Assembly: GCA_051819685.1 (NCBI GenBank) | Contig: JBNJGI010000002.1 | Coordinates: 2,638 to 66,637, forward strand | Source of the DNA: Nanobdellota archaeon | Lineage (GTDB): Archaea > Nanobdellota > Nanobdellia > Woesearchaeales > DATGWN01 | Direction of reading: 5' to 3' | Length of the DNA stretch: 64,000 nucleotides | Part shown: in pieces, positions 1 through 64,000 of the stretch | Position numbering within the stretch: the first letter of the stretch is position 1 | Layout: each line of letters begins with the position of its first letter | Notes under the pieces: generated by a model | Databases searched by the model: none | Told to the model about the DNA's origin: nothing | The model's input: only the letters and a program-made list of their open reading frames with translations | Made by a program: the position numbers and the translations under genes

Positions 1-405
1 TGCATCATGTCTTATTTCAGAATCCAGTTTTTCTGAAGTAGTTATTATTAATTCATAATCTTTAAGATAATTGTCAGCTGAATCTATATCTCCTATACTT
101 AATGATATTTTTATATCGGAATACCTTTCTTTAAAATCTTTAAATTTTTCCGCAGCTAACGATTTTAAAGGAGTTATATAGATAGCTTTTCCTTTTTTCT
201 TAAAAATAGGATCGGTTGTAGCCATTTCTGCTATAAGTGTCTTTCCTGAAGCTGTAGGTGTACATATTAGCATATTTTGTTCATTATCTAACAATCCTTT
301 TTTAATCGCTTTTTCTTGTGAAGGAAGAAATTTATTGATATTTCTTTTTTTTATTGAATCATATAAATTTTCATGCAGTTTTTCTTTAATTGAGTCGACT
401 TCCAT
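1..405 (-). CDS. Ski2-like/Hel308-type DEAD/DEAH-box helicase, N-terminal part (gene continues beyond left edge of window)
   Basis: Not in ORF track because no stop lies in the window. My translation of the minus strand from the ATG at 405-403 gives MEVDSIKEKLHENLYDSIKKRNINKFLPSQEKAIKKGLLDNEQNMLICTPTASGKTLIAEMA...YITPLKSLAAEKF...LIITTSEKLDS. It shows Walker A TPTASGKT, motif Ia TPLKSLA and motif TSEK, typical of archaeal Hel308/Ski2 helicases. Confidence 0.7.
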   Translation of the reverse strand, partial: MEVDSIKEKLHENLYDSIKKRNINKFLPSQEKAIKKGLLDNEQNMLICTPTASGKTLIAEMATTDPIFKKKGKAIYITPLKSLAAEKFKDFKERYSDIKISLSIGDIDSADNYLKDYELIITTSEKLDSEIRHDA

Positions 406-454
406 ATATTTTGTAATATCGAAGAATTTATAAAATCTTTTTTTTGGAGACTTT

Positions 455-700
455 ATGATAAAAATGGCATTCGATCCAAAATTAGACAAAGAAATATTTT
501 CAAAATATGTTGATTTCGACAATACAAGAATTATCGTAGCTGTAAAATGCTATAATGAAGGAACTAAAAAGCTTCAGATAACAAGAGAAAACATGACTCA
601 GGAAGGAGAAACACGTTTCGCTAAACTCGGACGTATGGTGAAAGAAGAAGCAGAAGCTGTAATTCCTTTAATGCAAGAAGCAATCCAACACATGGATTAA
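455..700 (+). CDS. hypothetical small protein (81 aa)
   Basis: ORF track. GGAGA lies a few nt upstream of the ATG. Any resemblance to PC4/YdbC-like ssDNA-binding proteins is only an impression. Confidence 0.5.
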   Translation: MIKMAFDPKLDKEIFSKYVDFDNTRIIVAVKCYNEGTKKLQITRENMTQEGETRFAKLGRMVKEEAEAVIPLMQEAIQHMD

Positions 701-715
701 TTTTAAAATAAGATT

Positions 716-973
716 TTATTTGATCTGTTTTTTCAGATCATCATTTTCTTTCTTTAGTTCATCAACGGCAGTTTCTATTGCTTTTTTAGCGCTTTCAGCC
801 TCAATGAAGAACTTAGGGTTACTAACCATAGGATGTTCCACATTGTATGAGCATGCACTTACACCTTTTTGTTGTGCTATTTTTTCTTTAAGTATATTTG
901 CAATGGTGTGATCTGCACCAACAAGCTCAAAAACTACTCTTGATTTTTTATCTTCTATAATTTTGATTTCCAT
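716..973 (-). CDS. rpoL: DNA-directed RNA polymerase subunit L (Rpo11)
   Basis: 85-aa protein MEIKIIEDKKSRVVFELVGADHTIANILKEKI...CSYNVEHPMVSNPKFFIEA. It matches the E-DHT-x-N-L and HP signature and the size of archaeal RpoL/Rpb11. Confidence 0.8.
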   Translation of the reverse strand: MEIKIIEDKKSRVVFELVGADHTIANILKEKIAQQKGVSACSYNVEHPMVSNPKFFIEAESAKKAIETAVDELKKENDDLKKQIK

Positions 974-1017
974 AAAAGATAGGCAAAATTATTCATTTAA
1001 AAAACTTTCTTTTAGCT

Positions 1018-1167
1018 GGCACATAAATTAATTTAATAATGATATTGCCTTGAAGTAGTTTTTGGATTTGAGGTAATAAATGGAACGAATAACAGGAGCC
1101 AAATTTAATTAATTTCATCCAGAAAACTTAACAATTGTTTGCAATATCACTCATTTTTATGGATGTG
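1018..1167 (+). mobile_element. R1 repeat (MITE-like, TIR-bounded), short form, copy A
   Basis: Left end is ggcacataaattaatttaataatgatattgccttgaag and right end is gcaatatcactcatttttatggatgtg. The core is homologous to the copies at 4215, 7293, 23290, 55183, 58965 and 62599. I define + orientation as GGCACAT..GATATTGCCTTGAAG at the 5' end. Confidence 0.75.
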
Positions 1168-1260
1168 ATTCTTTGTATTAAAAACATTACAATAGTCGAA
1201 GAAATAAATAAAGAGTATTTTATATTGCCAGAATCATCAAACCACATTTTAAATATTACG

Positions 1261-1330
1261 GAATTTGACAGAATTAGTCTTAGCCTAATTTCTGGGTTTT
1301 CTGCAAGAAAATATAAAATACAAAAATCTT
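1261..1330 (-). repeat. R2 repeat module, copy a
   Basis: atttgacagaattagtcttagcctaatttctgggttttctgcaag is the reverse complement of cttgcagaaaacccagaaatttggccagactaattctgtcaaat, which occurs at 23161-23212 and 55389-55433. Confidence 0.75.
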
Positions 1331-1377
1331 AGTAAATCCAAAACATTTTTAAAAAACTGATTCTAAAGTCCAGGAAG

Positions 1378-2232
1378 ATGGCAAAAAAATCTACAAAAAA
1401 TAAAGCTGGTAAAAAGAGCACTTCAAAAAAAGAAGGTTCTGGGTCCGGAAAAAAGTCATCTGTTAAGAAAAAGACAGTGAATAAATCTTCAAACAAAAAA
1501 AATACTAATGAATCTAAGGTAAAAGTTTCTGTAAACTCTACTGATGATTATGAAAAAGAATTGAAAAATATTGATAAAAAACCTTTTTTTAATTTTGATA
1601 TGCATCCTTTTGCTCTGGCCTCTCTTATAATAGTGCTTATTTTATTCATTTCAGCCGCTATATTAGCATATTTCAGCTTTAATTCAACTGTTGATGCTGT
1701 TTTAGTCGCTAAAAATGATAGCAGTGATAATAAAGATAATACAATTATAATAAAAGATCCATCAACAGAAATTGCTGATGAGATTAATAAAGAACAAAGA
1801 AACTCGTGCAAGGAAGTTTCATTCAATGTAGTGTGTGGATCAGAATATCCTGGAAACTCATGTAGTTATATTAATGATAATAATTTATCATCCCAATGGA
1901 TGGCTTCTGCAAGTTGCACATCAGGGAAAAAACCTTGTTCAGTGCTTAATTATATAACTGTTTCTTCAGAAAATAATTTCAGTAAGGTTAAGTTATGGAA
2001 CAGAGTTGAAAAAGATTATTATATAAATAGAGTATCTCTTACTTATAATAATATTTCTGAAGATTATCGCTATGGAGGACAGAATTATACAAAAACACCA
2101 TGGGTAATCGAATTGAAAGAACCTGCAAGTGCTGTAGAAATAAAAATTGTGGAAATTGTAGGTATAGGAAGGAATTACCTATCGGGAATCAGTGAGATAG
2201 AGCTTTATAAAAAAGGATGTAAAAACCCTTAA
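1378..2232 (+). CDS. hypothetical membrane-anchored protein (Lys/Ser-rich N-terminus, one TM, Cys-containing extracellular domain)
   Basis: ORF track, with AGGAAG before the ATG. It has a TM segment FALASLIIVLILFISAAILAYF. The C-terminal ...YLSGISEIELYK is reminiscent of discoidin/galactose-binding-like domains (weak). Confidence 0.6.
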   Translation: MAKKSTKNKAGKKSTSKKEGSGSGKKSSVKKKTVNKSSNKKNTNESKVKVSVNSTDDYEKELKNIDKKPFFNFDMHPFALASLIIVLILFISAAILAYFSFNSTVDAVLVAKNDSSDNKDNTIIIKDPSTEIADEINKEQRNSCKEVSFNVVCGSEYPGNSCSYINDNNLSSQWMASASCTSGKKPCSVLNYITVSSENNFSKVKLWNRVEKDYYINRVSLTYNNISEDYRYGGQNYTKTPWVIELKEPASAVEIKIVEIVGIGRNYLSGISEIELYKKGCKNP

Positions 2233-2238
2233 TTTCTT

Positions 2239-3228
2239 ATGTCTGATGTATTTTTTAGTAGGAAGATTGAAAAAATACTTGAAAAAATAAATCCTAAAGA
2301 TCTTGGTAATAATATAGGTTTAAAAGTACATTTTGGGGAAAAAGGATGCGATACTTATATTGATCCTGAAATTGTTAAAAAAATTTTTGATAAAGTGTCT
2401 GGAAACAATACTTCTCTTATAGAATGTAATGTTTTATATAAAGGAAGCAGGACTAAAACCAAGGACCATATAAAAACTGCAAAAGAACATGGTTTTAATT
2501 TTGCTCAGATAGATATCCTTGATGATGAGGGTGATATAAAGGTTGATATTGATAATGGTATTGTTAAAGAGGCAAAAATTGGTAAAGGTATAAAGAAATA
2601 TGATTCTATGATTGTCATATCACATTTTAAAGGTCATATACTTACTGGTTATGGAGGAGCATTTAAGAATATAGGGATGGGTCTTGGAAGCAGAGCAGGA
2701 AAATTACATATGCATTCTGATACAAAACCTTATATAGATATTGATAAATGTGTAGGTTGTGGTTTATGTGCTGAAAATTGTGATTTTGATGCTATTAAAA
2801 TAAATGGGAAAGCAAAAATTAATGAAAATAAATGTTCAGGATGTGCTATGTGTATTTCAACATGCCCTTATAATGCTGTAAGGATACCATGGGGAGGATC
2901 TTCTAGTGAAGAAGTGCAAAAAAAGATTATTGATTATACTGAAGCAGTTTTTAAATTAATACCTAAGGGGAAAGTAATTTACATAAATGTTTTAGAAAAC
3001 ATAACTTCTTTGTGTGATTGTGTAGGTAAGAAGCAAGAACCTATAATGAAAGATATAGGATTTCTTATAAGTAAAGACCCGGTTTCAATAGATAAAGCTT
3101 CACTTGATCTTGTTGATAAATATTCCTGCGGTAAATTCACAGAAAAAAGTGTTGATTTTTCTATACAAACATCTTATGCAGAAGAAAAAGGGTTGGGAGA
3201 AGAAGATTATGACCTTATTGAAATTTAA
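2239..3228 (+). CDS. DUF362 domain protein with 2x[4Fe-4S] ferredoxin insert
   Basis: Two CxxCxxCxxxCP motifs are present (CVGCGLCAENCD, CSGCAMCISTCP). The flanking ISHFKGH..GYGGAFKNIGMG is typical of the DUF362 family. Confidence 0.65.
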   Translation: MSDVFFSRKIEKILEKINPKDLGNNIGLKVHFGEKGCDTYIDPEIVKKIFDKVSGNNTSLIECNVLYKGSRTKTKDHIKTAKEHGFNFAQIDILDDEGDIKVDIDNGIVKEAKIGKGIKKYDSMIVISHFKGHILTGYGGAFKNIGMGLGSRAGKLHMHSDTKPYIDIDKCVGCGLCAENCDFDAIKINGKAKINENKCSGCAMCISTCPYNAVRIPWGGSSSEEVQKKIIDYTEAVFKLIPKGKVIYINVLENITSLCDCVGKKQEPIMKDIGFLISKDPVSIDKASLDLVDKYSCGKFTEKSVDFSIQTSYAEEKGLGEEDYDLIEI

Positions 3229-3556
3229 TCTTATCCATTAATTTTATACCTGTATTATCGACAAAACCTTTCGGTAATTCTATAAGTGTACTTGCTTTAC
3301 CTCTGTGATATATTGCTGGTGTAAATGGTTTAACATTCTTTTTGATATCAACCACGATACCATTTAAGTCAACCCAAATTACATCTATTGAAAAAAACAC
3401 AAACAACATATGAATTGGTATCTTTCGTTCATATCCGAAATCAAAAATATAAGCTTCATTTTTTATAGGCTTTCTGAACATAAGACCTCTGGCTTTTGAA
3501 AATATACTCTTTAAATAAACAATATTTTCTAAAGTATTGATGATCGAATGTTCCAT
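3215..3556 (-). CDS. DUF192 family protein
   Basis: ARGLMFR...PIHMLFVFFSIDVIWVD pattern is characteristic of DUF192. It overlaps the 3' end of the convergent neighbour by 14 nt. Confidence 0.55.
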   Translation of the reverse strand: MEHSIINTLENIVYLKSIFSKARGLMFRKPIKNEAYIFDFGYERKIPIHMLFVFFSIDVIWVDLNGIVVDIKKNVKPFTPAIYHRGKASTLIELPKGFVDNTGIKLMDKIKFQ

Positions 3557-3557
3557 T

Positions 3558-4175
3558 TTAGCAATTTAACTCCTTATTCTTTCCATTTCCACATTCTATT
3601 TTGTTGTTTATTATTGAATATGAATTAATATTTGGATTATCGACTTTTTGTTTACAACATGTATTTTTAGCTGAATTTTTGGCTAATTCCTTAAAGTTTT
3701 CCTCCATCTCTTTTCTTCTTTTAATATTATTTTCAACATCCATTTTATATGATTTTATAGTATTGGTCACTGAATTGTTGAATTCTTCTATTCTATTATC
3801 ACATTTTTTTTGCGCAAGCTCAAGATCAGAACTTATTCTCGAATTTTCTGTTTGATAATCTGATAAGTTTTCTTTGATTTTCTTATTTTCTTTAGTAATT
3901 ATTTTATTCGTCCTTTTACATGAAGTATAATTTATTTTTGTTAATGATAACTCTTTTTCTATATTTTTTAGAGATTCAAGAATTTCACCAGGATTTTCAC
4001 CATAATCTTTAAATCTTTTATTATTCATATAATGTTCAAAAGAAGGTTTTATCATAAAAAGCAATATTATTGAAAGTAATATAACTATGATTAATAGCCC
4101 ATTCATATGATGTGATTTTATGTGGTGTTTTGTATTACTTTTTTCAGAGTTTTTATTTTTTTCATCCATATACAC
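3558..4175 (-). CDS. hypothetical membrane-anchored coiled-coil protein
   Basis: ORF track. It has an N-terminal TM (LLIIVILLSIILLFMI) followed by a Lys/Glu/Asn-rich heptad-like sequence. Its stop lies 1 nt from the start of the downstream gene. Confidence 0.55.
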   Translation of the reverse strand: MYMDEKNKNSEKSNTKHHIKSHHMNGLLIIVILLSIILLFMIKPSFEHYMNNKRFKDYGENPGEILESLKNIEKELSLTKINYTSCKRTNKIITKENKKIKENLSDYQTENSRISSDLELAQKKCDNRIEEFNNSVTNTIKSYKMDVENNIKRRKEMEENFKELAKNSAKNTCCKQKVDNPNINSYSIINNKIECGNGKNKELNC

Positions 4176-4214
4176 AATAATTTATTTATACCTTTATATT
4201 TTTGATGGTTATAT

Positions 4215-4365
4215 GGCAAATATAATAAACGAGTTATGATGTTGCCTTGAAGTAGTTTTTTAATTTGCGGTAAGGAGTAGAACGACTTACAGGAGCGCAA
4301 ATTATATCAAGTTCACCCGGAGGACCGAACATTTGTTCGCAACATCACCATTTTTATAGATGTGC
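4215..4365 (+). mobile_element. R1 repeat, short form, copy B
   Basis: ggcaaatataataaacgagttatgatgttgccttgaagtag...tttgcggtaaggagtagaacgacttacaggagcgcaaa...gttcgcaacatcaccatttttatagatgtgc. It is flanked by tggttata(t/c) at 4206-4214 and 4366-4374. Confidence 0.8.
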
Positions 4366-4374
4366 TGGTTATAC

Positions 4375-4417
4375 GGCAAATATAATAAACGAGTTATGAT
4401 GTTAACTTATGAGATGC
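4375..4417 (+). mobile_element. R1 mini-element (left TIR joined to a right-TIR remnant), immediately after copy B
   Basis: ggcaaatataataaacgagttatgatgtt is identical to the left TIR of copy B. It is followed by aacttatgagatgc, which resembles the right-TIR tail. Confidence 0.6.
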
Positions 4418-4503
4418 AAGTTTACAGTTGTAAGCCAAGCGATATAAATAAAAACTATTTGATATTTTAAGAATAAAAAGAGAAATAAAAAAAATAAATC
4501 AAT

Positions 4504-5604
4504 TTATTTGATTTCTATATTTTCAATTATTTTGCTTCTTGTGTCATAAAGAACATTGGTCGTAGTAGTCATATCAGGAACTTTACTAATTGAAGAAACT
4601 CTTATGATATGATATCCGTAACTTGTTTCAACTGGTTCTGATATTTCTTTTTCCTCAAGGTTGAAATTTATTTCTTCAAATTTCGCTACCATCTGTCCTT
4701 TTTTCAGCATTCCAAGATATCCTCCTCTTGTACCAGAAGGTCCGTCAGAGTATTCTTTAGCTAAAGAAGCAAAGTAAGCTCTTGTATTATTATTCTCGGC
4801 TTTTTCTTGTATCATATTTGCCCTTTCAAAAGCTTCCTCTTTTGTTCTATTACTATTGCATATCTGAGAACCATTAAAACATACCAGGATATGGCTTGTG
4901 TTTCTAGCTTCTGCTTTTGGAACTTTTTCTGCAATCTCTTCTTTTAGGAATTGCTGGATAAGATAATCTTTCTTAAGTTCTTTTCTGTATGCATTATTAA
5001 ACTGTTCTTTTGACATATTGAAAGAAGTTATTATTTTCTGTACATTCGGTTCTGATAACAACATATCTACATTTTCTTCAATCTCTTTTTTATCTGCCAA
5101 GTTTTTAGAGTTATAATAAAGTATATCTCTCACAGCTGCTTCTTCTAGTATGTTTTTTTCTGTCGCTTTCATTCCGCTTATTTTGAAAAGTTTTTCAATG
5201 AATTCATATTCCTTATCTGTTATTTTTATTTTATTTCCAGTATTTTCAAGTACTGGTTTTAAGGAACCATTTTCCATTTTATAAGAAATATCCATTGAAC
5301 TGAATTCAGCCAGTGTATTTTTTTCATTTTGCTGAATTTGATCCTGTTGAGTTCCGAAATCAGCATATTTTACCAAAAGCATTATTGCTAATAATAAAAC
5401 TAAGAATAATATCGCTGCAGAAATAGAATTGTTTTTCAATATCTTATTTATGTTCTTTTTTTGAGAAGATTTAGTTTTCGGCTGTGTTTTAACAGTTTTT
5501 GTTGGTTTTTTTGTTTTAGCCGAAGAAGTTTTCTTCTTACTTGCTGCACTTTTCGTTGTCTTGTTTTTACTTTTAGTGGTTTTCTTATTTGACATTAAAG
5601 TCAC
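4504..5604 (-). CDS. membrane-anchored parvulin-type peptidyl-prolyl isomerase (PrsA/SurA-like)
   Basis: The C-terminal PpiC domain reads HILVCF...FASLAKEYSDGPSGTRGGYLGMLKKGQMVAKFEE...EISEPVETSYGYHIIRV. The N-terminus is Lys/Thr-rich and carries a TM. Confidence 0.75.
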   Translation of the reverse strand: MTLMSNKKTTKSKNKTTKSAASKKKTSSAKTKKPTKTVKTQPKTKSSQKKNINKILKNNSISAAILFLVLLLAIMLLVKYADFGTQQDQIQQNEKNTLAEFSSMDISYKMENGSLKPVLENTGNKIKITDKEYEFIEKLFKISGMKATEKNILEEAAVRDILYYNSKNLADKKEIEENVDMLLSEPNVQKIITSFNMSKEQFNNAYRKELKKDYLIQQFLKEEIAEKVPKAEARNTSHILVCFNGSQICNSNRTKEEAFERANMIQEKAENNNTRAYFASLAKEYSDGPSGTRGGYLGMLKKGQMVAKFEEINFNLEEKEISEPVETSYGYHIIRVSSISKVPDMTTTTNVLYDTRSKIIENIEIK

Positions 5605-5768
5605 CTCGTAAAATCATTAAATCTTGATTCTTAAGATGGTTTTATTTACGGACATTTTTAAATTTTTGTGAATTAATAAAAATATGAAAAAATTTCGGGA
5701 TAGCACACTGTGCCTTTTTATCGATACATTTATAAATAGAATTAAAAAATAAATCATTGGGTTGTTAC

Positions 5769-6404
5769 ATGATTAAAAAGGTTCAATTAGCGTTTAAAAA
5801 AATTTTTGAAAAATTCTTCAAAAAACACAAGAAAGTAAAATTAGGTCTCTACGGTCCGCCCAATGGTGGTAAAACTACTCTTGCAAACAGGGTATGTAAG
5901 GATTGGTTAGGTGAAGATATAGGGTCTGTATCTGATATGCCTCATGAAACAAGAGAGATAGCTATAAAGGAATCAATAAATATAAAAAATGATGATGGAA
6001 GGGAAATAAAGTTTAATCTGGTTGATACTCCTGGAATTGCTACAAAAGTTGATTTTGAGGATTTTCTTAAATATGGTTTAAAAGAAACAGAAGCTAAAAA
6101 AAGAGCCAAAGAAGCTACTAAAGGCATTATTGATTCCATCAAATGGCTTGATGAGATGGATTGTGTAATTGTTGTGGTAGATTCAACATTAGATCCTTAT
6201 TCTCAAGTAAATGTAACTATAATTGGAAACCTTGCTGCAAGAAACATACCCGTAGTTGTCGCAGCCAATAAGAATGACCTCAAGAAATCTAATGTGAAAA
6301 AGATAGAAGCTGCATTCCCTCAATATGAAGTTGTCGGTGTTTCTGCAAAAGAAGGAACTAACATGGACACATTCTACAAAAAATTGTTTAAGGTGATTGA
6401 ATGA
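5769..6404 (+). CDS. small GTP-binding protein (archaeal GTPase of the GTPase/DUF2073/Zn-ribbon operon)
   Basis: G1 GPPNGGKT, G3 DTPG, G4 NKND and G5 SAK are present. The track start at 5757 is TTG. I prefer the ATG at 5769 because tttataaata at 5729-5738 is a TATA-like box about 31-40 nt upstream. Confidence 0.75.
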   Translation: MIKKVQLAFKKIFEKFFKKHKKVKLGLYGPPNGGKTTLANRVCKDWLGEDIGSVSDMPHETREIAIKESINIKNDDGREIKFNLVDTPGIATKVDFEDFLKYGLKETEAKKRAKEATKGIIDSIKWLDEMDCVIVVVDSTLDPYSQVNVTIIGNLAARNIPVVVAANKNDLKKSNVKKIEAAFPQYEVVGVSAKEGTNMDTFYKKLFKVIE

Positions 6405-6799
6405 GTGGGAAAAATAAAAACTCCAAATCGCTTGTATTCGAATTTATGCAATTTTCTGAACTTAAAAAAATGTCTGTGGAAGAAAGAATCAAGACAATTA
6501 TAGATATAGTTAAAAGCAATAAAATAATATTGCTAGAAGGAAGATTCAAAAAACAGGAAGAAGCGCAATTGATCCAAACAACTATGGAATATATTGATAA
6601 TAAATTCAAAGGTATTGAAATTGCTGTAATAAATCCTTCTAAAGAGGAAGGCAGTTTCTTTAGTCGTCTGAAATCAAATATTGCTAATCTAATTTTAGGT
6701 GAAAGGGAAGGGTTTACTTTGATAGGACCTGCTACAATTATAAGGGATATAAAACAAGATTCTAAGAAACTGAATCAACTTTCGATAAGACTAGGATAA
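6401..6799 (+). CDS. conserved archaeal protein, probably DUF2073 family
   Basis: ATGA start/stop overlap with the GTPase gene. Size and position between the GTPase and the Zn-ribbon protein fit the conserved archaeal triad. The family call is from memory of that synteny. Confidence 0.45.
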   Translation: MSGKNKNSKSLVFEFMQFSELKKMSVEERIKTIIDIVKSNKIILLEGRFKKQEEAQLIQTTMEYIDNKFKGIEIAVINPSKEEGSFFSRLKSNIANLILGEREGFTLIGPATIIRDIKQDSKKLNQLSIRLG

Positions 6800-6802
6800 A
6801 AA

Positions 6803-7210
6803 ATGCCACACCAATGTGTAAGATGCGGAAAACTAATAGAAGACGGATCTAATGAGATTCTTCAGGGATGTAAAAATTGTGGAGGAAAGTTATTTTTCTT
6901 TATCAAGAAATCCAAGCTTAAGGAGATGGAGAATAAACCTGCTGAAAATCTTACTACAAAGGATAAGAAGCAGATAGAGAAAGATGTTGTTGATTTAATT
7001 GGAAAAGAATATAATCCTGATGCCCCAGTTATACTTAATTTTGAAAGCGTTCGCGTGTCTAAACCAGGGAAATTTGAACTTGATCTTGTAAGTCTTTTCG
7101 ATCAGAAAAAACCTTTGGTTTATAAGCTTGAAGAAGGGAAATACATGATAGATGTTGCTACAACTTTTGAACATGCTTCAAAAGGCAGTAAAAGAATCAA
7201 AGAAAAGTGA
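6803..7210 (+). CDS. Zn-ribbon containing protein (COG3364/DUF2072-like)
   Basis: N-terminal CxxC...CxxC ribbon: MPHQCVRCGKLIEDGSNEILQGCKNCGGKLFFF. Confidence 0.55.
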   Translation: MPHQCVRCGKLIEDGSNEILQGCKNCGGKLFFFIKKSKLKEMENKPAENLTTKDKKQIEKDVVDLIGKEYNPDAPVILNFESVRVSKPGKFELDLVSLFDQKKPLVYKLEEGKYMIDVATTFEHASKGSKRIKEK

Positions 7211-7292
7211 TAGATAAATATATTATATCTTTTTTATTTTTTAATTTTTTCTAAATTATAAAAAAATTTCAGTCAAAGATATTAGATAGAGG

Positions 7293-7445
7293 GACACAAT
7301 CACAAAAATGAGTGATATTGCGAACAACTCTTCGGCCTCTGGACGAACTTTATTTAATTTACGCTCCTGTAAGTCGTTTTACTCCTTACTGCAAATTAAA
7401 AAACTACTTCAAGGCAATATCATCATTAATTTTGTTACATGTGCC
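7293..7445 (-). mobile_element. R1 repeat, short form, copy C, with perfect 8-bp flanking duplication
   Basis: gacacaatcacaaaaatgagtgatattgcgaac...cttcaaggcaatatcatcattaattttgttacatgtgcc. gatagagg occurs at 7285-7292 and again at 7446-7453, directly abutting both ends. Confidence 0.85.
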
Positions 7446-7491
7446 GATAGAGGTATAAATTTTTAAATAATTTATAATTATTATAATTAAA

Positions 7492-8790
7492 ATGGAACTT
7501 GCAAATGCTAAGGGAACGAAAGATTACTTACCTGAGGAAATGATAATTCTAAATGAAATCATGACAAGATTAAGGATATATTTTGAAAGAGCAGGATTTA
7601 ATCCTCTTACAACACCTGCGATAGAAAAAATGGATGTTTTGGGTGCAAAATATGCAGGAGGATCTGAAATCCTTAAAGAAACATTCCAATTTAAAGACCA
7701 AGGTGAAAGAGAACTAGGGCTTAGATATGATTTGACAGTTCCTTTTGCAAGGGTTACAGGACAAAACCCTGAATTAAAATTTCCTTTTAAAAGATACCAA
7801 ATGGAAAAAGTATATCGTGATGGTCCTGTCGGACCAGGAAGATACAGAGAATTCTGGCAGTGTGATATAGATATGGTTGGTACAAAATCAATGAAAGCTG
7901 AAGCAGAAGTTTTATCGATTGCTGAGGAATTTTTCAAATCTTATGATTTTAATCCACTTATAAAATTAAATAATAGAAAAATTATGAATTCACTTCTTGA
8001 CAACTTTAAAATCGATAATAAAACTCCAGTAATACTGGTTATAGATAAATTTCTTAAAATGGATAAAAAAGATCTTGTAGGAGAACTTATTGATATAGGG
8101 TATGAAAAAGAAGAATCATCTGAAATTATAGATTTATTTGAAAGCTTAAGTAAATTAGATTCGAATGAAGAGAAGATTAAAGCCTGTAAAAAAATGATTA
8201 AAAGTGATGAAGGTAAAGAAGGGATAGAAGAGATAGAGCAGATACTTACTTATTGTAATAATTATGGTTTGAGTTCTGTTAGATTCGACCCGATACTTGC
8301 AAGAGGTCTTAATTATTATACTGGCCCTGTGTTTGAAACAGTGCTCGAAGGAAATAAAATAACGAGCTGTGTGTGTGCGGGCGGGCGCTTTGATAAGATG
8401 ATTGGAGATTTTCTTGAAAGCAAAGAAGAATTCCCTGCTGTTGGTTTAAGTTTTGGTGTAAGCAGGATATTTGATGCACTTATAGCAGATAATAAAATAA
8501 AAAACTCAAAAACCGTAACTCAAGTATTGGTTATTTCTATGAATCAGGATAAGTTTGCTATGCAGGTAACAAAAAAACTTAGAAGTAAAGGTATAAATAC
8601 AGAAATTGATATTATGGAGAGGAAAATAAGAAAAAATCTTGATTATGCTAATGGGATGAAGATACCTTTTGCAGTTATAATTGGAGAAAATGAAGTTGAA
8701 TCAGGGAAAATAACTTTAAAAAACCTTGATACCGGCGAACAAAAAAATATAGGGGTTGAAGAAGCAGGAAAAATTATCTTAAATACTTGA
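7492..8790 (+). CDS. hisS: histidine--tRNA ligase
   Basis: Class II aaRS motifs LRYDLTVPFAR, YREFWQCDID and AGGRFD, plus a C-terminal anticodon-binding domain. Confidence 0.9.
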   Translation: MELANAKGTKDYLPEEMIILNEIMTRLRIYFERAGFNPLTTPAIEKMDVLGAKYAGGSEILKETFQFKDQGERELGLRYDLTVPFARVTGQNPELKFPFKRYQMEKVYRDGPVGPGRYREFWQCDIDMVGTKSMKAEAEVLSIAEEFFKSYDFNPLIKLNNRKIMNSLLDNFKIDNKTPVILVIDKFLKMDKKDLVGELIDIGYEKEESSEIIDLFESLSKLDSNEEKIKACKKMIKSDEGKEGIEEIEQILTYCNNYGLSSVRFDPILARGLNYYTGPVFETVLEGNKITSCVCAGGRFDKMIGDFLESKEEFPAVGLSFGVSRIFDALIADNKIKNSKTVTQVLVISMNQDKFAMQVTKKLRSKGINTEIDIMERKIRKNLDYANGMKIPFAVIIGENEVESGKITLKNLDTGEQKNIGVEEAGKIILNT

Positions 8791-8813
8791 ATTTTGTTAT
8801 GTTGTTAAATTCT

Positions 8814-8988
8814 GTTGAAGGAAAGGAGGGAAGTATAAAACCCCTTTGAAAAAGTCAATTTGTAAAGGCTAATTATTTTGTCTGGGTGAAATTGATTGAA
8901 TTTGCGCTCCTGTAAGTCTTTTAACTCCTTACCACAAATTCAAATATTGCTTCAATGTAATATCATCACTCATTTTGTTATATGTGCC
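8814..8988 (-). mobile_element. R1 repeat, truncated long form, copy D
   Basis: It begins inside the long-form insert (gttgaaggaaaggagggaagtataaaacccctttgaaaaagtcaatttgtaaaggctaattattttgtctgggtgaa, compare 25200-25275). It ends with cttcaatgtaatatcatcactcattttgttatatgtgcc. The right-TIR end is missing. Confidence 0.75.
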
Positions 8989-9033
8989 CTTGAACAACAA
9001 TCTATATAAAAAGATATTTTTCTTATTTATTTA

Positions 9034-10176
9034 ATGACTTTTAAAATTAAATCAGAAGAAGGGGATGCAAGAGCCGGAATTCTTGAATTGCCTTCTGGGA
9101 AAAAATTAAAGACGCCTTTTTTTATGCCGGTAATGACAAAAGGTGTAGCTAAAAATGTAACTCAGGATATGTTGTTAGAAGCAGGAACTCAATGTGGAAT
9201 ATCCAATTCTTTCGTTTTGACATTAAAACCAGGGGTTGATTTTATAAAAAAAGCAGGAGGTCTGCATAAATTAGCTGCGTGGGAAGGAGGATATTTTACA
9301 GACAGTGGTGGCTTTCAGATGCTTAGTAAACAATTCTTCAGAAAAATAAATGATGAAGCAGTTATATTTATGGATCCTTTTTCAGGGAAAAAATATTCTT
9401 TATCCCCTGAAGAATGTATGGATAATCAATTAAATATTGGAAGTGATGTTGCTATGGCTTTAGATCATGTTCCTTCATTTTATGGTATGACTGAAAAAAA
9501 GATGAAAGAGCACCTTAGAAGGACACATTTATGGGCTGAAAGATGTAAAAAATATCATGATGAAAATTCAGAGAAAAAACAATTGCTTTTTGGAATTTCT
9601 CAAGGTGGAGCTTATCCTGATTTAAGGAAAGAAAGTGCCTCTTATATTAATTCTCTTGATTTTGATGGTATTGCTTTTGGTGGATTTTGTTTTGGTGAAA
9701 GCGATTCTGCAATGTATGAAGGGATTGAAATTTCTAAAAGGGAATGTTCAAAAGATAAACCTATCTATGTAATGGGTATGGGGAATCCTATTCAGATTCT
9801 TAATGCTGTTGCTTTAGGGTGTGATATATTTGATAGTACTTTTCCTACTATGAATGGAAGGAATGGAACTTTATTTACACAAAATGGTTTGTTAAGAATT
9901 AAAAGAAGTGAATATAGGCACGATCTTAGGTCTATTGAAGAGAGTTGTGATTGTTATGCATGTAAAAATTATTCGCGAGCTTACATTAGATATCTTTTAG
10001 ATATGAATGAAAATTTAGGGAAGACTTTAGCTACAATACATAATATAAGGTTTATTCATAAGCTTCTTGAAGATGCAAGAGAAAGTATACTTAACGGTAG
10101 TTTTGAAGATTTCAAAAGGAAAATAATACAAGCTTATGATAAGAAAGATGATAATATCTTTAAGTATGGTGTATAA
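9034..10176 (+). CDS. tgt: tRNA-guanine transglycosylase (archaeosine/queuine tRNA-ribosyltransferase catalytic domain)
   Basis: TPFFMPVMTKG, FTDSGGFQ, and the Zn site CDCYACKNYSRAYIRYL...H. Confidence 0.85.
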   Translation: MTFKIKSEEGDARAGILELPSGKKLKTPFFMPVMTKGVAKNVTQDMLLEAGTQCGISNSFVLTLKPGVDFIKKAGGLHKLAAWEGGYFTDSGGFQMLSKQFFRKINDEAVIFMDPFSGKKYSLSPEECMDNQLNIGSDVAMALDHVPSFYGMTEKKMKEHLRRTHLWAERCKKYHDENSEKKQLLFGISQGGAYPDLRKESASYINSLDFDGIAFGGFCFGESDSAMYEGIEISKRECSKDKPIYVMGMGNPIQILNAVALGCDIFDSTFPTMNGRNGTLFTQNGLLRIKRSEYRHDLRSIEESCDCYACKNYSRAYIRYLLDMNENLGKTLATIHNIRFIHKLLEDARESILNGSFEDFKRKIIQAYDKKDDNIFKYGV

Positions 10177-10300
10177 GTTTTTATCAGTTATTGATTGATA
10201 AAAATAGAGTTTTTTATCAATTGACAATAGATATTTTTATTAAAAACTTAATCAAAATAATTATAAATGATTAAATGATGTTATTTTCAGAGGTGTAAAA

Positions 10301-11002
10301 ATGAAATTAATATTGAATGAAAAACCTAAGAAAGTTAAAATTATACAAGGCTTTCCTGGTTTCGGAATGGTTGGTAGTATAGCTACAGAATATTTAAGAG
10401 ATCATCTTAAAATGAGAGAGATTGGTCGTATTGTTGTAGAAAATCAAAATCCTTTAATTGCAATACATGAAGGTAAAATAATTCCACCTGTGGGTATTTA
10501 TTATCATGAAGATTATAATCTTATAGTAATTAGTTCATTGACAAAGGCTACGGATAATGGTATTGAATTCGCTGAAAAAATAAAAGAGATAGCTTCAGAA
10601 CTTGAAGCAGAAGAAATAATTTCTTTAGAAGGTGTTGCTGGATCTTCGGATAAGCAACATGTTCTTTTTTATTCCAATTCTGAAGAGAAAAAACAAGATT
10701 TGGTTAATAAAGAATTCAATGAATTGAAAGAAAGTGTTATTATTGGTGTGAGTGCAGCTTTGATGATGGATGATTCTCATCCGATGACTTCTTTCTTTGC
10801 TTTGACTGCAAGCACTCTTCCTGATAGTTCTGCAGCTGCAGAGATAATTAAGTCTTTAGATAATTACTTAGGACTTTCTGTTGATTATAATCCTTTATAT
10901 GAGCAAGCTAAAGTTTTTGAACAGAAAATAAAAGGGATTTTGGCAAATTCAGAGAAAGCTAAGAATGAGAGTGAAAAAAGCATGTTGAATTATTTCAGTT
11001 GA
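10301..11002 (+). CDS. PAC2 (proteasome assembly chaperone 2) family protein
   Basis: N-terminal IIQGFPGFGMVGSIATEYL signature of the COG1938/PAC2 family. Confidence 0.7.
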   Translation: MKLILNEKPKKVKIIQGFPGFGMVGSIATEYLRDHLKMREIGRIVVENQNPLIAIHEGKIIPPVGIYYHEDYNLIVISSLTKATDNGIEFAEKIKEIASELEAEEIISLEGVAGSSDKQHVLFYSNSEEKKQDLVNKEFNELKESVIIGVSAALMMDDSHPMTSFFALTASTLPDSSAAAEIIKSLDNYLGLSVDYNPLYEQAKVFEQKIKGILANSEKAKNESEKSMLNYFS

Positions 11003-11065
11003 TTTTTTATTATTTTAACTACTGAATAAAAGTTATATCTTATAAAAAACTTTATAAATGTTAAA

Positions 11066-12193
11066 ATGAAATTAAAAACTATGAGAGGTTTGTTTAAAAT
11101 ATTAATTGTTTTTGTATTGCTTATGCCTTTTGCATTTGCTGATTATACTTCTGTTTTTGATAGTGATGTTGAGGTTAATGGGAATGTCGGTATAGGGACG
11201 AGCAATCCTTCTTCTAAACTTGATGTTAGAGGTGATATGAATATTCAGGGTGTCTTAACCTTAAGATATGTTTCAGGAGAATCAGGTTTTGAGTCTCTTG
11301 GACCTAACGGAAATACACACATTCCTTATAGTGATGGTAATGTCTACATTTCAGGTAATAATATTTATTTCAGGAATGGTTCAGATTCAGTGAAGATGAC
11401 TGTAGAAGATACTGGCAATGTTGGTATAGGGACATCGTCACCAGATACAAAACTTGATGTTAGAGGTGATGTTAAAGTTGGTGATTTTAGGATAAAAAAT
11501 AATCGTGTTCTTCAGAGTTATAATCAAAATATGTATTTTGATCTTGAATCAGGTGGGGCTTTTAATTTTCGTAACGGTGCAAACAACAACATTGTAACAA
11601 TAAATAATATTGGTGATATCCAAGCTGAAGGGGATATAACTTCTTCAGGCAAGATTTGTGATGCGAATGGTTGTATTGGTGATTATATGAGGATACAAGA
11701 TACAAGAGATTCTGGAGATGTTCTGCCTGAAGATTTTATCAATAAACAAGCACAGTTCAGCTTTACAAATCAAATTGCAAGTTCTCCTAATACCTGGGAT
11801 TCAGTAATTACAATTAAAGGTTGGACTGATGATTATAGAGCTTGGCAGTTATTATCTAGCTCAGATATAAATGATGATACTGTTGATGATTCAGATGACC
11901 TTTATTTCAGAACAGGAAGAGGAAATTCTTGGGGCAATCTAAGGAAGGTATGGGATGAGGAAAGCGATGGTTCAGGTTCTGGTCTGGATTCTGATAAATT
12001 AGATGGAAAAGATGCATCTGATTTTATGGATGCAGGGACTGATAATTGGGTGGATGAATCAGGGGATAGTATGAGTGGAGATTTAGATGTTTCTGGTGAT
12101 ATTAAATCCACTAGTCTTACTGTTGAAGGGGAATTCAATTTACCAACACAAGCTCCTTCAAATCCACAAAAAGGAGATATGTGGCTGGAATAA
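11066..12193 (+). CDS. secreted protein with tail-fibre-like repeats
   Basis: Signal-like N-terminus. It carries two copies of GNVGIGTS(N/S)P(S/D)(S/T)KLDVRGD and a C-terminal SGSGLDSDKLDGKDASDF motif of the kind seen in phage tail-fibre/collar-like proteins. Confidence 0.6.
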   Translation: MKLKTMRGLFKILIVFVLLMPFAFADYTSVFDSDVEVNGNVGIGTSNPSSKLDVRGDMNIQGVLTLRYVSGESGFESLGPNGNTHIPYSDGNVYISGNNIYFRNGSDSVKMTVEDTGNVGIGTSSPDTKLDVRGDVKVGDFRIKNNRVLQSYNQNMYFDLESGGAFNFRNGANNNIVTINNIGDIQAEGDITSSGKICDANGCIGDYMRIQDTRDSGDVLPEDFINKQAQFSFTNQIASSPNTWDSVITIKGWTDDYRAWQLLSSSDINDDTVDDSDDLYFRTGRGNSWGNLRKVWDEESDGSGSGLDSDKLDGKDASDFMDAGTDNWVDESGDSMSGDLDVSGDIKSTSLTVEGEFNLPTQAPSNPQKGDMWLE

Positions 12194-12242
12194 TCTCAAA
12201 ATAGTTTTTATTTAAATCAAGCAGTTTATTAATGAAGATAAA

Positions 12243-13055
12243 ATGGATGCTAATATGAATGGAAAAAAGTGGAAAGGATTGTTTTTGTTTTTCCTTCTTT
12301 TTGCTCTTGTCTTTTGTATTGGAGTGGTTGAAGCTGCTGGAGAGTGTACTGGACCTGTTGAGACAAAATGGGCTGAGGTTACTTGGAGGGATGCTAATTG
12401 GGATACAGATGAATGGTATTGGTGTTCTTATGAGGAGGGTAAGTCAGGTTTAGGTAGTAGAAATAATCCAGTAACACCTACAGGAGATTGTACTGAATAC
12501 TGGAGATGGAAAATATATTCTGATGTTTTTTTCCCTATGAATGTCGGTGATATTTGTGCCACTCATACCAGCTCAGCTTTTGAGTATAATTATTGGCTTT
12601 GTTCAGAAGAAATAAATTGTCCTTCTTATTCAGAAAATGAATGTAAATCTAATGATAAATGTACTTGGGAAAGTGCGTCTACTTGTGGAGATGGAACTGT
12701 TCAATCCCCTAACGACAATGGTATAAATGAAAAGTGCGACCCTGGCACAGGCAACTTCGGCGGCACTCACTGTATAGAATCCGGAAGTGACAGATGCACT
12801 TGTCAAGAAGGGTATTCTCCTGATGGTAATGGTGGATGTGTTCAATCATTCCTAGACATTGGCCTAAAAATTCAGGATGGAGGCGAAAAAAAGGTTGCAA
12901 TTATTCCTCCGGATTCTTCTACTCAATCTCCTCTGAAAATTTATGATGATCAGGAATACAGCGTTGCCTTAGTTGATCCTTCACATTCTGATGCTTTGAG
13001 TGTAAAAATACAGACTGATGATGGTGTAAAGGCTTTGAGGGAGTATAAAAGCTAA
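12243..13055 (+). CDS. secreted cysteine-rich protein
   Basis: Signal/TM segment GLFLFFLLFALVFCIGVVEA. It has many Cys, and CGDGTVQSPNDNGINEKCDPG resembles the CGDG..E.CD cysteine-rich repeat (DUF4215-like). Confidence 0.6.
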   Translation: MDANMNGKKWKGLFLFFLLFALVFCIGVVEAAGECTGPVETKWAEVTWRDANWDTDEWYWCSYEEGKSGLGSRNNPVTPTGDCTEYWRWKIYSDVFFPMNVGDICATHTSSAFEYNYWLCSEEINCPSYSENECKSNDKCTWESASTCGDGTVQSPNDNGINEKCDPGTGNFGGTHCIESGSDRCTCQEGYSPDGNGGCVQSFLDIGLKIQDGGEKKVAIIPPDSSTQSPLKIYDDQEYSVALVDPSHSDALSVKIQTDDGVKALREYKS

Positions 13056-13089
13056 GGATTTCAATATAACTGATTAATAAGAGAATAAA

Positions 13090-13332
13090 ATGGACAAAAA
13101 AAACATAATAATAATTGTTTTGACAATATTGCTTGTTGCAACTTTGGTTTATATGCTTGGCAGCATGTACCAGGAGGCAAGGATGCAGGAGAAGATGGAA
13201 GTTTACAAGACAGGTGTACAGGATGGCTACCAGCAGACAGTAAAATGTCAGAAAGTGCCCCTTACCCTAAACAACCAAAGCATAAATATTATTGCATTAG
13301 AATGCCTGCAGCAGCGTAATACTACTTCTTAG
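13090..13332 (+). CDS. small membrane protein (80 aa), hypothetical
   Basis: ORF track, with an N-terminal TM (IIIIVLTILLVATLVYML). Confidence 0.45.
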   Translation: MDKKNIIIIVLTILLVATLVYMLGSMYQEARMQEKMEVYKTGVQDGYQQTVKCQKVPLTLNNQSINIIALECLQQRNTTS

Positions 13333-13406
13333 ATTATTATTTTTTTAGCAAAGCTATAAGCCCTTATTCAGGACTTAAGCAGCATAAAAAGAAATACATT
13401 GTGTTT

Positions 13407-14019
13407 ATGAAATCCCTAAAAAAAGTTAAAATAAGGAAATGCTTTGATCATCATTTTAATGAAGGAGGCATGTCTGAATATTTAACATATAATAGGAAAG
13501 AATTAATACAGCAGGTCTATGAAGATATTCTGTTAAAAGTGTAGTTCTAAGATATAAGTTTAATTCTGATAAATCAATAAGGCAATTGACAATTTATTCA
13601 GTTTTTGGTTTAAATTTTGTGAACCAGATAAATCTAGTTTGTCAATTGGAGATATTAATCCTGTAATTAAAAAGATTAAGCAAAATTTTAATTCATATTT
13701 AGGCTTTAAATTTGAAGATATTTGTCGTGATTATCTCCGAAAGGAAGATTATGAAAAAATAGGGAGATGGTGGCACAAAGAACAAGAAATAGACATAGTT
13801 GCATTAAATGAAGAAAAAAAAGAGATTCTTTTTGCTGAATGTAAATGGAAAGATAATGTTGATGGAAATAAATTATTAACTGAATTAAAAAATAAAACAA
13901 AACTCGTAAATTGGTATAATGAAGAAAGAAAAGAAAAACACTTAATCTTCGCGAAATCATTCAAGAATAAATCAAAAGGAATGTTTGACCTAAAAGATAT
14001 AGGGAAAGTATTATTATGA
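13407..14019 (+). pseudogene. 5'-truncated, frameshifted archaeal AAA ATPase (Arch_ATPase/DUF234 type)
   Basis: Frame 0 at 13407-13544 reads ...FNEGGMSEYLTYNRKELIQQVYEDILLKV*, homologous to the FGGYP...region of the intact ATPases. Frame 1 at 13573-14019 reads AIDNLFSFWFKF...GRWWHKEQEIDIVAL...FAECKWKD (DUF234 signature). No P-loop region remains. Confidence 0.6.
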
Positions 14020-14102
14020 GATTACTAGCTTTTTTCATAGTAAAGGTATGAAATCACTAGGTTTTTTAGAATATTTATGAATAACTGACTCTTGTTAAAA
14101 TT

Positions 14103-15311
14103 ATGATTGAAAGAGATATATTCAAAAAATTAAGTGCGGAACTTAAAAAAGATAAAATAACTGTAATAACAGGTGCAAGACAAGTTGGTAAAACAACTGC
14201 CATGAAAAACCTTTACAAAAAAACAGAAAACTCTGTATTTATTACTTTTGATGATAGTTCTATTAAATTATTATTTGAAAAAAACCCCGAATTATTTATT
14301 GAACAATACGTAAAACCTTACAAAACATTATTTATTGATGAATTTCAATATGCTAAAGATGGCGTGAAAACTTTGAAATATATTTTTGATACTGAAAAAA
14401 CAAAACTGTTTGTTTCTGGTTCTTCAAAACCTGAAATTGCTATTCAATCTTTACAATATTTGGTAGGTCGAGTTTCACTTATTGAGATGTTTCCCTTATC
14501 ATTTTCTGAATTTGTAAATTATAAATCCCCTGAAAAAAATATTCTTCTTAAAAAACCTAGAAAAATTAATGACCTTCAACAATTAAATTCAGAGTTTGAA
14601 GAGTTTCTTATGTTTGGAGGATATCCCGATGTTGTGAAAGAAGTAAATTTTGAAGATAAAAAGAAAATCTTGAAAGATTTAGTAAATATATATCTTTTAA
14701 AGGAAATTAAGGATGTTTTAGGATACAAAAATTCTTATACTTTTGAAAAATTGTTAAAAACAATTGCTATAAATAATGGTAAATTAACAAAATATTCTTT
14801 CCTAGCAAACGATTTAGATATTTCGTGGAATAATGTACAAGAAAAAGTTTCTATACTTAATAAAACAGATGTATTATATGTAGTAAAACCCTTTTTTAAT
14901 AACAAAAATAAAGAAATTATGAAAACACCAAAAATATATTTGCATGATATAGGATTTTTGAATATTCTTCTAAATAATTTTTCAAGATTTGATGAAAGAG
15001 TTGATAAAGGAGAGTTACTTGAATCTTTTATTTTACATGAACTTATTAAAAAAAAATATGATGTAAAATTTTGGAATAGGCAATCTTCTGAAGTAGATTT
15101 TATACTTGAAAAGGATAATGATATTATAGCAATAGAATGTAAATCTAATGAGAAAAAAATACCGAAGTCTTTAAAATATTTTTTAAAAGAATATAATTTC
15201 TTAAAAGCTTATATTTTTAATTTGGTTACTGATAAACATTTAGAAGAATTAAATAAATCTTTTCAGTTTACACACTATATTAATATAGAAAGCATCAATT
15301 TTTTTGAATAG
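14103..15311 (+). CDS. AAA+ ATPase, DUF4143-containing family
   Basis: Walker A GARQVGKTT, Walker B LFIDEFQ, the FGGYP motif, and a C-terminal restriction-endonuclease-like EVDFILE...AIECK. Confidence 0.8.
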   Translation: MIERDIFKKLSAELKKDKITVITGARQVGKTTAMKNLYKKTENSVFITFDDSSIKLLFEKNPELFIEQYVKPYKTLFIDEFQYAKDGVKTLKYIFDTEKTKLFVSGSSKPEIAIQSLQYLVGRVSLIEMFPLSFSEFVNYKSPEKNILLKKPRKINDLQQLNSEFEEFLMFGGYPDVVKEVNFEDKKKILKDLVNIYLLKEIKDVLGYKNSYTFEKLLKTIAINNGKLTKYSFLANDLDISWNNVQEKVSILNKTDVLYVVKPFFNNKNKEIMKTPKIYLHDIGFLNILLNNFSRFDERVDKGELLESFILHELIKKKYDVKFWNRQSSEVDFILEKDNDIIAIECKSNEKKIPKSLKYFLKEYNFLKAYIFNLVTDKHLEELNKSFQFTHYINIESINFFE

Positions 15312-15368
15312 GTTTTTAAAGCTTAAAAAACATAAAATTTATATAATATAGTGTATTATATATATTCT

Positions 15369-15590
15369 ATGGCTATCACAACTATTCAAGTAAGTAAAGA
15401 TTTGTTAGAAGATTTAAAATCTCGTAAAATGTATGATAAAGAAAGTTACGAAGATATAATAAGGGATTTATTAGAAGACACAATGGAATTATCGGAACAA
15501 ACACTGGCAAATATTAGAAAATCTGAAAGAGATATAAAATTTGGAAGAGTTAAAACTCTTGCACAAGTTGAAGCAAGATTAAAAAGATGA
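15369..15590 (+). CDS. type II antitoxin (small, partner of RelE/ParE toxin)
   Basis: ATGA overlap with the toxin gene. The track start at 15351 is GTG. The ATG at 15369 sits ~20-32 nt downstream of atttatataatat (15337-15349), a TATA-like box. Confidence 0.6.
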   Translation: MAITTIQVSKDLLEDLKSRKMYDKESYEDIIRDLLEDTMELSEQTLANIRKSERDIKFGRVKTLAQVEARLKR

Positions 15591-15841
15591 CTTATGAAAT
15601 AACTTTTTCAGATTTTGCAGATAAACAATTAAGTAAACTTTCATTGAATGTTCAAGACAGAATTATCTCTACAATAAAAAGATGCCAAATAAGACCTTAT
15701 AGTCATGTAAAGAAGTTAGTGGGATCAAAATATTTTAGGTTGCGTGTTGGTGATTATCGAGTAATTATGGATATTATAGATAATAAATTAATCATTCATG
15801 TTGTAGAAGTTGGGCATAGAAAAAACATATACAAAAGATAA
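15587..15841 (+). CDS. RelE/ParE family toxin
   Basis: 84 aa with FADKQLSKL...RIISTI...LVGSKYFRLRVGDYRVIMDI...IIHVVEVGHRKNIY, the canonical RelE/StbE pattern. Confidence 0.8.
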   Translation: MTYEITFSDFADKQLSKLSLNVQDRIISTIKRCQIRPYSHVKKLVGSKYFRLRVGDYRVIMDIIDNKLIIHVVEVGHRKNIYKR

Positions 15842-15876
15842 ACTTAAAATAAATTTCAGGTTTTTAATACAAAGAA

Positions 15877-15926
15877 GCAAATCCAAACATCACTTCAAGG
15901 CAATATCATTATTAATTCAACACAAT
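15877..15926 (-). repeat. R1 fragment (left-TIR end only)
   Basis: gcaaatccaaacatcacttcaaggcaatatcattattaattcaacacaat matches the last ~50 nt of copy C (gcaaattaaaaaactacttcaaggcaatatcatcattaatttt...). Confidence 0.6.
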
Positions 15927-15959
15927 ATTTTAAAATAAAAGGCAATTACATAATATAAA

Positions 15960-17399
15960 ATGGCATTAAAACTATACAATACATTAACAAGGAAAAAAGA
16001 AATATTTCAACCTATTGAAGAAGGGAAAGTAAAAATGTATTGTTGCGGACCGACTGTCTATAATTATGCTCACATAGGAAACTTAAGAACATACATCTTT
16101 GAAGACATATTAAGAAGAACCTTAGAATATAATGAGTTTGAAGTCAATCATGTAATGAATATAACCGATGTTGGGCACTTAACTGATGATGGTGATGAAG
16201 GAGAGGATAAACTAGAAAAAAGTGCTGAAAAAGAAAAAAAATCAGTATTAGATATTTCAAAATTTTATACAGATGCTTTTTTTGAAGATATAAACAAGTT
16301 AAACATAAAATCACCCCATATACCTTGTAAAGCTACAGAACATATCAATGACATGATAGATATGATAAAGAAGCTAGAAGATAATGGTTATACCTACGAA
16401 TCTGGGGGAAACATATACTATGATATTTCTCAATTCAAATATTATGCAGATTTGGGCAATCTAAATCTTGAGCAAATGAAATCTACAGAAAGAGTTGAAG
16501 AAGACACTGGAAAAAGAAACAAGCAAGATTTTGTTTTATGGTTCACAAGCTCGAAATTCAAAAACCATTCATTAAAATGGGACAGCCCTTGGGGTACTGG
16601 ATATCCTGGGTGGCACATTGAATGTTCCGCTATGTCAGTGAAATATCTGGGCCCTAAATTTGATATACATTGCGGAGGAGTAGATCATATACAAGTCCAT
16701 CATACTAACGAAATTGCTCAAACTGAAGGAGCTTATAATGTTCATCCTACTGTAAATTACTGGGTTCATGGAGAATTCCTTATATTGAATAAAGGAAAGA
16801 TGTCAAAATCAGATGGAAGTTTTATTACTTTAAGGACATTAGAAGAAAAAGGTTACGATCCATCACTCTATAGGTTTTATTGTCTTAATGCTCATTATAG
16901 GCAGAAACTTAATTTTAGTTTTGAAGCTCTAGATAATGCAAAAAGTGAATTTGAAAGCCTTAAGAAAAAAATAGTTTCTATAAATGAATTCAAAGAAGAA
17001 AATAAAGGATTTAAAGAAATACAAAAATCTACTAATATGTTAGAGTTCGAACATAAATTTTTAGAGGCAATAAATGACGATCTCAATATGCCTAAAGCTT
17101 TGAAAGTTATGAATGAAGTTATCAAAAGTAATCTTGATAATCCTGAAAAATATGTCCTTATAGAAGATTTCGATAGAATTTTCGGTTTGGGTTTATCATC
17201 TTTGAAAAGTTCTTCTCAAAAAATTTCACAAGATGAATATGATGAAATAAAACCCCTTCTCGATAAAAGAGAAGAAGCCAGAAAAAATAAAGATTTTGAG
17301 ACTGCAGATAAGATAAGAGATGATCTTAAAACAAGAGGCTATTCAATAAAAGATACTTCTGAAGGACAGGAAGTAAATAAGGAATATGATAGAAGATAA
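15960..17399 (+). CDS. cysS: cysteine--tRNA ligase
   Basis: HIGH motif (AHIGNLR), KMSKS, and the Zn-binding CGPTVY/HIEC pattern. Confidence 0.9.
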   Translation: MALKLYNTLTRKKEIFQPIEEGKVKMYCCGPTVYNYAHIGNLRTYIFEDILRRTLEYNEFEVNHVMNITDVGHLTDDGDEGEDKLEKSAEKEKKSVLDISKFYTDAFFEDINKLNIKSPHIPCKATEHINDMIDMIKKLEDNGYTYESGGNIYYDISQFKYYADLGNLNLEQMKSTERVEEDTGKRNKQDFVLWFTSSKFKNHSLKWDSPWGTGYPGWHIECSAMSVKYLGPKFDIHCGGVDHIQVHHTNEIAQTEGAYNVHPTVNYWVHGEFLILNKGKMSKSDGSFITLRTLEEKGYDPSLYRFYCLNAHYRQKLNFSFEALDNAKSEFESLKKKIVSINEFKEENKGFKEIQKSTNMLEFEHKFLEAINDDLNMPKALKVMNEVIKSNLDNPEKYVLIEDFDRIFGLGLSSLKSSSQKISQDEYDEIKPLLDKREEARKNKDFETADKIRDDLKTRGYSIKDTSEGQEVNKEYDRR

Positions 17400-17982
17400 G
17401 CATGAGCTTAAAAGGCAGTCATTTCATATATCTTTTGGATTATTACTGTTGGTTTTAAGCTTTATCAATACCAACCTTCTATTTATAGTATGTTTTATAG
17501 GAATATTATTATGTATACTTGAAAGTTTTAATATAAAAACACCTTTATTCAATTTCTTCCTTAATTTTCTTGAAAGGGGTAATGAAAAGAAAGGTTTGAG
17601 GGGTAAGGGTTTTTTCTTTTATTGTATAGGCACAATACTCGCATTTTATTTTTTTAAAATTGATTTTGCAAGAGCTTCATTAATGATACTTGCTTTCGGA
17701 GACTCTTTTTCAAGATTATTAGGGCCTTATGGGAATATAAGGCATCCTTTTGATAATACAAAATTTATTGAAGGTGTTGTATATGGAGGTTTCATTGCAA
17801 TTATTTTAGCTATGATTTTTGTTGATTTCGCTTTTGCTATGCCTGCTTCTATTGTAAGTATGACTATTGAAGGATTAAACATAAAAATTAAAGGTTTCAA
17901 GATTGATGATAATCTGATGATTCCCGTAGCAAGCGGAATAACTATGATATTGGTAAGTTTAATCGGATCTCTAATAATATAG
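17386..17982 (+). CDS. polytopic membrane protein, dolichol kinase/CTP-transferase-like
   Basis: Multiple TM segments. AFGDSFSRLLGPYG....KFIEGVVYG resembles the GD..A..G...G......K..EG motif of the dolichol kinase/CdsA superfamily. Confidence 0.45.
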   Translation: MIEDKHELKRQSFHISFGLLLLVLSFINTNLLFIVCFIGILLCILESFNIKTPLFNFFLNFLERGNEKKGLRGKGFFFYCIGTILAFYFFKIDFARASLMILAFGDSFSRLLGPYGNIRHPFDNTKFIEGVVYGGFIAIILAMIFVDFAFAMPASIVSMTIEGLNIKIKGFKIDDNLMIPVASGITMILVSLIGSLII

Positions 17983-18058
17983 ATTTTTAATAAATAAGTA
18001 ATTCAATGTTTAAAAAGAAACTAATAACATTTATAAATTGAATAATTATCAATAAATC

Positions 18059-18403
18059 ATGAAAGATAGGACTATACTGGGTTTGGTTGAAGATATAGAG
18101 GTTTATTCCCCAGGATTAGGAAAAACAATTAAAATGAAAGCTCGTATAGATACAGGTGCTCAAAGCAGTTCGATTGACCAGAATTTAGCTGCCGAATTTA
18201 GTTTAGGACCTATTATAAAAAATAAAAAAATAAGACAAAGTCATGGGAGGAGTCTAAGACCTGTTGTAAAGGTAAAGGTTTTAATTGAAGGGGAAGATCT
18301 TGAAGGTGAGTTCACAATATCGGACAGAACCCATATGACATACAAAGTACTTATAGGACAAGATATCCTTAAAAAAGGATTTCTTATCGATCCATCAAAA
18401 TGA
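18059..18403 (+). CDS. retropepsin-like aspartic protease (PF05618 'ATP-dependent zinc protease'-type, RimK-associated)
   Basis: ARIDTGAQSSSI active-site-like motif, and an ATGA overlap with the downstream rimK-like gene. Confidence 0.6.
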   Translation: MKDRTILGLVEDIEVYSPGLGKTIKMKARIDTGAQSSSIDQNLAAEFSLGPIIKNKKIRQSHGRSLRPVVKVKVLIEGEDLEGEFTISDRTHMTYKVLIGQDILKKGFLIDPSK

Positions 18404-19512
18404 GAATAGCATTAATCAGTTTAGGAAGTAAAAGTTCAGAAATGATAGCAGATGAACTTGAAAAATATTTTTCGAAAGTCGATATAATAGATATAAGAGA
18501 AATAGAAATAAGTGTAGGGAATAAATCCTCTGGAATCTTATATCAAGGAAAACCAATGGAAGAATATGATTGTGTTTTCATCAGAGGTTCTTATAAATAT
18601 GCTGCTATACAAAGATCTATAGCTTCTAAACTTTATGGAAAATGCTACATGCCTTATCCTCCAAGTGTATTTTCTATAGTACACGATAAAATACTTACAC
18701 ATTTAGAATTGGAAAATTATGGTGTTCCTATGCCTACAACATATCTTACATCTACTATAAAAGCTGCAAAAGAATTATTGAAACATATCAATTATCCTAT
18801 TATAATGAAAATTCCTCAAGGAACTCAAGGCAAAGGGGTTATGTTCGCTGATAGTTTTGCAGGAGCTAATTCGATCTTAGATACTCTGGAAACACTTAAA
18901 CAACCATTCCTGATACAAGAATTTGTAGAAACAAACGGCACTGATGTGAGGGCCGTTGTAGTGGGTGATGAGGTAGTAGCCTGTATGAAAAGAAAATCTA
19001 CAGGAGAAGATAAAAGATCTAATCTTCATGCAGGAGGATCTTCTGAAATTATAACACCTTCATCTGAAATCAAGAAAATCTCCGTCAAAGTTGCAAAAGC
19101 TCTTGGAGCATATGTTTGTGGTGTAGATATATTAGAAGGAGTTAAGTCACCTTTAGTTATAGAAGCTAATCTTAGCCCTGGTATGCAAGGGATTACTGAA
19201 GCCACTGGTGTCAATGTTCCTGAGATAATAGCAAAAAGTCTTGCTGAAAAAACTTCAAAATTCCTTGAAGAAAAGAAAAAAGGAACTGATGTGAAAAATG
19301 TCCTCACAGAAGAAGGTATAAGAAGTGCTTCTCCCGAAATTCAGGGAAAAGTGATAAGCAAAGAAGATTTTAATAACATAATAACAACTCTTGATTTCAG
19401 GGGTGAAAGAATTCTTCTTCCGAAATTAGTAAGTGCTTCCTCAAAATTTAAAGAAGGAGAGGAATATGTTATAGAATATAAAGAAGGTCAAATTAACATC
19501 AAAAACATTTAA
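18400..19512 (+). CDS. rimK: RimK-family ATP-grasp alpha-L-glutamate ligase with C-terminal extension
   Basis: ATP-grasp motifs PIIMKIPQGTQGKGV, IQEFVE..GTDVRAVVVG and NLHAGG. About 80 extra C-terminal residues follow. Confidence 0.75.
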   Translation: MRIALISLGSKSSEMIADELEKYFSKVDIIDIREIEISVGNKSSGILYQGKPMEEYDCVFIRGSYKYAAIQRSIASKLYGKCYMPYPPSVFSIVHDKILTHLELENYGVPMPTTYLTSTIKAAKELLKHINYPIIMKIPQGTQGKGVMFADSFAGANSILDTLETLKQPFLIQEFVETNGTDVRAVVVGDEVVACMKRKSTGEDKRSNLHAGGSSEIITPSSEIKKISVKVAKALGAYVCGVDILEGVKSPLVIEANLSPGMQGITEATGVNVPEIIAKSLAEKTSKFLEEKKKGTDVKNVLTEEGIRSASPEIQGKVISKEDFNNIITTLDFRGERILLPKLVSASSKFKEGEEYVIEYKEGQINIKNI

Positions 19513-19549
19513 TGACATATAAGATAAAATAGCGATATTGCCTTTTAAT

Positions 19550-19573
19550 ACCGGAAATCTTACGGTTTTTTTT
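19550..19573 (+). terminator. short hairpin plus T8 run after rimK
   Basis: accg-gaaatctta-cggt followed by tttttttt. Archaeal termination uses oligo-T tracts. An R1 TIR fragment, gatattgcc, lies at 19535-19543. Confidence 0.3.
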
Positions 19574-19610
19574 AAATAAAATTCTTAATAGATTAAAAAA
19601 TAACTAATAT

Positions 19611-20513
19611 ATGAAATTAAAATTTTTATTTATAATACTTTTTTTAATCTTAATATCATTAAGTTTTTATGATATGAATGCTGATGAAGAAGAAAATATT
19701 ATTATCGATAATTATTTCTGTCCCGAACAAAATTGTTCTGATATCTTTAAAAGTATTCTAAAAAATAAAAAAACAAAATGCGCCTTTTTTGATATAGATA
19801 AGGAATTTTATAGAATAATTAATAATAGTTTTTTGATTATGGAAAAAGATAATATGGGAGATTTTTATGCCATTGAAGATTCTAATTATGCATATATGCA
19901 CAATAAATTTTGTATAATAGGTAATGATAAAGTTTTAACAGGCAGTGCAAATCCGACTCATAACGGCCTGAAAAAAAATGATAACAACTTATTATTAATA
20001 AAATCAAAAGAAATAGCTTCAATATACATTAAAGAATTTGATGAATTAAAAAAAGGTGAAAAAAACAGTTTGAATAAAAAGGATCAATATCCAAAAATAT
20101 ATTTCTGTCCTGAAAATTCATGCTCTTCAAAACTTATAAGACTTATAAGAGATGCTAAGAAATCTATATATTTCGCGACATTTAGTTTTACTGATAAAGC
20201 TATAGCAAACGAAATCATACTTTCACATAGGAAAGGATTGGATGTAAAAGGGGTTTTTGAAAAAAGAATGACAAGTATTTATAGTGTCTATGATTTATTG
20301 AAATTTCAGAAGATTGATGTAGTTGAAGATAAAAATCCTAAAACGATGCATAATAAATATTTTATAATAGATGAAGAGATTGTATTTACTGGTAGTTATA
20401 ATCCGACAAATAATGGAAATGAAAATAACGATGAAAATATTGTAATTATTAAAAACAGAACAATTGCAAGTGAGTATATAAGTAATTTCGAAAGAATATA
20501 TAATTATAAATAA
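19611..20513 (+). CDS. secreted phospholipase D-family protein (Nuc-like, two HKD motifs)
   Basis: HNKFCIIGNDKVLTGSANPT and HNKYFIIDEEIVFTGSYNPT, plus an N-terminal signal/TM. Confidence 0.75.
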   Translation: MKLKFLFIILFLILISLSFYDMNADEEENIIIDNYFCPEQNCSDIFKSILKNKKTKCAFFDIDKEFYRIINNSFLIMEKDNMGDFYAIEDSNYAYMHNKFCIIGNDKVLTGSANPTHNGLKKNDNNLLLIKSKEIASIYIKEFDELKKGEKNSLNKKDQYPKIYFCPENSCSSKLIRLIRDAKKSIYFATFSFTDKAIANEIILSHRKGLDVKGVFEKRMTSIYSVYDLLKFQKIDVVEDKNPKTMHNKYFIIDEEIVFTGSYNPTNNGNENNDENIVIIKNRTIASEYISNFERIYNYK

Positions 20514-20560
20514 CGCTATTAAAACAGAATGTTTATAGATAAAAATAAATATTATATTTA

Positions 20561-20740
20561 ATGATTAAAAGAGATATTGAACCTGAAATTTATAACTGGA
20601 TTGAGAATAAAGAAATTTTAGCAATAAGGGGATCAAGACAGTGTGGAAAAACAACACTTCTAAAAAAAATTATTAAATACTTAAAAAAATCAGATATTGA
20701 AGAAAAAAACATACATTACATCCCTTTTGTTTTATTGTGA
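20561..20740 (+). pseudogene. N-terminal fragment of a DUF4143-type AAA ATPase
   Basis: My translation gives MIKRDIEPEIYNWIENKEILAIRGSRQCGKTTLLKKIIKYLKKSDIEEKNIHYIPFVLL* (59 aa, below the track cutoff). It has a Walker A but nothing downstream. It overlaps the 3' end of lig. Confidence 0.55.
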
Positions 20741-22573
20741 TTCATAATAATCCTTTATTTTATTTATATCATCCACATCTTCCAAATTAACATCAGGTCT
20801 TAAAGTAAGAAATCTCGGGAATCTTAAAGCAAAACCACTTCTATTTGATGGGCTTTTCTGAATCTCCTCGTAACCAACTGAAATTACAATAGCAGGTTCG
20901 ACATCAACGACTTTCTTATTTATATCGCCTTTAATATGGTTATTAACTAAATCAGTCATCTCTTTAAAAGTCGTACCTTTATCATTTTCTATTTCTTTCA
21001 TTCCTGTAGAAACTTTTCCAATCTCAAGGAAATCATTGTCCTTTCCTTTGCAACCCACTGTGAAACTCGTAAGCCATGAAGATCTTTTTCCTTCACCCCA
21101 TTCAGCTTTCAGAATAACTAAATCCAAGGGATCCATTATAGGTTTTATCTTTAACCAACAACCAACTCTGTTTCCTGGTCTATAACCTGCTTTTGGATCT
21201 TTTACGACAATACCTTCGTTATTCATAGAAATTGATTTTTTATAGAAAGCTTCTCCTGACTCTATAGAATTTATTTCTATTTGTTCTGATAAACCTATTT
21301 TTTTCATGGGTTGGATATTATCTTCAAGAAGTTTTCTTCTTTCTTTAAGAGGCATATCAAGAGTGTCTTTATCGTTGATATAAAGGACATCCCAAGTATA
21401 ATAATTCACAGGCAATTTCTTTGCTAAATCATGTATATCATATTTTCTTTTAATCCTTTGAGATATTTCCTGAAAAGGAAGATAATTACCTTTATCATCA
21501 ATACCTACAAATTCCCCATCAATAATTATATTTTTGACCTTTATCGCAGAAAGAAGATCTGAAACTACATCAGGGAATTGTTCAGTAACATCTTCAAGAT
21601 TTCTTGTAAATATTCTTATTTTCTTACCTTTCTTATGTACTTGTGCCCTAAAACCGTCATATTTATACTCAAGATAAAAGGGTAATTGTATTGATTCAGT
21701 AGCTTCTTTTATATCTTTTACTTTCTGCATCAACATTACTTTAAAAGGGACCATGAGTTGTAATGAAACTTTATTTACTTCTTTAAGACCTCCTATAATA
21801 GCAAGATTTGCAACTTTTTTCATTTCATTTATCTTATCATAAGCTGATTGCAAAGAATTTGTAATATAATTATAACAATTTCTTGCTGTCTGGTAATCTT
21901 TAGGTTTTATGTAATAATAATTATTTGTATTTAAATCCTTAAGTTCCTCTATTGAATTCACATCTATTGTATTTTCAATTTCCTTTTCAATCTCTTTTTT
22001 ATCTCTCAACCCTAATATTTTAGGGAAAAGTGATTCTGCAATTGCATCTCTAATAGTTCCTGTTGAAACTCCGATTCTTGTATCTCCATTTATAATTCTC
22101 ATTATATACTTTGCTTCTTTACTGTCCGAATCTGCAATCAATTCGGATATTAAGGATATTTTTTGTTTCACTGCATTTTTCCCTTCAATGTCTGCAAGAG
22201 TTTCAATGTTTTTATAGACATTTTTGACACTTATTTCTTTTTTTGTTGAAAAGGAAGCCAATGTTTGCTGTGTTTTCTTGTTGTTTAAAGATTCAGCTAC
22301 AAGGCCGATATCTCCTTTTTTCCTGAATTCTTCTTCAATTTTTTTTCTACTTAATCCATAAGAAGTTTCCAGACTTTTCAATAAAATTTTTTTTGATACA
22401 CCTAATTTCTTGTTGCTCCATGGAGGTATTATCTTACCTTCTAGAATAGGTATTGTAAGTTTAATAATATCTTTAGTTTCTTTAATATATTCCTTAAGTA
22501 TTTCTATCTTATCAAGTCTGCTTGATGTATTTTCAAGTCTTTCAAAATAATCGCACAGTTTGTTGAATTCCAT
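20732..22573 (-). CDS. lig: ATP-dependent DNA ligase
   Basis: Adenylation motif I EYKYDGFRAQVH, motifs EGIVVK and WLKIK, at an archaeal ligase length of 613 aa. Confidence 0.9.
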   Translation of the reverse strand: MEFNKLCDYFERLENTSSRLDKIEILKEYIKETKDIIKLTIPILEGKIIPPWSNKKLGVSKKILLKSLETSYGLSRKKIEEEFRKKGDIGLVAESLNNKKTQQTLASFSTKKEISVKNVYKNIETLADIEGKNAVKQKISLISELIADSDSKEAKYIMRIINGDTRIGVSTGTIRDAIAESLFPKILGLRDKKEIEKEIENTIDVNSIEELKDLNTNNYYYIKPKDYQTARNCYNYITNSLQSAYDKINEMKKVANLAIIGGLKEVNKVSLQLMVPFKVMLMQKVKDIKEATESIQLPFYLEYKYDGFRAQVHKKGKKIRIFTRNLEDVTEQFPDVVSDLLSAIKVKNIIIDGEFVGIDDKGNYLPFQEISQRIKRKYDIHDLAKKLPVNYYTWDVLYINDKDTLDMPLKERRKLLEDNIQPMKKIGLSEQIEINSIESGEAFYKKSISMNNEGIVVKDPKAGYRPGNRVGCWLKIKPIMDPLDLVILKAEWGEGKRSSWLTSFTVGCKGKDNDFLEIGKVSTGMKEIENDKGTTFKEMTDLVNNHIKGDINKKVVDVEPAIVISVGYEEIQKSPSNRSGFALRFPRFLTLRPDVNLEDVDDINKIKDYYESQ

Positions 22574-22682
22574 AATATTTTCAATTATCCTTATTTTATA
22601 TATGTTATTGTTTTTACAATATCTTTGATTGAAATTATTTTATAATCAAAAAAATCATTAGAGAGGTTCAGAAAAAAATTTT

Positions 22683-22734
22683 ACTTGAAGACAAAAATCA
22701 ATTCTTTGCAGTATCACTCATTTTTTGAAAGTGC
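22683..22734 (+). repeat. R1 degenerate mini copy
   Basis: acttgaagacaaaaatcaattctttgcagtatcactcattttttgaaagtgc contains cttgaag plus a right TIR. Confidence 0.5.
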
Positions 22735-22770
22735 TTGTTTTTGGAACGATTGAAAAGTGATATTAGAATT

Positions 22771-23088
22771 TCATTTTTTATCGAATCTTTCATTATCTCT
22801 TTTATAAAGCTTGTAGTTTATCATAGATTTCCATTCTTTAGAAAGATCTATGCCTTCGGAATTCGCCATACATGTCACAGTAAATATAATATCGATTAAT
22901 TCTTGCCCTATACTATTATCTTTTTCCTGATCTTTTTTCTTTTTTGTTCCATATTTATGGTTTATTTCTCTAGCAAGCTCGCCTGTTTCTTCAGTCAGAC
23001 TAGCTAATATCTCATGAGGTGGCCAATACTGAGGTTCAAATTGGCTTGTCCATTCATCAACATTTTCTTGGATTTCTTTAAAGGTCAT
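22771..23088 (-). CDS. MazG-like nucleotide pyrophosphohydrolase domain protein
   Basis: 105 aa. LTEETGELAREINHKYG...ELIDIIFTVTCMAN fits the MazG E-x2-E / E-x2-D helices. Confidence 0.6.
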   Translation of the reverse strand: MTFKEIQENVDEWTSQFEPQYWPPHEILASLTEETGELAREINHKYGTKKKKDQEKDNSIGQELIDIIFTVTCMANSEGIDLSKEWKSMINYKLYKRDNERFDKK

Positions 23089-23140
23089 TGAAAGTAAAGA
23101 AGGAAATTAAGTTTATAATTTTTTTGTTTATATAGTTAGC

Positions 23141-23212
23141 GCATAAGATTATTATATTTTTATATTGCCTTGCAGAAAACCCAAAAATTTGGCTAGACTA
23201 ATTCTATCAAAT
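23141..23212 (+). repeat. R2 repeat module, copy b
   Basis: gcataagattattatatttttatattgccttgcagaaaacccaaaaatttggctagactaattctatcaaat aligns with 55361-55433. Confidence 0.8.
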
Positions 23213-23220
23213 TTAGCAAT

Positions 23221-23285
23221 AGTTAAACTATTAGCGTTTAATTATTATGCGCAATATAAATAAATTTTATTTATGTCGGCGACTA
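23221..23285 (+). repeat. R3 repeat module, copy a
   Basis: agttaaactattagcgtttaattattatgcgcaatataaataaattttatttatgtcggcgacta aligns with 48638-48703, 49104-49169 and the reverse complement of 52306-52371. Confidence 0.8.
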
Positions 23286-23289
23286 ATAT

Positions 23290-23443
23290 GGCACAATTAC
23301 AAAATTAGTGATATTTCGAACGAAAATTAAGTCCTTAGAGTAAACTGGATTGAATTTGCGCCCCTTGTAAGTTGTTTCACTTCTTACCATAAATTCAAAA
23401 AATACTTCAAGACAATATCATCACTTATTTTATTGTAAGTGTC
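23290..23443 (-). mobile_element. R1 repeat, short form, copy G
   Basis: ggcacaattacaaaattagtgatatttcgaacg...tgaatttgcgccccttgtaagttgtttcacttcttaccataaattc...cttcaagacaatatcatcacttattttattgtaagtgtcg. Confidence 0.8.
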
Positions 23444-23461
23444 GTTTATATAAAAATCAGA

Positions 23462-24013
23462 CTATACTTTATTGTTATTGATAAGCTCTTGCATCATATC
23501 CCCGTATTTTTTGTTTTCTATTTTATTATCAGGTGATAAGAAGTTTAAAAGTTCCACACATTCTTTTCTTGCTTTATCTTTTTCATCTACTGATTTAACT
23601 ATCTTTTCGATTTCTATAAATTTACCTAATTTATTGACATCATCCAAATCAATTGTAAAATTCTTATATCTAAAGGATTGTCTGTTTTTTTCTATTGTAA
23701 AACTTTCTTCAAATCCAAGTTTGTTCAATAATTCAATTCCTTGTTTTATATTACCTAATTCAGATCTCAATTCTATACCACCGCTTTCTCTTAATATTTC
23801 TTTGAATTCAAGTGCACATTTATCTCCTACAGATCTTATTCTTGGTACTATTCCTCCTTCTATAATCATTTTATTTGAGTCAAGAAATTTAGGATGCCAG
23901 AAAATTTTGTCAATTTGTTTTATAGTTTGTTGATTTTTTGCTTCTATAGTTTTAAGTTTATCTTTAATATCTTTGAATTCATCTACTTTTGCTCTTACTT
24001 CTACTTCTATCAT
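23462..24013 (-). CDS. CYTH domain protein (class IV adenylate cyclase / triphosphate tunnel metalloenzyme)
   Basis: The N-terminal MIEVEVRAKV (ExExK signature) and the size are typical of CyaB/CYTH. Confidence 0.7.
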   Translation of the reverse strand: MIEVEVRAKVDEFKDIKDKLKTIEAKNQQTIKQIDKIFWHPKFLDSNKMIIEGGIVPRIRSVGDKCALEFKEILRESGGIELRSELGNIKQGIELLNKLGFEESFTIEKNRQSFRYKNFTIDLDDVNKLGKFIEIEKIVKSVDEKDKARKECVELLNFLSPDNKIENKKYGDMMQELINNNKV

Positions 24014-24048
24014 TATATTTTTAATATGTAACTCATATAAAAATTTTT

Positions 24049-24075
24049 CATTTATGTCGGCGACTATTTTATGTG
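24049..24075 (+). repeat. R3 fragment
   Basis: tcatttatgtcggcgactattttatgtgc matches the 3' part of R3 (tttatttatgtcggcgactaatatggcac at 23266-23294). Confidence 0.55.
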
Positions 24076-24100
24076 CTATTTGTAAATAAAACCTATCAAT

Positions 24101-24970
24101 TCAATTCTTTTCAGAAATATTCAATTCTTTTTTTATTCTTTGAAGTGCATTCTCTTTTCTTGTTTCATAATTCTTGAAATCTATCTCTTCATCAATATTT
24201 TCAAAACTTTCAAGTATCTTCTCTATCTTAGGAATTGTTTTCTTCAATATATTTTTTGAATTATTGAATTTTTTCTTAAATTTTTTTCTCTTTATTATCT
24301 TGAACATATCTGCTAGTCTTTCAATAGAATTGAGTATATTGAATACAAGAAGTTCATGATCAAGTATATTGAATGTCTTTTTATCGAGAATCCCGTCATC
24401 TTCCTTGTGAGTAAGCTCATTAATATCCTTAATAAGTTTCTCGAATTGGATCAGATTAAGGTTTATTTCCTGGATTTTTTTCTGAGAAACCTTGCCTTCC
24501 TGTATTTCAAGAATCTCCTGGCTTACCTTCTGCATGAATAAAGCCAAAGAAAGTCTAAGCCTATTCACATTATCTCTTAAAGCTATATCGTAAACTTCAT
24601 TAAGAATAACATTTTGTTTAATAGAGACAAGCCTTGAAGTAACAATAGCTAAAAGCATAAAACCAAGAACAACTTCTATTATTACAATTGGTTTAAAATT
24701 ACCTACAGGAACTATATCTCCAAATCCTGTTGTTGTCGCTGCAATAAAACTGAAATATATTGAGTCAGAAACTTTGGTTATGATACTCCCATTAGAATTC
24801 ATAAGATAGGATGTGTCAGTTATAAAAATGTTATATGAAAGACCGAACAATAATATGATCAAAGCCCAAAGTAAAAATATCCTTGGAAATGTCAGTTTAT
24901 CTATCCATTTCATCAATTTTTTTGAATAGAATTGTTCTGTAAAATGTTTTGGTTTCTTCATACCAAACAT
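24101..24970 (-). CDS. two-TM potassium channel with long cytoplasmic coiled-coil C-terminus
   Basis: Selectivity filter ATTTGFGD between two TM helices. Confidence 0.75.
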   Translation of the reverse strand: MFGMKKPKHFTEQFYSKKLMKWIDKLTFPRIFLLWALIILLFGLSYNIFITDTSYLMNSNGSIITKVSDSIYFSFIAATTTGFGDIVPVGNFKPIVIIEVVLGFMLLAIVTSRLVSIKQNVILNEVYDIALRDNVNRLRLSLALFMQKVSQEILEIQEGKVSQKKIQEINLNLIQFEKLIKDINELTHKEDDGILDKKTFNILDHELLVFNILNSIERLADMFKIIKRKKFKKKFNNSKNILKKTIPKIEKILESFENIDEEIDFKNYETRKENALQRIKKELNISEKN

Positions 24971-25058
24971 ATCTATTATTATCTTTTTAAATTTGTTGGT
25001 TGTTATATAAGAATAATATTTATTTTAAAAAATTAAAATTCTGAATATGTTTGAAAAT

Positions 25059-25375
25059 GGTACATCCATAAAAATGAATGATGTTGCGAACTATAGTTCA
25101 GTAAACTGTTCCGGCACGCTGTCAAGGAAAACCTTTCGGCGGTTTCAACAAGTAGAAACTTTTAGTGCGGTATAGTCACTTTGTTCCTGGCCTTAAACAA
25201 GTTTAAGGAAAGTAGAAGGGTATAAAACCCCCTGAACAAGTCAATTTGTAAAGGCAAATTATTTTGTCCGGGTGAAATTGATTGAATTTGCGCTCCTGTA
25301 GACCGTTTCACTCCTCACCGCAAGTTAAAAAAACACTTCAAGACAATATTATCATTTAATCTTATTCTATGAGCC
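25059..25375 (-). mobile_element. R1 repeat, long form (~317 nt), copy H
   Basis: The ends are as in short copies (ggtacatccataaaaatgaatgatgttgcgaac ... cttcaagacaatattatcatttaat...gagcc). About 190 nt of GC-richer sequence (25093-25266) replaces the ~14-nt aaatgttcggtcct segment of the short copies. Confidence 0.85.
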
Positions 25376-25411
25376 ATAAAAATCATAAAAGATTTTCATA
25401 TAAAAATATAA

Positions 25412-25771
25412 CTAAAAGTTGCAATTCTTGCAAAAAGTTCCTTTACATTCTTTATTATTAAACTTATATTCAATACCCCATTTTTTTATATCTTGTATTA
25501 TTTTAATCAACTTTTTTCCTGAATCAGTAAGAGAATAATATGTATTAATTGGTATCTTCGAACTATCGATTTCTTTTTTTAATATTTCTTCATATTCAAG
25601 TTCTTTTAATCTTTTAGATAAAATTTTAGAAGTGATACTGTGAAGATCTTTTTTAATTGAATTAAATTGTTTTTTATTATTTTTGTTTTTATATATACTT
25701 AAAATTATTAGAAGACTCCATTTTTTTCCTATAATATCTAATGTCCTGTAAATTGTACATTTTTCATTCAT
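25412..25771 (-). CDS. HxlR-family winged-helix transcriptional regulator
   Basis: CTIYRTLDIIGKKWSLLIILSI...ITSKILSKRLKELE...YSLT is the canonical HxlR pattern. Confidence 0.8.
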   Translation of the reverse strand: MNEKCTIYRTLDIIGKKWSLLIILSIYKNKNNKKQFNSIKKDLHSITSKILSKRLKELEYEEILKKEIDSSKIPINTYYSLTDSGKKLIKIIQDIKKWGIEYKFNNKECKGTFCKNCNF

Positions 25772-25842
25772 AGTTTCTATTCAGATACCATCCTTATATA
25801 AATAAGTTTCTATTTTATACTTAATATTAAAAATATACTAGA

Positions 25843-26142
25843 ATGGTTAAAAGAAAAATAATAAACATTGATGAGAGAAAATATGCAGGTGGTAGTCTGT
25901 GCATCCCTAATTATCAAAGGGAACTAATTCAGATAATAAGTGGTGAATCAAGATTAAATTCAGAAATATCCTGTGATGTTCTTGAATTTTTTATTGGATA
26001 TTCTCCTACAAACACTACGCAAATAGAAGAAAAAAACACAGAAACTTATGATGGAAAGGAATTTCTTGAAAAAAATATAAATAAGATTCCCATTAAAAAG
26101 ATTGTAATCGGGACAGATGGTAAAATTTTAGAGAAAAAATGA
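25843..26142 (+). CDS. ferredoxin-like protein with most cluster cysteines replaced
   Basis: ERKYAGGSLCIPNY keeps the spacing of CxxCxxCxxxC but only the third Cys remains. SCDVLEFFIGYSP keeps the spacing of a C-x5-C-x3-CP motif with only the first Cys. ATGA overlap with gpsA. Confidence 0.45.
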   Translation: MVKRKIINIDERKYAGGSLCIPNYQRELIQIISGESRLNSEISCDVLEFFIGYSPTNTTQIEEKNTETYDGKEFLEKNINKIPIKKIVIGTDGKILEKK

Positions 26143-27110
26143 ATAAAATGAGAAAAAATATAGCTATAATAGGAGCAGGAAGTTTTGGAACTGCACTTGC
26201 AAAAACTTTTTCAGAAAATAATAATATCATACTGATATCTGATGAAAAAGATGTTGTCCATGATATAAACGAAAATAAAGAAAATAAAAAACATATGTTC
26301 GGAACAAAATTAAATAATAATATAGAAGCAAGTATAAAAATAAGCAGAATAAAGGATGTAGATATCATCATATTTGCCATACCTTCTAGTGTATATACTA
26401 AAATAACAAAAGAAATAAAACCATTTTATAATAATCAAATTATAATTTCAGCAGGAAAAGGTCTTGATGAGAAGGGAAACCCTTTAACTGAAACAATAAA
26501 AAGTACATTAAAATGTAAAGATAAAAATGTTTTTGCAATATCAGGACCTAATATAGCAATAGAAATTGCAGAAGGGAAAACTTGCTCTACAATGCTTGGT
26601 GGTAATGAAAAAATAGCTTCAAAAATAAAAAAATTATTTGAAACAGATAATTTTTATATTAAATTAACAGATGATATTAAGGGAATACAATATCTTGGAA
26701 ATTATAAAAATATGATTGCAATTTTAGTTGGTTTGTGTGATGGTCTTAAAACAGGAAACAATTTCAAGTCAGCTTTAATAACAAAAGCATATAGGTCATT
26801 TTATTATAAAAATAAAAATAAAAAAATCAAAGAAGAAAGCTTCTTAGATTATGCAGGGATAGGTGACCTTTATGATACATCAATTTCTGTTAATTCAAGA
26901 AACTACAAATTTGGAAAATTATTATCACAAGGAAAATCAATTGAATATATTAAAAAACAAATTGGAGAAGTTGTAGAAGGATTTGAAAATATAAAAAATA
27001 TGAAGCATTACAATAATGATTTAAAATCACTTTTTAATGGAATTATAAAACCTGAAAATAAAAAGTTAATATATAACATGCTTAAATCATATCTAAAAGA
27101 TAATTCATGA
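26139..27110 (+). CDS. gpsA: NAD(P)H-dependent glycerol-3-phosphate dehydrogenase-like
   Basis: Rossmann motif IAIIGAGSFGTALA. The ...ISGPNIAIEIA... and ...GEVVEGFEN... motifs fit the GpsA family. Confidence 0.6.
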   Translation: MNKMRKNIAIIGAGSFGTALAKTFSENNNIILISDEKDVVHDINENKENKKHMFGTKLNNNIEASIKISRIKDVDIIIFAIPSSVYTKITKEIKPFYNNQIIISAGKGLDEKGNPLTETIKSTLKCKDKNVFAISGPNIAIEIAEGKTCSTMLGGNEKIASKIKKLFETDNFYIKLTDDIKGIQYLGNYKNMIAILVGLCDGLKTGNNFKSALITKAYRSFYYKNKNKKIKEESFLDYAGIGDLYDTSISVNSRNYKFGKLLSQGKSIEYIKKQIGEVVEGFENIKNMKHYNNDLKSLFNGIIKPENKKLIYNMLKSYLKDNS

Positions 27111-27119
27111 AGTGTAAAA

Positions 27120-27395
27120 ATGGAAAATGTAAAACAAATAAACAAAATAATGCGATTTCTAGCAAGGGGCATATATAGTGCAGTTTTAAAAAAATCTGAA
27201 AAATATTATTACGCTTTAATATGTCTTTCTAAAGAAACAAACATAGACACTCATAAATCAACAAGACCGGGATTTATATATGTAATAAAAGGCAAAGGTA
27301 TTATGTTAAATGATGAAGAAATTGAATTATCACAAGGAAATTTAATTACTATAGAAGAAAATGAGCCACATTCATTTAAATCAGAGGGGATTTAG
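27120..27395 (+). CDS. cupin domain protein
   Basis: 91 aa. HKSTRPGFIYVIKGKG...EENEPHSF fits the two cupin motifs. Confidence 0.55.
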   Translation: MENVKQINKIMRFLARGIYSAVLKKSEKYYYALICLSKETNIDTHKSTRPGFIYVIKGKGIMLNDEEIELSQGNLITIEENEPHSFKSEGI

Positions 27396-27431
27396 GTATT
27401 TTATTAATGCTTATATAAAAAGGTGAAAAAA

Positions 27432-28943
27432 ATGTTTTGTAACCAATGTGAAGAAACAATAAATGGAAAAGGATGCACCGTTGCAGGAGTATGCGGAAAA
27501 AATGAAAAAGTTGCTAATCTACAAGATGAGCTAATAGAAGTTGTAAAACAGATTTCTAAAAAAGGAAGTGGTTCTGAAGAAGAAAGTGTTTTTATAATGA
27601 GGGCTTTATTTTCTACGATAACCAATGTTAATTTTGATGAAAAATATTTTTATGATAAAATAGAAGAAGGGAAAAAATATATAGATAATTCTCATAATAA
27701 TGTTAAAGAGATAGATGAAAATAAAGACATAAAATCTCTAAAGGAAATATTATTATATGGATTAAAAGGAATGTCAGCCTATCTTGATCACGCATATATT
27801 TTGGGTTATAAAGATGAAAACATCTTTAAATTTTTAAGAAAAGGATTATCGTCTATTGTAGATTCTGATGATTCAGATGAGTTAACATCTCTTGTATTAG
27901 AGTGTGGTGATTTCGGTGTTAAAACAATGGCTCTTCTTGATAAAGCTAACACTGAAACTTACGGAAATCCTGAACCAACAAAAGTTAATATAGGTGTTGG
28001 AAAAAATCCTGGCATTCTGATTAGTGGGCATGATCTTAAAGATATGGAAGAACTTCTTGAACAAACGGAGGGAACTGATATTGATGTTTACACTCACGGT
28101 GAAATGCTTCCTGCAAATTATTATCCTGCTTTTAAAAAATATCCTCATTTAAAAGGAAATTATGGGGGTTCTTGGTGGAAACAGAACGAAGAATTTGATA
28201 AATTCAATGGACCTATACTTATGACTACAAATTGTCTTGTTCCGCCAAAAGAAAGCTATAAAGACAGAGTATATGTAACAGGCCTTGTCGGATATGAAGG
28301 TCTTAAAAAAATACCTTATATAAATGAAAAAAAAGATTTTTCAGAAATAATTGCTCATGCAAAACAATGTAAATCTCCAGATACGATTGAAAATGGTATT
28401 ATAACCGGAGGGTTTGCACATAATTCAGCACTATCAATTTCAGATAAAATAGTTGAAGCTATAAAATCAGGAAAGATAAAAAATTTTGTAGTAATGGGAG
28501 GTTGTGATGGAAGACATAAAGAAAGAGATTATTATACAGAGTTTGCTAAAAAACTACCTGAAGATTCTGTTATATTAACTGCGGGTTGTGCAAAGTATAG
28601 ATATAATAAATTAGATCTTGGAGAAATTGATGGAATTCCCAGGGTCCTTGATGCAGGACAATGTAATGATTGTTATAGTTTAGTTATAATCGCACAAAAA
28701 TTAGCCGAAGCTTTTGAAATGAAAGATATTAATGATTTACCTATATCATATAATATTGCGTGGTATGAACAAAAAGCCGTAGTAGTATTACTTTCATTAT
28801 TATCTTTAGGAGTTAAAAATATACGTCTTGGACCTGAATTACCTGCTTTTATTTCAGATAATGTACTCAATATCCTTGTTGAAAAATTTAATATTGCACC
28901 AATAAGTGATGTTGATATTGATATTAAGAAATTAATATCTTAA
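27432..28943 (+). CDS. hcp: hydroxylamine reductase / hybrid-cluster protein
   Basis: The N-terminal [18 protein letters not shown] cubane motif is present. The track start at 27423 is GTG. The ATG at 27432 gives the canonical N-terminus, with AAAGGTGA upstream. Confidence 0.85.
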
Positions 28944-29054
28944 TTTTTTATTAAATTTATATAAAAAATAAAGATTAATATTTATAATTTCAATTAAAAT
29001 AACAAGACTTTATTTTTCATAAAAGTTATTAATCGAAACATTTCATAATATAAA

Positions 29055-29594
29055 ATGAATCAAAAACACATAGGAATAATATTGCTTATAGCATCATTAT
29101 TAATAGGAATGTTTGTTTTTATAGTTCAACAACAAAGTAATGCTTATGCGGATAACTTTATGCAAAGTGAAGGTACTTGTTTTCTTGAAGATGGAACTTG
29201 CCTCCATAAAAGGAATCTTCCCTTATTTATATTTGGGTGGTCTTTTTCAGGAGCATTATTTTTATTCGGAATATATCTTACTTTTATAGATAAAACCCAG
29301 CAATTTATGAGCGAACACCAGATTAAAGTTTCTTCAGCACTTGAAAACGCTATGAAAAAAGAAAAAGAAAAAGATGAATTTAATGCATATATTGCAGGAT
29401 TTGATGAAGAAGAACAAAAGGTAATTAAAGCTATAAAAGAACGAGAAGGAATAAAACAATCAACATTACGTTATAGAACAAACATATCTAAAACGGCACT
29501 TTCATTATTAATTAAAAAACTTGAAGATAAAGGCGTAATATCGAGAAAACCTTCTGGTAAAACTAAACAAGTATATCTTATTAAGAAATTCTGA
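29055..29594 (+). CDS. membrane-anchored winged-helix (MarR-like) regulator
   Basis: Two TM segments are followed by KQSTLRYRTNISKTALSLLIKKLEDKGVISRKPSGKTKQVYL. Confidence 0.45.
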   Translation: MNQKHIGIILLIASLLIGMFVFIVQQQSNAYADNFMQSEGTCFLEDGTCLHKRNLPLFIFGWSFSGALFLFGIYLTFIDKTQQFMSEHQIKVSSALENAMKKEKEKDEFNAYIAGFDEEEQKVIKAIKEREGIKQSTLRYRTNISKTALSLLIKKLEDKGVISRKPSGKTKQVYLIKKF

Positions 29595-29742
29595 AACTAA
29601 TTTTAAACGTTCTGGAACAAAAATTCAAGCATTTCAGCCAATTTCAGGTAGAAATTTATGTAGAAGGGTATATATAAAAGTTTTTTTTGTATACAGATAA
29701 TCATTTGAAATTTATTTTAATAAAATAATTAAAGAGGATAAA

Positions 29743-29949
29743 ATGAAAAATATTAAATTTGATGTTAAAGGCATGCATTGTAGTAGCTGTGAAATTCTTA
29801 TTAAGGATGCGTTAGAAGAAACTGAAGGAATAACATATTCTGAAGTTTCTTGTAGAGATGGAAAAGCTCTTGTATGTTATGATGAGAAAATCATCGACCA
29901 AAATAAGATAAAAAATATTGTCAAAGAAGAAGGTTATGAGGTATTTTAA
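29743..29949 (+). CDS. copZ: heavy-metal-associated (HMA) copper chaperone
   Basis: GMHCSSCE metal-binding loop, 68 aa, with AGAGGA before the ATG. Confidence 0.8.
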   Translation: MKNIKFDVKGMHCSSCEILIKDALEETEGITYSEVSCRDGKALVCYDEKIIDQNKIKNIVKEEGYEVF

Positions 29950-30654
29950 ATGATTATAAAAAAAGCATTCATAGCTGAAGGTACTGTTTGTGTTAACTGT
30001 AAAAAAATAATTGAAAAGCAGGCAATGAAAATAAAAGGTGTAAAAAATGTTCAATTTAATATTGAGACAGAAACGGGTTATGTCACATTTGATGATAAAA
30101 AAACAGATTTTGACACAATTCTTTATAAGATAGAAGAAAAAAACTATTCTTGTTATATATTAGAAGAAAAGAAACCGCCTCTGCAAAAAAATATAGGTTG
30201 GATATTAAGTATTGTAGGTATTTTATTAGTAGGATATTTTATATTTAATATTGTAGAAGGAATAAATATGCCTTCAATAAGTCAAAATATGGGATATGGT
30301 CTTCTTTTTGTTGTTGGATTACTTACTGGTTTTCATTGTGTAGGTATGTGTGGAGGTTTTGTAGTAAGTTATACTGCAAAGAATGCTCAAGATGAGAAAA
30401 GTTCTCATAAATCTCATTTAATGTATGGTTTAGGTAAAACAATATCATATACTATAATTGGTGCTTTATTTGGATTATTGGGTTCATTTATAGCTTTCAC
30501 TCCCACAATGAGGGGAGGAGCAGGAATTCTTGCAGGAGGGTTTCTTATTTTGTTCGGTTTAAAAATGCTAAATATATTCCCTATTTTAAGGAAAATACAG
30601 TTTAGAACTCCAAAATTTATTACAAAGTTTGTAGGAAAGAATTCAAAAAATTAA
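29950..30654 (+). CDS. HMA domain + N-terminal half of DsbD_2/TauE-like membrane domain (upstream part of a gene split by an in-frame TAA)
   Basis: GTVCVNCKK HMA-like loop, then TM helices with GFHCVGMCGGFV. It ends at the TAA at 30652-30654, and the same frame continues at 30655. Confidence 0.65.
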   Translation: MIIKKAFIAEGTVCVNCKKIIEKQAMKIKGVKNVQFNIETETGYVTFDDKKTDFDTILYKIEEKNYSCYILEEKKPPLQKNIGWILSIVGILLVGYFIFNIVEGINMPSISQNMGYGLLFVVGLLTGFHCVGMCGGFVVSYTAKNAQDEKSSHKSHLMYGLGKTISYTIIGALFGLLGSFIAFTPTMRGGAGILAGGFLILFGLKMLNIFPILRKIQFRTPKFITKFVGKNSKN

Positions 30655-30663
30655 AGTCCTTTA

Positions 30664-31398
30664 GTGATTGGTTTACTTAATGGGTTAATGATAGCGTGTG
30701 GCCCCTTGCAGGCAATATATATAATGGCTGCAGGTACAGGAAGTATGATAGAAGGTGCTAAACTTCTATTTGTTTTTGCCTTAGGTACTTTACCTGTAAT
30801 GCTCGGGTTTGGTTATTTTGCAAGCGTAATATCAGCAAAGATGACGCATAAGATATTAAAAGCTTCTGGAGCAATAGTTATAATTTTAGGAGTAATTATG
30901 ATAAATAATGGTCTTATACTTACTGGTACAGGATATGATTTTAATTCAATTATGGGATTGGCTTCAGCCCACAGTGATTCAACTTCAGATGAAGATATAG
31001 TTATGAAAAACGGGTTTCAAATAATAGAAATGAATGTAACAAGATATGGTTGGAGCCCTAATTCTTTTGCATTAAAAAAAGATATTCCTGTAAAATGGGT
31101 TATAGACGGACAAGAAGTCAATGGTTGTAACAATGCAATACAAGTTCCTGAATATGAGTTGGAATTTGATATAAAACATGGAAAACAAACTATTGAGTTT
31201 ACACCAACAAAAGAAGGAAGAGTGAGATGGAGTTGTTGGATGGGTATGATTCCTGGATCTTTTATTGTGAAAGAAAATATTAGTGATTATAAAAAAGAAG
31301 TTAGTGAAATCCCAGAACAACCAAGAGGTACTTGCGGAGGAAGTTGTGGTTCTTCTTCATGTGGTGCAACAAGAGGTGGTTCTTGTGGTTGTGATTAA
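30664..31398 (+). CDS. C-terminal half of DsbD_2-like membrane domain + cupredoxin-like domain + Cys/Gly-rich tail (downstream part of split gene)
   Basis: It lies in the same frame as 29950-30654. LLNGLMIACGPLQAIY continues the DsbD_2 domain. The cupredoxin-like region reads ...VKWVIDGQEVNGCNNAIQVPE...WSCWMGMIPG. The tail is CGGSCGSSSCGATRGGSCGCD. Confidence 0.65.
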   Translation: MIGLLNGLMIACGPLQAIYIMAAGTGSMIEGAKLLFVFALGTLPVMLGFGYFASVISAKMTHKILKASGAIVIILGVIMINNGLILTGTGYDFNSIMGLASAHSDSTSDEDIVMKNGFQIIEMNVTRYGWSPNSFALKKDIPVKWVIDGQEVNGCNNAIQVPEYELEFDIKHGKQTIEFTPTKEGRVRWSCWMGMIPGSFIVKENISDYKKEVSEIPEQPRGTCGGSCGSSSCGATRGGSCGCD

Positions 31399-31416
31399 AT
31401 ATAGGAGGTATAAAAA

Positions 31417-32103
31417 ATGAGTAAGAAAAAATCAAAAGAAAATAATAAATTTTGGAAAGGAATAGCAGTAGTTTTATTTATAATAATAATATTAATAGGG
31501 CTTTCTTTTATTCCAAAACAGAAAGAAGAAGTTATTGAACAAAATATCAATAATAATAATAATAATGCGATAAATATGGAAGCTTTAATCGAAAATGATG
31601 ATGTTAAAGGAGATAAAAATGCTCCTGTAACAATAATAGAATGGAGTGATTATGAGTGTCCTTTTTGTGCGAGATTCTATTCACAAACCTTAAGTATGAT
31701 AGAAAAAAAGTATATAGATACAGGAAAAGCAAAATTAGTTTTCCGCGACTTCCCTCTTCCATTCCACAATAATGCACAAAAATCTGCAGAGGCTGCAGAA
31801 TGTGCAGGAGAACAAAATAAATACTATGAAATGCATGATTTATTATTTGAAAAAGGGGTTGATGGAGGCGTTTCATCATATAAAGAATATGCTTCAAGTA
31901 TAGGGCTTGATAGAAATGAATTTGATCAATGTCTTGATTCAGGTAGAATGAAAGAAGAAGTGCAGAAAGATATGGCTGATGGAAGTAAATTAGGAATTCA
32001 AGGAACACCTGGATTTATGATAAATGGGAAACTTATTTCAGGAGCGCAACCTTTTGAAGTTTTTAAAGATGCAATTGAAAGTGCATTGGAGGAAAGCTCA
32101 TGA
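31417..32103 (+). CDS. DsbA-family thiol:disulfide oxidoreductase, membrane-anchored
   Basis: Thioredoxin-fold active site CPFC (SDYECPFCARF), with a strong SD (AGGAGGT) 8 nt upstream. Confidence 0.75.
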   Translation: MSKKKSKENNKFWKGIAVVLFIIIILIGLSFIPKQKEEVIEQNINNNNNNAINMEALIENDDVKGDKNAPVTIIEWSDYECPFCARFYSQTLSMIEKKYIDTGKAKLVFRDFPLPFHNNAQKSAEAAECAGEQNKYYEMHDLLFEKGVDGGVSSYKEYASSIGLDRNEFDQCLDSGRMKEEVQKDMADGSKLGIQGTPGFMINGKLISGAQPFEVFKDAIESALEESS

Positions 32104-32420
32104 AATATTTTAAAATTTTTTTAATATGTATTTTATTATCTGTAGGATTTGTATCTTCTTTTGCTTTTTTTCCTAAAGAAAGATCTCCAGAAAACATTGT
32201 AGAAGAACTTGAAAAAGGTATCGAATCAGCAGAAGAAAAAGGAGAATATAAATGTTGTATTAAACCTTCCTGCAAGATGTGTTATATTGGTAATTGGCAT
32301 TTTGAAAAAGGAAATTGTTATTGTGATGATATGATTGCTCAAGGAAAAATGGATAAAGTGTGTCCTGAATGTAAAAGCGGTCTTGAGGATAATGTGTGTA
32401 AAAGTAATAGTGAAAAATGA
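32100..32420 (+). CDS. small secreted cysteine-rich protein, possible metal binder
   Basis: Signal-like N-terminus. Cys clusters are YKCCIKPSCKMCY, GNCYCDD and VCPECK. It has ATGA overlaps on both sides. Confidence 0.5.
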   Translation: MKYFKIFLICILLSVGFVSSFAFFPKERSPENIVEELEKGIESAEEKGEYKCCIKPSCKMCYIGNWHFEKGNCYCDDMIAQGKMDKVCPECKSGLEDNVCKSNSEK

Positions 32421-33469
32421 AACAAAAAATTGTTGTAGGAATGTCTGGAGGAGTTGATTCATCAGTTGCTTTAATGTTACTTAAGAAACAAGGATATGAA
32501 CCTATTGGTGTGTCACTTAAGCTTCCTGTTTGGGATAATGTAAAAAATAAATTATGTGAAAATATGTGTTGTACTAAAGAATCTCTTGATCTTGCAAGAA
32601 ATGTTTGTAAAAAACTTGGAGTGTCTTATTATGTTTATGATGTGAGTGATGACTTCGAAAAAGAAGTAATACAATATTTTAAAGATGAACTTATTTCCGG
32701 AAAAACACCAAACCCATGTATATATTGTAATAGGTTTCATAAATTTCATCATCTTTTGAAGTTTGCAGAAAAAAAAAGCATTAATTTGGTTGCATCTGGT
32801 CATTATGCAAAAAAAGAAAAAGATAATGAAGGTAATTATTTCCTTATTATGCCTAAAGATGAAACAAAAGATCAAACATATGGTCTATCTTTGTTGACTC
32901 AAAAACAATTACAAAAAATTATATTCCCATTAGGAGATTTAATGAAGGAAGAGGTTTTTGATATAGCAGAAAAAGAAGGATTTCCTATATTTCTTAAGAA
33001 AAAAGAAAGTCAGGATTTTTGTTTTGTTTCTAAAAAATCATATAAATGTTTTTTAGAAGAAGAAATAGGGATAAAAAAAGGAAAAATATACGATGAAAAT
33101 GAAAATATTTTAGGAGAACATCCTGGAATACACTTTTTTACTATAGGTCAGAAAAAAGGCCTTAATCTTCCTGAAGCTTATTATGTTAAAGAAAAAATAA
33201 ATAATGATTTAATTGTATCAAAAGAAAAACCAAAAGGAAAAAAAGTTAATCTTGAAAAAATAAATTTCATAAAAGATATAAAAACTGATTTTCCTATGAG
33301 AATAAAAGCTAAAATAAGATATACTCAAAATATGAATGCAGGATATTTAATAAAAGATAAAAGTAATTATATTATAAAATTTGATGAATTGCAAGAAAGC
33401 ATAACTCCTGGTCAGTTCTGTGTTATATATAAAAATAATATTTGTTTAGGAGGGGGTAAGATAAAATGA
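32417..33469 (+). CDS. mnmA: tRNA 2-thiouridine(34) synthase MnmA-like
   Basis: PP-loop [13 protein letters not shown], and [14 protein letters not shown] catalytic-Cys motif. Confidence 0.8.
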
Positions 33470-35643
33470 AGAAAACAGAAATAGAAGTAATAGGTATGCA
33501 TTGTGCAAGCTGTTCGACAGTTATAAATAAAGCTCTTGATAATACTGAAGGAGTGAAAGAAGCCAATGTTAATCTTACTACAGGCAAAGCATCAATTAAA
33601 TTCGATGATTCAGTAATCGATGAAAAAAAGTTAATTGATGTAATTAAAAATAAAGGATATGGTGCTAATTTAATTGGATATAATCATATTATAAATAAAA
33701 ATAAACAAAAAAATGAATATGATAAACTAAAAAAATCTTTTATAATAAGCTTTATCTTTTCATTCCCTATATTCATTCTAGGGATGTTTTTTATGAAAAA
33801 CCCTATACCTTACCAAAATATAATAATGTTCATATTAGCAACTCCTGTTCAATTTATTATTGCCTGGCCGATGTATAAAAGTACATTAATGGCATTGAAA
33901 GGAAAATCTGCAAACATGGATACACTTATTGTCATGGGTACTAGTGCTGCTTATTTATATAGTATATTTAATATAATTATTGGAGAGGGGCATGTATATT
34001 TTGAGGCAAGTGCAGTTTTGATAACGATTGTTATTTTCGGAAGACTTCTTGAATCTAAGGCTAAAGGGAAAACAAATGAAGCCATAAAAAAACTTCTGGG
34101 TATGAAACCTAAATCTGCAATTGTAATAAGAAAAGGTAAAGAATTGAAAATATCTGTAGATGAGGTTGAAGTAGGTGATATTATAAAAGTGAAACCGGGA
34201 GAAAAAATACCAGTGGATGGAGAAATAATTGAAGGTAACTCGTATGTGGATGAAAGCATGGTTACTGGAGAAAGTATACCAGTGGAAAAATCTAATGGAA
34301 AAGAAGTCATAGGAGCTACAATTAATAAAAACGGGAGTCTTGTTTTAAAAGCTACAAAAGTCGGTAAAAATACGACTTTATCTCAGATAATAAAACTTAT
34401 AGAAGATGCGCAAGGAAGTAAAGCTCCTATTCAGAGATTCGCTGACAAAGTTTCTTTTTATTTTGTACCAGGAGTTTTGATCATTGCTTTATTCACATTC
34501 GCTACATGGTTTTTATTATTTGAATCGACATTTTCTTTTGCATTGATTGCAAGTGTCTCAGTACTTGTTATAGCTTGTCCTTGTGCTTTAGGTCTTGCAA
34601 CTCCTACAGCAATAATGGTAGGTACCGGGAAAGGTGCAAAACAAGGAATCCTTATAAAAGGTGGTTCCTCTCTTGAAATCACACATAATCTTAAGAATAT
34701 AATACTTGATAAAACAGGAACTATAACTAAAGGTGTTCCTGAAGTAACTGATATAATTCCATTCGAAAAAAAAGATAAAAATCACATAATTTCTATTGCA
34801 GGTTCTTTAGAAAAAAATAGTGAACACCCTTTTGCAGAAGCTATTGTCAAGAAAGCAGAAAACAAAAATATTTCTTTAAAGAAAATTAATAATTTTCAGG
34901 CAATATCCGGTCATGGTGTTTCAGCCGACATTGCTAGTAAAAAATATTTTATTGGAAACAAAAAACTCATGAAAGATAATGATATTTCTTTTGAAGGTAA
35001 AAAAAAGCAAATTGAAGAATTTGAAAAAAAAGGAAAGACTGTTATGATGTTAGCAGATAACTCAAAAGTTCTTGGTGCCATAGCAGTTGCTGATGAGATA
35101 AGAGATACTTCAGTGAAAGCAATAAAAAAACTTCATAATTTAGGACTTCAAGTTTATATGATAACAGGAGATAATCAAAGAACTGCTAAAGCTATAGCAG
35201 AAAAAGCAGGGATAAAAAATTATTTCTCTGAAGTCCTCCCAGAAAATAAAGCAGGTTATGTCAAAAAATTACAAAAAAAAGGTTTAGTTGCAATGGTTGG
35301 AGACGGTATTAATGATGCACCTGCGTTAGCTCAAGCAGATGTTGGAATTGCAATGGGTTCAGGTACTGATGTAGCTATGGAGACAGGAGAAATTGTTTTA
35401 ATGAAAGACGATTTATTTGATGTAGTAAAATCAATAAGATTAAGTCGTGTTACTATGAAAAAAATAAGACAAAATATGTTTTGGGCTCTTTTTTATAATG
35501 CTTTAGGTATTCCTATAGCAGCAGGTCTGCTTTATCCATTTACTGGATGGTTGCTTAGTCCTATTATTGCAGGAGCAGCAATGGCATTTAGTTCTGTAAG
35601 TGTTGTCAGCAATTCATTGCTTTTGAAAATGAAAAAAATTTAA
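33466..35643 (+). CDS. copA: copper-translocating P1B-type ATPase
   Basis: N-terminal HMA GMHCASC, TM CPC motif ([11 protein letters not shown]), DKTGTIT and GDGINDAP. Confidence 0.9.
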
Positions 35644-35645
35644 TT

Positions 35646-36650
35646 TCAAACATAACTTTCAAGCAAAGCTCCAATTAAAATAAGCAGAACTGAAAGAAGC
35701 ATAAGTTCAAAACCATCTTTCATAACAATTGCGAAAGGTTTTGAATTCACTTTATTCTTAAGTATGGCAACACTGATAACTCCTCCGGCAATTGCTGCAC
35801 AAAAGAAACCTGCAAACTCAAAAACACCATGAACAAGCAAAGGTCCGACTATGCGAGGTATATCTATAAGATATGCGAAAATAACTTTTCCCGAAAGAAA
35901 ATTAGCAGTTCTGTGGAGACTATCTCCTATAAAAACACCAATTATAGAAGCATTCCATGCCAAAATGAATATAGAACCTGCTCCAAATATAAATGATGTA
36001 AGGAAAATAAAAATAAGGACTCCGAAATTATTAAAAAAAATATGCTGGAAAATAAAATTATTAAAACTCAATCTATTTCCTGACTCTTTTATCACAAACT
36101 TAGGTTCCCCTTCGGATGCCAATACAATTTCATCCTCACCATTTTTATTATAATCGGATAAAAAACATTTATCGATCCCTAACTCTTTATAATTATCCAC
36201 TCCTAATCCAAGACATGAATATTGCTTATTCACCTCTCTTTCATAATGTTCTTCTTGCATAACTGCAAATCCGAAAGGACCCTTAAGATCATAAATCCCA
36301 TTTATCTGCTCTTCAAAAATTTCTTCTCTCTGCATATCAGGCAATAATGTAAACCAGAAAGTGTTTGCAAGTATAAGGCCTATAAACATATAAGTCATCG
36401 GCATTATAATAGTATGACTTATTTTGAATCTTTTGTCTTTTTCAAATATTTTTTCCTGATTTTCTATCAGTTTAACAAAAATAGGGATGAGTGGTATTAT
36501 TGTAAATGTTACTGCAATGATAGAAGAATGTCCTGGGAAAATGAATATGCTAAGTATTATCCCGATACTTCCGGAAATAAATGATATAAATGCTAGAATG
36601 AAAGGTTTTTTCAGTAATGTCTTGTCGCTGAAAAGCATTTCGAATGTCAT
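35646..36650 (-). CDS. SpoIIM/DUF95-like integral membrane protein with inserted soluble domain
   Basis: IFFNNFGVLIFIFLTSFIFGAGSIFILAWNASIIGVF is typical of the stage II sporulation protein M family. A ~130-aa non-TM insert lies in the middle. Confidence 0.5.
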   Translation of the reverse strand: MTFEMLFSDKTLLKKPFILAFISFISGSIGIILSIFIFPGHSSIIAVTFTIIPLIPIFVKLIENQEKIFEKDKRFKISHTIIMPMTYMFIGLILANTFWFTLLPDMQREEIFEEQINGIYDLKGPFGFAVMQEEHYEREVNKQYSCLGLGVDNYKELGIDKCFLSDYNKNGEDEIVLASEGEPKFVIKESGNRLSFNNFIFQHIFFNNFGVLIFIFLTSFIFGAGSIFILAWNASIIGVFIGDSLHRTANFLSGKVIFAYLIDIPRIVGPLLVHGVFEFAGFFCAAIAGGVISVAILKNKVNSKPFAIVMKDGFELMLLSVLLILIGALLESYV

Positions 36651-36668
36651 ATTGTTTTAATAATCATG

Positions 36669-37412
36669 TCACTTATATATTTTTCTTATAAAAGCAAGAA
36701 ATCCTGTATGCATAAGACCTATATGTGAAGGTCTTGTTTTTTCGCCCTCAATCTCCCATCTTCTTTCGATAACTTCTTTGATACCGTAAATTTCCATATC
36801 CATATCTCTTGCTTTATCTACAAAAGCTTTAAGTTGTGTTATCTGTGGGCAATAAGAAACAAGTCTTCCTCCCACTTTAAGTTTATTTTCAGCAACAGAC
36901 AACGCCTTTGCTGGTTCAGAAATATCTAAAGTTATTAGATCGAATTTTTTCCTTACAGGTATTTTCTGTGTTATATCTTCTTCAACAAACTTTATATTTT
37001 TAAGACCCAGTTTTTCAGCGTTTTTCCTTGTCTTTTCAATATGATTTTTTACATGATCCATACTATAAACTTTTTTCACATACCTTGCTAAGAAGCAAGT
37101 AAGTCCTCCCATACCTGCTCCGCAATCGAGAACAACTGAATTTTTTCCCGGCATTGTTTCAGCTAAAATTAAACCGCAATCCTTTAGATTTATTTTTTGG
37201 GCTCCTCTTTTCATAAAATTATAATCGTCATAAAAATCACCTTTTATCATTGCAACTTTTTTATCTTTAGATGTCTTTACTATATCACCATTTTTAGAAT
37301 CCCTGTAGTCAAAGAAATCAATTTTGCCTAATTTTGTAGATAAATTTTTTTCACTTTCAATTACGCTTTTATCTTTACAGTCTTTTTCCTCATTATTATA
37401 TACAAACCACAT
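36669..37412 (-). CDS. trmI: tRNA (adenine-N1)-methyltransferase TrmI (Gcd14 family)
   Basis: SAM motif VLDCGAGMGGLT, D-hK..N.....DIT.., and a C-terminal ...PSHIGLMHTGFLAFIRK typical of TrmI. Confidence 0.7.
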   Translation of the reverse strand: MWFVYNNEEKDCKDKSVIESEKNLSTKLGKIDFFDYRDSKNGDIVKTSKDKKVAMIKGDFYDDYNFMKRGAQKINLKDCGLILAETMPGKNSVVLDCGAGMGGLTCFLARYVKKVYSMDHVKNHIEKTRKNAEKLGLKNIKFVEEDITQKIPVRKKFDLITLDISEPAKALSVAENKLKVGGRLVSYCPQITQLKAFVDKARDMDMEIYGIKEVIERRWEIEGEKTRPSHIGLMHTGFLAFIRKIYK

Positions 37413-37413
37413 T

Positions 37414-40400
37414 TTAATGTTTCCTGTATTTCTTAAGAAGATGGTATATTGTTGTCAAAGGCCATCCAAGATCTATAAGGTGTTCTTTAATTTGTTTAAG
37501 TGTATATCCATCTCTGATCCATTTCTTAACTTGTATATTGATTTTTATCATGGCTGTATAATAATTCAGGTTGGAATATATTTTTTCATTATCATATCCA
37601 TTTATTAAAAGCTCTTCTTCAATTTCTTTTTCAGTCTTATTTTTGACTTTAAGATTATGTATCAATTTAAGCATATTTTCATCAATCTTTTCCATATTTA
37701 TGGCTTTTTTGTATTCTTTAGATATATTATCTATCTTACCTTTAACTTCATTTTCTTTCCAGCCAGTTTCAATTAATGCAGCCAGTATTTTTTCCTTACT
37801 TACTCCTTTTTTGAATTGTCTCTTAATATATTGTTCAAGTTTATTTTCAAGTGTTTTTTCATCTAAATACTGATTTTGTTCTGTTTTTTTATCACTTCCA
37901 TACATCTCTTTACTTTTTTTCTTAGTTTTAACTACAACTACTGAACTTGTAACCAATAATAATGCCAAAATAATTCCTATTATTATATATATCATATTTC
38001 CTATAGATTCAAATATACCTTTCTCTTCTTTCTCATCTTCAGGAGAAGGATAATCTGTTTCAGGATTATTATTATCCCATTCTACATCATCATCTTTTCC
38101 ATCCTCATCAGTTGTATCTTCTTCCTTATCATCTTTTACAGGATAATCATCTTTTTCAATCTCCTTTTTCCCTATAGCCCAATATGAAAATCCAGGAATT
38201 GAAACTTCATAAACATAATTATTTTTATTCTCGCTTATAAATTCCAGATTGTATTCTTTCCATGCATTATTTTCCCATCTATAAATTACAGCATTATCTT
38301 TATTTATCCCTTTGTCATTATTTTTATCTATTTCTATTTTCATACCTGCTTCACTTATTTTTGAATCTTCTATATTATTTGTTTTTATTTCAAATAATTC
38401 ATAAGCATCTATAAAATCAACATCTTCAGGCACCGATAAAATAGGTTTTAGTTCAATTTTCGCATAATCTAAATTTTCATTATAAGTGAAATCCAATTTA
38501 TTCACTGAAGTTTTTTCATTATTAATCTCAAAATCATTTGAAGTTCCACTTTCTATCTCATATAATCTTTTTACTGAACTTGTGGATACAGGTGCATAAC
38601 TTCCTCCGGAACTTCCTCCAGAACTTCCTCCGGAAGTTCCTCCGCCACCTTCATCTGTTTCTTCCTTATCAGTTATACATTTCTCATTGAAACCTATAAA
38701 TAATGAATTCTTATCATAATTCAGATCATTACAGCTTAAATTTGTGTTTTTTAATGTTATATTATGGTTTGAGCTATTCCCTCTTATATCTTCAACACTG
38801 ATATTAAGGTAGTAATCACCAATATCAGCTTCAATCATTGTTCCGAATATTATTCCTTTATCGGGTTTCATTCTTAAGTATCCGTCATTTCCATCAATTT
38901 CATCTTTATTTTCAAGGGAATAATTAAAACTATCAAGATCTGGGTCGTAGAAGTATTCCCTTAGATTTATTTCAGAATCGGTGATGATACTTTTATTCCA
39001 GAAAATGGTCGGTAATTTTGTTTTATTTTCTGGTTTTCTATTATCGATAATTATTGTCTTAAGACTGCTTGTCACATTATTATCTGCATAATCTGCAACA
39101 GTAACATTAAAGTCAAAAGAAAGACTGCTATTTAGTCTTGATTGGTTTGTATTCAAAGTTAATATAAAACTACTATCATCTTTACTTGACATAATTTTAT
39201 TTTCGAAATCACCTGTCTCATTTGATTTCAATATAGCTTTTTTAATACCATATGTATCATCAGCCATTATTTCAACAGTGATATTTTCATCATTATAATA
39301 TTTACCTTCTCCATTGATTTGATTAATTTTAGGATTTCCATTATCTTTGACTAAATCTATTTTTTTATTTTCTATCTGTCCTGAAATTCCGGATGCTGTT
39401 ATATTTAAAGTATATTGTCTTTCATTCATGCTTGTCATATCAATTCTTTTTTCTATAGTATCTGCAATTGTATCTGTAATAGTACTTTGTGTTTGTTTCG
39501 CTATTTCTCCAGAAACTTCATTTATAATATTGTATTCTATTTTGTTAGCATTATATACTTTTACTTTAAAAGGCATGCTTTCATTAAAATATATATCTTC
39601 ATTATAATAGTTATCTGAGTCTATTACCATCAAAAGACTGTTATCATCATAATAATTTAAATTATTGCTCATTATTGAATATCTTTCATCCACTTTAGTT
39701 ATAGCTTCAACTTCTGCATTCAATGTAAAATCTGAATCAAAGCTATCATTAAGCAATACTGTTATGTTAGGTTTATCTGATATGTATTCTTTTTTCTCAT
39801 TACCATTTTTAATTATAGTTATGTTATAATGGTCTATCAATTCTTTAAGATTCGGTTCATCCCATGTGATATTTAATTCATTACTTCTTAATCTTGTATT
39901 ATTTCCTGTAACATTATCAGATAATCTGACATTACTGAATACAGGTTCATATTTTTTATAATCAATGCATCTTGTCGTATATATAGGTGAATATACCATC
40001 CATTTTGACACTGTCTGGAATTCCAGGTAATAACATTTATCATCTGAAGGATTATCAATACTTATATTAGCGGAAGATCCATTATCGATAAAATCTTCTT
40101 TAATAATATTTGCCACTCCTTTTTGATTATCATTTTCATAGAGCTTGAAATAGGTTTTATCCATTTTCTCTTCATTGTTTTCAAATTCCCATGAAATGTT
40201 TACAAGATTCCCTCTAATATAATCATTTCTTCCGAGATAACCATCAAAAAAATCATAATCGCTCAATCTAATATCATCTGAATCATATATAAATTTCTTA
40301 TTTTCATTTCCAGAATTACCTGCTTTATCATGAATACTTACATTCACTTTATAATCATTGCTTTGGAAGTTATCATCCATATTATAATTAATAGATATGC

Positions 40401-43400
40401 TGTTGATATTTTTACTCACACTAAATTCATTTATAAGGTCTTCTTTATCATCTAAAACGAACGTATCGTTAGTCTTGTTATAATAAATAACGCTTCTATT
40501 AATATTTGCTGTAGATATTTTACCGAAAGTTATGTTTATATTTTTATCATAATCAATAAGATAGTTATCATCTATTTCTATTTTCATAGAACTTAGCTTG
40601 TGGATGATACTTTCGTTTTCTATAGTATTATTTATTTTTATTGAAGGTTCTTTCATATCATTCACAACAGAATCTGTTAATTTTAATTCTCCACCATCAT
40701 CCGAAAGGAATTTAATTATATTGGTTGCATTTTCTTTTATACTCATATTGAACTCAAATCTTCCAGTGATGTAAGAATGATCATAAAGATTTATGATATC
40801 ACCTTTTTCAGCCCTATCTTCCAAAGTATCATTCAATTCTATAATTAGATAATCAGGATTTGAATCAGTTATATTTTTATTATATTCATAATATTTCAGA
40901 TTATCTCTTATCTTACTTTTTCCGAGACCTATATATTTTGATTCTCCTTCTTTAAGAGAAAAATTATCCTTATTATAACCTCTGTCATCTTTTATAATAT
41001 AAATAGTTTTATCTCCTTCTTCAGCATCTTTAGCAAGTTCAGCGCTATGCACAACAGTATTATTATAAAATAATGATTTATTTTTTGTTACATTAGGATA
41101 GCTATCATAAATTGTTTCATTGTAGGCATATGCTGTAATGTTGGTATTATTAGTTTCCAATAATCCTGTTACTTTAATCTTGTTTTTATTTGTAAAGCTC
41201 GGTAATGGATTTACAGAAATTTCATAAGTTGTTTCTATAGTTCTATTAGAACCGGAAGTATTAAAACTGCTTCTAAGGCCTCTATTATCTTCTACCCTTA
41301 CTGAACATCTGACATCGCCTTTTTGTTCAGTAGAAAATTCTTTATAATCCTTACCATCACCTTCTTTTACTGTCTGGTAACCATAACCTTCGTCAAACTC
41401 CCATATATAATGGGTTGCACTTTTATTTTCCTGATCATTATTCCATCCACTATCAGGAACTTCATTACTATTATAATCATAATCACAGACAAACTCTGCT
41501 ATACCACTAGAAGTTTCTCTTGAAATTGTTACATTTTCAGCAGAAGGTATTGCATTTATCTTATAATCAATTATGGAGGAGTTTGAACATTGTTCTTTAT
41601 CACATACAAAGAAATATAATGTATCATTACCATTTTCTTCCATACTTATTTTACTTGAAAGTTCTATCGGATTTTCTATTGTATATGTATCTGTATAATC
41701 TATTGTCTTATCAAGACACCCTGTAACTGATACATCAGAAGAATTACAGATATACCCTGCAACCCTGTCACTATTTGAATCACTCCATCCAATATCAAAA
41801 TTATATGTTTTATTTTCATCAGTAAGGTTTAATCCATTGAATTCAGGAATATCTTCAGTAACTTCTGTAATAAAAGGTTTGTTTTCAATAAGGGGTTCTT
41901 CAGTATTTTCTCTAATGGCAATCCTGCTGGAGTTTGTTATTTGTTTCTTTGGAGCATCAGTGAATTCAATCTGGCAGTACCAATAATCTCCTTCTTCAGT
42001 TCTTATATTAGAAATTGTTTCTACATTTCTATATTGTTCTTCAAAACTATTAACTCCTATATTTTTATACCATATTATACTTATATTTGTTCCTACAATA
42101 TCGTCCCAATCTGAATTATTATAAATATTACCGCTCTGATTAAAAGTGAAATCACATTTAAGATTATCATCAGGCGATGATATATTATTATCGAATATTT
42201 TATTATCCGAAGAATTTACAATATTAATTCCTATATTCTCTCTTTCAACAGCTAATGTATAGTTTTCTTGTGAATTTTTATTAGCTTCAAGGTGTCCTGT
42301 CTCATCCATCACAAAAACTGTATAATTCTTATTTCCAGGACTCTCTTCAGGTATTGTCATAGAAATGCTTTTTGAATTTATACCCCTGCTCCCGAATACA
42401 TTTTCATTCCTATAGAGTTCACCATAAATACATCCGCTGTTCCTAATAATAGAGTTTGCTTCACTTGAGTTACCTTCACAAATATATATCCTATAATTAG
42501 TGGAATCTATATCATACCATTCTATATCTACATCAATCTGACTTCCGGAATATATTTTTTTATCCACATGGTCTTGTACATCTATAATAGCAGGCCTGTT
42601 CCCATCATCTTGTTCGTAGTCACTACTTACAATCTCTACAACCTCTGATGTATTTTTTTCACCCTCTAAGAATTCATCTATCGGAGTTACAGAGCATTTC
42701 CATTTATCTCCTGCTTCAGTAATACCATAAGGAAGTTCTTCCATATTTTCTTCAGCGCAAATACCTGATTCATAACAATTAGTCCATGTTTCAGAATTTT
42801 TGTTCTGTAAATACCAATCTATTGAATAATTGTTTCCACTAATATTCCAACGATTATCTTCATCTGTTATACTGAAATTGCATTTAAGGGTTTGGTTATC
42901 TTTCGCAATCCCCTCACTCTCGATATAATTATCAGGAGTTTTATTTAATTTATATAAAGTTACATTTTCAGCTTTTGGAGCATGATTCATATAATAATTT
43001 CCTTTTTTCGCTAAAGAGGTATCTTCACCATCTGATACAAAAACTGAATAAGATTGATTTAATTTGTCTGAAGGTTTGACCTCATAATCACACATAATTT
43101 CCGGTTGAGTTTCGCCTATGTTACTCACAGCAGTGCACATCAGATTGTCGCCACAACCCTCTCCCTCAGGATCATATCCTTCAGATACATAAAGGTTATC
43201 TGAACTGAAATTAAGTCTTCCTGTATTGTCATGTCCTGTTGTATTTGAAATTGTAAATATTTCTTCCCCTGAAGTTTTATTATAACTTGAATTATATTTC
43301 AAGGTAAAATAATTATTTCCGCTACCTTCAATATTACAAGTGGAATCATCAGTATCATTATTGATACATATCTTTATCGCGAAATCTTTTCCATCTTCAA

Positions 43401-46107
43401 CAACAGCATTATCAGTTACAAATCTTCTTGTCCTGTTCTTGACAAGAATGTTATTCTCATCTTTCATAATTAAAGTTGCATTACTTTTTGGGATTTTCCC
43501 ATATTCGTCTGTTTCATACACATATATATCAAAAATGGGTTCAGATATATTGGTTGAAGTTCCATTGGATATATCTGTGGCTTTCAACCATATTTCCCCT
43601 AGAGGCAGACCGTTATTTTCATGGAATAACCATAATGCGTTACTATTTGCATCAGAAGAATCTCCTATTTTTATTTCTTCATTTGATCCTTTTTTCTCTT
43701 TATTAGAGTAATCTTTACAAAAAGCGAAAGCAAGCTGTCCGTTTCCTAAGTCTGAATCATATGCTTCAGCATATAATTTAAGCACATCACCTTGATTTAC
43801 AGGCGAGTTGATATTAGCAGTATTATTTGTGTATCTGATAATTGGTACAAGATTCTCATCATATGTCTTTATTGTAGAGTTTTTCCAAGAACTATTCATT
43901 TCTTCATCCGATACCTTTACTGAACAGATAACTTCATCTCTGTCATCATATATAGGATATTCTAAAGTATTGCTATTCTCACTTTTTATCTTATAAAACT
44001 CTCCTATCCCTTCATTTTTAATAAACCATTTGAAATAACTGTCGGTTTGCTCATCATTATCTACATCATCAAAAGTATAATTACACAATAAATATTTTTT
44101 ATCCTCATTTGATTTATTAATTATTTGGATATTAGTTGGTTGAGGTTTTGCATTTGGAGTTGTTTTTTTGAAATTTTCAATAACTTTGAAATTTTCATTA
44201 TTCTGAAATGCAGTGAATTCAACACTAAAGTTTTTATCTTCTTCTAATATTATACTTCCATCATTGAAATTATAGGAACATTCATGTAGATTTTTATCGA
44301 AATCATATTCATTACAGTCAATCCTGTTTGTAATATAAGGTGTTTCTTTATAAACTCCGCTAGCGTTGAAAAATATGCTTTCACTTGAATCATTAATCTT
44401 GAAATTAAGTATAACATCATTATTACTTCTATTCATAGTTATATTAGGGTCGCCATAAATTCTTGGATATAAATCTCCTTCAGCTGAAACAGTTTGTGAA
44501 GAATCACTCGGGTAAGTATAACTTTCTTCATTTTTGTAATTAACTGTGAGTTCGTAGCTATATATTTGTCCTTCTTCTATGCTTTTATTATCAATGTAAT
44601 ATCCTTTTGAAAGGTTTTCTCCCGAGCTTATCGTAGTAAGATCATCAAACCCAGATCCCTTGTCTCTATCTATACTAATATTATTAACATCTAAATAATT
44701 TAATGTCCATTCTATTATAATTGAGGCATTATCGTAATGTTCAGCATTTACTGAATCAAAATTACCCTTATAGAAGTTTTTATCTCCTATTGTTTTATTA
44801 TTAGACGAATCAATCCATCCTGATTCATTTGTTCCATCACTCACATTTACTGAACATCTGATATCCATATCATCAAAAGAACCGTTCCTGTATATATTAT
44901 CTTCTAATTGTTGTTCTTTTTCTCCAGAAATATCATTCCAGCTTCCATCATAATATTGCCATCTAAAGTCTGGATATCCTCCTGAATCATCCTCACTATC
45001 TCCATCAATATCACTAAAACTGTAAGAACATTCAAGAAATTCATCAGAATATTCATCAATTTCTAATTTAACTTCTACATCAGCACTTGGAGGGGTGTTT
45101 TGAACATTTTTGGTACTTGTTAAAGTTGTAAATTTATTTGTATCGCTATCTTTGATTGTTCCTTCAAATAAAATGTCTTCATCTGCCTGTATGTCATTTA
45201 AATATTTAGTAACATTACAATAATGAGTTGTTGAATTATGTCTTTGACAATTAGCTTGATCTGTATATTCAGTTCCATTATAAGTGTAATTATAATATAA
45301 AGTTAAGGTATCTGCAGAATTCTTATCTTCAACTGAAACATCCCATTTAACTTCGTTTTCTGTTTTATCCATTGATATTGTTCCTTCGGCATTAGTAGGT
45401 CCGTAATTTATCTTCACATTTTTAGTAGTAGTATATTCTTCTCCGCATGTATAAATGATAGTTACATTATATTCTAATAGATTACCATCTTCAGTCCTAT
45501 AAACTTTATCTTCATACGAATCTTCGCCGACTGAATTAATATCAATATCATGTTGTCCTGATTTATTTTCAATACGGATTTTATCCAGATTTTCTTCGTA
45601 TACATCTTCACTATTAACTTTGTAATTAGCAGGATCCCAAGTTATGTTGATTGTTCCATTTCCTTTTTCTTCAAGAGATACAGAATCTAATTCATAAAAA
45701 TATTCTTCAAGAGTTGTAATTGGATCAAAAGTATATGATGCATAATCTGTAGAATTGCTTGCATTTATTTTAACTTTTATAAGTTGGTCTCTTTTTGATT
45801 CAAAATTATATTCTGTTTCAGTTATTTCTGTTCCGACAGTTCTCCAATCTATATTATCCCACTTTTTTAAAGTACCATCATCAGTTTGATTTTTTACATG
45901 AATTGTATAATTCGCATTAGTTATATCGGAAGCATCCCATTCAAGCTTTAGGATAAAATTGTTAATGCTATAATTATGAACAGTGTCTATAAGATTTGTC
46001 GGTTCGTTTGCTGCTATTGAATTAATTGAAAAAATTGAAAATAATATAAGAATCAATGCTAAAACAAAAACAAGCTTCACTCTTCCATTTTTATTTAATA
46101 ATCTCAT
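37414..46107 (-). CDS. giant (2897 aa) type I membrane surface protein, probably heavily N-glycosylated adhesin/S-layer-like
   Basis: Signal peptide MRLLNKNGRVKLVFVLALILILFSIFSINSIAA, with a very dense set of N-x-S/T sequons. At least 5 Cys-pair modules are present (LECSYSFSDIDGD...IRCSVNVSDG; LLCNYTFDDVDND...VICSVKVSDE; LKCNFSITDEDN...WKCSVTPID; LKCDFTFNQSG...WYCQIEFTD; FVCDYDYNSNE...VRCSVRVEDN). These are followed by a (GGS)n linker, a PGF-pre-PGF-like domain (...VSIPGFSYWAIG), an acidic stalk, a TM (IYIIIGIILALLLVTSSVVVV), and a ~190-aa basic cytoplasmic tail. Confidence 0.85.
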   Translation of the reverse strand: MRLLNKNGRVKLVFVLALILILFSIFSINSIAANEPTNLIDTVHNYSINNFILKLEWDASDITNANYTIHVKNQTDDGTLKKWDNIDWRTVGTEITETEYNFESKRDQLIKVKINASNSTDYASYTFDPITTLEEYFYELDSVSLEEKGNGTINITWDPANYKVNSEDVYEENLDKIRIENKSGQHDIDINSVGEDSYEDKVYRTEDGNLLEYNVTIIYTCGEEYTTTKNVKINYGPTNAEGTISMDKTENEVKWDVSVEDKNSADTLTLYYNYTYNGTEYTDQANCQRHNSTTHYCNVTKYLNDIQADEDILFEGTIKDSDTNKFTTLTSTKNVQNTPPSADVEVKLEIDEYSDEFLECSYSFSDIDGDSEDDSGGYPDFRWQYYDGSWNDISGEKEQQLEDNIYRNGSFDDMDIRCSVNVSDGTNESGWIDSSNNKTIGDKNFYKGNFDSVNAEHYDNASIIIEWTLNYLDVNNISIDRDKGSGFDDLTTISSGENLSKGYYIDNKSIEEGQIYSYELTVNYKNEESYTYPSDSSQTVSAEGDLYPRIYGDPNITMNRSNNDVILNFKINDSSESIFFNASGVYKETPYITNRIDCNEYDFDKNLHECSYNFNDGSIILEEDKNFSVEFTAFQNNENFKVIENFKKTTPNAKPQPTNIQIINKSNEDKKYLLCNYTFDDVDNDEQTDSYFKWFIKNEGIGEFYKIKSENSNTLEYPIYDDRDEVICSVKVSDEEMNSSWKNSTIKTYDENLVPIIRYTNNTANINSPVNQGDVLKLYAEAYDSDLGNGQLAFAFCKDYSNKEKKGSNEEIKIGDSSDANSNALWLFHENNGLPLGEIWLKATDISNGTSTNISEPIFDIYVYETDEYGKIPKSNATLIMKDENNILVKNRTRRFVTDNAVVEDGKDFAIKICINNDTDDSTCNIEGSGNNYFTLKYNSSYNKTSGEEIFTISNTTGHDNTGRLNFSSDNLYVSEGYDPEGEGCGDNLMCTAVSNIGETQPEIMCDYEVKPSDKLNQSYSVFVSDGEDTSLAKKGNYYMNHAPKAENVTLYKLNKTPDNYIESEGIAKDNQTLKCNFSITDEDNRWNISGNNYSIDWYLQNKNSETWTNCYESGICAEENMEELPYGITEAGDKWKCSVTPIDEFLEGEKNTSEVVEIVSSDYEQDDGNRPAIIDVQDHVDKKIYSGSQIDVDIEWYDIDSTNYRIYICEGNSSEANSIIRNSGCIYGELYRNENVFGSRGINSKSISMTIPEESPGNKNYTVFVMDETGHLEANKNSQENYTLAVERENIGINIVNSSDNKIFDNNISSPDDNLKCDFTFNQSGNIYNNSDWDDIVGTNISIIWYKNIGVNSFEEQYRNVETISNIRTEEGDYWYCQIEFTDAPKKQITNSSRIAIRENTEEPLIENKPFITEVTEDIPEFNGLNLTDENKTYNFDIGWSDSNSDRVAGYICNSSDVSVTGCLDKTIDYTDTYTIENPIELSSKISMEENGNDTLYFFVCDKEQCSNSSIIDYKINAIPSAENVTISRETSSGIAEFVCDYDYNSNEVPDSGWNNDQENKSATHYIWEFDEGYGYQTVKEGDGKDYKEFSTEQKGDVRCSVRVEDNRGLRSSFNTSGSNRTIETTYEISVNPLPSFTNKNKIKVTGLLETNNTNITAYAYNETIYDSYPNVTKNKSLFYNNTVVHSAELAKDAEEGDKTIYIIKDDRGYNKDNFSLKEGESKYIGLGKSKIRDNLKYYEYNKNITDSNPDYLIIELNDTLEDRAEKGDIINLYDHSYITGRFEFNMSIKENATNIIKFLSDDGGELKLTDSVVNDMKEPSIKINNTIENESIIHKLSSMKIEIDDNYLIDYDKNINITFGKISTANINRSVIYYNKTNDTFVLDDKEDLINEFSVSKNINSISINYNMDDNFQSNDYKVNVSIHDKAGNSGNENKKFIYDSDDIRLSDYDFFDGYLGRNDYIRGNLVNISWEFENNEEKMDKTYFKLYENDNQKGVANIIKEDFIDNGSSANISIDNPSDDKCYYLEFQTVSKWMVYSPIYTTRCIDYKKYEPVFSNVRLSDNVTGNNTRLRSNELNITWDEPNLKELIDHYNITIIKNGNEKKEYISDKPNITVLLNDSFDSDFTLNAEVEAITKVDERYSIMSNNLNYYDDNSLLMVIDSDNYYNEDIYFNESMPFKVKVYNANKIEYNIINEVSGEIAKQTQSTITDTIADTIEKRIDMTSMNERQYTLNITASGISGQIENKKIDLVKDNGNPKINQINGEGKYYNDENITVEIMADDTYGIKKAILKSNETGDFENKIMSSKDDSSFILTLNTNQSRLNSSLSFDFNVTVADYADNNVTSSLKTIIIDNRKPENKTKLPTIFWNKSIITDSEINLREYFYDPDLDSFNYSLENKDEIDGNDGYLRMKPDKGIIFGTMIEADIGDYYLNISVEDIRGNSSNHNITLKNTNLSCNDLNYDKNSLFIGFNEKCITDKEETDEGGGGTSGGSSGGSSGGSYAPVSTSSVKRLYEIESGTSNDFEINNEKTSVNKLDFTYNENLDYAKIELKPILSVPEDVDFIDAYELFEIKTNNIEDSKISEAGMKIEIDKNNDKGINKDNAVIYRWENNAWKEYNLEFISENKNNYVYEVSIPGFSYWAIGKKEIEKDDYPVKDDKEEDTTDEDGKDDDVEWDNNNPETDYPSPEDEKEEKGIFESIGNMIYIIIGIILALLLVTSSVVVVKTKKKSKEMYGSDKKTEQNQYLDEKTLENKLEQYIKRQFKKGVSKEKILAALIETGWKENEVKGKIDNISKEYKKAINMEKIDENMLKLIHNLKVKNKTEKEIEEELLINGYDNEKIYSNLNYYTAMIKINIQVKKWIRDGYTLKQIKEHLIDLGWPLTTIYHLLKKYRKH
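38599..38646 (-). repeat. 4 x 12-nt tandem repeat encoding the Gly/Ser linker of the giant protein
   Basis: acttcctccgga / acttcctccaga / acttcctccgga / agttcctccgcc on the + strand, encoding GGGGTSGGSSGGSSGGS. Confidence 0.9.
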
Positions 46108-46394
46108 ATCAGATCTAAGTTACCCTCCTTAGTTTTCCGGTAATCTTCTTTCGATTTTTCAATATTTTCTTTGTCAACACCAATCTTTTCAGACTTTTCA
46201 GAAATTTCATCAGTTATTTTTGAATTATCATCCAATGTTTCCAAAGGCACTTTTTTTAAAAGGATTCCTTCATCAGTAATAGAATAAGCATAAAATCCTG
46301 TTCCTTCCTCTATTCCAAGGTCTTGTCTTATATCTTTAGGTATTACAACCTGTCCTCTTTTATCGCATTGGACGATTCTTGGAAACTTTTTCAT
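46104..46394 (-). CDS. AbrB/MazE/SpoVT-family DNA-binding protein
   Basis: CDKRGQVVIPKDIRQDLGIEEGTGF is the swapped-hairpin barrel signature. Its TGA overlaps the ATG of the giant gene (ATGA at 46107-46104). Confidence 0.75.
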   Translation of the reverse strand: MKKFPRIVQCDKRGQVVIPKDIRQDLGIEEGTGFYAYSITDEGILLKKVPLETLDDNSKITDEISEKSEKIGVDKENIEKSKEDYRKTKEGNLDLI

Positions 46395-46409
46395 ATTTTT
46401 GAGCTCTAT

Positions 46410-46620
46410 TTCTGATTTTCAGTATTTTTATCAGATATAATTTATTTAACTTCTGATTTATAAATATTTCTATCAGTAATAAAGTATTTTATTCTCAATA
46501 TCTTAATTTTTTTCTGAAAATCAGAATTATTTTCTTAAAATTATAATTTATCCAAAGGACTTTTGATATTAATTATTCTTCAACATCAGAATCTGCTAAA
46601 ATAAAAAGTTTTTTTCAGAA
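46410..46620. promoter_or_regulatory. array of CTGA/TCAG half-sites and palindromes upstream of the AbrB-like/giant-protein operon (candidate operators)
   Basis: ctga-ttt-tcag at 46412-46422, a perfect ttctga-aaa-tcagaa at 46512-46526, and cagaatctg at 46587-46595. Further tctga/tcaga half-sites lie at 46431, 46452, 46473 and 46615. Confidence 0.4.
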
Positions 46621-46655
46621 AGTTGTATGGAGAAAGATTTCAAACGGGATTAAAT

Positions 46656-46970
46656 TCAATAAGGTTCGGGAAAAATTATCGAAGTTAGTGCTTTGTAAAC
46701 TACTGGATATTTTTCTTCCAAAGCAAACATCATTAAATTGTATTTCAATTTAAGATTATCTTTTTTTGCATAGAATTTTACATCATCAACAATTGAACCT
46801 CCTGGTAAAGGTCTTGACAATTCTCTTGCTCTATCTCTTTCCCATTCTTTTGGTTTCATAAATAATCCTCTTTCAATTTTTGACCGAGATATTACATGAT
46901 CTTTGTCAATACAAGGAATATCAGCACCTACATGTGAATCTATTGTCATAATTATCAGATATAAATTCAA
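46656..46970 (-). CDS. hypothetical protein
   Basis: ORF track only, with no recognisable motif. An alternative start (MTIDSHV) lies at 46949. Confidence 0.4.
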   Translation of the reverse strand: MNLYLIIMTIDSHVGADIPCIDKDHVISRSKIERGLFMKPKEWERDRARELSRPLPGGSIVDDVKFYAKKDNLKLKYNLMMFALEEKYPVVYKALTSIIFPEPY

Positions 46971-46992
46971 ATTTATAAATATTATGTTATTA

Positions 46993-47013
46993 TAGTAGAC
47001 GACATAAATAAAG
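46993..47013 (-). repeat. R3 fragment
   Basis: tagtagacgacataaataaag is the reverse complement of the R3 3' motif (tttatttatgtcg.c.acta). Confidence 0.45.
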
Positions 47014-47043
47014 AAATATTTTTTAAAAAATAAATATGCGCAT

Positions 47044-48006
47044 TCAAAGAAGTGCTGATTGTAATAAATTGTAGATGTAACCTGTTAGAATAATTGCTAA
47101 TGTTACTGCTCCAAAAAATATAGCAATTAATTTTAATTTCATTGCTCTTCTTAAAATGACTGCTTCAGGAAAACTTAGTGCTGCAATTGCCATCATAAAA
47201 GCTAGAGCTGTTCCGATTGGAACTCCTTTTTCAAATAATACAACAGCGATTGGAACTATTGCAGCACAGCTTCCATACATCGGCACCCCTAAAATAACAG
47301 CAATCGGTACCGCAAAAAAACTGCTTTTGCTTATTATTGATTGGATCATTTCCGCAGGAACATAATTATGGATAATCGCTCCAACCCCAACACCAATTAA
47401 AATTAGAACCCATAATTTTTTTATTATGGAAATAGCTTCATTCAGACCGAAATATAATCTTTTTTTGATTCTATCATATTTTATTTCTTTTTTGACTCCA
47501 TTATTTGTTGAAATAAAATCTTTGACTAAATATTTTTCAAGTTTCATTTTTCCAAGAATTAATCCTGATATTGTTCCTATCAAAATTCCGCTGATTACAT
47601 ATGCTAATGTAATTTTCCAGCCAAAAAACCCTAACATCAAAACCACAAGATACTCATTTACTAATGGAGAGGTAATTAAAAAAGAGAAATTTACACCTAA
47701 TGGAATACCTGCTTCTAAAAATCCAACAAAAAGAGGAATTGATGAACATGAACAAAATGGAGTTATTGATCCAAATAATGATGCGACAAGATTTCCTGAA
47801 CCATATTTTTTACCACTTATCCATTTTTTAACTTTATTTTGTGGCAAATAAGTCCTAAGGAATCCAATTATAAAAATCATAAAAAAAAGCAAGAGTATTA
47901 TTTTTATAGAGTCATAGATAAAAAAATTAAGTGATTCAACCCATTTTATTGTTGAATCCAGACCGATAGCTACATATAATATCCAATCTACAATTTCTTT
48001 TAACAT
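47044..48006 (-). CDS. permease of the ArsP/DUF318 family
   Basis: Polytopic membrane protein with the ITPFCSCSSIPLFVGF motif characteristic of PF03773 permeases. Confidence 0.7.
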   Translation of the reverse strand: MLKEIVDWILYVAIGLDSTIKWVESLNFFIYDSIKIILLLFFMIFIIGFLRTYLPQNKVKKWISGKKYGSGNLVASLFGSITPFCSCSSIPLFVGFLEAGIPLGVNFSFLITSPLVNEYLVVLMLGFFGWKITLAYVISGILIGTISGLILGKMKLEKYLVKDFISTNNGVKKEIKYDRIKKRLYFGLNEAISIIKKLWVLILIGVGVGAIIHNYVPAEMIQSIISKSSFFAVPIAVILGVPMYGSCAAIVPIAVVLFEKGVPIGTALAFMMAIAALSFPEAVILRRAMKLKLIAIFFGAVTLAIILTGYIYNLLQSALL

Positions 48007-48122
48007 TTCTTATTTTTAGAATCCTGACAACAGCAACATTTTTTGTCTTTTGATTTTTTTTCAAGTTTTTTATCAAGTTTTTCCATTAATTTATTAAAAA
48101 ATCCTTTTTTCTTCTTATTCAT
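48000..48122 (-). CDS. small Lys-rich peptide with CCCC motif (40 aa), not in ORF track
   Basis: My translation gives MNKKKKGFFNKLMEKLDKKLEKKSKDKKCCCCQDSKNKKC*. It starts 1 nt after the ArsR stop (48124-48126). Its last 7 nt overlap the permease ATG (48006-48004). Confidence 0.45.
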   Translation of the reverse strand: MNKKKKGFFNKLMEKLDKKLEKKSKDKKCCCCQDSKNKKC

Positions 48123-48123
48123 T

Positions 48124-48393
48124 TTAATCCTCCAAAATTCGCATAACCTTATCTTTATCTTTGATACAACACATTAAGTATTTTGTTTCTTTATTTGTAT
48201 TCAAAATATCTGCTTCTTTTAATACTTGAATATGTCTGGATATTACAGATTGATCTCTTTTTAGAAGTTTACTTAATTCGCAAATACAAGTACATTCTCC
48301 TTTTTTTAAGAGATAATCAACAATTTTTAATCTAACTGGTTCCCCTAATGCCTTATATAATTTTGCTTTATGTTGTAAATTTTTCATTTGCAT
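48124..48393 (-). CDS. ArsR/SmtB-family metalloregulator
   Basis: ALGEPVRLKIVDYLLKKGECTCICELSKLLKRDQSVISRHIQVLKEADIL, with a CxC metal site in the HTH. The track start at 48456 is GTG. The ATG at 48393 lies ~20 nt downstream of ttttataa, consistent with a leaderless mRNA. Confidence 0.75.
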   Translation of the reverse strand: MQMKNLQHKAKLYKALGEPVRLKIVDYLLKKGECTCICELSKLLKRDQSVISRHIQVLKEADILNTNKETKYLMCCIKDKDKVMRILED

Positions 48394-48562
48394 GTCTGTG
48401 CATTTGTGCAAGTTTATAAAATTTATTGTTTGAATAATATCTCCGATTAAGAGCACATAATGAATTTTGTCAATATCTCCTCTAGCGAGTGATTTGTAAT
48501 TACTAATAAACTTCGGTTTATAAGATTTCTATTTTTAATCTTCAATCAGAGATACTATTAAA

Positions 48563-48624
48563 GGTACATAAAATAAAACAAGTGCTGATATTTAAAGCAA
48601 TATCACTCATTTTTATACATGTGC
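48563..48624 (+). mobile_element. R1 mini-element (left TIR directly joined to right TIR)
   Basis: ggtacataaaataaaacaagtgctgatattt + aaagcaatatcactcatttttatacatgtgc. Confidence 0.7.
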
Positions 48625-48637
48625 TCAAATTTCGTAA

Positions 48638-48703
48638 AGTTAAACCATTAGTGTTTAATTATCCTGCGCCATATAAAATATACTTTATTTATTTCGTCTA
48701 CTA
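48638..48703 (+). repeat. R3 repeat module, copy b (left member of the 66-bp direct repeat pair)
   Basis: agttaaaccattagtgtttaattatcctgcgccatataaaatatactttatttatttcgtctacta differs at one position from 49104-49169. Confidence 0.9.
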
Positions 48704-48707
48704 TATA

Positions 48708-49088
48708 ATGAAAAAACTTTTATATCTTTATAACATTCATAATTTTATGGTAATAGATGATTTTGTTTTGAAAGATCCCCTGTTTCATGTTGGAGAAAGG
48801 GTTCTTGATTACGAGAAAATTGTGAAAGCTTCTGATGAAGATTTTGCAAGATTTTATTTAGAATTGATGATTGAATATAGAGATAAAGATGGCTGGTGGA
48901 GTGATGGTAAAATACCTGAATGTAATGAATGTCATAAAGAAATTCAGAGACCTGAAGACTTAAGGCGTTATCATGGCCTTTCAATGCACCCTTCTTGTTT
49001 TAGACAATATTATACAAGAGAAGGGGATGATGAGGGTATAATGGATAAATATTGGCAAAGAGTTGCAAATTTAGTCTTGGATTCTTGA
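48708..49088 (+). CDS. small hypothetical protein with CxxC...HxxC zinc-finger-like motif
   Basis: PECNECHKEIQRPEDLRRYHGLSMHPSCF. The track ORF starts at a GTG at 48582 inside repeat DNA. The ATG at 48708 (MKKLLYLYN...) lies ~30 nt after the R3 TATA-like catataaaata. An alternative start (MVIDDF) is at 48747. Confidence 0.55.
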   Translation: MKKLLYLYNIHNFMVIDDFVLKDPLFHVGERVLDYEKIVKASDEDFARFYLELMIEYRDKDGWWSDGKIPECNECHKEIQRPEDLRRYHGLSMHPSCFRQYYTREGDDEGIMDKYWQRVANLVLDS

Positions 49089-49103
49089 ATTTATTCGAAA
49101 AAT

Positions 49104-49169
49104 AGTTAAACTATTAGTGTTTAATTATCCTGCGCCATATAAAATATACTTTATTTATTTCGTCTACTA
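49104..49169 (+). repeat. R3 repeat module, copy c (right member of the 66-bp direct repeat pair)
   Basis: agttaaactattagtgtttaattatcctgcgccatataaaatatactttatttatttcgtctacta. Confidence 0.9.
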
Positions 49170-49215
49170 AAATAAAACATCTTTTCGCAATAGTACTCAT
49201 TTTTGTAAGTATGCC
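49170..49215 (+). repeat. R1 right-TIR fragment following R3 copy c
   Basis: aaataaaacatcttttcgcaatagtactcatttttgtaagtatgcc matches the right-TIR consensus gcaatatcactcatttttgtgaatgtgcc. Confidence 0.6.
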
Positions 49216-49266
49216 TATTCATCAAAAAGTTTATATATCTTTTTTATAATATATAAATGAAAAAAT

Positions 49267-50289
49267 ATGGATGATATAAATAATCTTGAAAAAATTGAAA
49301 AATATAAGAATTTATTTATTTTATCTAATAAGCTTGATAGGACATCCCGTCTTAAGAAAAGTTTTTTCTCTAAACTTAAAAACGCATTCAATGAAGAAAG
49401 CGCTGATAAAGTAAGAGTTTACATAAATGCTATAAAAAGATCTTCGAAAGTTACAGAAAACATGCTAAAGAAATTCAAGAATTCTCTTAAAGAAACAAAA
49501 ATAAATGAAAGCATTCCGAAAAAAGACAATTATGAAAATCTACTGATAACTCAGGGTTATCTTGAAAAATCATATACAGACAAAGAAAATAAAACTTATG
49601 AGTTGCTTAAAGATTATCTTAATAGGATTAATGAAACCATTGATGAGCTAATCACCTCGAAAAATGAAAAAGATAGTTTTGTAGACAGAATAATATCCTT
49701 GAGCCAGGAAGAATATAAAATAACTTCGAAACTTGAAGATAACGAGTCGATAGAATTACACATAGAAGAATTAGGTGAAATTGAAAAATTATTGGATGCT
49801 GACATAAAATATTCAGATAATGCTACTAAAATTATTAATTCTTTCATAAATGAGACAGAATACTTTATCAAAAAAATGCGAAAAATTAATCAGAATATGT
49901 TGCAGAATATAAACGATCTTTCAGTCAAGATTCAGCAGAATATACTCAATAAATCTTCAAAATTAACAGGAATGCCTTTTAACATAGCTTTTTCAGCAGG
50001 AAAAATTCTTGAAAAAAGAGCTTCTATTTTCGCTTTGACAGTTTCAGTATTAGGTGTGTCTTTATGTTTCATGGATCCTGAAACGGCAGATTTCGCCAAA
50101 ACTGTAAGTGAAACTTTTCATTTTACAGCAACAGGAGGGGAAATGCTTCAATCTTTGCCTGCATTAGTTGGAATATCGAAATTAATAAAAGACCATGATT
50201 TTTTAGGGAAAATAAAGAATAAAGTTTCTTATAAAATAATACCTGCTTCAAAAAAGAACATGGATTTGATACAGGGATTTTATTCTTGA
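49267..50289 (+). CDS. hypothetical coiled-coil protein with C-terminal hydrophobic segments
   Basis: ORF track. A Lys/Glu/Asn-rich helical N-terminal part precedes the hydrophobic stretch IFALTVSVLGVSLCFM. Confidence 0.5.
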   Translation: MDDINNLEKIEKYKNLFILSNKLDRTSRLKKSFFSKLKNAFNEESADKVRVYINAIKRSSKVTENMLKKFKNSLKETKINESIPKKDNYENLLITQGYLEKSYTDKENKTYELLKDYLNRINETIDELITSKNEKDSFVDRIISLSQEEYKITSKLEDNESIELHIEELGEIEKLLDADIKYSDNATKIINSFINETEYFIKKMRKINQNMLQNINDLSVKIQQNILNKSSKLTGMPFNIAFSAGKILEKRASIFALTVSVLGVSLCFMDPETADFAKTVSETFHFTATGGEMLQSLPALVGISKLIKDHDFLGKIKNKVSYKIIPASKKNMDLIQGFYS

Positions 50290-50298
50290 TAGCAACAA

Positions 50299-50608
50299 GC
50301 ATGTGTATTTAAAAGAATGAGAATATTGTATTAAGTATTTATTGAATTTGCAGTAAGAATTGAAACGACTTACAGGAGAGCAAATTCAACCAAGTTCACC
50401 CGGACAAAATAATTTGCCTTTACAAATTGACTTGTTCGGGGGTTTTATACCCTCCTACTCTCCTTAAACTTGTTTAAGGCCAGGAAAAAAGTGACTATGC
50501 CGTGCTAAAAGTTTCTACTTGTTGAAACCGCCGAAAGGTTTTCCTTGACAGCGTGCCGGAACAGTTTACTGAATTTTTGTTCGCAATATCACTAATTTTA
50601 TGAATTTG
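50299..50608 (+). mobile_element. R1 repeat, long form (~310 nt), copy I
   Basis: It is the reverse complement of copy H over its whole length. The 40-nt tccggcacgctgtcaaggaaaacctttcggcggtttcaac is identical in both. Ends are gcatgtgtatttaaaagaatgagaatattg ... tcgcaatatcactaattttatgaatttg. Confidence 0.85.
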
Positions 50609-50647
50609 TTTTTTCTACACACTTCAAAACTGAATTAATTTATTTTA

Positions 50648-50669
50648 AATTCTTCTAAGGTCGTGGTTA
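50648..50669. repeat. 22-bp direct repeat, left copy, flanking the ATPase cassette
   Basis: aattcttctaaggtcgtggtta versus aattcttctaaggttgtggtta at 51862-51883 (1 mismatch). Confidence 0.85.
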
Positions 50670-50680
50670 ATTAAAAAATA

Positions 50681-51784
50681 CTATATATCAAACAACTTAT
50701 AGAAATTATTCTTATTTACGACAATAAAATTGTCCCAACCATCATGTTTTTTAGCTTTTGAACTATTATATTTGAATTCATAAGCAATTAATTTTCCAGA
50801 TCTTTCTTCTACAAGATCGACTTCTGCTCCGTCATATGTTCTCCAGAAATAATAGTTTGAATAAATATTATTGTATTCATTAAACTTTATCTTTTCTAAT
50901 ATGCATAAGTTTTCAAAAAGCGGCCCTGTATCATTTCTTGAATCAATAAAATTGAAATTATTTATTATTGCATTTCTTATACCTAAATCATAGAAATAAA
51001 TTTTATTTTTTGTTTTTAAATTTCGTCTTTGGTTCTTTTTAAATGCTGGAAGTTTAAAGACTACGTAATTTTTCTCTAATAAATCAATATATCTTTGTAC
51101 TGTTTTTTTGTCTATCCCTAAAAGATTTGCCAATTCATTATAAGATACTTCATTTCCAAGCTGTAAAGAGAGAGCTCTTAAAAGTTTGAAGATTATTTCT
51201 GAATTTTTTATCTTCTGGAATTCAAGGATGTCTTTGTAAAGATAACTTGAGCTTATTTCTTTTAGGAGTTTAATCTTATCTTCATAAGAATCATTTGATG
51301 CAATTTCAGGATAATTTCCAAATACCATGTGGTTTTCCAGATGCTTTTTCATATTTAATTTGTCAGAATAAATCTCTTTAAGAGATAGAGGGTAAATATG
51401 GAAAACATTTTTTCTTCCTGTTAGTGGTTCAGAAGTGCTGTCAAGAAGATTAATGCTTGATGAACCAGTTATTATAAACTGCTTCTTTTTTTTGAAATAA
51501 TCCACAAGAAGCTTAATTGTCTGTCCTATTGAAGCAACTTTCTGTGCTTCATCTATGAATATCACATCATAATCTGCAAACAAACCTTCAAGAAATTCAA
51601 TATCTTTGTTGTTTAAAATCTCTCTTTCAGTAGGATTATCACAATTGAATGTTTTTGATTTGTATGGTTCTATAATATCATCCACTAATGTTGTCTTTCC
51701 TACTTGACGAGCTCCAACTATTACAATTGCTTTACCTTTAAACAGGTTTTTTTCTATGTTTTGCTTTAATGTTCTTTTGTACAT
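50681..51784 (-). CDS. AAA+ ATPase, DUF4143-containing family
   Basis: Walker A GARQVGKTT, Walker B IFIDEAQ, the FGNYPE motif, and a C-terminal EVDLVEE...AYEFK nuclease-like fold motif. Confidence 0.8.
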   Translation of the reverse strand: MYKRTLKQNIEKNLFKGKAIVIVGARQVGKTTLVDDIIEPYKSKTFNCDNPTEREILNNKDIEFLEGLFADYDVIFIDEAQKVASIGQTIKLLVDYFKKKKQFIITGSSSINLLDSTSEPLTGRKNVFHIYPLSLKEIYSDKLNMKKHLENHMVFGNYPEIASNDSYEDKIKLLKEISSSYLYKDILEFQKIKNSEIIFKLLRALSLQLGNEVSYNELANLLGIDKKTVQRYIDLLEKNYVVFKLPAFKKNQRRNLKTKNKIYFYDLGIRNAIINNFNFIDSRNDTGPLFENLCILEKIKFNEYNNIYSNYYFWRTYDGAEVDLVEERSGKLIAYEFKYNSSKAKKHDGWDNFIVVNKNNFYKLFDI

Positions 51785-51861
51785 TTTAAGTATTAAATTC
51801 TTTATTTTACGCGTAATTTAGGGAATCAAATCATATTTTTAAAGATTTCGGTGATTAAAAG

Positions 51862-51883
51862 AATTCTTCTAAGGTTGTGGTTA
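51862..51883. repeat. 22-bp direct repeat, right copy, flanking the ATPase cassette
   Basis: See 50648-50669. Confidence 0.85.
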
Positions 51884-51901
51884 TAAAAAGTGCAGGAATA
51901 A

Positions 51902-52270
51902 TCAATCTTCATTTCTATAATCATCTACTGCTTTCTTTAAGGCATTCTGGGCAAGAATGCTACAATGAACTTTTACTGAAGGGACATCACCACCCATAGA
52001 TTTAACTACATCATCCTTACTTACATTCAAAGCTTCATCTATTTTTTTTCCTTTGCATAAATCACAAAGAGCATCAGTAGAAGCTATAGCTGCTACACAC
52101 CCATAAGTTTTAAATTTTATATCTTCCAATATTCCATCTTTAACTTTGATAGAAATTTTCATGATATCTCCGCATTTAGGATTTCCATACTTTCCAACTC
52201 CATCTGGATTTTCTATTTCTCCTGCATTTACAGGATTCTGAAATCTTTTTATTATTTTATCATTATACAT
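51902..52270 (-). CDS. iscU: Fe-S cluster assembly scaffold IscU/NifU-like
   Basis: NPKCGDIM, KTYGCVAAIAS and HCSILAQNAL place the three conserved Cys in IscU context. Confidence 0.85.
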   Translation of the reverse strand: MYNDKIIKRFQNPVNAGEIENPDGVGKYGNPKCGDIMKISIKVKDGILEDIKFKTYGCVAAIASTDALCDLCKGKKIDEALNVSKDDVVKSMGGDVPSVKVHCSILAQNALKKAVDDYRNED

Positions 52271-52305
52271 TTTTTTACCTCCTTATTATAAAAATAAATT
52301 ATATT

Positions 52306-52371
52306 TAGTCAACGACATAAATAAAAAGCATTTTATATTGCGCAGAAAAATTAAACACTAATGGTTCAACT
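52306..52371 (-). repeat. R3 repeat module, copy d, between nifS and iscU
   Basis: The reverse complement agttgaaccattagtgtttaatttttctgcgcaatataaaatgctttttatttatgtcgttgacta aligns with the other R3 copies. Confidence 0.8.
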
Positions 52372-52402
52372 ATTGCGGAATATAATTACTAAATATTATT
52401 CG

Positions 52403-53545
52403 TTAAACCTCCTTTAACAAAGGTGAAATCTTTCTTAATTTATTTACCGTTTCATTCAATTCTTTTACGACATAATCTATTTCTTCTTTAGTGTTATATT
52501 TTGAAAGGGAAAATCTGACTGAATTATGGGATCTTTCAACATCATCGTGCATAGCCATTATAACATGAGATCCTTCAAGTGATTTGGATGAACATGCTGA
52601 GCCAGTTGAAACACAAATACCTTTCAATGAAAGATCATATATAATCGATTCTCCTTCTATATAATCAAAACTGAAATTTACATTATTACAAAGCCTGTTT
52701 TCAGAAGGACCATTCAATTTTGCACCATGGATGTCTTTTATTTTTAAAATCATATAATCTCTTAAGTCTTCAATTTTAGAAGTATTTTGTTTTAAAGATA
52801 CTGCTTCTGAAAATCCTGCTATCAAAGGCACATTCTCAGTTCCTGATCGAAGTTTTCTTTCTTGTCCTCCTCCATGTATTAAGGGTTCTAAATTTATACT
52901 ATCGTTAATATAAAGTGCACCTACGCCTTTAGGTCCATGTATTTTGTGAGCGTTAATTGTTATCATATCAGCCATAGATGATTTTATTTCTGTTTTCATG
53001 AAAGATTGGCATGCATCTGTATGTAAAATTACTTTTTTACTTTTACAGATATCATGAATTTTTCCCATTTCCTGAATGGTCCCAACTTCATTATTACCAT
53101 GTATGATTGAAACAAGGATAGTATCTTCATTAATTTTATCGCTAAGATCCTCCAATGAAATAAAACCTTCTTTATCGACATCAAGATATGTCACTTCAAA
53201 TCCTTTTTTTTCAAGCCATTTACATGTATTAAGGATGCAATCATGTTCAATTTTTGTTGTTATTATATGCTTACCTTTATCTTTATTTTTAAGAGCATAA
53301 CCTTTTATCGCAAGATTATTAGATTCGGAACCTCCTGACGTAAATATTATATCTTCAGGATTGCATTTTAAACTATCTGCAACAGTCTTTCTTGAATCTT
53401 CAAGAATATTTTTTGATTCATCTCCTTTATAATGTAATGAAGAGGGGTTTCCATGTATATTATCCATTACTTCTTTTATCCTTGAAGATACTTTTTCATC
53501 TACAATCGAAGTTGCCGCCGTGTCAAGGTATATGTTTCTTTTCAT
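52403..53545 (-). CDS. nifS: cysteine desulfurase (NifS/IscS type), paralog 1
   Basis: SGGSESNN, HTDACQ, NAHKIHGPKGVGALY (PLP Lys), RSGTEN and the active-site STGSACSS. The start MKRNIYLD at 53545 gives an ATGA overlap with the upstream ArsR stop. The track start is 53560. Confidence 0.85.
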   Translation of the reverse strand: MKRNIYLDTAATSIVDEKVSSRIKEVMDNIHGNPSSLHYKGDESKNILEDSRKTVADSLKCNPEDIIFTSGGSESNNLAIKGYALKNKDKGKHIITTKIEHDCILNTCKWLEKKGFEVTYLDVDKEGFISLEDLSDKINEDTILVSIIHGNNEVGTIQEMGKIHDICKSKKVILHTDACQSFMKTEIKSSMADMITINAHKIHGPKGVGALYINDSINLEPLIHGGGQERKLRSGTENVPLIAGFSEAVSLKQNTSKIEDLRDYMILKIKDIHGAKLNGPSENRLCNNVNFSFDYIEGESIIYDLSLKGICVSTGSACSSKSLEGSHVIMAMHDDVERSHNSVRFSLSKYNTKEEIDYVVKELNETVNKLRKISPLLKEV

Positions 53546-53880
53546 TTTTTTATAGTGCATTTTTCAGTGCAAAGATCACACTCATCCCTTAGTTCTATAT
53601 TTGAACAGTTTGTTTTCACATGTTTTTTAGCTAATTCCATCAAAGGTCTTATCGTTTCTCCATTAAGGGAATAAATTATTTTTTTTCCTTCCCTTTTCGA
53701 ATCGACAAAATGACATCTTGCTAAAAGCTTAAGATTGTGACTTACTTTGCTTTGCTCTTCTTCTGTTTTTTCAGATATCTCATTAACTGAAAGACTTTCA
53801 TTTGTCAATGATTCAAGTATTTTCAATCTTGTCTCATTTGCTATTGTATCAAAAAAGGGTTTATATGTTGATATTCTCAT
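53542..53880 (-). CDS. ArsR-family winged-helix regulator
   Basis: FDTIANETRLKILESLTNESLSVNEISEKTEEEQSKVSHNLKLLARCHFV, plus C-terminal Cys residues (CSNIELRDECDLCTEKC). Confidence 0.7.
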   Translation of the reverse strand: MRISTYKPFFDTIANETRLKILESLTNESLSVNEISEKTEEEQSKVSHNLKLLARCHFVDSKREGKKIIYSLNGETIRPLMELAKKHVKTNCSNIELRDECDLCTEKCTIKK

Positions 53881-53982
53881 ATGAAATTGAATTCATATAT
53901 ATTTTATAAATGTTTCGGGAGAATATCAAGGTTTCAATAAGTAGAAAATCTAGTTCAATTAATTTTAAAGATTATAGATAAA

Positions 53983-55140
53983 TCAGGATATTTTGTCAAG
54001 AAATGAAGGTTTTCTTAATTTTTTCACAAATTTTTTTATTAGTTTAATTGTATAATCAATCTCTTCTTCTGTATTGTATCTGCTTAAAGTTAATCTTATC
54101 GAAGCCTCTGCTTGTTTATTATCAAGACCAATTGCTTTTAAAACATAAGAAGGTTCAGAGCTTGCTTCAGAACATGCGCTTCCAGTTGATGAAGATATAT
54201 TTTTAGAGTCTAACATTGCACCTAAAGTATCACCTGCTATATCTTCGATAAGAAAATTAGTATTATTACATAGTCTTTTAGTATCCGAGCCATTAAGATT
54301 AGTTCCAGGTATTTCTAAAATCCCTGAAATCAACTTATTCCTTATTTTAGATATATGGTTTGTATGTTTTTTCTTATCACTTTGTTTAACAGCTTCTGCG
54401 AAACCGACAATTCCAGGTACATTTTCAGTCCCAGACCTTAAATTAAATTCATGCCCCCCACCATGTTGCCATGATTCTATTTCAGTACCTTTTCTTATAT
54501 ATAAAGCACCTACACCTTTAGGTCCATGTATCTTATGTGAATTTAGAGTTATTAGATCAATATTTTGCTTTTGTACATCGATTTCAGTTTTTGTATAAGA
54601 TTGACATGCGTCAGTATGAAAGTATATTTTATTATCTTTACATATTTTTCCTATTTCTTCTATATCATTTATAGTGCCTATTTCATTATTTCCATGTATT
54701 ACTGAAACTAATATTGTATCTTTTCTTATTTTTGATTTGAGATCTTCTAATGAAATAAAACCTTCTTTATCGACATCAAGATATGTCACTTCAAATCCCT
54801 GATTTTCAAGCCATTTGCATGAATTTAAAACACATTTGTGCTCTACTTTTGTGGTTATTATATGTTTTTTTTTGTTTGTAAATGCGATACTTTTTAATGC
54901 AAAATTATTGGATTCCGTTCCTCCTGAGGTAAATATTATCTCTTCTGGTTGAGCATTTATCGACTTTGCTATAGTTTTTCTTGCTTTTTCTATAGATTCC
55001 TTAGCATCGATACCTGAAGTGTGAGCAGAGGAAGGGTTTGCATATTCTTTAATAAAATAAGGTTTCATAGCTTCAAGAACTTTTTCATCAACTTTAGTGG
55101 TAGCAGCATTATCCAAATATATTTTTTTTAATCTCATCAT
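53983..55140 (-). CDS. nifS: cysteine desulfurase (NifS/IscS type), paralog 2
   Basis: It carries the same motif set (SGGTESNN, HTDACQ, NSHKIHGPKGVGALY, RSGTEN, STGSACSE). It shares a 50-nt identical tract with paralog 1. Confidence 0.85.
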   Translation of the reverse strand: MMRLKKIYLDNAATTKVDEKVLEAMKPYFIKEYANPSSAHTSGIDAKESIEKARKTIAKSINAQPEEIIFTSGGTESNNFALKSIAFTNKKKHIITTKVEHKCVLNSCKWLENQGFEVTYLDVDKEGFISLEDLKSKIRKDTILVSVIHGNNEIGTINDIEEIGKICKDNKIYFHTDACQSYTKTEIDVQKQNIDLITLNSHKIHGPKGVGALYIRKGTEIESWQHGGGHEFNLRSGTENVPGIVGFAEAVKQSDKKKHTNHISKIRNKLISGILEIPGTNLNGSDTKRLCNNTNFLIEDIAGDTLGAMLDSKNISSSTGSACSEASSEPSYVLKAIGLDNKQAEASIRLTLSRYNTEEEIDYTIKLIKKFVKKLRKPSFLDKIS

Positions 55141-55182
55141 ATAATATAAACTTATATTTTCTTTTAAAGTTTGCTATTGCTT

Positions 55183-55336
55183 AGCACATACAACAAAATA
55201 AGTGATAATATTGCCTTGAAGTAATTTTTGAATTTGCGGTAAGGAGTAGAACGACTTACAGGAGCGTAAATTCAATCAAGTTCGCCCGGAGGAACGAACA
55301 TTTGTTCTCAACATCGCTTACTTTTTTAATTGTGTC
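55183..55336 (+). mobile_element. R1 repeat, short form, copy J, with perfect 8-bp flanking duplication
   Basis: agcacatacaacaaaataagtgataatattgccttgaag...tttgcggtaaggagtagaacgacttacaggagcgtaaa...ctcaacatcgcttacttttttaattgtgtc. tattgctt occurs at 55175-55182 and 55337-55344. Confidence 0.85.
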
Positions 55337-55344
55337 TATTGCTT

Positions 55345-55433
55345 GGCACATTTATTCAACGACATAAGATTGTTATATTTTTATATTGCCTTGCAGAAAA
55401 CCCAGAAATTTGGCCAGACTAATTCTGTCAAAT
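55345..55433 (+). repeat. R2 repeat module, copy c, with its own GGCACAT-type end
   Basis: ggcacatttattcaacgacataagattgttatatttttatattgccttgcagaaaacccagaaatttggccagactaattctgtcaaat begins immediately after the right flanking duplication of copy J. Confidence 0.8.
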
Positions 55434-55547
55434 ATTGACACTTAAAATAAAATAAGTTATATTGTTACAATAAAACATTATCACTAATTTTATTTTATAT
55501 GCTCGAAAACCAACAATTATAAAAACAAGTAGTATTGAAATTAGAAT

Positions 55548-56171
55548 ATGGTAGTGAACAGAAAATATCTTTCTAAAAATACAGCAGATAAAGTACACAA
55601 AGAATTGGAAAAAGGACTGGATCTTCTCAATGAAATCGATAAACCAATTATAACTTTTTTTGGTTCTCATAAAGGTAAACCAGGAGAAAAGTATTATGAT
55701 GCTGCGAAAAATGCATCTAAAGAACTTGTAAAAAAAGGTTATGCTATAATGTCAGGAGGTGGTCCAGGAATTATGCATGCAGCTAATTCAGGTGCTAAAG
55801 AAGTTAAGGGAGAATCTATAGGTATAGTCGCAGATATGCTTTCAGAAGAAAAAATGGCTGATAACATATTTACTCACAAAATAGCATTCGATTATATGTT
55901 TGTAAGAAGATTTATTTTAGCGATAAAAAGCGATGCTTTAATATTTTTCCCTGGAGGTTATGGTACCTTCAACGAATTATTTGAGTATATTGTTCTTATG
56001 CAGACAAAAATGGTCGAAAAAGTTCCTATTCTCTTATATGATGAGGATTTTTGGAAAAAGCTTGATGAATGGAACGATGAACTTGTAAAAAAAGAATACA
56101 TCAAGAAATCCGATCTTAAGCTTTTCAAAAGTATAAATGATATAAAAGAACTAATAAAATCGATAAAATGA
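55548..56171 (+). CDS. LOG-family / TIGR00730 Rossmann-fold nucleotide-binding protein
   Basis: SGGGPGIMHAANSGA and the PGGYGTFNELFE signature. Confidence 0.8.
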   Translation: MVVNRKYLSKNTADKVHKELEKGLDLLNEIDKPIITFFGSHKGKPGEKYYDAAKNASKELVKKGYAIMSGGGPGIMHAANSGAKEVKGESIGIVADMLSEEKMADNIFTHKIAFDYMFVRRFILAIKSDALIFFPGGYGTFNELFEYIVLMQTKMVEKVPILLYDEDFWKKLDEWNDELVKKEYIKKSDLKLFKSINDIKELIKSIK

Positions 56172-56301
56172 TTTCATTTTTTTAACAACTTATCGATATC
56201 CATAACCCTTTTATCAGTCATATTTTTACTTTTGCTTTTTATTTCTATTTCTTCCCTTAAATAATCTAATGATGAAGGCATTTTGATAATATATATTCTG
56301 A

Positions 56302-57105
56302 ATGAATAAATTTATAAAATTTAAAAACAAAAAAAACTTTAAAATGGGTTTAAATGAATTATTTGATTATGAAAAGCTTTCAAGATATCAAAAAAATATA
56401 TTTAATATATTACTATCTAGCAATCCCTTACCTGCTAACAAGATTTCTAAAATTTCAGGAGTTCCAATAGGAAAAATATATGATGAGCTTAATAATCTCA
56501 TTGAAAAAGAGATAATATCATTCAAAAACACAAGACCTCGAAAATATTATGCGAACGATCCAAAATCAACAATACAAAATCTATTAAAAAAACAAAGAAA
56601 AAAATTAGAAAACATCGAAAAATCAGCATTAGAGGAGATTGGTAATAAAAGAAATATAGCTGAAGTATATAATAATCCTTTAGATATAAGGCAAAGCCAG
56701 ATCAAAGCATTTAAATGGTCGAAAGAAGAAGTTCTTCAATGTCTTGGTATAATACATAAACCAAATGAAAATAGGGATATAAAAAGAGTATATGAAAAAG
56801 AGATAATATCTGCTGTGAAAAATGGGATTAATTTCATGGCTATATATCAAAAAGGTCATTTACCTCCTGAAACACTGATAGATTTAAGTAAAAAGTATAA
56901 AAACTTCAGGATAAAATATAGTAATTACCCGATCCCGAGGTTTGATATAATAGATGAAAACAGAGTTTTATTCAGAATACAAAACCCTTTAGATACATCT
57001 GAAACCCTGAGTAATATAATAATAAATAATGTGGATCTTGCAAAAAAACTCAAGTTAAAATTTATGACTTTATGGGATGAAAGTCATACAGATGCTGAAA
57101 AATAA
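56302..57105 (+). CDS. TrmB-family transcriptional regulator
   Basis: N-terminal wHTH (LPANKISKISGVPIGKIYDELNNLIEKEIISF) with a TrmB-like C-terminal domain and matching length. Confidence 0.5.
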   Translation: MNKFIKFKNKKNFKMGLNELFDYEKLSRYQKNIFNILLSSNPLPANKISKISGVPIGKIYDELNNLIEKEIISFKNTRPRKYYANDPKSTIQNLLKKQRKKLENIEKSALEEIGNKRNIAEVYNNPLDIRQSQIKAFKWSKEEVLQCLGIIHKPNENRDIKRVYEKEIISAVKNGINFMAIYQKGHLPPETLIDLSKKYKNFRIKYSNYPIPRFDIIDENRVLFRIQNPLDTSETLSNIIINNVDLAKKLKLKFMTLWDESHTDAEK

Positions 57106-57227
57106 CTTTAATATTATCATTCATTTTATTGTATGTACTGTCTTTTTGATTTTTATTATATGATATCACTATATAGTGTTAAAAAAAAGAAAACTTTATA
57201 ATATTCTTATATTTTTCAGCTTAAAAA

Positions 57228-57689
57228 ATGGACTATATATTTTATGAAGGGGTTTTGATACCGAATGACCAATGCTTTGAAGGTATGGGTTTATCTCCGG
57301 ATTATGGGCAGAAGGGAAAAGTTCCTAAAGGACATTTTAAAGTCTCATTAGATAGTAATTTTATTTCTGCTTTGGACCATGGAGATGTAAGGGAAGATTT
57401 TAAAGGGGTTTCTGAAGAAGCTTTAAGTAAATTTTTATGGGGCCTTGAATTAGCACAAAGTAAGACAAATGCAGATTTGCTTGAAGTTAAGATAAAAAAT
57501 GCAGGCTACAAATCTATAAAAGGAGAATTTATTCCTTATTTCAAACCTTATCACTTGAAAAGGGAAAGTGAAGTTCTGCAAGAAAGGTTTGATACTTCTG
57601 AGACAAGAAACATATCTTCAGTTTCAATTTATCCTTTAAATTCAAAGAGATTTATAAGATCTCAAAGAGATGAAGGTTTTTTTAACTGA
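57228..57689 (+). CDS. hypothetical protein
   Basis: ORF track only. Confidence 0.45.
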   Translation: MDYIFYEGVLIPNDQCFEGMGLSPDYGQKGKVPKGHFKVSLDSNFISALDHGDVREDFKGVSEEALSKFLWGLELAQSKTNADLLEVKIKNAGYKSIKGEFIPYFKPYHLKRESEVLQERFDTSETRNISSVSIYPLNSKRFIRSQRDEGFFN

Positions 57690-58929
57690 ATATAAGGCTG
57701 AAAGGGTTGCCAGTAAAAAAAGTTATTAAAGCGAACAATATAACTATCATGAAAAATAAAGCAAAAGCACCTACGAGCTTATCATTCAATTTCTTGTTTT
57801 TGCTTACTTTATTTAAAGCTAAAGAAAACATTCTTCCTCCATCTGTAATAGATGCAGGGAAAAGATTAATCAATCCTAATGAAAAAGTAATCTGTAACAA
57901 TAGAGTAAATAATCCTTTTATCCAAGAGAAAACTCCTGAAAATGGTTTTGCAAAGTCTTTAATTATCACATTATCTCTCAAATTTTTTACACCAAGAAAA
58001 CCTTTATTTTTATTATCCGGATTTTCTACAAGTTTTAGTTCATGACTATATTCTTTAACACCTTTTTCATCAATATATGAGAGAGTTATCTCCTGACCAG
58101 GTTTCATCCAATAAATATCTCTATAAAATTCATCAACAGTCTTCACTTCCTTACCATTAAGAGTATTGAATTTCTGTCCATTTTCTATACCTGCTGAATA
58201 AGCAGGATAATCTTCTTCTTTTATTACATCGAAAGTAAATCCGTCTTGCATTGTAATATTTGATTCTACTGGATTTATCATAAGCAGTATTACTAGCAAT
58301 AATGGTATCATGAGAACAAAATTAGCCATTGGTCCTGCTGAAAAAATACTATACTGAACAACATCTTTTTCTTTTTTTATTTTCTCTTCATCCGGTTCTA
58401 CAAAAGCTGCCGGAAGTAAAGGCGCAAATATAGCGAATATGCCGAAACCTGTGCTTTTCAGTTTAAGTCCGTGAGCTAAAGATACAAGCCCGTGAGCTCC
58501 TTCATGAACCAGAACGATTATGAAAATAGTAATAATCCAGTGGCTGAAACTAATATATCCTAGAACTGGTACATTGGTAAACGGAAGAAATGGAGCTACA
58601 GAAGATGATTTAGGCATGAATATAAGCTGGAAAGCTACATAAAATACTAAGAAAACTGCTAATACCATTCCGATAAAACCGACTCCAATTGAGCAATATC
58701 CGAAAAGCTTCACCAACTCTTTATGTCTTTTAGTGAATTTTTTCATCCATTTTATTCCGAATTTTCCACGATAAAGGAAAGCGTATAAAATAGGAAAAAT
58801 AATCTTTTCAAGATTGACATTCTTTTTATTTCTGTAAAGAAATACAGACATTATAATCACAAAAATTAATGCAAGTATTATATCCCAAGTGAATGCATTG
58901 TTTCCAAAACGAGATAAAAATTCAATCAT
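57682..58929 (-). CDS. site-2 protease (M50 family) with PDZ domain
   Basis: HEGAHG (HExxH) in a TM helix, a PDZ-like segment (GIENGQKFNTLNGKEVKTVDEF), and the second motif NLFPASITDGGRM. Confidence 0.75.
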   Translation of the reverse strand: MIEFLSRFGNNAFTWDIILALIFVIIMSVFLYRNKKNVNLEKIIFPILYAFLYRGKFGIKWMKKFTKRHKELVKLFGYCSIGVGFIGMVLAVFLVFYVAFQLIFMPKSSSVAPFLPFTNVPVLGYISFSHWIITIFIIVLVHEGAHGLVSLAHGLKLKSTGFGIFAIFAPLLPAAFVEPDEEKIKKEKDVVQYSIFSAGPMANFVLMIPLLLVILLMINPVESNITMQDGFTFDVIKEEDYPAYSAGIENGQKFNTLNGKEVKTVDEFYRDIYWMKPGQEITLSYIDEKGVKEYSHELKLVENPDNKNKGFLGVKNLRDNVIIKDFAKPFSGVFSWIKGLFTLLLQITFSLGLINLFPASITDGGRMFSLALNKVSKNKKLNDKLVGAFALFFMIVILFALITFFTGNPFSLIFS

Positions 58930-58964
58930 ATAATCAAATTTTTTAGCCCATTTATATATGTTCC

Positions 58965-59121
58965 GGATATAACACTTAAAATAAAATAAATGATGATATT
59001 GCCTTGAAGTAGTTTTGAATTTGCGGTAAGGAGTGAAACGACTTACAGGAGCGCAAATTCAATCAAGTTCGCCCGGAGGAACGAACATTTATTCGCAATA
59101 TCACTCATTTTTGTGAATGTT
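58965..59121 (+). mobile_element. R1 repeat, short form, copy K
   Basis: ggatataacacttaaaataaaataaatgatgatattgccttgaag...tttgcggtaaggagtgaaacgacttacaggagcgcaaa...gcaatatcactcatttttgtgaatgt. Confidence 0.8.
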
Positions 59122-59122
59122 T

Positions 59123-59192
59123 CGGATATAACACTTAAAATAAAAATCAATAATATTATCTTGAAGCAACATAACTTATTTTATGGATGTGC
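59123..59192 (+). mobile_element. R1 mini-element directly following copy K
   Basis: cggatataacacttaaaataaaaatcaataatattatcttgaag + caacataacttattttatggatgtgc. Its left TIR shares the idiosyncratic variants of copy K. Confidence 0.65.
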
Positions 59193-59291
59193 TGAATATA
59201 AAGTATATACAATAAAGTTGATGATATTATATTACTGTTGGCAGACTTTAATTGAGACGAAGTAATAAAATTTTTTATGATTTCCAGAAAA

Positions 59292-59876
59292 TTATTGATT
59301 TTTCATAGAAATCTCATATTCTATATCTTCAAGCTTGCTTAAATTATATTTAATAGAATCGAATTTTTTCCTTAAATTACCGCTCCTGAAATTGAACTTA
59401 ATCATTTCTTTATACACATAATCTGCAAAATCCTTGATTTCATAAACTTCTTCAAAATTTCTTTTTGACGCCAGCACAATAGCTCTTCTTACGAGCTCTC
59501 CTGTAAGATCTGCAACTCCTCCCAGATAACTTTCTACACTTACACCGAGATTTTCTTTAGTAGGAATATCATTATCTTTAAAACCCGAATAAAGCATTGC
59601 TTCTGCATATTCTTCACATGCATCTTTATAAGAACCTTCATTTAGAAGTTTTTTGTCTTTTTCTATTATAGAACTAAGTTTATTAAATTCTTTCTTAAGA
59701 TTATCTTCATTTTTAACTCTTTCATTACCTTCTTTCCTGTGTAAAGAATAAATAAGCTGTTTAGCATTTTTAAGAACTTTTCTTGATTGAATTATTAGTT
59801 TTTCTCTTGAAGAATCATAATTCTCATATTCTTTTTTTAGTTTGTAGAAATCAATTTTTTTTCCTTCTTTTGCCAT
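59292..59876 (-). CDS. translin-family protein
   Basis: ACEEYAEAMLY and SYLGGVADLTGELVRRAI motifs are typical of archaeal translin/TRAX. Confidence 0.7.
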   Translation of the reverse strand: MAKEGKKIDFYKLKKEYENYDSSREKLIIQSRKVLKNAKQLIYSLHRKEGNERVKNEDNLKKEFNKLSSIIEKDKKLLNEGSYKDACEEYAEAMLYSGFKDNDIPTKENLGVSVESYLGGVADLTGELVRRAIVLASKRNFEEVYEIKDFADYVYKEMIKFNFRSGNLRKKFDSIKYNLSKLEDIEYEISMKNQ

Positions 59877-60004
59877 TATTGTATTAAAAAGTGTTTCATA
59901 TTTAAATAAATTTAGAAAAATTTATAAATAAGTGTCTTTAATACTTTATAAAGATTATTGTTTAGTCAGAGTTTAGAAGAAAATCTATCTTTATTCTGGC
60001 TCAT

Positions 60005-60967
60005 ATGGGGGTTAAATCAATGGCTGGAGGATACATCCGAAAATGTCCTGAATGTGGAAGTCTGAATTTAATGTATAATAAGAATAAAGGTGAAGTCATT
60101 TGTAAAGAGTGTGGCCTTGTTCTTGAAGATAAAATGGTCGATTTTGGTCAGGAATGGCGTGAATTCGATTCCGATTCTGGTGAACAAAAAAGAAGGACTG
60201 GCGCTCCTATGACCTATACACAGTATGATAAAGGTCTTGGGACTGAAGTAGGACACAAATCAGATCTTCATACATTAGGAGGATCTAACAGGAACAAATT
60301 CTATAGATTAAGAAAATGGCAATATAGGATAAGTACAGCGATAGAAAGAAATCTTAAACTTGCATTAGGCGAACTAAAAAGAGTTTCATCATTTCTTAAA
60401 TTACCGAAAGGTGTAGAAGAAGAAGCTGCAAGAATTTATACTTTAGCAGTACAAAGAGGGCTTGTAAGAGGAAGGAGCATGGAAAGTGTTGTAGCAGGAA
60501 CATTGTATGCAGCATGCAGAAGACATGAAGTTCCACGAACTTTAGATGAATTAAGTGAATCATCAGGTATAGAAAAAAAAGAAATTGGAAGAACTTACAG
60601 ATTTATAACAAGAGAGCTTCAGATAAAAATACTTCCTTCAAACCCTGCTGATTATGTTGCAAGATTCAGTTCAAGTCTTAAGTTAAGTGCGGAAGCACAA
60701 TCATATGCTGTTGAAGTGCTTGATAAAGCGCAAGGTATCGAACTTACTTCTGGAAGAGGTCCTACAGGAATTGCAGCAGCAGCTTTATATGTAAGCGCAT
60801 TATTACATTCAGAAAAAAGGACTCAAAGAGAAGTGGCTGATGTAGCTGGTGTAACTGAAGTAACAATAAGAAACAGATATAAGGAATTGCTTGAAGAGCT
60901 GGATCTGGAAGAAGAGATTAAGAAACTCAAAAAATCAGAAAATAAAAACAAAAATAAAAAAAAATAA
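60005..60967 (+). CDS. tfb: transcription initiation factor IIB (TFB)
   Basis: Zn ribbon CPECGS...CKECG, a B-finger/linker, and two cyclin folds (...GRS.ESVVAGTLYAACR..., ...GRGPTGIAAAALYVSAL...). An alternative in-frame start at 60020 is preceded by GGGGGT. Confidence 0.9.
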   Translation: MGVKSMAGGYIRKCPECGSLNLMYNKNKGEVICKECGLVLEDKMVDFGQEWREFDSDSGEQKRRTGAPMTYTQYDKGLGTEVGHKSDLHTLGGSNRNKFYRLRKWQYRISTAIERNLKLALGELKRVSSFLKLPKGVEEEAARIYTLAVQRGLVRGRSMESVVAGTLYAACRRHEVPRTLDELSESSGIEKKEIGRTYRFITRELQIKILPSNPADYVARFSSSLKLSAEAQSYAVEVLDKAQGIELTSGRGPTGIAAAALYVSALLHSEKRTQREVADVAGVTEVTIRNRYKELLEELDLEEEIKKLKKSENKNKNKKK

Positions 60968-60979
60968 GAGGAGATATAG

Positions 60980-61291
60980 ATGAAATCATTTAAATTTACA
61001 TTTGGAAGTGTCCTTTTGATTACTTTGTTATCTTTAGGATTGCTTACAGGTTGTACTGATTCTGTAAAAAACACAGGACAATGTCAAGTTGATGAAATTC
61101 TTTTTGAAGGTACAGGAAAATGTGTTGGAACTGATATGATAAATGTATGTACGCCAGAACAAAAACAGGCTGAAGCTTGTACTATGCAATATGATCCTGT
61201 CTGTGGAAATGACGGAAAAACATATAGTAACAGTTGTGTAGCATGTTCAGAAGGTGCTGATACATGGATTGAAGGCGAATGCCCTGAATAG
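60980..61291 (+). CDS. lipoprotein with Kazal-type serine protease inhibitor domain
   Basis: Lipobox [28 protein letters not shown] fits C-x7-C-x6-Y-x3-C-x2-C exactly. A strong SD (AGAGGAG) lies upstream. Confidence 0.75.
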
Positions 61292-61294
61292 AAG

Positions 61295-61714
61295 ATGGAT
61301 ATAAATTTCGGTCAACAAGGATCTCAAAAGAACGCTCAAAATAATAATCAAGAAAGCGCTCTTGAAGAAATAGCTGTATTAAGCAAAAGAATAAAGCTTA
61401 TAGAAAATAGCTTAAGAGGTATTAAGAATTCTTTGGAAAACCTTGAAAATAATTTCGTAACTCTCAACAAGGATGCCAGAAGGGATATAAAATCTCTTGA
61501 AGAAGAGAATGATGAATTGAAAAACACAATCTGGAACCTCAAAGAGAATATGAAGAAAATGAGTAAAGATTTCCAGAATGTTGCATCTCAAGATGATTTT
61601 AAAGTAATGCAGAAATATCTTGACTTCTGGAATCCTGTGAAATTTACAACACCTCAGATGGTGAAAAGGATAGTAAAAGACGAACTGGAATCTTTAAATA
61701 AAGATAATGATTAA
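61295..61714 (+). CDS. hypothetical coiled-coil protein
   Basis: ORF track, with heptad-rich sequence (LEEIAVLSKRIKLIENSLRGIKNSLENLENN...). Confidence 0.5.
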   Translation: MDINFGQQGSQKNAQNNNQESALEEIAVLSKRIKLIENSLRGIKNSLENLENNFVTLNKDARRDIKSLEEENDELKNTIWNLKENMKKMSKDFQNVASQDDFKVMQKYLDFWNPVKFTTPQMVKRIVKDELESLNKDND

Positions 61715-62442
61715 TTCATTTTTATATTATTAAAAAAATCTTCTTTTTTAGTATTCAGTCCTATTTTTTTAAAATAATTTACAATATTCCTTATATCTCT
61801 TTCAAGATACTCTTTTGCATGATAATCATCTTTGGACGTTGCCTGACTAAAATCTATTAAAACCGGTTTTTTATCATGATATAGAATATTATATTCAGAA
61901 AGGTCTGCATGGACAATTCCTGCATCATTATAAAGTTTGGATATTTGGTTAATCACTTCATTATAGCACTCTTTTGCCTCTTTTCTATTTTCAAAAACCA
62001 CATTTTTAAGCTGTGGTGCAATTTCTTTATCTAGACCTATGAACTCTTGGACTATTATATTCCCTTTATAGATAAAAGGTGTAGGAACTCTTATACCTTT
62101 ATTTCTTGCCAAAAGAATATTTCTATATTCCCTTTGCACCCATGCAAGAACAACATCTCTTTTTCTTGGCTTTATACTGTTGAATCTTGGATCGCTTCTT
62201 ATATAATTTATCATCTTTCTGAAATTACAGTTTTCAAGACGATATATTTTTACAACAACCTTGCTTCCATCATTTTTTTCTGCAAGAAAAAGGTTGGCTT
62301 CTTTCCCGATAGGTAAGGAGTGTGAAATCTTTTCAAAATAACCTGCATTTTCAAGATAATGGATATTATTAAGTGCGAACTTATCAAAAACATTGCTGTA
62401 AGTCTTCCAGTCTTCCCGTGATTTTTTTCTTGCCATAAACAA
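61711..62442 (-). CDS. rio1: RIO-type serine protein kinase
   Basis: GKEANLF, VVKIYR, and HADLSEYNILY...PVLIDFSQA form the RIO catalytic and metal-binding loops. Confidence 0.8.
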   Translation of the reverse strand: MFMARKKSREDWKTYSNVFDKFALNNIHYLENAGYFEKISHSLPIGKEANLFLAEKNDGSKVVVKIYRLENCNFRKMINYIRSDPRFNSIKPRKRDVVLAWVQREYRNILLARNKGIRVPTPFIYKGNIIVQEFIGLDKEIAPQLKNVVFENRKEAKECYNEVINQISKLYNDAGIVHADLSEYNILYHDKKPVLIDFSQATSKDDYHAKEYLERDIRNIVNYFKKIGLNTKKEDFFNNIKMN

Positions 62443-62598
62443 AAGATTATTCTTGCATTTATAAGTTTTATATTATCTTATTAAAAATTAATTATCAAAA
62501 AAAATTGCTCGCTTTTCAGATTAAGCCTATTTCATTATCTCAAGTTATTATAATTAATATTATTAGCTGTTAAAAAGCATCGTAAAACTTTAATTTTA

Positions 62599-62756
62599 AA
62601 GCACATTCACAAAAGTGAGTGATATTGCGAACAAATGTTCAGCCTTCTAGGTGAACTTGATTAAATTTCCGCTCCTGTAAGTCGTTTCACCCCTTACTAC
62701 AAATCCAAAAACTATTTCAAGGCAATATAAAAATATAACAATCTTATGTCGCCTAC
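62599..62756 (-). mobile_element. R1 repeat, short form, copy L, with variant (R2-type) left end
   Basis: gcacattcacaaaagtgagtgatattgcgaacaaatgttcagcc...ccgctcctgtaagtcgtttcaccccttactacaaatcc...tttcaaggcaatataaaaatataacaatcttatgtcgcc. taatttta occurs at 62591-62598 and 62757-62764. Confidence 0.75.
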
Positions 62757-62873
62757 TAATTTTAAGTTAAATTTAAAAACAATTATATATTACAATAAAT
62801 GATTTTCTGGCACCCGCAACAGGGAGGCTGGTTTAGCGGACAACAGTCTATTGTCTTGCATGAGGTTATAAAA

Positions 62874-64000
62874 ATGAGAACACATACATGCGGTGAATTA
62901 AATAAAGAAAACATAGAAACAGAAGCAACTCTTTGTGGATGGATGCACTCAAGAAGAGATCATGGTGGAGTTATATTCATAGATCTAAGAGACAGATATG
63001 GTAAGACACAAATTGTCTTCAATCCTGATTGCCAATACTTCTCTGAAGCTGATAAAGCAAGAAGAGAAGATGTAATTAAAGTTAAAGGTAAAGTAAGGGC
63101 AAGAGGACAAGATCTTATAAACCCGAAACTAAAAACAGGGGAAATTGAACTGGTGGCAGAAGAGCTTGAAATACTTAGCAAATCGGAAACTCCTCCTTTA
63201 GAAATTGATGACAATAAAGTTGCTAATGAAGATATGAGGATGGAATATAGATATCTTGATTTAAGAAGACCTGAAATGCAAAAGAATCTTAAAGCAAGGC
63301 ATGATTTTATAACAGCTATAAGAGAATATTTGAATAACAACAAATTCCTTGAGATTGAAACTCCTATGCTTGTAAAATCCACTCCGGAAGGAGCGAGAGA
63401 TTATGTAGTTCCTAGTAGAGTAAATAAAGGTAATTTTTATGCATTACCACAAAGTCCTCAATTATATAAACAAATATTGATGATTTCAGGTTGCGACAGA
63501 TATTATCAATTAGCTAAATGTTTAAGGGATGAAGATTTAAGAGCTGACAGACAACCAGAACACACACAGCTTGATTTTGAAATGAGTTTCACAAGTCAAG
63601 AAGAGATACATTCTGTAGTTGAAGGAATGATAAAACATGCTTTCAAGAAAGCTTTTGAAATAGATATTGAAACTCCTTTCACAGTCATACCGTACAAAGA
63701 AGCAATGGATAAATATGGTAGTGACAAACCTGATATAAGATATGACCTTTTCCTTAGTGATGTAAGTGATATTGTCAAAGAAAGTGATTTCGGTGTCTTT
63801 AAAGAAGTCGTTGAGAAAGGAGGGATTGTTAAAGGGATAAACGCCCCATCCAATTTTGGCAGGAAAGAACTCGATAATTATATAAACTTCGCTCAGACTA
63901 ATGGTGCTAAGGGATTAGCTTGGATGCGTGTGAATGAGAACAAAGAACTTGAAAGCAACATAGCAAAATACTTCAGTGAAGATATAAAAAGAAAATTAGT
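62874..64000 (+). CDS. aspS: aspartate--tRNA ligase, bacterial type (3' end beyond window)
   Basis: Not in track because no stop lies in the window. My translation gives MRTHTCGELNKENIETEATLCGWMHSRRDHGGVIFIDLRDRYG...FYALPQSPQLYKQILM...CLRDEDLRADRQPEHTQLDFEMSF. GAGGT lies 8 nt upstream of the ATG. Confidence 0.9.
   Translation, partial: MRTHTCGELNKENIETEATLCGWMHSRRDHGGVIFIDLRDRYGKTQIVFNPDCQYFSEADKARREDVIKVKGKVRARGQDLINPKLKTGEIELVAEELEILSKSETPPLEIDDNKVANEDMRMEYRYLDLRRPEMQKNLKARHDFITAIREYLNNNKFLEIETPMLVKSTPEGARDYVVPSRVNKGNFYALPQSPQLYKQILMISGCDRYYQLAKCLRDEDLRADRQPEHTQLDFEMSFTSQEEIHSVVEGMIKHAFKKAFEIDIETPFTVIPYKEAMDKYGSDKPDIRYDLFLSDVSDIVKESDFGVFKEVVEKGGIVKGINAPSNFGRKELDNYINFAQTNGAKGLAWMRVNENKELESNIAKYFSEDIKRKL

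Follow-up and report, generated by a model that had tools for sequence, protein, structure and literature searches.

The window, the whole stretch of DNA analysed here (64,000 nt), encodes TFIIB at 60005-60967 and a HisRS with the same sequence as a MAG protein from a 'Nanobdellota archaeon'; the host is archaeal, an uncultured member of the Nanobdellota (DPANN). Between its genes lies a family of short repeats, R1, which the initial annotation had proposed by direct reading and which proved to be real: an nhmmer profile built from the seven short copies recovered all seven (E 1e-37 to 1e-47) at 1018-1167 (+), 4215-4365 (+), 7294-7445 (-), 23290-23442 (-), 55184-55335 (+), 58973-59121 (+) and 62601-62751 (-). 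The same profile also matched both ~315-nt long copies (25061-25373, -; 50304-50605, +), the truncated long copy (8860-8988, -, a boundary that a long-form profile extends to 8814) and most of the fragments, with weaker matches at 15877-15917 (E 3e-5), 48597-48624 and 49176-49214 (E 0.01). Together, the 64 kb contain 10 substantial copies and about 7 minis or fragments, all between ORFs (Table 1).

Some entries of the earlier inventory have changed. The fragments at 15877 and 49170 were recovered by nhmmer, while the one at 22683-22734 is discernible by eye only; another candidate fragment, 19535-19543, is 9 nt long. The stretch at 4375-4417, earlier counted as an independent mini, instead belongs to a 38-nt stretch that duplicates the neighbouring copy's flank and left end. 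Target-site duplications (TSDs), the mini at 55439-55506, the left tip at 55346-55361 and the related family R2 are absent from that inventory.

Table 1. Copies and fragments of R1 and R2 in the window.
Feature	Position	Strand	Evidence and remarks
R1 full short copy	1018..1167	+	nhmmer E 3e-37; without clear TSD; R2 copy next
R2 full copy	1190..1333	-	follows R1 copy 1018
R1 full short copy	4215..4365	+	nhmmer E 7e-46; TSD TGGTTATA 4206-4213 / 4366-4373
Second TSD and left TIR, then degenerate right-end-like stretch	4366..4417	+	38-nt duplicate of 4206-4243, 1 mismatch
R1 full short copy	7293..7445	-	nhmmer; 8-bp TSD GATAGAGG 7285-7292 / 7446-7453; 46 nt upstream of HisRS start
R1 long form, truncated	8814..8988	-	long-model positions 7-176; 45 nt upstream of tgt start
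R1 fragment, inner left TIR and core start	15877..15926	-	nhmmer E 3e-5
Degenerate R1 right-end remnant	22683..22734	+	by eye only; no nhmmer match
R2 full copy, abuts R1 23290	23135..23289	+	composite 23135-23443, 9-bp GTTTATATA at 23126-23134 / 23444-23452
R1 full short copy, inner partner in R2+R1 composite	23290..23443	-	nhmmer E 7e-39
R1 long form, 317 nt, with ~165-nt internal module	25059..25375	-	nhmmer and long-form profile
R1 mini, 62 nt, left TIR fused directly to right TIR	48563..48624	+	nhmmer, TIR matching
R2 right half, directly upstream of small gene 48708-49088	48623..48702	+	–
R2 right half, downstream of small gene 48708-49088	49096..49170	+	98% identical to 48638-48703
R1 right-end fragment	49176..49214	+	nhmmer E 0.01
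R1 long form, 310 nt	50299..50608	+	nhmmer and long-form profile
R2 partial copy (right half)	52305..52383	-	–
R1 full short copy	55183..55336	+	nhmmer; TSD (C)TATTGCTT 55174-55182 / 55336-55344
R1 left tip (16 nt, 55346-55361), then R2 left half	55345..55437	+	–
R1 mini, 68-nt hairpin	55439..55506	+	fold z -5.4
R1 full short copy	58973..59122	+	nhmmer E 1e-47; TSD CGGATATAA 58964-58972 / 59123-59131
R1 mini directly after shared TSD of 58973 copy	59132..59192	+	then TGAATATAA, 7/9 positions equal to that TSD
R1 copy with R2-type left tip (chimera)	62600..62756	-	9-bp TSD TAATTTTAA 62591-62599 / 62757-62765

Ends, interior and size classes

The imperfect terminal inverted repeats (TIRs) of ~30 bp described earlier are present in every copy, with 18-26 matching positions per copy. 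They are bipartite, combining a conserved tip, (G/A)(G/A)CAC, with a conserved inner box (TGATATTGCC / GCAATATCA); the tip reads GGCACAT(A/G)TAACAAAA, with GG at about half of tips. In searches, the left-end consensus of the initial annotation found 3 sites at no more than 3 mismatches (0 expected), and the pattern CACAT-N8-22-GATATTGC found 5 (0.03 expected).

By length, R1 falls into long (~315 nt), standard (~150 nt) and mini copies (62-70 nt, two ends only), three classes that are related via internal deletions. None has coding capacity: lengths are 62-317 nt, and the ORFs are at most 49 aa and inconsistent in frame. Copies diverge from one another by 13-29%, and unevenly so, the outer left TIR having a mean pairwise identity of 65% vs 85% for the core (permutation p = 0.001), a feature of R1 that is unusual for a MITE. 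The long copies at 25059 and 50299, which differ by a 1-nt indel, are likewise 95% identical over their internal 200 nt and 62-72% identical at their ends. The GTTCG/CGAAC/GTTCG triplet proposed for the core does occur, but exactly so in 2 copies only.

Target-site duplications and the spread of R1 and R2

Exact direct repeats of at least 8 bp (8-9 bp) are found at the tips of five of the seven short copies, whereas such repeats flank 0.48% of random 150-nt intervals (with +/-3 nt slack allowed), and a sixth short copy (23290) sits within an R2+R1 composite that is itself flanked by a 9-bp repeat. They are 8 bp long at 4215 and 7293, 8 or 9 bp at 55183, and 9 bp at 58973, at 62600 and around the composite. 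Since the sequences vary by site (TGGTTATA, GATAGAGG, CTATTGCTT, CGGATATAA and TAATTTTAA), they represent genuine duplications, as opposed to a single target hit repeatedly; as TSDs, they argue that R1 has transposed and is a non-autonomous DNA element. In three cases a full copy continues into the TSD and then another left end (TSD-E1-TSD-E2); the array at 4215 is a 38-nt local duplication, which a one-off simple insertion explains incompletely.

Intact TSDs would be improbable if each copy had decayed by at least 7-10% since insertion (P <= 0.03-0.003). Perfect TSDs alongside 13-29% divergence therefore suggest that R1 was recently active, the insertions deriving from source copies that were already diverse.

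The sibling family R2 (~155 nt) has the same end architecture as R1. Two mixed insertions, an R2-left/R1-right chimera and an R2+R1 composite, are each bounded by a separate 9-bp duplication, and these mixtures, together with the shared ends, indicate that R1 and R2 are probably mobilised by one enzyme. No transposase was found among the 50 window ORFs scanned, as the initial annotation had stated, so the copies would be non-autonomous. An autonomous element with R1-type ends was not found in the window or in the metagenome and viral contigs scanned, where pattern scans for such ends gave chance matches only, and no R1 copies outside the contig were found in ~75 kb of relatives, one metagenome pattern scan, viral contigs, plasmids or phages. 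The closest sampled relatives have 70-78% protein identity and are not syntenic; their homologous genes lack the repeats.

It is very likely, in our view, that R1 is a non-autonomous TIR DNA transposon (MITE), one of the two readings offered earlier. It has properties typical of one, being short and non-coding with TIRs, TSDs and dispersed intergenic copies in both orientations, and the assignment draws on TSDs at five of seven short copies (vs 0.5% of random sites), on the composite and its TSD, and on the lack of a transposase among the 50 ORFs. The copies would be mobilised by a DDE-type transposase whose gene lies elsewhere, in the genome or in the population; it would recognise the ~30-bp bipartite ends and cut at the tips, and staggered cuts 8-9 bp apart at integration would then leave the observed TSDs.

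Alternative origins of the repeats

Spread by local duplication or recombination (unequal crossing-over, hairpin-driven slippage), with no transposase involved, would account for the 38-nt duplicate of flank and left end adjoining the 4215 copy, for the junction-like duplicates on the flanks of the 58965 copy and for the grouping of R1 and R2 pieces in the same gaps. We nevertheless regard it as scarcely credible: the copies are scattered over 62 kb in both orientations, a distinct 8-9-bp duplication lies exactly at the tips of each, which is not a product of local duplication, and the copies at 7293 and 62600 are isolated, with clean TSDs and no adjacent copy. The other reading offered earlier, that R1 consists mainly of structured ncRNA genes or cis-regulatory RNAs whose inverted ends and core hairpin are selected helices, fared poorly and now seems very improbable. 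The core hairpin (TTTGCG-GTAAG...CTTAC-AGGAG-CGCAAA) does form, in 91.5% of cells over 10 copies; conservation is higher in the core and inner ends than in the outer left end, and higher in the interior of the two long copies than at their ends; and two of the copies clearly outdo their shuffles in folding (z -2.2 and -3.6). However, Rfam gave no matches at gathering scores (best permissive 14-17 bits vs thresholds of 35-86), the z-scores of the other five of the seven copies are ordinary (-0.3 to -1.6), as are those of the long form (-0.4 and -1.3), and the RNAalifold covariation term is +0.53, with 4 of 39 pairs compensated and many broken. Within the core hairpin there is only one double change, equalled by 143 of 500 shuffles; the hairpin is inherited and its covariation is not significant, although with 7-10 copies both covariation tests have low power. 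R1 also lies in both orientations relative to neighbouring genes, and its copy number arises by transposition, per the TSDs.

Placement bears on whether the host has made use of the repeats. As noted earlier, copies occur in both orientations and none lies within an ORF of at least 100 aa; the statement that R1 fills most long intergenic regions holds for R1 and R2 together, which occupy 12 of the 19 gaps of at least 200 nt. For eleven repeat ends the distance to a downstream start codon is 33-52 nt, with TATA-like boxes beside them, several copies start 9-36 nt past a stop codon, and T5 runs, which could serve as archaeal termination signals, occur on both strands of the repeats. All of this, with the uneven conservation along the element, would suit MITEs that the host has recruited for regulation or insulation (for instance as terminators separating tandem or convergent genes, or as upstream promoter elements), selection then explaining both the conserved core and the 33-52 nt placement. 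Yet occupied gaps minus their repeats measure only 53-135 nt, like shorter unoccupied gaps (one 517-nt gap keeps 359 nt), so that nearly any tolerated site has a promoter and a stop codon nearby; orientation bias is absent, and in the relatives the homologous genes lack the repeats. Co-option is accordingly quite unlikely. In the favoured MITE reading, the copies persist in the narrow space between an upstream stop codon and a downstream promoter, with the TATA-like box intact, at sites that could be either tolerated or else preferred. It is also unlikely, if a little less so, that R1 and R2, near which no transposase was found, are the non-autonomous partners of a transposase lineage undescribed in DPANN, or of one acting in trans from a host, plasmid or virus, with the unusually conserved interior a functional cargo or cis-acting module spread beside promoters and the TSD-E1-TSD-E2 arrays the outcome of end-targeting insertion. 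The cargo idea is based on interiors that are 85% identical in the short copies and, over 200 nt, 95% identical between the two long ones, whose ends are 62-72% identical.

Relation to known mobile elements

Prokaryotic MITEs include the Correia elements of Neisseria and SM1-SM4 of Sulfolobus. R1 resembles prokaryotic MITEs in being 60-320 nt long and non-coding, with imperfect TIRs and a fixed-length TSD, and in its numerous copies, which are scattered between genes in both orientations and fall into deletion-derived size classes. It differs in having no detectable sequence relative in the collections searched, in a core that outdoes the outer left end in conservation, and in a sibling, R2, that swaps ends with it.

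REPs, which are G+C-rich palindromes of 20-40 bp moved by Y1 (RAYT) transposases without target duplications, are a further point of comparison. Like REP/BIME sequences, R1 is intergenic, palindromic, clustered and hairpin-capable; its length of 150 nt, its A+T-rich ends and its 8-9-bp TSDs do not fit that class.

The IS26 end is GGCACTGTTGCAAA, with which R1 shares the tip GGCAC and a CAAA(A) 5 nt further on. An 8-bp TSD in at least 2-3 copies may be another likeness to IS6/IS26, and IS6-type elements are common in archaea. The IS6/IS26 family has MITE derivatives, MITEHarch3 and MITEBth2 (PMC7986276, PMC6807381), and its ends carry the motifs 'GG', 'cTGTt' and 'caaa' (PMC7986276) and a near-universal G at position 7 (PMC6807381). 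In R1, by contrast, position 7 is T, the TGT motif is absent, several TSDs are 9 bp, and no IS6-type transposase (DDE_Tnp_IS240) was found in the window. Membership of IS6/IS26, whose ends have TIRs of 14-20 bp, GG at the first two positions and G at position 7, is doubtful for R1, with its TIRs of ~30 bp and GG at about half of tips; its likeness to IS6 ends is weak.

In a census of MITEs, the highest archaeal densities were found in DPANN, Ca. Altiarchaeum having 146 MITEs/Mb and a Woesearchaeal genome 105/Mb (PMC11602168). The density of R1, extrapolated from 10 full, long or truncated copies in 64 kb, is similar to or above these figures. The sequence of R1 is new, but as a mobile element it would be unremarkable, one more of a familiar type, in a group of archaea whose dense MITE load has already been published (PMC11602168).

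Target-site duplications and the architecture of R1

R1, the family of ~150-nt intergenic repeats in this Nanobdellota archaeon, shows every testable property of a MITE, and that reading is supported, on stronger evidence than the initial annotation had. Five of the seven short copies carry identical 8–9-bp direct repeats exactly at their tips, a feature that went unnoticed when the copies were first listed. Repeats of at least 8 bp occur, with equal ±3-nt slack, at 0.48% of random 150-nt intervals in the window, so that five of seven is far beyond chance. Since their sequences vary from site to site, they are duplications made by insertion rather than a common target sequence: the signature of transposase-mediated insertion with staggered cuts. 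A sixth copy (23290-23443) adjoins a copy of R2, the sibling family, and the resulting R2+R1 composite (23135-23443) is itself bounded by GTTTATATA. An 8-bp AAAACATT repeat near the other full R2 copy lies away from the tips and was not counted as a target-site duplication (TSD).

We trained an nhmmer profile on the seven short copies; it recovered all seven where they had originally been placed (E 1e-37 to 1e-47) and also matched the two long copies, the truncated one and several fragments. The left-end consensus quoted earlier was found at 3 sites with at most 3 mismatches (0 expected), and a scan of the window for the tip plus inner box, CACAT-N8-22-GATATTGC, gave 5 occurrences against 0.03 expected. 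Every R1 copy lies between ORFs of at least 100 aa, in both orientations. The copies are 71–87% identical in pairwise comparison, each with imperfect terminal inverted repeats (TIRs) of ~30 bp; R1-type ends have the form (G/A)(G/A)CAC...TGATATTGCC. Some details of the initial annotation fared less well: the segment 4375-4417, taken for an independent mini, falls instead within a 38-nt duplicate of the neighboring copy's flank and left end; the fragment 22683-22734 is recognizable by eye alone and escapes the profile; the one at 19535 is 9 nt long; and the GTTCG/CGAAC/GTTCG triplet assigned to the core is exact in just two copies.

There are three size classes: long (~315 nt), standard (~150 nt) and mini (62–70 nt). 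In the long form a ~165-nt module replaces the GGAACGAACATTT stretch of the short form, and the sequence beyond the module is also unlike the short form. This module is relatively G+C-rich and hairpin-rich, with no Rfam match and a fold z-score that is not significant. As a nested element it is doubtful, its own TIRs being absent and its borders showing just a 5-bp CCGGA repeat; coding potential of the long form was rejected, as it holds short ORFs only, unconserved between copies.

Coordinates of R1 and R2 elements, with the target-site duplications of short R1 copies (named by start)
Feature	Position	Strand	TSD
R1 short copy	4215		TGGTTATA
R1 short copy	7293		GATAGAGG
R1 short copy	55183		(C)TATTGCTT
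R1 short copy	58973		CGGATATAA
R1 short copy	62600		TAATTTTAA
R1 long form	25059-25375
R1 long form	50299-50608
R1 long form, truncated	8814-8988
R1 mini, two ends only	48563-48624
R1 mini, two ends only	55439-55506
R1 mini, two ends only	59132-59192
R2 full copy	23135-23289	+
R2 full copy	1190-1333	-
R2 partial copy	55362-55437
R2 partial copy	52305-52383
R2 partial copy	48623-48702
R2 partial copy	49096-49170
R2 partial copy	46985-47012
TSD-full copy-TSD-second left end array	4206-4417
TSD-full copy-TSD-second left end array	55174-55361
TSD-full copy-TSD-second left end array	58964-59200

Structured RNA and known transposable elements

The other reading originally entertained, a family of structured RNAs, draws on the core hairpin, which does exist: it is paired in 91.5% of cells across ten copies. 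Its single double change, however, is equaled by 143 of 500 shuffles, and the hairpin is inherited, with no visible sign of selection. For the seven copies RNAalifold computed a covariation term of +0.53; of 39 pairs, 4 are compensated and many are broken. Fold z-scores were -0.3 to -1.6 for five short copies, -2.2 and -3.6 for the other two, and -0.4 and -1.3 for the long form; Rfam gave 0 matches at gathering scores, and permissive scans of one long and one short copy gave nothing near threshold. We therefore set the structured-RNA reading aside, as Rfam, RNAalifold, pair counting in the core hairpin and fold z-scores all fail to support it; nothing that we saw favors an RNA gene family, at the low power afforded by 7–10 sequences. 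A tRNA- or tmRNA-derived origin was also rejected, ARAGORN having found no tRNA or tmRNA genes.

Among known mobile elements, R1 recalls the IS6/IS26 family in its GGCAC tip, in the CAAAA five bases further on and in its 8-bp duplications; archaea often carry that family, and MITEs such as MITEHarch3 derive from it (PMC7986276, PMC6807381). However, R1 has neither the near-universal G at position 7 nor the TGT motif, and its TIRs are ~30 bp rather than 14–20 bp (PMC7986276, PMC6807381); only about half of the R1 tips carry GG, and several of the duplications are 9 bp. Given these disagreements we do not place R1 in IS6/IS26, a claim of membership from its ends being rejected for the missing G7 and TGT motif and the overlong TIRs. 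Nor is R1 of the REP/BIME type, being long, A+T-rich and flanked by target duplications. In a census of MITEs across prokaryotes, DPANN genomes, a Woesearchaeal one included, already stand out with the highest densities of any archaea (PMC11602168).

Scans of 50 ORFs against Pfam or NCBIfam models yielded no transposase, as first claimed for the window, so the R1 copies are non-autonomous. Searches beyond the window gave no partner: blastn against plasmids and phages returned zero matches, scans of viral contigs gave chance matches or zero, and a 19-nt core pattern run against metagenome sequence gave three matches, all chance. The histidyl-tRNA synthetase (HisRS, 7492-8790) is 100% identical to MGM5483365.1 (NCBI, “MAG: Nanobdellota archaeon”), which is encoded on a 67.9-kb contig, and a scan of genome contigs reached HisRS relatives only 45–46% identical. 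Closer contigs were reached via HisRS (70–72% aa) and the small gene 48708-49088 (74–78% aa); R1, R2 and the R1-type TIR are absent from ~75 kb of these nearest sampled relatives (70–78% protein identity, non-syntenic).

R2, shared ends and the age of the copies

R2 (~155 nt) is represented by two full copies and at least four partials, often beside R1 copies. Its ends are built like those of R1: A/T-rich sequence separates a CGACATAA tip from an inner TATATTGC box; the R2 tips are TAGTnnnCGACATAA, and the inner box is common to both families. The element at 62600-62756 is a chimera, joining an R2-type left tip to an R1 core and R1 right end, and it has kept its 9-bp duplication. The duplications on this chimera and on the R2+R1 composite suggest that one transposase acts on the ends of both families. 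Two 66-nt direct repeats (98% identical; 48638-48703 and 49104-49169), which are R2 right halves, bracket ORF 48708-49088, a 126-aa hypothetical protein (in the MAG annotation the 113-aa ACQER9_00640), and R1 end pieces sit outside them. The relatives' homologues of this ORF (74–78% aa) are without the repeats; the arrangement resembles a recent duplication or a capture of the composite-transposon type.

R1 copies differ from one another by 13–29%, yet most TSDs are perfect. Post-insertion decay of 7–10% per copy would leave five or more of the seven 8-bp pairs perfect with P = 0.03–0.003; a decay of ~2% fits the data. Most of the divergence is thus older than insertion, which suggests diverse source copies and fairly recent activity. 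Conservation is also uneven along the element: the outer left end has 65% mean pairwise identity versus 85% for the inner left end and core (permutation p = 0.001), and the long copies at 25059 and 50299 are 95% identical over an internal ~200 nt (25085-25300 and 50375-50585) and 62–72% at the ends. This may reflect a bipartite end (a tip and an inner binding box, the spacer between them being free to vary), homogenization of the interiors by gene conversion, end swapping like that of the R1/R2 chimera, or selection acting on the core.

After three full copies the duplicated target recurs together with a second left end (at 4366, 55337 and 59123). Such arrays could come from end-targeted insertion or from unequal crossing-over between target duplications. 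The one at 4215, whose 38-nt duplicate has one mismatch, resembles a local duplication. Next to the 58973 copy is a diverged mini that has a degenerate flank of its own, which looks like a case of one copy inserting into an older copy's flank.

Genomic setting and implications

The window is A+T-rich (26–34% G+C), and the host is an archaeon, as its TFIIB gene (60005-60967) confirms. R1 and R2 together make up ~2.9 kb, about 4.5% of the 64 kb, and occupy 12 of the 19 gaps of at least 200 nt. Once the repeats are subtracted, fully bounded occupied gaps shrink to 53–135 nt, near the shorter unoccupied gaps, with one exception (62443-62959, 359 nt left). Eleven repeat ends precede a start codon by 33–52 nt and leave a TATA-like box in the flank intact, and several copies start 9–36 nt past the upstream stop codon. 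Promoter-proximal sites are either the sole tolerated ones in a compact genome or preferred by an enzyme that favors promoter-proximal A+T-rich DNA.

Several neighboring genes deserve mention. The copy at 7293-7445 lies just downstream of a GTPase gene followed by OapB and OapC (origin-associated protein) genes (5757-7210), a cluster that adjoins the replication origin in other archaea; no Orc1/Cdc6 gene is among the window ORFs scanned. The tgt gene (9034-10176) scores 379 bits with the bacterial queuosine-type tRNA-guanine(34) transglycosylase model versus 144 bits with the archaeosine type, in an archaeal genome. There are two AAA_14/DUF4143 ATPase genes (14103-15311 and 50681-51784), one adjoining a long R1 copy, and two class-V aminotransferase/cysteine desulfurase paralogues (52403-53560 and 53983-55140; 74% DNA identity over 300 nt). 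The largest gene is a single 2897-aa ORF on the minus strand (37414-46107).

R1 is real and new as a sequence, and the kind of element is already well documented; it adds an example and leaves the current picture unchanged. DPANN genomes are small and streamlined, yet most of the extra length in the long intergenic gaps is R1 and R2 sequence. That TSDs are intact while the copies beside them have diverged strongly indicates recent, ongoing transposition out of a diverse source pool, which is useful for strain typing, for tying these symbionts to viruses or plasmids with the same MITEs, and for asking how reduced genomes come to keep mobile DNA. Lying directly upstream of core promoters and just past stop codons, the copies are also candidates for rewiring expression.

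Follow-up and report, generated by a model that had tools for sequence, protein, structure and literature searches.

The R1 repeat family of this archaeal genome is, with high probability, a non-autonomous DNA transposon (MITE) that was moved by a transposase supplied in trans and acting with an 8-bp staggered cut. The first-pass annotation of the window (the whole 64,000-nucleotide stretch analysed here, C2:2638-66637 of the assembly) had reported identical octamers on both sides of three R1 copies and had taken them as the strongest argument that R1 moved by transposition rather than arising by recombination. Our genome-wide analysis supports this claim: the repeats flanking R1 are fixed at 8 bp in length, variable in sequence and directly abut the inverted termini of the element. 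This traces the origin of the genome's densest repeat family to genuine transposition, with a staggered cut of 8 bp, and restricts the parent of R1 to families whose transposases leave 8-bp duplications. It also provides exact insertion coordinates for the R1 copies, so that a fixed distance to a TATA-like motif and an 8-bp adjacency of ends become testable.

The assembly comprises 930,447 bp (0.93 Mb) on 44 contigs, with 29.6% GC and 87% completeness, and its source belongs to a GTDB order of more than 130 families with genomes of 0.6-2.7 Mb. The genes around the R1 copies of the window are of housekeeping type with an archaeal flavour, and encode an OapC-like origin-associated protein, HisRS, an enzyme of the tRNA-guanine transglycosylase family (PF01702), a RIO kinase and AspRS. 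The best relatives of the HisRS are archaeal MAGs at 45-46% identity, which together with the small genomes of the order suggests a DPANN-like picture. Self-BLAST of the assembly identifies a sole multi-copy coding repeat, formed by three pilin-like/DUF1566 paralogues (C7:21772-23163, C12:27949-29356 and C28:3652-5058, one of them at a contig end) that share an archaeal pilin-like signal peptide, KKSQTATEYLIILAVVIVIA, and DWRLP repeats.

Iterated nhmmer searches seeded with copy C find 133 R1 matches on 37 of the 44 contigs, 94 of them near full length. The class A consensus is 154 bp long (GGCACAATCACAAAAATGAGTGATATTGCGAAC...GGCAATATCATCACTCATTTTATTTTATGTGCC) and ends in imperfect terminal inverted repeats of about 30 nt, GGCACA...TGTGCC, which start as GGCACA-N5-AAAATGAGTGATATTGC... 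and carry the motif GGCACA-N5-AAAATGAGTGAT(.)ATTGC at both termini. The whole element folds into a single long hairpin (-30.7 kcal/mol, z = -7.6), and neither class A nor the 316-bp class B contains an ORF. Although ORFs of at least 110 aa make up 85% of the genome, 121 of the 133 matches have zero overlap with them. Class A copies have a median pairwise identity of 71% and the closest pair reaches 98%, so the family appears to be old, with some fairly recent members. The orientation of R1 relative to genes was also considered and rejected as a pattern; neither end faces gene starts clearly more often than the other. Beside these copies we observed mini elements of 58-84 nt that consist of two inverted ends only (window 48563-48624 and 55445-55502; C7:8830-8913). 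Speculatively, such copies fit abortive gap repair after excision.

The octamers reported for copies C and J are exact and abut both tips, gatagagg at copy C and tattgctt at copy J (Table 1). The tips of copy C read GACACA... and ...TGTGCC, and independent end-calling against the family consensus places them at the same bounds. The genes next to copy J are a divergent class-V aminotransferase gene (53983-55140) on one side and a LOG-family gene (55548-56171) on the other.

For copy L, the presence of taatttta on both sides (62591-62598 and 62757-62764) held up, and its register proved ambiguous. The element is an R1/R2 hybrid with an R2-type right end (nhmmer R2 positions 112-153 at window 62716-62757), and the repeat in full is 9 nt, taattttaa (62591-62599 and 62757-62765). 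The register is ambiguous because it depends on where the foreign R2 tip stops. Read as AGCACA...CCTACT, copy L has an aattttaa register that abuts both tips; if the R2 tip is instead CTACTA, which the R2 family suggests, the match is shifted by one base. The earlier caution that this match is weaker, its octamer being AT-only, was thus justified, and the duplication of copy L is best described as plausible but ambiguous. Three R1-left/R2-right hybrids joined within CAAGGCAATAT were observed in the assembly, namely copy L, C20:7708-7859 and C6:33814-33973. The two siblings of copy L were considered for fixing its register and rejected, their left ends being too decayed.

Table 1. R1 and R2 copies and associated features, in window coordinates unless a contig is named
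Feature	Coordinates	Strand	Remarks
R1 copy C	7293..7445	+	153 bp, class A; between OapC-like gene (6803-7210) and hisS (7492-8790)
Target-site duplication of copy C (GATAGAGG)	7285..7292 and 7446..7453		8/8 match, abuts tips
R1 copy J	55183..55336	-	class A, 154 bp; belongs to the younger subfamily
Duplication of copy J (TATTGCTT)	55175..55182 and 55337..55344		sequence given for + strand
Copy L	62600..62757	+	R1-left/R2-right hybrid, joined in the CAAGGCAATAT motif common to both families
R1 copy	4215..4366	-	7/8 duplication, GGTTATAT at 4207-4214 and GGTTATAC at 4367-4374; 34 nt of its own terminal repeat recur at 4375-4408
Class B R1 (316 bp)	25059..25375	+	165-nt passenger; flanks 6/8
Class B R1	50298..50610	-	no surviving duplication (1/8)
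Class A R1	23290..23443	+	decayed duplication, 5/8
Class A R1	58971..59123	-	no in-register 8-bp match; 13-nt repeat AAGTGTTATATCC spans right tip and 6 flank bases
R1 copy	1033..1163	-	bounds from nhmmer only
Truncated long (class B-like) R1	8814..8988	+	without left end
Empty R2	23136..23284	-	one copy of octamer TAAATTTG, which flanks R1 in R2::R1 composites
R2 in window	23136-23284, 55356-55440, 48600-49170
Passenger in window	25103-25267 and 50400-50567		inside class B copies
TTTAWA examples	7446-7465 and 55143-55182		at copy C and copy J, respectively
End-adjacent cases	4207-4408; 55337-55360; C13:20595-20890; C8:2900-3080; C18:119-330

We then scored the flanks of R1 across the genome. 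The tips of each near-full copy (n = 94) were set by end-to-end alignment to the consensus, and the 8 nt outside the left tip were compared with the 8 nt outside the right tip. As a null, left and right flanks of different copies were paired among the same 94, which preserves AT-richness. With class-aware ends, 17 copies have a perfect 8/8 match versus 0.03 expected, 28 match at 7/8 or better versus 0.46, and 40 at 6/8 or better versus 3.4. The 8-bp matches thus lie far above the AT-rich null. Blind to subfamily, the same test gives 14 perfect matches versus 0.02 expected and 23 at 7/8 or better versus 0.40. Exact abutting direct repeats of length k = 4 to 11, again counted blind to subfamily, number 1, 0, 1, 2, 14, 0, 0 and 0. 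The counts peak at k = 8 with none at k = 9-11, which shows that the R1 footprint is 8 bp, neither shorter nor longer. The octamers of the 28 copies with at least 7/8 are all different in sequence, and those that hold G and C include GATAGAGG, AATACCAG and ATTTACGG.

As expected if the octamers arise at insertion, decay of the duplication parallels decay of the element. The integrity of the duplication correlates with the similarity of the copy to the consensus (Spearman 0.35, p = 6e-4), and the perfect duplications are distributed as 9 in the top, 5 in the middle and 3 in the bottom third by similarity. The closest pair of copies (98% identical; C1:12327 and C3:30674) has a perfect duplication in both members. 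Only 30% of the near-full copies keep at least 7/8 positions, so most insertions are old.

Insertion sites with and without R1 can be compared within a second MITE family. R2 is 153 bp long with tips TAGTAG...CTACTA and has 93 matches genome-wide. Its duplication is only 3-4 bp (exact 3-mers in 15 of 27 versus 2.5 expected), so R2 is moved by a different transposase from that of R1. Six R2::R1 composites read ...TTACGAAATTT(G/A)-[R1]-AATATTTGACAGAATT..., and at least 15 intact empty R2 copies contain the target once, reading ...TTACGAAATTTGACAGAATT.... At that point the composites are 161-162 nt longer than empty R2, that is, 154 + 8. The target octamer, single in empty R2, is double in filled R2, its two copies now matching at 6-7 of 8 positions. 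The empty R2 copies are paralogous empty sites for R1. The composite has multiplied as a unit to at least 10 copies; therefore R2 mobility continued after that R1 insertion. The subterminal sequence of R2 (GGCGACATAA...ATATTGCCTTGCAG) resembles the R1 inverted repeat.

An 8-bp staggered cut followed by duplication is the chemistry of DDE-type transposases. In the proposed mechanism, a transposase supplied in trans would act on R1 as a deletion derivative, bind both of its ends and join them to a target site cleaved with an 8-bp stagger; repair of the gaps would then duplicate eight target bases, one copy on each side of R1. We infer the enzyme class (DDE) and its supply in trans from knowledge of which mechanisms leave such footprints. 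Movement could have been either cut-and-paste or copy-and-paste.

To look for the enzyme, the assembled 87% of the genome was searched in six frames with eight Pfam profiles: IS6 (PF13610), IS4/IS5 (PF01609), IS1595 (PF12762), IS256 (PF00872), ISL3 (PF01610), rve (PF00665; IS3/IS21/IS30/IS481), IS1 (PF03400) and IS66 (PF03050). No credible transposase match was obtained with any of the eight, all of which were positive in control genomes. A weak PF12762 match was dismissed, as it scores 13 bits, contains stops and lies inside a GNAT-like reading frame. Assembly-wide, no pair of R1-type or orphan ends encloses an ORF, and the ORFs cut off at contig ends, read by eye, look like housekeeping and surface proteins. 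Together with the lack of any multi-copy coding repeat besides the pilin-like paralogues, these results indicate that the parent element of R1 is lost, lies in the missing 13% of the genome or is outside it. The MITEs of Sulfolobus and haloarchaea are comparable, being deletion derivatives mobilised in trans in the same domain of life; however, they have an identifiable parent IS in the same genomes, whereas none is detectable for R1.

Searches beyond the assembly returned R1 from its source genome only. The consensus was compared with 30 relatives and is present in the source genome alone, and the end pattern, allowing up to 3 mismatches, has two chance-level matches among 300 genomes of the order. 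In JGI metagenome contigs the core pattern has two matches, in contigs of 65% GC and 64% GC, neither with R1. The end patterns have two chance matches in IMG/VR, one of them at a gene start, with no R1 and no full end. We found no sequencing run on record with the locus, and an exact look-up of the hisS protein gave no sister assembly.

The resemblance of R1 to insertion sequences of the IS6 family raises the question of whether R1 is a derivative of an IS26-like element, moved by IS6 transposase via copy-in or targeted reactions. We regard this as unlikely. IS6 elements do make 8-bp duplications, as do ISL3, IS1595, IS256, IS1, IS66 and ISH6. The R1 tip, GGCAC..., resembles that of IS26: 10 of 14 positions are identical between GGCACAATCACAAA and the IS26 end GGCACTGTTGCAAA, which we verified together with its location next to the IS26 transposase; this weak identity offers only a lead. 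The inverted repeats of R1 are about 30 nt long versus 14 nt in IS26. Some R1 copies are located exactly beside another end, and insertion beside a resident copy is a habit of IS26. Targeted insertion by IS26 is not known to duplicate its target, however, whereas the 8-mer is duplicated at R1, the adjacent-end cases included. Moreover, the IS6 DDE domain (PF13610) has no match in the genome, with control archaea positive in the same search. R1 is not demonstrably IS6-derived.

A very improbable alternative is that R1 was dispersed through recombination, gene conversion or segmental duplication of spacers, with the repeats as by-products. The family is indeed mosaic, with R1/R2 hybrids joined at a common 11-nt motif, R1-in-R2 composites and a local duplication of an end plus octamer at window 4207-4408, and recombination clearly produced or reshaped some R1 copies. 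However, the flanks past the octamers are unrelated between copies, and each copy has its own octamer, always of 8 bp and always touching the inverted termini. Filled minus empty sites equal exactly the element plus 8, a footprint that recombination does not make.

Marginally less probable again is that R1 represents a REP/REPIN-like or RPE-like palindrome dispersed via a tyrosine (HUH) transposase, or is maintained as an RNA element with a structural or regulatory role, instead of being a DDE-mobilised MITE. Its strong hairpin, its dense and intergenic placement and a centre that is better conserved than the ends would suit such an element. HUH/RAYT-mediated and single-strand mechanisms nevertheless leave no target duplication; because R1 has 8-bp duplications, it is not REP/REPIN-like. 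Rickettsia RPEs are in-frame insertions within protein-coding genes, whereas overlap with an ORF of at least 110 aa exceeds 50% of the match length in none of the 133 R1 matches; being outside ORFs, R1 is not RPE-like. A role as RNA would be at odds with private substitutions that are evenly spread, with no sign of post-insertion purifying selection, and Rfam returned nothing relevant for the window (gathering threshold) or for a class B copy (E-value threshold).

Finally, that the octamers are chance matches in AT-rich spacers and that R1 arose without transposition has a negligible probability and is refuted by the genome-wide flank null and the repeat-length counts: the genome has a low GC content and the copy L octamer is AT-only, but the composition-matched null predicts far fewer matches than observed, the signal is limited to k = 8 at zero offset, and several octamers hold G and C.

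Intergenic hairpins of about 150 bp that are often promoter-proximal and form mosaic subfamilies are also known as Correia elements in Neisseria and as ERIC/BIME-type repeats, and R1 resembles them in these respects. Correia elements duplicate TA and BIMEs are not known to make a duplication, whereas R1 duplicates 8 bp of arbitrary sequence. The likeness to prokaryotic MITEs goes further: like them, R1 is short, strictly intergenic and taxon-specific, lacks coding capacity and has inverted repeats at its ends, paralogous empty sites and many dispersed copies, and its fixed-length duplication falls within their range of 2-10 bp. It differs in that no partner IS, that is, no cognate autonomous element with matching ends, is known from the 87% complete assembly and that its sequence is absent from the relatives, order genomes, metagenomes and viruses scanned. 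Many accepted MITEs are likewise without a known partner. Structurally, R1 is therefore an ordinary MITE in all but this partner.

A census of MITEs has found MITE-dense DPANN and Woesearchaeal genomes, with one Woesearchaeal genome at 105 MITEs/Mb (PMC11602168); here, 133 R1 and 93 R2 matches are found in 0.93 Mb. A reduced, symbiont-type archaeal genome in which we detect no transposase thus contains more than 200 complete or fragmentary MITE copies, which bears on how reduced archaeal genomes acquire and tolerate mobile DNA. While the 8-bp duplication itself is an expected hallmark of MITEs, three other features are more unusual: the TATA spacing seen in both R1 and R2, the insertions next to another end and the absent transposase.

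The TATA spacing concerns the motif TTTAWA. Of the 94 left ends of R1, 13 have this motif starting exactly 14 nt outward of the tip, as do 15 of the 94 right ends (28/188 in all), versus 0.72 expected per position for 94 ends. At most of these ends the start codon is 43-49 nt off and the flanks are otherwise unrelated. Copies C and J have the same geometry, with 46 nt from the right tip of copy C to the hisS ATG and 43 nt at copy J. Beyond R2 tips, TTTAWA shows a similar peak at 13 nt (27 of 95 ends), although the duplication of R2 is shorter. The flanks of the reconstructed R1 targets are symmetric, T-rich on one side and A-rich on the other side.

These distances raise the possibility, which we consider doubtful, that R1 and independently R2 are guided to archaeal promoters, at their upstream edge, and are not placed at random in spacers. 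The TTTAWA peak is at least as frequent in R1 copies with an intact duplication (12 of 56 ends) as in old copies (16 of 132 ends), which speaks for a choice made at insertion rather than for slow purifying selection. Alternatively, very short spacers may tolerate an element at this position only, so that the spacing would reflect survival, and the data do not decide between the two. The source of the transposase, which has left no trace in the assembly, may be a virus, a plasmid or a host organism. If R1 and R2 do choose promoters, they would be a case of promoter-guided archaeal transposition in which mobilisation comes from outside the genome.

The second unusual feature is a sequence resembling the R1 tip that lies exactly 8 nt past the tip in five to six copies, in the layout [tip][8-mer][R1][8-mer]. 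Near-matches to the tip hexamer number 4 + 2 at a distance of 8 nt and 0-2 at each other distance from 0 to 24. A simple one-off insertion does not explain this arrangement. The case on contig C13 is a true tandem pair. At window 4207-4408, the two ends share private variants, which identifies the extra end, with its octamer, as locally duplicated from the copy itself. Copy J abuts an R2 arm with the tip GGCACAT, which directly follows its second octamer and leads into the arm at about 55356-55440. The layout could result from insertion beside a resident or pseudo end, from a dimer-like junction or from slippage between octamers.

Class B shows that a longer R1 derivative was also mobile. Its true left end is located about 175 nt further out, and with these outer ends three perfect and two near-perfect 8-mers are found. 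The 316-bp derivative therefore moved with the ends of class A and the same 8-bp footprint. The passenger is 165 nt long with 40% GC, occurs in about 20 R1 copies and has no Rfam match. Its median pairwise identity is 94% versus 70-78% for the R1 backbone that surrounds it in those copies, and most passenger-bearing copies are 95-99% identical to the passenger consensus. Host-level purifying selection on the better-conserved centre and the passenger was considered as a cause and rejected. Given the even spread of private substitutions along the element, the contrast between passenger and backbone reflects mosaic ends, that is, variants shared at the level of subfamilies.

Follow-up and report, generated by a model that had tools for sequence, protein, structure and literature searches.

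MITE-borne small RNAs and long and short variants of a single MITE family are known from bacteria. The Correia elements (NEMIS) of Neisseria occur in forms of about 155 bp and about 105 bp, and ERIC/IRU elements are found with internal insertions. Archaeal MITEs include SM1 to SM4 of Sulfolobus and the MITEs of haloarchaea. Concerning non-coding RNAs of insertion sequences, a bridge RNA of IS110/IS621 was reportedly described by Durrant et al. in 2024, and a seekRNA of IS1111 is said to have been described by Siddiquee et al. in the same year. To our knowledge, and in the literature found, no conserved passenger module has been described in archaeal MITEs, and we know of no archaeon, DPANN lineages included, in which a cargo is far better conserved than the MITE that carries it. 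A census of prokaryotic MITEs is available (PMC11602168). In Pseudomonas putida KT2440, the sRNA gene ssr9 is flanked by A' and B' boxes that resemble IS ends; the unit is registered as MITEPpu9 and forms minicircles (PMC12288879). MITEPpu9 is mobilised in trans by the transposase of the IS110-family element ISPpu9 and is inserted at a fixed position of REP palindromes; in ISPpu9, the palindrome of the A box resembles the palindrome at the target (PMC12288879).

The locus analysed here lies in a stretch of 64,000 nucleotides with a G+C content of 29%, referred to as the window throughout. The gene content of the window is archaeal (TFB, ATP-dependent DNA ligase, TGT, class II aminoacyl-tRNA synthetases and the origin-associated proteins OapB/OapC), and the nearest homologues of its tRNA-guanine transglycosylase (Pfam TGT) were Woesearchaeota/Nanoarchaeota proteins. 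This list of homologues is consistent with a DPANN (Nanobdellota/Woesearchaeota-like) archaeon as the putative host.

Repeat finding, BLAST and alignment revealed at least 10 full or partial copies of an element of about 153 nt, named R1, in the window, and an extra R1 fragment at positions 15877-15917. The short copies of R1 possess terminal inverted repeats of about 33 bp (GGCACATA...GATATTGC and GCAATATC...TGTGCC), the inner edges of which read ...ATATTGC and GCAATAT..., respectively. A conserved internal hairpin (GAATTTGCG-GTAAG...CTTAC-...-CGCAAATTC) and a central palindrome (CGAACA-TT-TGTTCG) are present as well. Of the seven short copies that the window contains, five have perfect 8-bp target duplications (CCTCTATC, TATTGCTT, TAAAATTA, TGGTTATA and CGGATATA). 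ORFs were absent from the R1 copies. The copies were 70–88% identical in pairwise comparisons with a star-like arm tree, and the short copies were 80–93% identical to the short-copy consensus. Because of the inverted ends and the 8-bp target duplications, R1 is, as judged by its structure, a MITE of the cut-and-paste (DDE) type.

Among the about 50 ORFs of the window that were scanned, none encoded a transposase, recombinase or TnpB domain. The exact pattern of the R1 core was matched by a single contig among species-representative genomes, i.e., a 5-kb contig binned in a Muiribacteriota MAG (L001), which contains two short R1 copies and one R2 copy; copy 1 of R1 on this contig also has a perfect 8-bp duplication. 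The same pattern yielded no matches in JGI metagenomes and none in IMG/VR. Both R1 and the module described below were absent from relatives whose TGT is 63–67% identical (loci L002-L006, L008 and L009). By these searches, the distribution of the R1 family is narrow.

Two R1 copies, H and I, are long, and they possess R1 ends and lie at the coordinates given for them in the original prediction (Table 1). At the central dyad of R1, between ...GTTCACCCGGA and GAAYWTWGTTCGC..., they contain 170 nt (H) and 169 nt (I) that are absent from every short copy; the length of this module had previously been put at about 190 nt, which was too high. A third copy, D, retains only a part of the module, as had been noticed before, and its breakpoint is 24 nt away from the HisRS stop codon. 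Copy I follows the co-oriented orphan gene 49267-50289 at a distance of 10 nt from its stop codon, and it occupies the gap ahead of the convergent DUF4143 ATPase gene 50681-51784; for the neighbouring 340-aa gene no homologue at all was found. Copy H likewise follows a co-oriented gene, which encodes an HxlR-type regulator (25412-25771) and has its stop codon 37 nt before the start of H; the end of H lies upstream of the K+-channel gene 24101-24970, at a distance of 89 nt. Relative to each other, H and I are inverted, and 25 kb of the same replicon separate them.

Table 1. Coordinates in the window of the long R1 copies H and I, the truncated copy D and their parts.
Feature	Coordinates	Strand	Remarks
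Long R1 copy I, whole element	50299..50608	+	
I, R1 left arm	50299..50404	+	Ends in ...GTTCACCCGGA
I, passenger module	50405..50573	+	169 nt; CAAAATAATTTGCC...GCCGGAACAGTTTACTGAA; 41% G+C; ORF-free; five local hairpins
I, R1 right arm / inverted end	50579..50611	+	GTTCGCAATATCACT...
Long R1 copy H, whole element	25059..25375	-	
H, passenger module	25097..25266	-	170 nt
H, R1 left arm	25267..25375	-	
H, R1 right arm / inverted end	25059..25091	-	
Copy D	8814..8988	-	R1 left arm (8988-8881) followed by module nt 1 to ~66 (8880-8814); truncated thereafter
40-nt block	25110..25149	+	Twin at 50521-50560 (-)

The ends of the long copies show signs of age. The inverted end of I is strongly decayed (AGCATGTGTATTT... 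as compared to the consensus GGCACATA...), and the decay is greater in I than in H. The candidate target duplications match at five of eight positions both for I (TAGCAACA / TTTCTACA) and for H (ATTTTTAT / ATTTTCAA). In comparison with the short-form consensus, the arms of I were 80.6% and both arms of H 84.5% identical, which is within the range of ordinary short copies. Since the arms are as diverged as short copies, and the inverted ends and target duplications have decayed, H and I are old R1 copies, presumably no longer mobile.

The module stands out from its surroundings by base composition. The expectation that it is richer in G+C than the background was borne out, with a G+C content of 0.39–0.41 (0.41–0.43 when the CACCCGGA junction is included) whereas the window averages 0.29. 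The best 150-nt stretch of the module ranked in the top 0.3–0.7% for G+C among all 150-nt segments, and the remaining segments of the 15 highest G+C peaks fell inside listed ORF coordinates, as read off by eye. The 40-nt block described as identical in H and I was found exactly twice in the window, with zero occurrences expected by chance, and belongs to a 69-nt run that is identical in both copies. Alignment of the module to R1 scored below the mean of shuffled sequences, and an origin of the module from R1 itself was rejected accordingly.

Further copies of the module were sought in several collections. When the window was searched with a profile HMM and with a covariance model of the module, no copies other than H, I and D were recovered, and loci L001-L009 gave no match. 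Searches for exact patterns gave no match for the right block of the module in contigs of species-representative genomes or in metagenome contigs, and none for the left block or a further right-block pattern in viral contigs; blastn against phages and plasmids returned no meaningful match. The comparison with Rfam that had been proposed as a check was run on the whole window, and it yielded no matches when gathering scores were applied; relaxing the threshold to E ≤ 10 added nothing but noise. No tRNA was found by ARAGORN. A C/D-box or H/ACA RNA was considered and rejected since conserved boxes were absent from H and I when inspected by eye.

An origin of the module as a piece of a decayed gene or of some other repeat family is very unlikely. 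Its G+C content is nearer to that of coding DNA than to that of spacers, as such an origin would predict. However, stop codons interrupt each of the six frames of H and likewise of I, the two copies have no reading frame in common, no further copy or piece occurs in the window or in the fetched loci, likeness to R1 is lacking, and 96% identity is not explained by decay. The demonstration of such an origin had been named as a refutation of the original prediction; neither an ORF nor any sign of a decayed gene or different repeat was detected.

The main finding is a contrast in divergence between the module and the element carrying it. When H and I were compared, 163 of 170 positions of the module were identical (95.9%; six substitutions and one indel), as opposed to 109 of 150 positions in the arms (72.7%), where H and I are no closer than any two R1 copies (Fisher p = 3.5e-9 for the difference). 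H and I did not group in the arm tree, and their mutual identity was that of two independent descendants of the consensus. The module has evolved about 6–7 times more slowly than its carrier. Because of the identities of 95.9% in the module and 72.7% in the arms, along with the decayed ends and duplications of H and I, the module is, by this comparison, an evolutionary unit separate from R1. The differences are not spread evenly: all seven lie within module positions 34–100 (clustering p about 0.02–0.04), and H and I agree completely over the first 33 nt of the module together with 10 nt of the junction, as they do over its last 69 nt. In the truncated copy D, five differences were found in the first 50 nt of the module part, followed by little likeness. 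The decay of the module in D is about equal to that of its arm, and 4 of the 16 pairs of helix 1 are broken.

It had been proposed that the short form is an internal-deletion derivative of the long form or that the long form carries a nested passenger. This frame proved suitable, and the slower evolution of the module favours a passenger over a mere undeleted remnant. A neutral origin of the contrast was nevertheless considered. In that case, a long/short MITE polymorphism would involve functionless DNA, either a remnant of a parent element or an old insertion, that gene conversion among the few long copies keeps uniform, and the arms would drift or be converted to the sequence of the numerous diverged short copies. 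In favour of this, MITE families such as Correia and ERIC commonly comprise size variants distinguished by an internal block, H and I lie in inverted orientation 25 kb apart on the same replicon, and the substitutions gave no sign of preserving a structure. On the other hand, R1 copies are generally not homogenised (70–88% pairwise identity), so that conversion seems rare. Moreover, the conversion tracts would have to end no farther than 10–13 nt from the module on either side, conversion from short donors would be prone to remove the module, and the high G+C content kept in an AT-rich genome argues against long neutral residence. We regard this neutral explanation as rather improbable.

The borders of the module were analyzed next to the corresponding region of the short copies. 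The centre of the short copies reads CCCGGA-GGAAC-GAACATTTGTTCGC, and that of the long copies reads CCCGGA-(CAAAAT...GCGTGCC)-GGAAC-(AGTTTACT)-GAAYWTWGTTCGC. The module takes the place of about 11–14 nt of the short-form centre, which agrees with the about 14 nt expected. Since these nucleotides are replaced, the module is not a clean insertion into the present short consensus, and its excision does not give back that consensus (GGAGGAACGAACA). From the alignment, the long and short forms differ by a replacement or a two-block change. The junctions of H and I are identical, including the extra AGTTTACT, which is complementary to AGTGACT within the module. CCGGA brackets the module, with one occurrence on its left and another at its right end. 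Identity between H and I falls sharply at both borders, after TTCACCCGGA at the left-hand one and after TTTACTGAA at the right-hand one.

These borders bear on a second alternative, according to which the module is a nested, non-autonomous, site-specific mobile element that was inserted repeatedly at one point of the R1 palindrome by a recombinase encoded elsewhere. The enzyme could be IS110/IS1111-like, as it is for ssr9 (MITEPpu9), or it could be a Y1 transposase of the IS200/IS605 type acting on single-stranded hairpin loops. H and I would then be young insertions within old R1 copies, and their youth would explain 96% as compared to 73% identity without selection, the arms being star-like. 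The bracketing of the module by CCGGA on both sides also fits, as does the first hairpin of the module (CGGACAA...TTGTTCGG; arms CGGACA/TGTTCG), which mimics the R1 palindrome CGAACA/TGTTCG. The ends of the module are perfectly conserved and its middle is variable, as expected of the cis-acting ends of a transposon, and the module was not found outside R1. Several observations speak against repeated insertion, however. The junction is a replacement, and the short GGAGGAACGAACA is not restored upon removal of the module. The extra AGTTTACT occurs in both H and I, and independent insertions into ordinary R1 copies should not have it in common. The corresponding empty site (R1 centre CCCGGAACAGTTTACTGAA) was observed in none of nine short copies. 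Own inverted ends of the module are limited to GTTC..GAAC and CCGG, which are common to its borders, and no solo copy was found outside R1 in the window or in the fetched loci. Furthermore, no recombinase, TnpA or TnpB was detected among the about 50 ORFs of the window, and from copy D the age of the long form is seen to be close to that of the R1 burst. Repeated insertion of a nested element is a serious alternative, to which we assign about one chance in four.

The module was predicted to be moderately better folded than dinucleotide-shuffled sequences, with z-scores of -1.4 to -2.9 on both strands. In the sense orientation of I (plus strand), RNAalifold predicted a long 5' hairpin P1 (CCCGGACAA/UUGUUCGGG), two small hairpins and a 3' domain that is closed by AGUGACU/AGUUUACU and contains two hairpins. 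The four local hairpins that had been read by eye were all present and were recovered by folding. On the sense strand, three of the H/I differences are located in consensus stems, and pairing is kept in all three via G.U. Compensatory pairs between H and I were not observed, and shuffled alignments equalled the observed values with only two intact copies. When the substitutions of H were threaded on the MFE fold of I and vice versa, they did not perform better than random substitutions of the same kind (sense p = 0.36 and 0.43; antisense p = 0.17 and 0.85), a comparison that has no power with two copies. Thus, as had been concluded before for a global fold, none is supported: there are no compensatory pairs, and the substitutions are not more fold-preserving than random ones. 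Two intact copies have no power in this respect, and the fold is neither supported nor refuted by them. One long-range pairing, which had been described as lost in I, is kept on the opposite strand by G.U (CCGUGC or CCGCAC with GUG(C)CGG) and accounts for one of these three stem differences; the loss did not hold for that strand, and the pairing carries no statistical weight. Since the stems tolerate both strands, a role of the module at the DNA level, or no role, is possible.

Regarding transcription, a look-up of public sequencing runs listed none for the window, for L001 or for the module. The TATA boxes upstream of about 30 genes of the window were compared visually with the module, in which only a weak TATAAAAC was noticed as a candidate archaeal promoter; it is antisense and located inside a hairpin loop. 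A scan for promoters and terminators of the bacterial type is uninformative for an archaeon. Both H and I are co-oriented with the upstream gene and start 10–37 nt past its stop codon, a coincidence that is not significant with n = 2. Because of this orientation and spacing and the lack of a convincing TATA/BRE promoter, read-through on the sense strand from the upstream gene is probably the simplest, putative route of transcription.

The original prediction had suggested that the module might be a guide or bridge RNA of the unseen autonomous element. More broadly, it might encode a guide, bridge, seek or omega RNA of the autonomous partner of R1. The module is non-coding, structured and conserved, and its length of about 170–185 nt is near that of the IS621 bridge RNA, which is reportedly about 177 nt. 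The proposal did not stand up to the comparison of sequences: no match or complement of at least 8 nt to the flanks or to its own ends was found, the best being 6–7 nt and at chance level; Rfam gave no match; and no recombinase or transposase is encoded in the window, so that a partner gene is not nearby. The long inverted ends and 8-bp duplications of R1 indicate DDE-type cut-and-paste transposition, for which no guide is needed, and most R1 copies have perfect target duplications yet lack the module. In addition, small hairpins are predicted for the module as opposed to two large programmable internal loops. A guide function is therefore very improbable, with only a slight residual chance.

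The explanation we favour, albeit tentatively and at somewhat less than an even chance, is that the module is a passenger kept by purifying selection, probably as a structured RNA. H and I belong to a long subfamily of R1, in which the central 11–14 nt or so are exchanged for the non-coding, G+C-richer and hairpin-dense module of 169/170 nt. A single entry of the module into one R1 master copy may be assumed because the long copies have the same unusual junctions including the extra AGTTTACT. The module would then have spread with R1 through transposition, and purifying selection would hold it in the intact copies H and I, whereas the truncated copy D would be free to decay. The likeliest product is a putative folded RNA of about 170–185 nt, probably transcribed from H and I by read-through of the upstream co-oriented gene. 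The conserved block would run from the 5' strand of P1 (CCCGGACAA/UUGUUCGGG) to just past the 3' strand of AGUGACU/AGUUUACU.

Selection on the module accounts for the rate contrast and for the odd junctions common to H and I. The conserved block coincides with the outer helices, and D, being truncated, decays and breaks helices. A G+C content of 0.39–0.41 is kept in a genome of 0.29, in which an assumed mutation bias towards AT would erode neutral DNA. The absence of ORFs and of likeness to R1, and the confinement of the module to R1, are in line with selection, as are the z-scores of -1.4 to -2.9 and the three stem differences that keep G.U pairing. Against it stand the absence of covariation and the substitutions that preserve the fold no better than random ones (p = 0.17–0.85), the lack of a homologue in Rfam or the collections searched, and the small number of intact copies, namely two. 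Why a small genome would keep multiple selected copies of one small RNA is not obvious. A more specific proposition, that the module is a functional structured nucleic acid using R1 as a vehicle or landing pad in a DPANN archaeon, is possible but appears doubtful to us. It could take two forms: a small RNA that was delivered by the transposon and retained by the host, or, as an archaeal counterpart of ssr9/MITEPpu9, a selfish RNA-gene cassette set precisely in the R1 palindrome by an unseen recombinase.

MITEs are usually viewed as uniform junk; here, the rates of carrier and cargo differ clearly within 320 nt. Such a rate contrast is a simple quantitative sign of function or of independent mobility. 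If the module encodes an RNA, it would represent a new RNA family in DPANN archaea, whose repertoire of non-coding RNAs is almost unknown, and a case in which an RNA gene is dispersed by a transposon. A nested site-specific element, in turn, would mean that one parasite resides within another in a genome of about 1 Mb, and would hint at a recombinase that is yet to be discovered. Either as an RNA or as an archaeal counterpart of ssr9/MITEPpu9, the module would form a passenger system or second-order parasite of a kind so far undescribed in archaea. If it is neither an RNA nor a nested element, an ordinary long/short MITE polymorphism would be left.

As to known systems, the module resembles the IS621 bridge RNA and the IS1111 seekRNA in being a non-coding unit of RNA size (about 170–180 nt) with insertion into repeated palindromes. 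It differs from them in that no DEDD/serine recombinase (PF01548/PF02371) is adjacent in the window, guide-like complementarity to target or donor is lacking, and another architecture is predicted. With the PATEs derived from IS200/IS605 it has in common the lack of inverted ends and of a real target duplication, subterminal hairpins, and the pentanucleotide CCGGA, which precedes the unit on the left and recurs at the right end. In contrast to PATEs and omega RNAs, no TnpA (Y1) or TnpB was found among the window ORFs and no match in Rfam, the hairpins at the two ends are dissimilar, and the R1 centre is replaced rather than split.

Like Correia/NEMIS and ERIC/IRU, R1 comes in two sizes, the larger of which has an additional internal block at a fixed position, contains hairpins, and is intergenic and near gene ends. 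In Correia and ERIC, however, the extra block diverges with the rest of the element, whereas the module is about 6–7 times better conserved than its carrier and doubles the length of the element; moreover, the host here is an archaeon. R1 itself resembles archaeal MITEs with its inverted ends, 8-bp duplications, length of about 150 nt, non-coding nature, multiple copies and restriction to one lineage.

MITEPpu9 differs in its bacterial host and its REP target, as compared to an archaeon and a MITE target here. Its recombination is a clean AG-to-AG event, whereas the junction of the module replaces about 11–14 nt. The enzyme, the minicircles and the RNA of MITEPpu9 were shown experimentally, which sets it apart from the module. 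Nevertheless, both are short non-coding units of the size of a small RNA, located at a fixed point of a dispersed palindromic repeat and present in several copies away from transposase genes. In both, a short identical oligonucleotide flanks the unit, and a palindrome at its 5' end resembles the palindrome of the target.

Copies of R2, a second family of dispersed repeats whose members share 83-98% identity with one another, were often found adjoining R1 copies. One copy of each family was located around the NifU and cysteine-desulfurase genes, and the two desulfurase genes are paralogues, with 74% identity over a 300-nt block. Long copy I of R1 is convergent with the second of two AAA_14 + DUF4143 ATPase genes. 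Directly upstream of this copy lies an orphan gene of 340 aa (window 49267-50289, +), which carries no Pfam domain and matched only itself when 5.8 billion protein clusters were searched.

Positions of genes and R2 copies (window coordinates unless L001 is named)
Feature	Position	Strand
GTPase (MMR_HSR1 domain, 215 aa), then OapB (PF09846), then OapC (PF09845)	5757-7210	+
AAA_14 + DUF4143 ATPase gene, first of two	14103-15311	+
AAA_14 + DUF4143 ATPase gene, second of two	50681-51784	-
NifU, then two class-V aminotransferase/cysteine-desulfurase genes	51902-55140	-
NifU	51902-52270	-
Class-V aminotransferase/cysteine-desulfurase, first paralogue	52403-53560	-
Class-V aminotransferase/cysteine-desulfurase, second paralogue	53983-55140	-
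R2 copy	23142-23286	
R2 copy	48638-48703	
R2 copy	49104-49169	
R2 copy	52302-52386	
R2 copy	55363-55433	
R2 copy	L001 28-150	

The GTPase-OapB-OapC cluster is an origin-associated protein operon; therefore, a replication origin may be located in the nearby spacers, which contain R1 copies at 4215-4417 and 7293-7445. Elsewhere in the window, the highest G+C content (up to 49% per 150 nt) was observed at 12243-13332 (+). This stretch codes for a Cys-rich secreted protein of 270 aa without a Pfam match, and Rfam returned no matches in the region. A giant ORF of 2897 aa (37414-46107, -) likewise had no Pfam matches.

Contig L001 (JBNJGP010000132.1, 5013 nt), found among public genomes by the R1 core pattern, has been assigned to a MAG of 'Candidatus Muiribacteriota'. 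Its R1 and R2 copies share as much as 91% identity with their window counterparts, and homologues of its proteins were found among DPANN/Woesearchaeota proteins. L001 probably represents a DPANN contig placed in the wrong bin. The 487-aa protein that it encodes is on record for two NCBI contigs of 5013 and 11844 nt (MGM0609069.1, MGM5484148.1), and L001 may therefore belong to the same population as the window.

Follow-up and report, generated by a model that had tools for sequence, protein, structure and literature searches.

The stretch of DNA considered here (the window, 64,000 nucleotides long) comes from a MAG of Nanobdellota (DPANN), a tiny archaeon of symbiotic type, and carries four close-packed genes on its minus strand:

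46104..46394 (-), AbrB/SpoVT-family gene, putative autoregulator, 96 aa (ORF coordinates, PF04014 and TIGR01439)
37414..46107 (-), gene for a giant type-I membrane-anchored surface glycoprotein, 2897 aa, without internal stop
36669..37412 (-), TrmI-type (GCD14) SAM-dependent methyltransferase gene, 247 aa (PF08704, TrmI structures)
35646..36650 (-), SpoIIM-family membrane protein gene, 334 aa (PF01944)

The coordinates are exactly those of the initial annotation, and its three closely spaced junctions were found when the sequence was read directly: the AbrB stop and the ATG of the giant gene share 4 nt (ATGA, within ctgatATGAgat), a single nucleotide separates the TAA of the giant gene from the methyltransferase ATG (cat TAA a ATG), and 18 nt lie between the methyltransferase TGA and the ATG of the SpoIIM-like gene. 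The methyltransferase matches the GCD14 profile PF08704 (45.4 bits; cut-off 26) and aligns over its full length with solved TrmI structures (3lga/3mb5, 5c0o/2pwy and 1i9g); the SpoIIM assignment is backed by 42.2 bits with PF01944 (cut-off 26.9). The giant reading frame is intact and without stops in independent assemblies, which speaks against a pseudogene, and the four genes are presumably co-transcribed.

The product of the first gene (NCBI MGM5483400.1) scores above the cut-offs of PF04014 (32.5 bits; cut-off 24.7) and TIGR01439 (39 bits; cut-off 28.3), and the nearest relatives of its family profile in the PDB are the N-domains of SpoVT and AbrB. The 96-aa family is tightly conserved (50-91% identity, full length), with an invariant recognition loop, DxRGQ(I/V)VIPKDIR. 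It counts against DNA binding that only one (R23) of the four classical DNA-contact arginines of B. subtilis AbrB is kept, the others being replaced by different invariant basic residues. The best Pfam name for the protein is MazE_antitoxin (PF04014), and 4-nt overlaps with a downstream gene are typical of toxin–antitoxin pairs, so it might be supposed that a MazE/AbrB-fold antitoxin here overlaps its cognate partner. This seems to us extremely unlikely: the downstream gene encodes an exported 2897-aa glycoprotein in which profile scans found no toxin domain, so that the idea fails at its central element; the family is TrmI-syntenic and conserved across the phylum, unlike mobile toxin–antitoxin loci; among solved structures it is AbrB and SpoVT that come closest to it, not MazE; and the MazE-specific NCBIfam model scores far under its cut-off.

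What speaks most strongly for a DNA-binding regulator is a feature that the initial annotation had overlooked, a conserved, phased, operator-like array immediately upstream:

46395..46655 (-), promoter/leader with phased array of TCAG half-sites and palindromes, ~20-bp period (20-nt register)
46514..46524 (-), distal palindrome core CTGATTTTCAG, extended TTCTGATTTTCAGAA, 130 nt 5' of the AbrB ATG (CTGAWWWTCAG match)
46457..46464 (-), TATA-like box TTTATAAA, candidate promoter element between the palindromes, 70 nt 5' of the AbrB ATG
46412..46422 (-), proximal palindrome core CTGAAAATCAG, 28 nt 5' of the AbrB ATG (CTGAWWWTCAG match)

The array, built of TCAG half-sites and TCTGA-WWW-TCAGA palindromes, comprises six units of ~20 nt extending from -133 up to the AbrB ATG. 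The 64-kb window contains two matches to CTGAWWWTCAG (0.12 expected), both in the AbrB promoter and 102 bp apart; the corresponding spacings in relatives are 100, 100, 120, 100 and 80 bp. The motif lies 5' of the AbrB gene in all six of the loci first compared and in 66 of 78 genome loci, and across loci 113 sites fall within 24.9 kb of upstream windows vs four in the other 1.19 Mb (an enrichment of ~1350-fold), spaced by multiples of 20 bp. Distances between TCAG pairs peak at 20, 40, 60/61, 80, 100 and 120 nt, and 59% of pairs are on this lattice against an expected 16% (59 loci). Where exact palindromes are missing, 20-bp half-site arrays are present 3' of a conserved TATA box, and arrays of at least three phased TCAG elements are almost absent outside AbrB promoters. 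The TATA-like region is part of a block (GATAGAAATATTTATAAATCAGA) kept in L207 and L208, the two nearest relatives, and in many loci a TATA box lies 23-27 nt 5' of the first site. The invariance of the recognition loop matches that of the TCAG half-site, and the AbrB-like protein is the candidate binder of the array; the type of operator apparently co-varies with AbrB residues 32/33, although this association is confounded by clade.

The entire array is 3' of the TATA box in many loci, so that sites 2 to n, the majority, would lie in the transcribed leader, and the last site directly adjoins the start codon (core-to-ATG distance mostly 14-25 nt). This leaves room for a role at the RNA level, with an RNA-binding protein acting on the 5' leader, or the sites might serve some other transcription factor. 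In either case the AbrB-like protein would do something else, perhaps assisting the nascent giant as its chaperone or partner: proteins that work together are typically encoded by genes in such close translational coupling. We regard these possibilities as improbable. A 20-bp period (two helical turns) combined with palindromes is a hallmark of dimeric DNA binders, the stems of any hairpins would reach only 4-5 bp, and an Rfam search of the window gave no matches. Degenerate sites have lost one arm without any compensating change in the other, which argues for half-site recognition by protein on DNA and against an RNA hairpin. As to another role for the small protein, its nearest relatives are DNA-binding domains, and array and AbrB gene occur together even in loci that lack a giant.

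A stretch of AT-rich intergenic DNA that carries phased dyad repeats could also be a replication origin (L002 and L004 have an MCM gene close by) or an invertible promoter acting as a phase-variation switch, the TATA box being flanked by two inverted-repeat sites in this window and in its closest relatives. We give either idea very little chance: none of the metagenomic loci has an orc1/cdc6 or recombinase gene adjacent to the array, and the upstream neighbours vary freely; the GC skew of the window follows gene orientation, with no extremum at 46.4 kb; and the repeats do not enclose the TATA box in most loci, no variants of opposite orientation being found among about 80 loci.

The giant protein itself has the following features:

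46006..46107 (-), signal-peptide-like N-terminus, aa 1-34 (...FSINSIAA/NE; hydrophobic segment)
44788..45105 (-), Cys-pair Ig/FN3-like module 1, aa 335-440 (alignment A2, AF2 model)
43858..44160 (-), Cys-pair module 2, aa 650-750 (self-BLAST against module 1, E = 7e-11; alignment A2)
42628..42960 (-), Cys-pair module 3, aa 1050-1160 (self-BLAST, alignment A2)
41908..42234 (-), Cys-pair module 4, aa 1292-1400 (self-BLAST, alignment A2)
41233..41565 (-), Cys-pair module 5, aa 1515-1625 (self-BLAST, alignment A2)
38599..38649 (-), Gly/Ser linker GGGGTSGGSSGGSSGGS, aa 2487-2503
38173..38559 (-), PGF-pre-PGF domain, aa ~2517-2645 (TIGR04213)
38017..38157 (-), acidic stalk, aa 2651-2697, 23 D+E in 47 aa
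37924..38016 (-), C-terminal transmembrane helix, aa 2698-2728 (hydropathy scan)
37417..37923 (-), cytoplasmic tail, 169 aa, three ~30-aa helical repeats (alignment A4, AF2)

Nearly all of this architecture had been anticipated in the initial annotation. The proposed signal peptide corresponds to a hydrophobic segment at aa 7-34, and the hydropathy scan gave a single transmembrane helix, as claimed, whose position is conserved in orthologues. The reportedly extreme density of N-glycosylation sequons is real (110 in the whole protein vs 50 expected), and is confined almost entirely to the ectodomain, with 108 sequons vs 48.7 +/- 5.9 in 2000 shuffles (z = 10) and only two in the tail. The claim of at least five Cys-pair modules is upheld by an alignment of five in which Cys, Trp, Cys and Asp are invariant; module 1 is modelled by AF2 as a beta-sandwich (pLDDT 76.5) with weak Foldseek matches to class-II cytokine receptor FN3 domains (best E = 1.1e-3, TM 0.55). 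The (GGS)n linker and the acidic stalk are where the list places them, relatives having equivalent Gly/Ser linkers 5' of the anchor region, and the PGF-pre-PGF-like domain, missed in a full-length scan, was recognized by TIGR04213 when this segment was scanned by itself (E = 4.3e-12, 46.3 bits; cut-off 28) and also in the L001 orthologue. The tail needs redescription: it is cytoplasmic, as proposed, but is not a simple basic extension (37 K+R vs 26 D+E in 169 aa), being instead a conserved, confidently helical repeat domain (eight helices, pLDDT 79) with the motif Y-I-x3-L-x-K-G-x-S/T-x3-I-x3-L-x3-G-W, present in one to four copies in orthologous tails. No fold match for the tail model was found in the PDB. 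Since domain-profile scans revealed no recognizable binding or enzymatic domain in the ectodomain, it is architecture that suggests an adhesin.

Pairing of the AbrB gene with a giant reading frame extends well beyond this genome. A surface-type ORF (signal peptide, sequon-rich, 313 to >3333 aa in the genome survey) lies directly 3' of the AbrB gene in 47 of the 63 species-level genomes that have a full-length orthologue; 38 of these 47 have the 4-nt overlap and 31 encode at least 1400 aa. Likewise, in six of eight metagenomic relatives an ORF of 1993-5078 aa overlaps the AbrB stop by 4 nt. The position is best thought of as a slot, which holds one to three genes depending on the genome: on the complete chromosome L044, for example, the order is AbrB, 357 aa, 333 aa, 975 aa, TrmI, all junctions being 4-nt overlaps. 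The linkage to trmI noted earlier also holds, with a same-strand homologue 3' of the AbrB gene in ~34 related loci, whereas SpoIIM follows TrmI only in closer relatives.

The AbrB-like protein is not, however, exclusively the dedicated partner of giants that it was at first taken to be. In about nine genomes (e.g. L006, L043, L046, L055, L056, L064 and P0092) its gene adjoins TrmI directly with no surface gene between them, and domain-only 53-aa AbrB paralogues overlap TrmI by ATGA, so the regulator may serve TrmI or the whole operon and not specifically the giant. It could be argued from this that AbrB and TrmI form the ancestral unit and that between them lies a permissive, well-expressed insertion hot-spot that has time and again taken up and exchanged genes for surface proteins, with no specific functional tie between regulator and giant; the slot contents are non-homologous in 37 of 47 genomes, and in L016 and L048 they are unrelated cytoplasmic genes. 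We consider this rather unlikely. The ATGA coupling is kept in 38 of 47 genomes despite complete turnover of the first slot gene, which implies selection on the junction; the pair of AbrB and surface gene persists in L002, L004 and L009, where TrmI is absent nearby; and slot proteins are almost always of one class, sequon-rich and TM-anchored, with an N-terminal hydrophobic segment in nearly all. Even a passenger giant would still be placed under the AbrB promoter.

Sequence change in the slot protein greatly outpaces that in the neighbouring genes' products, and is most rapid at its membrane-distal N-terminus. Identities to L001 and L003 are 72% and 66% for AbrB, 54% and 42% for TrmI, and 28% and 23% for the giant, this last being the range (23-28%) for homologous giants that occupy the slot elsewhere; among the nearest relatives, identity is 89-91% for AbrB but only 40-41% for the N-terminus of the giant. 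BLAST with the giant detects 10 of the 47 slot proteins, none of which matches aa 1-400. Such rapid evolution fits a cell-envelope protein in contact with hosts, viruses or the environment, and together with the architecture it would be consistent with a role in host attachment.

The reading that we favour, and hold to be probable, is that of an operon, widespread in the Woesearchaeota/Nanoarchaeota lineage (Nanobdellota), which is autoregulated by AbrB and whose conserved slot accommodates hypervariable surface glycoproteins. In this picture the order of the genes, their couplings and conservation, the cis-array and its specificity, the domain content and the contrast in rates are observed, whereas the AbrB-like protein as binder of the array, the direction of regulation and a role as adhesin or in the envelope are proposals. 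The AbrB/SpoVT-type product of the first gene would bind cooperatively to the helically phased 20-bp array, from just 3' of the TATA box to the start codon, and thereby regulate its own operon, most likely by repression. Translational coupling through ATGA would tie the regulator to any occupant of the slot, that is, to one or more putatively Sec-exported, heavily N-glycosylated and C-terminally anchored proteins made of Ig/FN3-like beta-sandwich modules (here a single one of 2897 aa), and the operon would usually end with the TrmI-type tRNA methyltransferase, to which this subclade adds SpoIIM. A regulator coupled in this way could provide negative feedback on, or switching of, a very costly gene. 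We found no earlier description of such a cassette, and the fact that it recurs in dozens of related species suggests a hitherto undescribed means of controlling surface proteins.

Compatible with this operon model is the idea, which we entertain only tentatively, that the giant serves the cell as its S-layer or principal envelope protein and not as a host adhesin. The size range of slot proteins (313 to >5000 aa, sometimes in three genes) would be unusual for a lattice former; the long structured cytoplasmic tail also counts against the idea; a repressor-type promoter is not to be expected for a constitutive bulk protein; and profile scans detected no S-layer family. On the other hand, there is one conserved locus per genome, N-glycosylation is predicted to be heavy, and slot proteins show the rapid sequence turnover typical of S-layer proteins. 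The C-terminal anchor cassette, moreover, is common to about 900 protein clusters, and in its transmembrane anchor, stalk and PGF-pre-PGF domain the giant resembles the surface glycoproteins of euryarchaea.

The operon that encodes the giant surface protein comprises four minus-strand genes, all of which ORF calling placed at the coordinates assigned to them in the initial annotation. These genes and the region preceding the first of them are as follows.

46395–46655, minus strand: promoter array of six ~20-nt units, with full palindromes at −130 and −28 and TTTATAAA at −70 (sequence register)
46104–46394, minus strand: AbrB-like gene, 96 aa
37414–46107, minus strand: giant ORF, 2897 aa, without internal stop
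36669–37412, minus strand: methyltransferase, TrmI-type (PF08704)
35646–36650, minus strand: SpoIIM-family protein (PF01944)

The tight junctions that had been claimed can be read in the sequence itself: an ATGA overlap joins the AbrB-like gene to the giant, a single nucleotide separates the giant from the methyltransferase gene (TAA-a-ATG), and 18 nt separate the latter from the SpoIIM gene. The methyltransferase scores 45.4 bits against the GCD14 model PF08704 (cut-off 26), and its residues ~19–246 align by phmmer, at E ~ 1e-14 to 1e-17, to TrmI of P. abyssi (3lga, 3mb5) and of T. thermophilus (5c0o, 2pwy) and to Rv2118c of M. tuberculosis (1i9g). By this full-length similarity, which includes the N-terminal beta domain, it is a member of the TrmI/GCD14 family; in the NCBIfam scan it reached no equivalog threshold, and m1A57/58 methylation of tRNA is its putative activity. 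The SpoIIM-family protein scores 42.2 bits against PF01944 (cut-off 26.9). Neighbouring proteins of the window have the NCBI accessions MGM5483396–3402 (the AbrB-like protein being MGM5483400.1), and the exact giant sequence was absent from the protein collection searched, in which its neighbours are present. The rest of the window consists of ordinary housekeeping genes, and no RNA family was found anywhere in it with Rfam. Cumulative GC skew climbs as far as ~36 kb and declines thereafter, tracking the switch from plus- to minus-strand genes, and a replication-origin reading was rejected. The window also holds two paralogous AAA_14 + DUF4143 ATPase genes (14103–15311, plus strand; 50681–51784, minus strand) and two neighbouring class-V aminotransferase (cysteine-desulfurase-like) paralogues (52403–53560 and 53983–55140, both minus strand).

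What kind of regulator might the first gene encode? Two models are matched by the N-terminal 50 residues of its 96-aa product, TIGR01439 at 39.0 bits (cut-off 28.3) and PF04014 at 32.5 bits (cut-off 24.7). The nearest solved structures in the PDB for the family profile are the DNA-binding N-domains of SpoVT and AbrB (E = 5e-5), with which the motif GR/QVVIPxxxR...ILLKK aligns. Judged by its sequence, the protein has a bona fide AbrB-type domain and belongs to the AbrB/SpoVT domain family. Its own family extends through Woesearchaeota and Nanoarchaeota at 50–91% identity over the full length, and the loop DxRGQ(I/V)VIPKDIR is invariant in it, paralleling the invariant TCAG half-site of the promoter. 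Residues 32/33 correlate with operator type, but clade confounds this signal and we do not count it as evidence. Other families were considered and rejected. A MazE-type toxin–antitoxin system is disfavoured by the downstream gene, whose product is an exported 2897-aa protein without a Pfam or NCBIfam toxin domain, and the AbrB-like protein falls far below the cut-offs of MazE- and Doc-partner-specific models. It lacks the tandem MraZ/UPF0040 (PF02381) domains of the MraZ family (a Pfam scan of the 96-aa protein gives PF04014 alone), and for HgcC (NF040962) it reaches 30.8 bits where the cut-off is 70, hgcAB genes being absent from the window. The C-terminal half of the family (residues 50–96, family alignment A1) is conserved too, whether or not the locus has a giant, with EKSxKIG... 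and two invariant residues, Y85 and G91. In several loci, part of its coding region forms a GGAGG-like sequence 16 nt upstream of the giant ATG, so coding and ribosome-binding constraints may overlap there.

The 261-nt region upstream of the AbrB-like gene contains the palindrome TCTGA-WWW-TCAGA twice, and these are the sole matches to CTGAWWWTCAG in the 64-kb window (0.12 expected). In six of the first six related loci, one of them without a giant, the palindrome is found upstream of the AbrB gene and nowhere else. The upstream windows of 78 genome loci, 24.9 kb in all, contain 113 sites, compared with four in the other 1.19 Mb (~1350-fold enrichment), and in 66 of the 78 the gene is preceded by a conserved, phased array of palindromes or half-sites. 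Site spacings are multiples of 20 bp. Where a locus has no exact palindrome, WWTCAGMAA half-sites recur at 20-bp intervals, the first of them ~12 nt past a conserved AACATTTAAATA box. Distances between TCAG pairs peak at 20, 40, 60/61, 80, 100 and 120 nt, with 59% of pairs on the lattice (16% expected) and a density three times that of control regions; runs of at least three phased half-sites are almost confined to the AbrB promoter. The two closest relatives retain the TTTATAAA block. When the 16-mer TTCTGAAAATCAGAAA was sought across all metagenomes, at least 120 loci were found, one of which adjoined an AbrB gene among the matches listed; chance matches dominate at such a scale, so the scan is uninformative on operator specificity.

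Does such an array act as DNA or as RNA? It may act at the RNA level, but degenerate sites retain one arm with no compensatory change in the other, which speaks for a protein that recognises half-sites in DNA and against an RNA hairpin. The AbrB-like protein, as the candidate regulator, would bind the array and autoregulate the operon. Regulation is likely to be repression, since there is overlap between the first site and the predicted start, and the last site abuts the ATG. An invertible promoter (inverton) was also considered as a reading of the array, and rejected. Between the array and an ArsP-type permease gene (47044–48006) there is a 104-aa ORF with a TTG start (46656–46970, minus strand), for which no Pfam or NCBIfam family was matched; the upstream neighbours of the AbrB gene are different in every relative.

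The pairing of the AbrB-like gene with a giant, noticed at first in the window alone, recurs in relatives: in six of eight metagenomic contexts the AbrB gene has a 4-nt overlap with an ORF of 1993–5078 aa, and in the two most distant it adjoins a GCD14-type methyltransferase gene, with no giant ORF. Species-representative genomes, when scanned, yielded 80 loci. Among the 63 with a full-length orthologue, 47 have a sequon-enriched ORF with a signal peptide, of 313 to >3333 aa, directly 3′ of the AbrB gene; the ATGA overlap is present in 38 of these 47, 31 encode 1400 aa or more, and 13 extend past the end of the 10-kb flank. A TrmI homologue is found downstream on the same strand in ~34 loci, either directly after the surface gene(s) or, where there is no surface gene, after a gap of 115–299 nt. 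From the conserved pair and its linkage to TrmI, the conserved frame is AbrB, a variable surface-protein slot, and TrmI; SpoIIM follows TrmI in this subclade only. The main rival explanation is that AbrB and TrmI form the core and that the surface genes are passengers in an insertion hot-spot, as the existence of loci without surface genes would suggest; against this, the ATGA junction persists and the slot is held by a single protein class. The gene cluster is a real, conserved and translationally coupled operon with a highly specific phased promoter array.

Some individual loci deserve mention in their own right. In a complete Woesearchaeota chromosome (OY970338.1; L044:10001–16002) the slot holds three signal-peptide proteins of 357, 333 and 975 aa, and 4-nt overlaps link the whole series of five genes, AbrB to TrmI. 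Four loci (L075, L078, L079 and L080) have 53-aa, domain-only AbrB paralogues with palindromes upstream, coupled directly to TrmI; on one contig, CAZVVW010000002.1, AbrB95 with a giant (L054) is followed ~16.6 kb downstream by AbrB53 with TrmI (L080). Tandem AbrB genes, in which a 50-aa copy has an ATGA overlap with a full-length 96-aa copy, are seen at L066:8033–8460 and L073:2832–3259, and in two genomes (L016, L048) the slot encodes, in place of a surface protein, a ~460-aa cytoplasmic protein without a signal peptide, whose sequence begins ...LEFKxxxSEPDRIVE.... Many of the ENA TPA MAGs with a Woesearchaeota-type locus (within L007–L086) are titled ‘uncultured Methanosarcinales archaeon’, and one (L056) ‘Alphaproteobacteria bacterium’; these titles probably reflect mislabelled or contaminated bins.

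Within this frame the genes evolve at very different rates. Identities to the related loci L001 and L003 are, respectively, 72% and 66% for AbrB, 54% and 42% for TrmI, and 28% and 23% for the giant; in the closest relatives (two independent assemblies) AbrB is 89–91% identical and the first 190–266 residues of the giant 40–41%. The giant ORFs are intact in both of those assemblies, which speaks against the possibility, raised in the initial annotation, of a pseudogene. By BLAST, 10 of the 47 slot proteins are detectable from the window giant, and none covers its residues 1–400. Taken with the low identity at the N-terminus, this makes the membrane-distal tip the fastest-evolving part of the protein.

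The giant has a signal-peptide-like N-terminal hydrophobic segment (residues 7–34) and one C-terminal transmembrane (TM) segment (residues 2698–2728). Its supposed richness in N-x-S/T sequons is borne out by the ectodomain, which has 108, compared with 48.7 ± 5.9 in shuffled sequences (z = 10); the cytoplasmic tail has two. Self-comparison reveals a modular protein with super-repeats of ~310 and ~240 aa, and the five Cys-pair modules previously discerned do align, with Cys, Trp, Cys and Asp invariant. Modelled with AF2 from the five copies, the module is a sandwich of beta strands throughout (pLDDT 76.5, pTM 0.72). Foldseek gave weak matches only for it, all to domains of FN3 type, in titin and in class-II cytokine receptors (the best, to the receptors, at E = 1.1e-3 and TM 0.55), and no Pfam Ig or FN3 family matched the module even at E ≤ 10. 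We tentatively call it a generic Ig/FN3-like module of no specific family. The giant is a predicted glycosylated type-I surface protein of Ig/FN3-like modules, and an extremely divergent one; its role may be that of an S-layer protein.

Towards the C-terminus, the described order of Gly/Ser linker, PGF-pre-PGF domain, acidic stalk (23 D+E in 47 aa) and TM segment was recovered. The isolated region 2490–2650 matches PGF-pre-PGF (TIGR04213) with 46.3 bits (E = 4.3e-12, cut-off 28), and the L001 orthologue scores 42.6 bits, yet scans of the full-length giant with Pfam and NCBIfam gave no match at all, missing PGF-pre-PGF, and revealed no ATPase domain. An exhaustive HMMER search with the C-terminal 1200 aa gave 891 cluster representatives, of which only seven are similar along the length; most share just the linker, PGF-pre-PGF, stalk and TM segment, at the C-terminus of proteins of 195–3195 aa, so these elements form a common anchor. 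Word-indexed protein searches with the full giant, or with its anchor and tail, are uninformative on homologues, which exist, because low-complexity words saturate the index; since full-length hmmscan also misses PGF-pre-PGF, giants of this sort probably go under-annotated. Just before the Gly/Ser linker, the L002 and L004 giants have a Cys-framed acidic motif, C-x-N-x-[IL]-D-D-D-Y-D-G-x-x-D-E-x-C, which may be a metal-binding module; the L005 giant (5078 aa) has a weak precomputed Cu-binding_MopE match, and in the window giant a pair of Cys residues (C2459, C2477) occupies the corresponding position.

The tail had been characterized as basic. It is indeed present, but it is not just basic: a ~30-aa motif, Y-I-x3-L-x-K-G-x-S/T-x3-I-x3-L-x3-G-W, occurs in three copies and recurs in orthologous tails, and the predicted structure, modelled from an alignment of sequences from the exhaustive search, has eight helices (pLDDT 79). 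Foldseek found no recognisable relative of this fold in the PDB (best match E = 0.065). A RecX-like tail was rejected, PF21982 (14.1 bits) and PF02631 (19.3 bits) being sub-threshold (cut-off 26 each) and Foldseek finding no RecX.

How might these elements work together? We infer that the giant is a contact or envelope protein under diversifying pressure. What we judge to be the new aspect of the locus is that an AbrB-type, putatively autoregulated operon, whose 20-bp operator lattice is distinctive, is here tied to a hypervariable slot for surface proteins. A broader proposal, which we advance tentatively and would ourselves lean somewhat against, is that Woesearchaeota and Nanoarchaeota share a dedicated, phylum-wide ‘surface-protein expression cassette’. 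Its conserved AbrB-type repressor would polymerise on the operator array of 20-bp period and gate an exchangeable, hypervariable slot encoding one or more host-contact glycoproteins; the whole would serve as an on/off or dosage switch for attachment, and the slot would turn over rapidly under arms races with hosts or viruses. In a further and less likely extension, the conserved helical-repeat cytoplasmic tail of the giant would feed back on the regulator.

Most DPANN archaea have not been cultured, and it is an open question by what means they recognise their hosts and attach to them; giant surface proteins are the usual suspects, and we know of no account of how such proteins are controlled. 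The present locus provides a conserved 96-aa candidate regulator that is easy to express, together with a cis-element of precise definition, a 20-bp lattice of TCAG half-sites, which lends itself to tests in vitro without cultivation. The arrangement AbrB ... TrmI is moreover a landmark that pinpoints the hypervariable surface gene in any genome of Woesearchaeota or Nanoarchaeota, even where the surface protein has diverged beyond recognition (37 of 47 cases).

Among known systems, the ‘SPEARE’ proteins of Nanohaloarchaeota are, on description and domain content, of the same kind as the giant: they are giant, Sec-exported, membrane-anchored DPANN surface proteins in which Ig/fibronectin-like domains form arrays, genomes that are otherwise collinear differ in them, and a role in host interaction has been proposed for them (PMC10266531). 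However, SPEARE proteins are of 5000–9400 aa and have a VirB4/TraG-like ATPase domain, with a secretion ATPase gene downstream (PMC10266531), whereas the giant has no ATPase or Pfam domain, ends in PGF-pre-PGF, a TM segment and a helical-repeat tail, and sits between an AbrB regulator and TrmI, with SpoIIM next. In the absence of the ATPase domain, and with TrmI and SpoIIM as the downstream genes, we rejected SPEARE membership. The extreme divergence of the giant is consistent with single-cell genomics of hot-spring Nanoarchaeota populations, in which cell-surface proteins have the highest densities of non-synonymous SNPs; that study reports no regulator linkage or cis-element (PMC6142677). 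Our literature search found no paper that links Woesearchaeota with AbrB or describes an AbrB–giant pair. With euryarchaeal PGF-CTERM glycoproteins the giant shares PGF-pre-PGF, an acidic or Thr-rich stalk, a C-terminal TM segment and heavy (predicted) N-glycosylation, but it has no PGF-CTERM signal (no NCBIfam match) and has a structured tail of 169 aa after the TM segment in place of a few basic residues, so archaeosortase processing is not expected and we rejected the reading of the giant as an archaeosortase A substrate.

The regulator itself shares with AbrB/SpoVT of Bacillus an N-domain of the swapped-hairpin type and the position of a small protein encoded first in its operon. AbrB oligomerises and binds extended, phased regions of DNA, and by analogy the 96-aa protein would be expected to do the same. 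It differs from Bacillus AbrB in being archaeal (DPANN), in its unrelated, conserved 46-aa C-terminal half, and in the translational coupling of its gene to that of a surface protein; of the four key arginines of AbrB, it keeps only one. Its presumed target, moreover, is a well-defined TCAG array of 20-bp period, in contrast to the loose consensus of AbrB.

In its logic the locus resembles mraZ–mraW (MraZ–RsmH). In the system that Eraso et al. are said to have described in 2014, mraZ comes first in the dcw cluster, an operon with an RNA methyltransferase gene and envelope genes, and reportedly autoregulates through regularly spaced repeats (TGGGN, with 10-nt spacers) between promoter and start codon. 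The shared order of ideas (an AbrB-superfamily regulator first, an RNA methyltransferase, an envelope gene) is a functional analogy and not family membership: the present regulator has neither PF02381 nor the tandem-domain architecture, the methyltransferase is of TrmI type and not RsmH, the repeats are TCAG at a 20-bp period, and the envelope gene encodes a hypervariable giant glycoprotein. With those differences, the locus offers an archaeal parallel to bacterial mraZ–rsmH, in which a putative AbrB-fold autoregulator, an RNA methyltransferase and envelope genes are combined in one operon.
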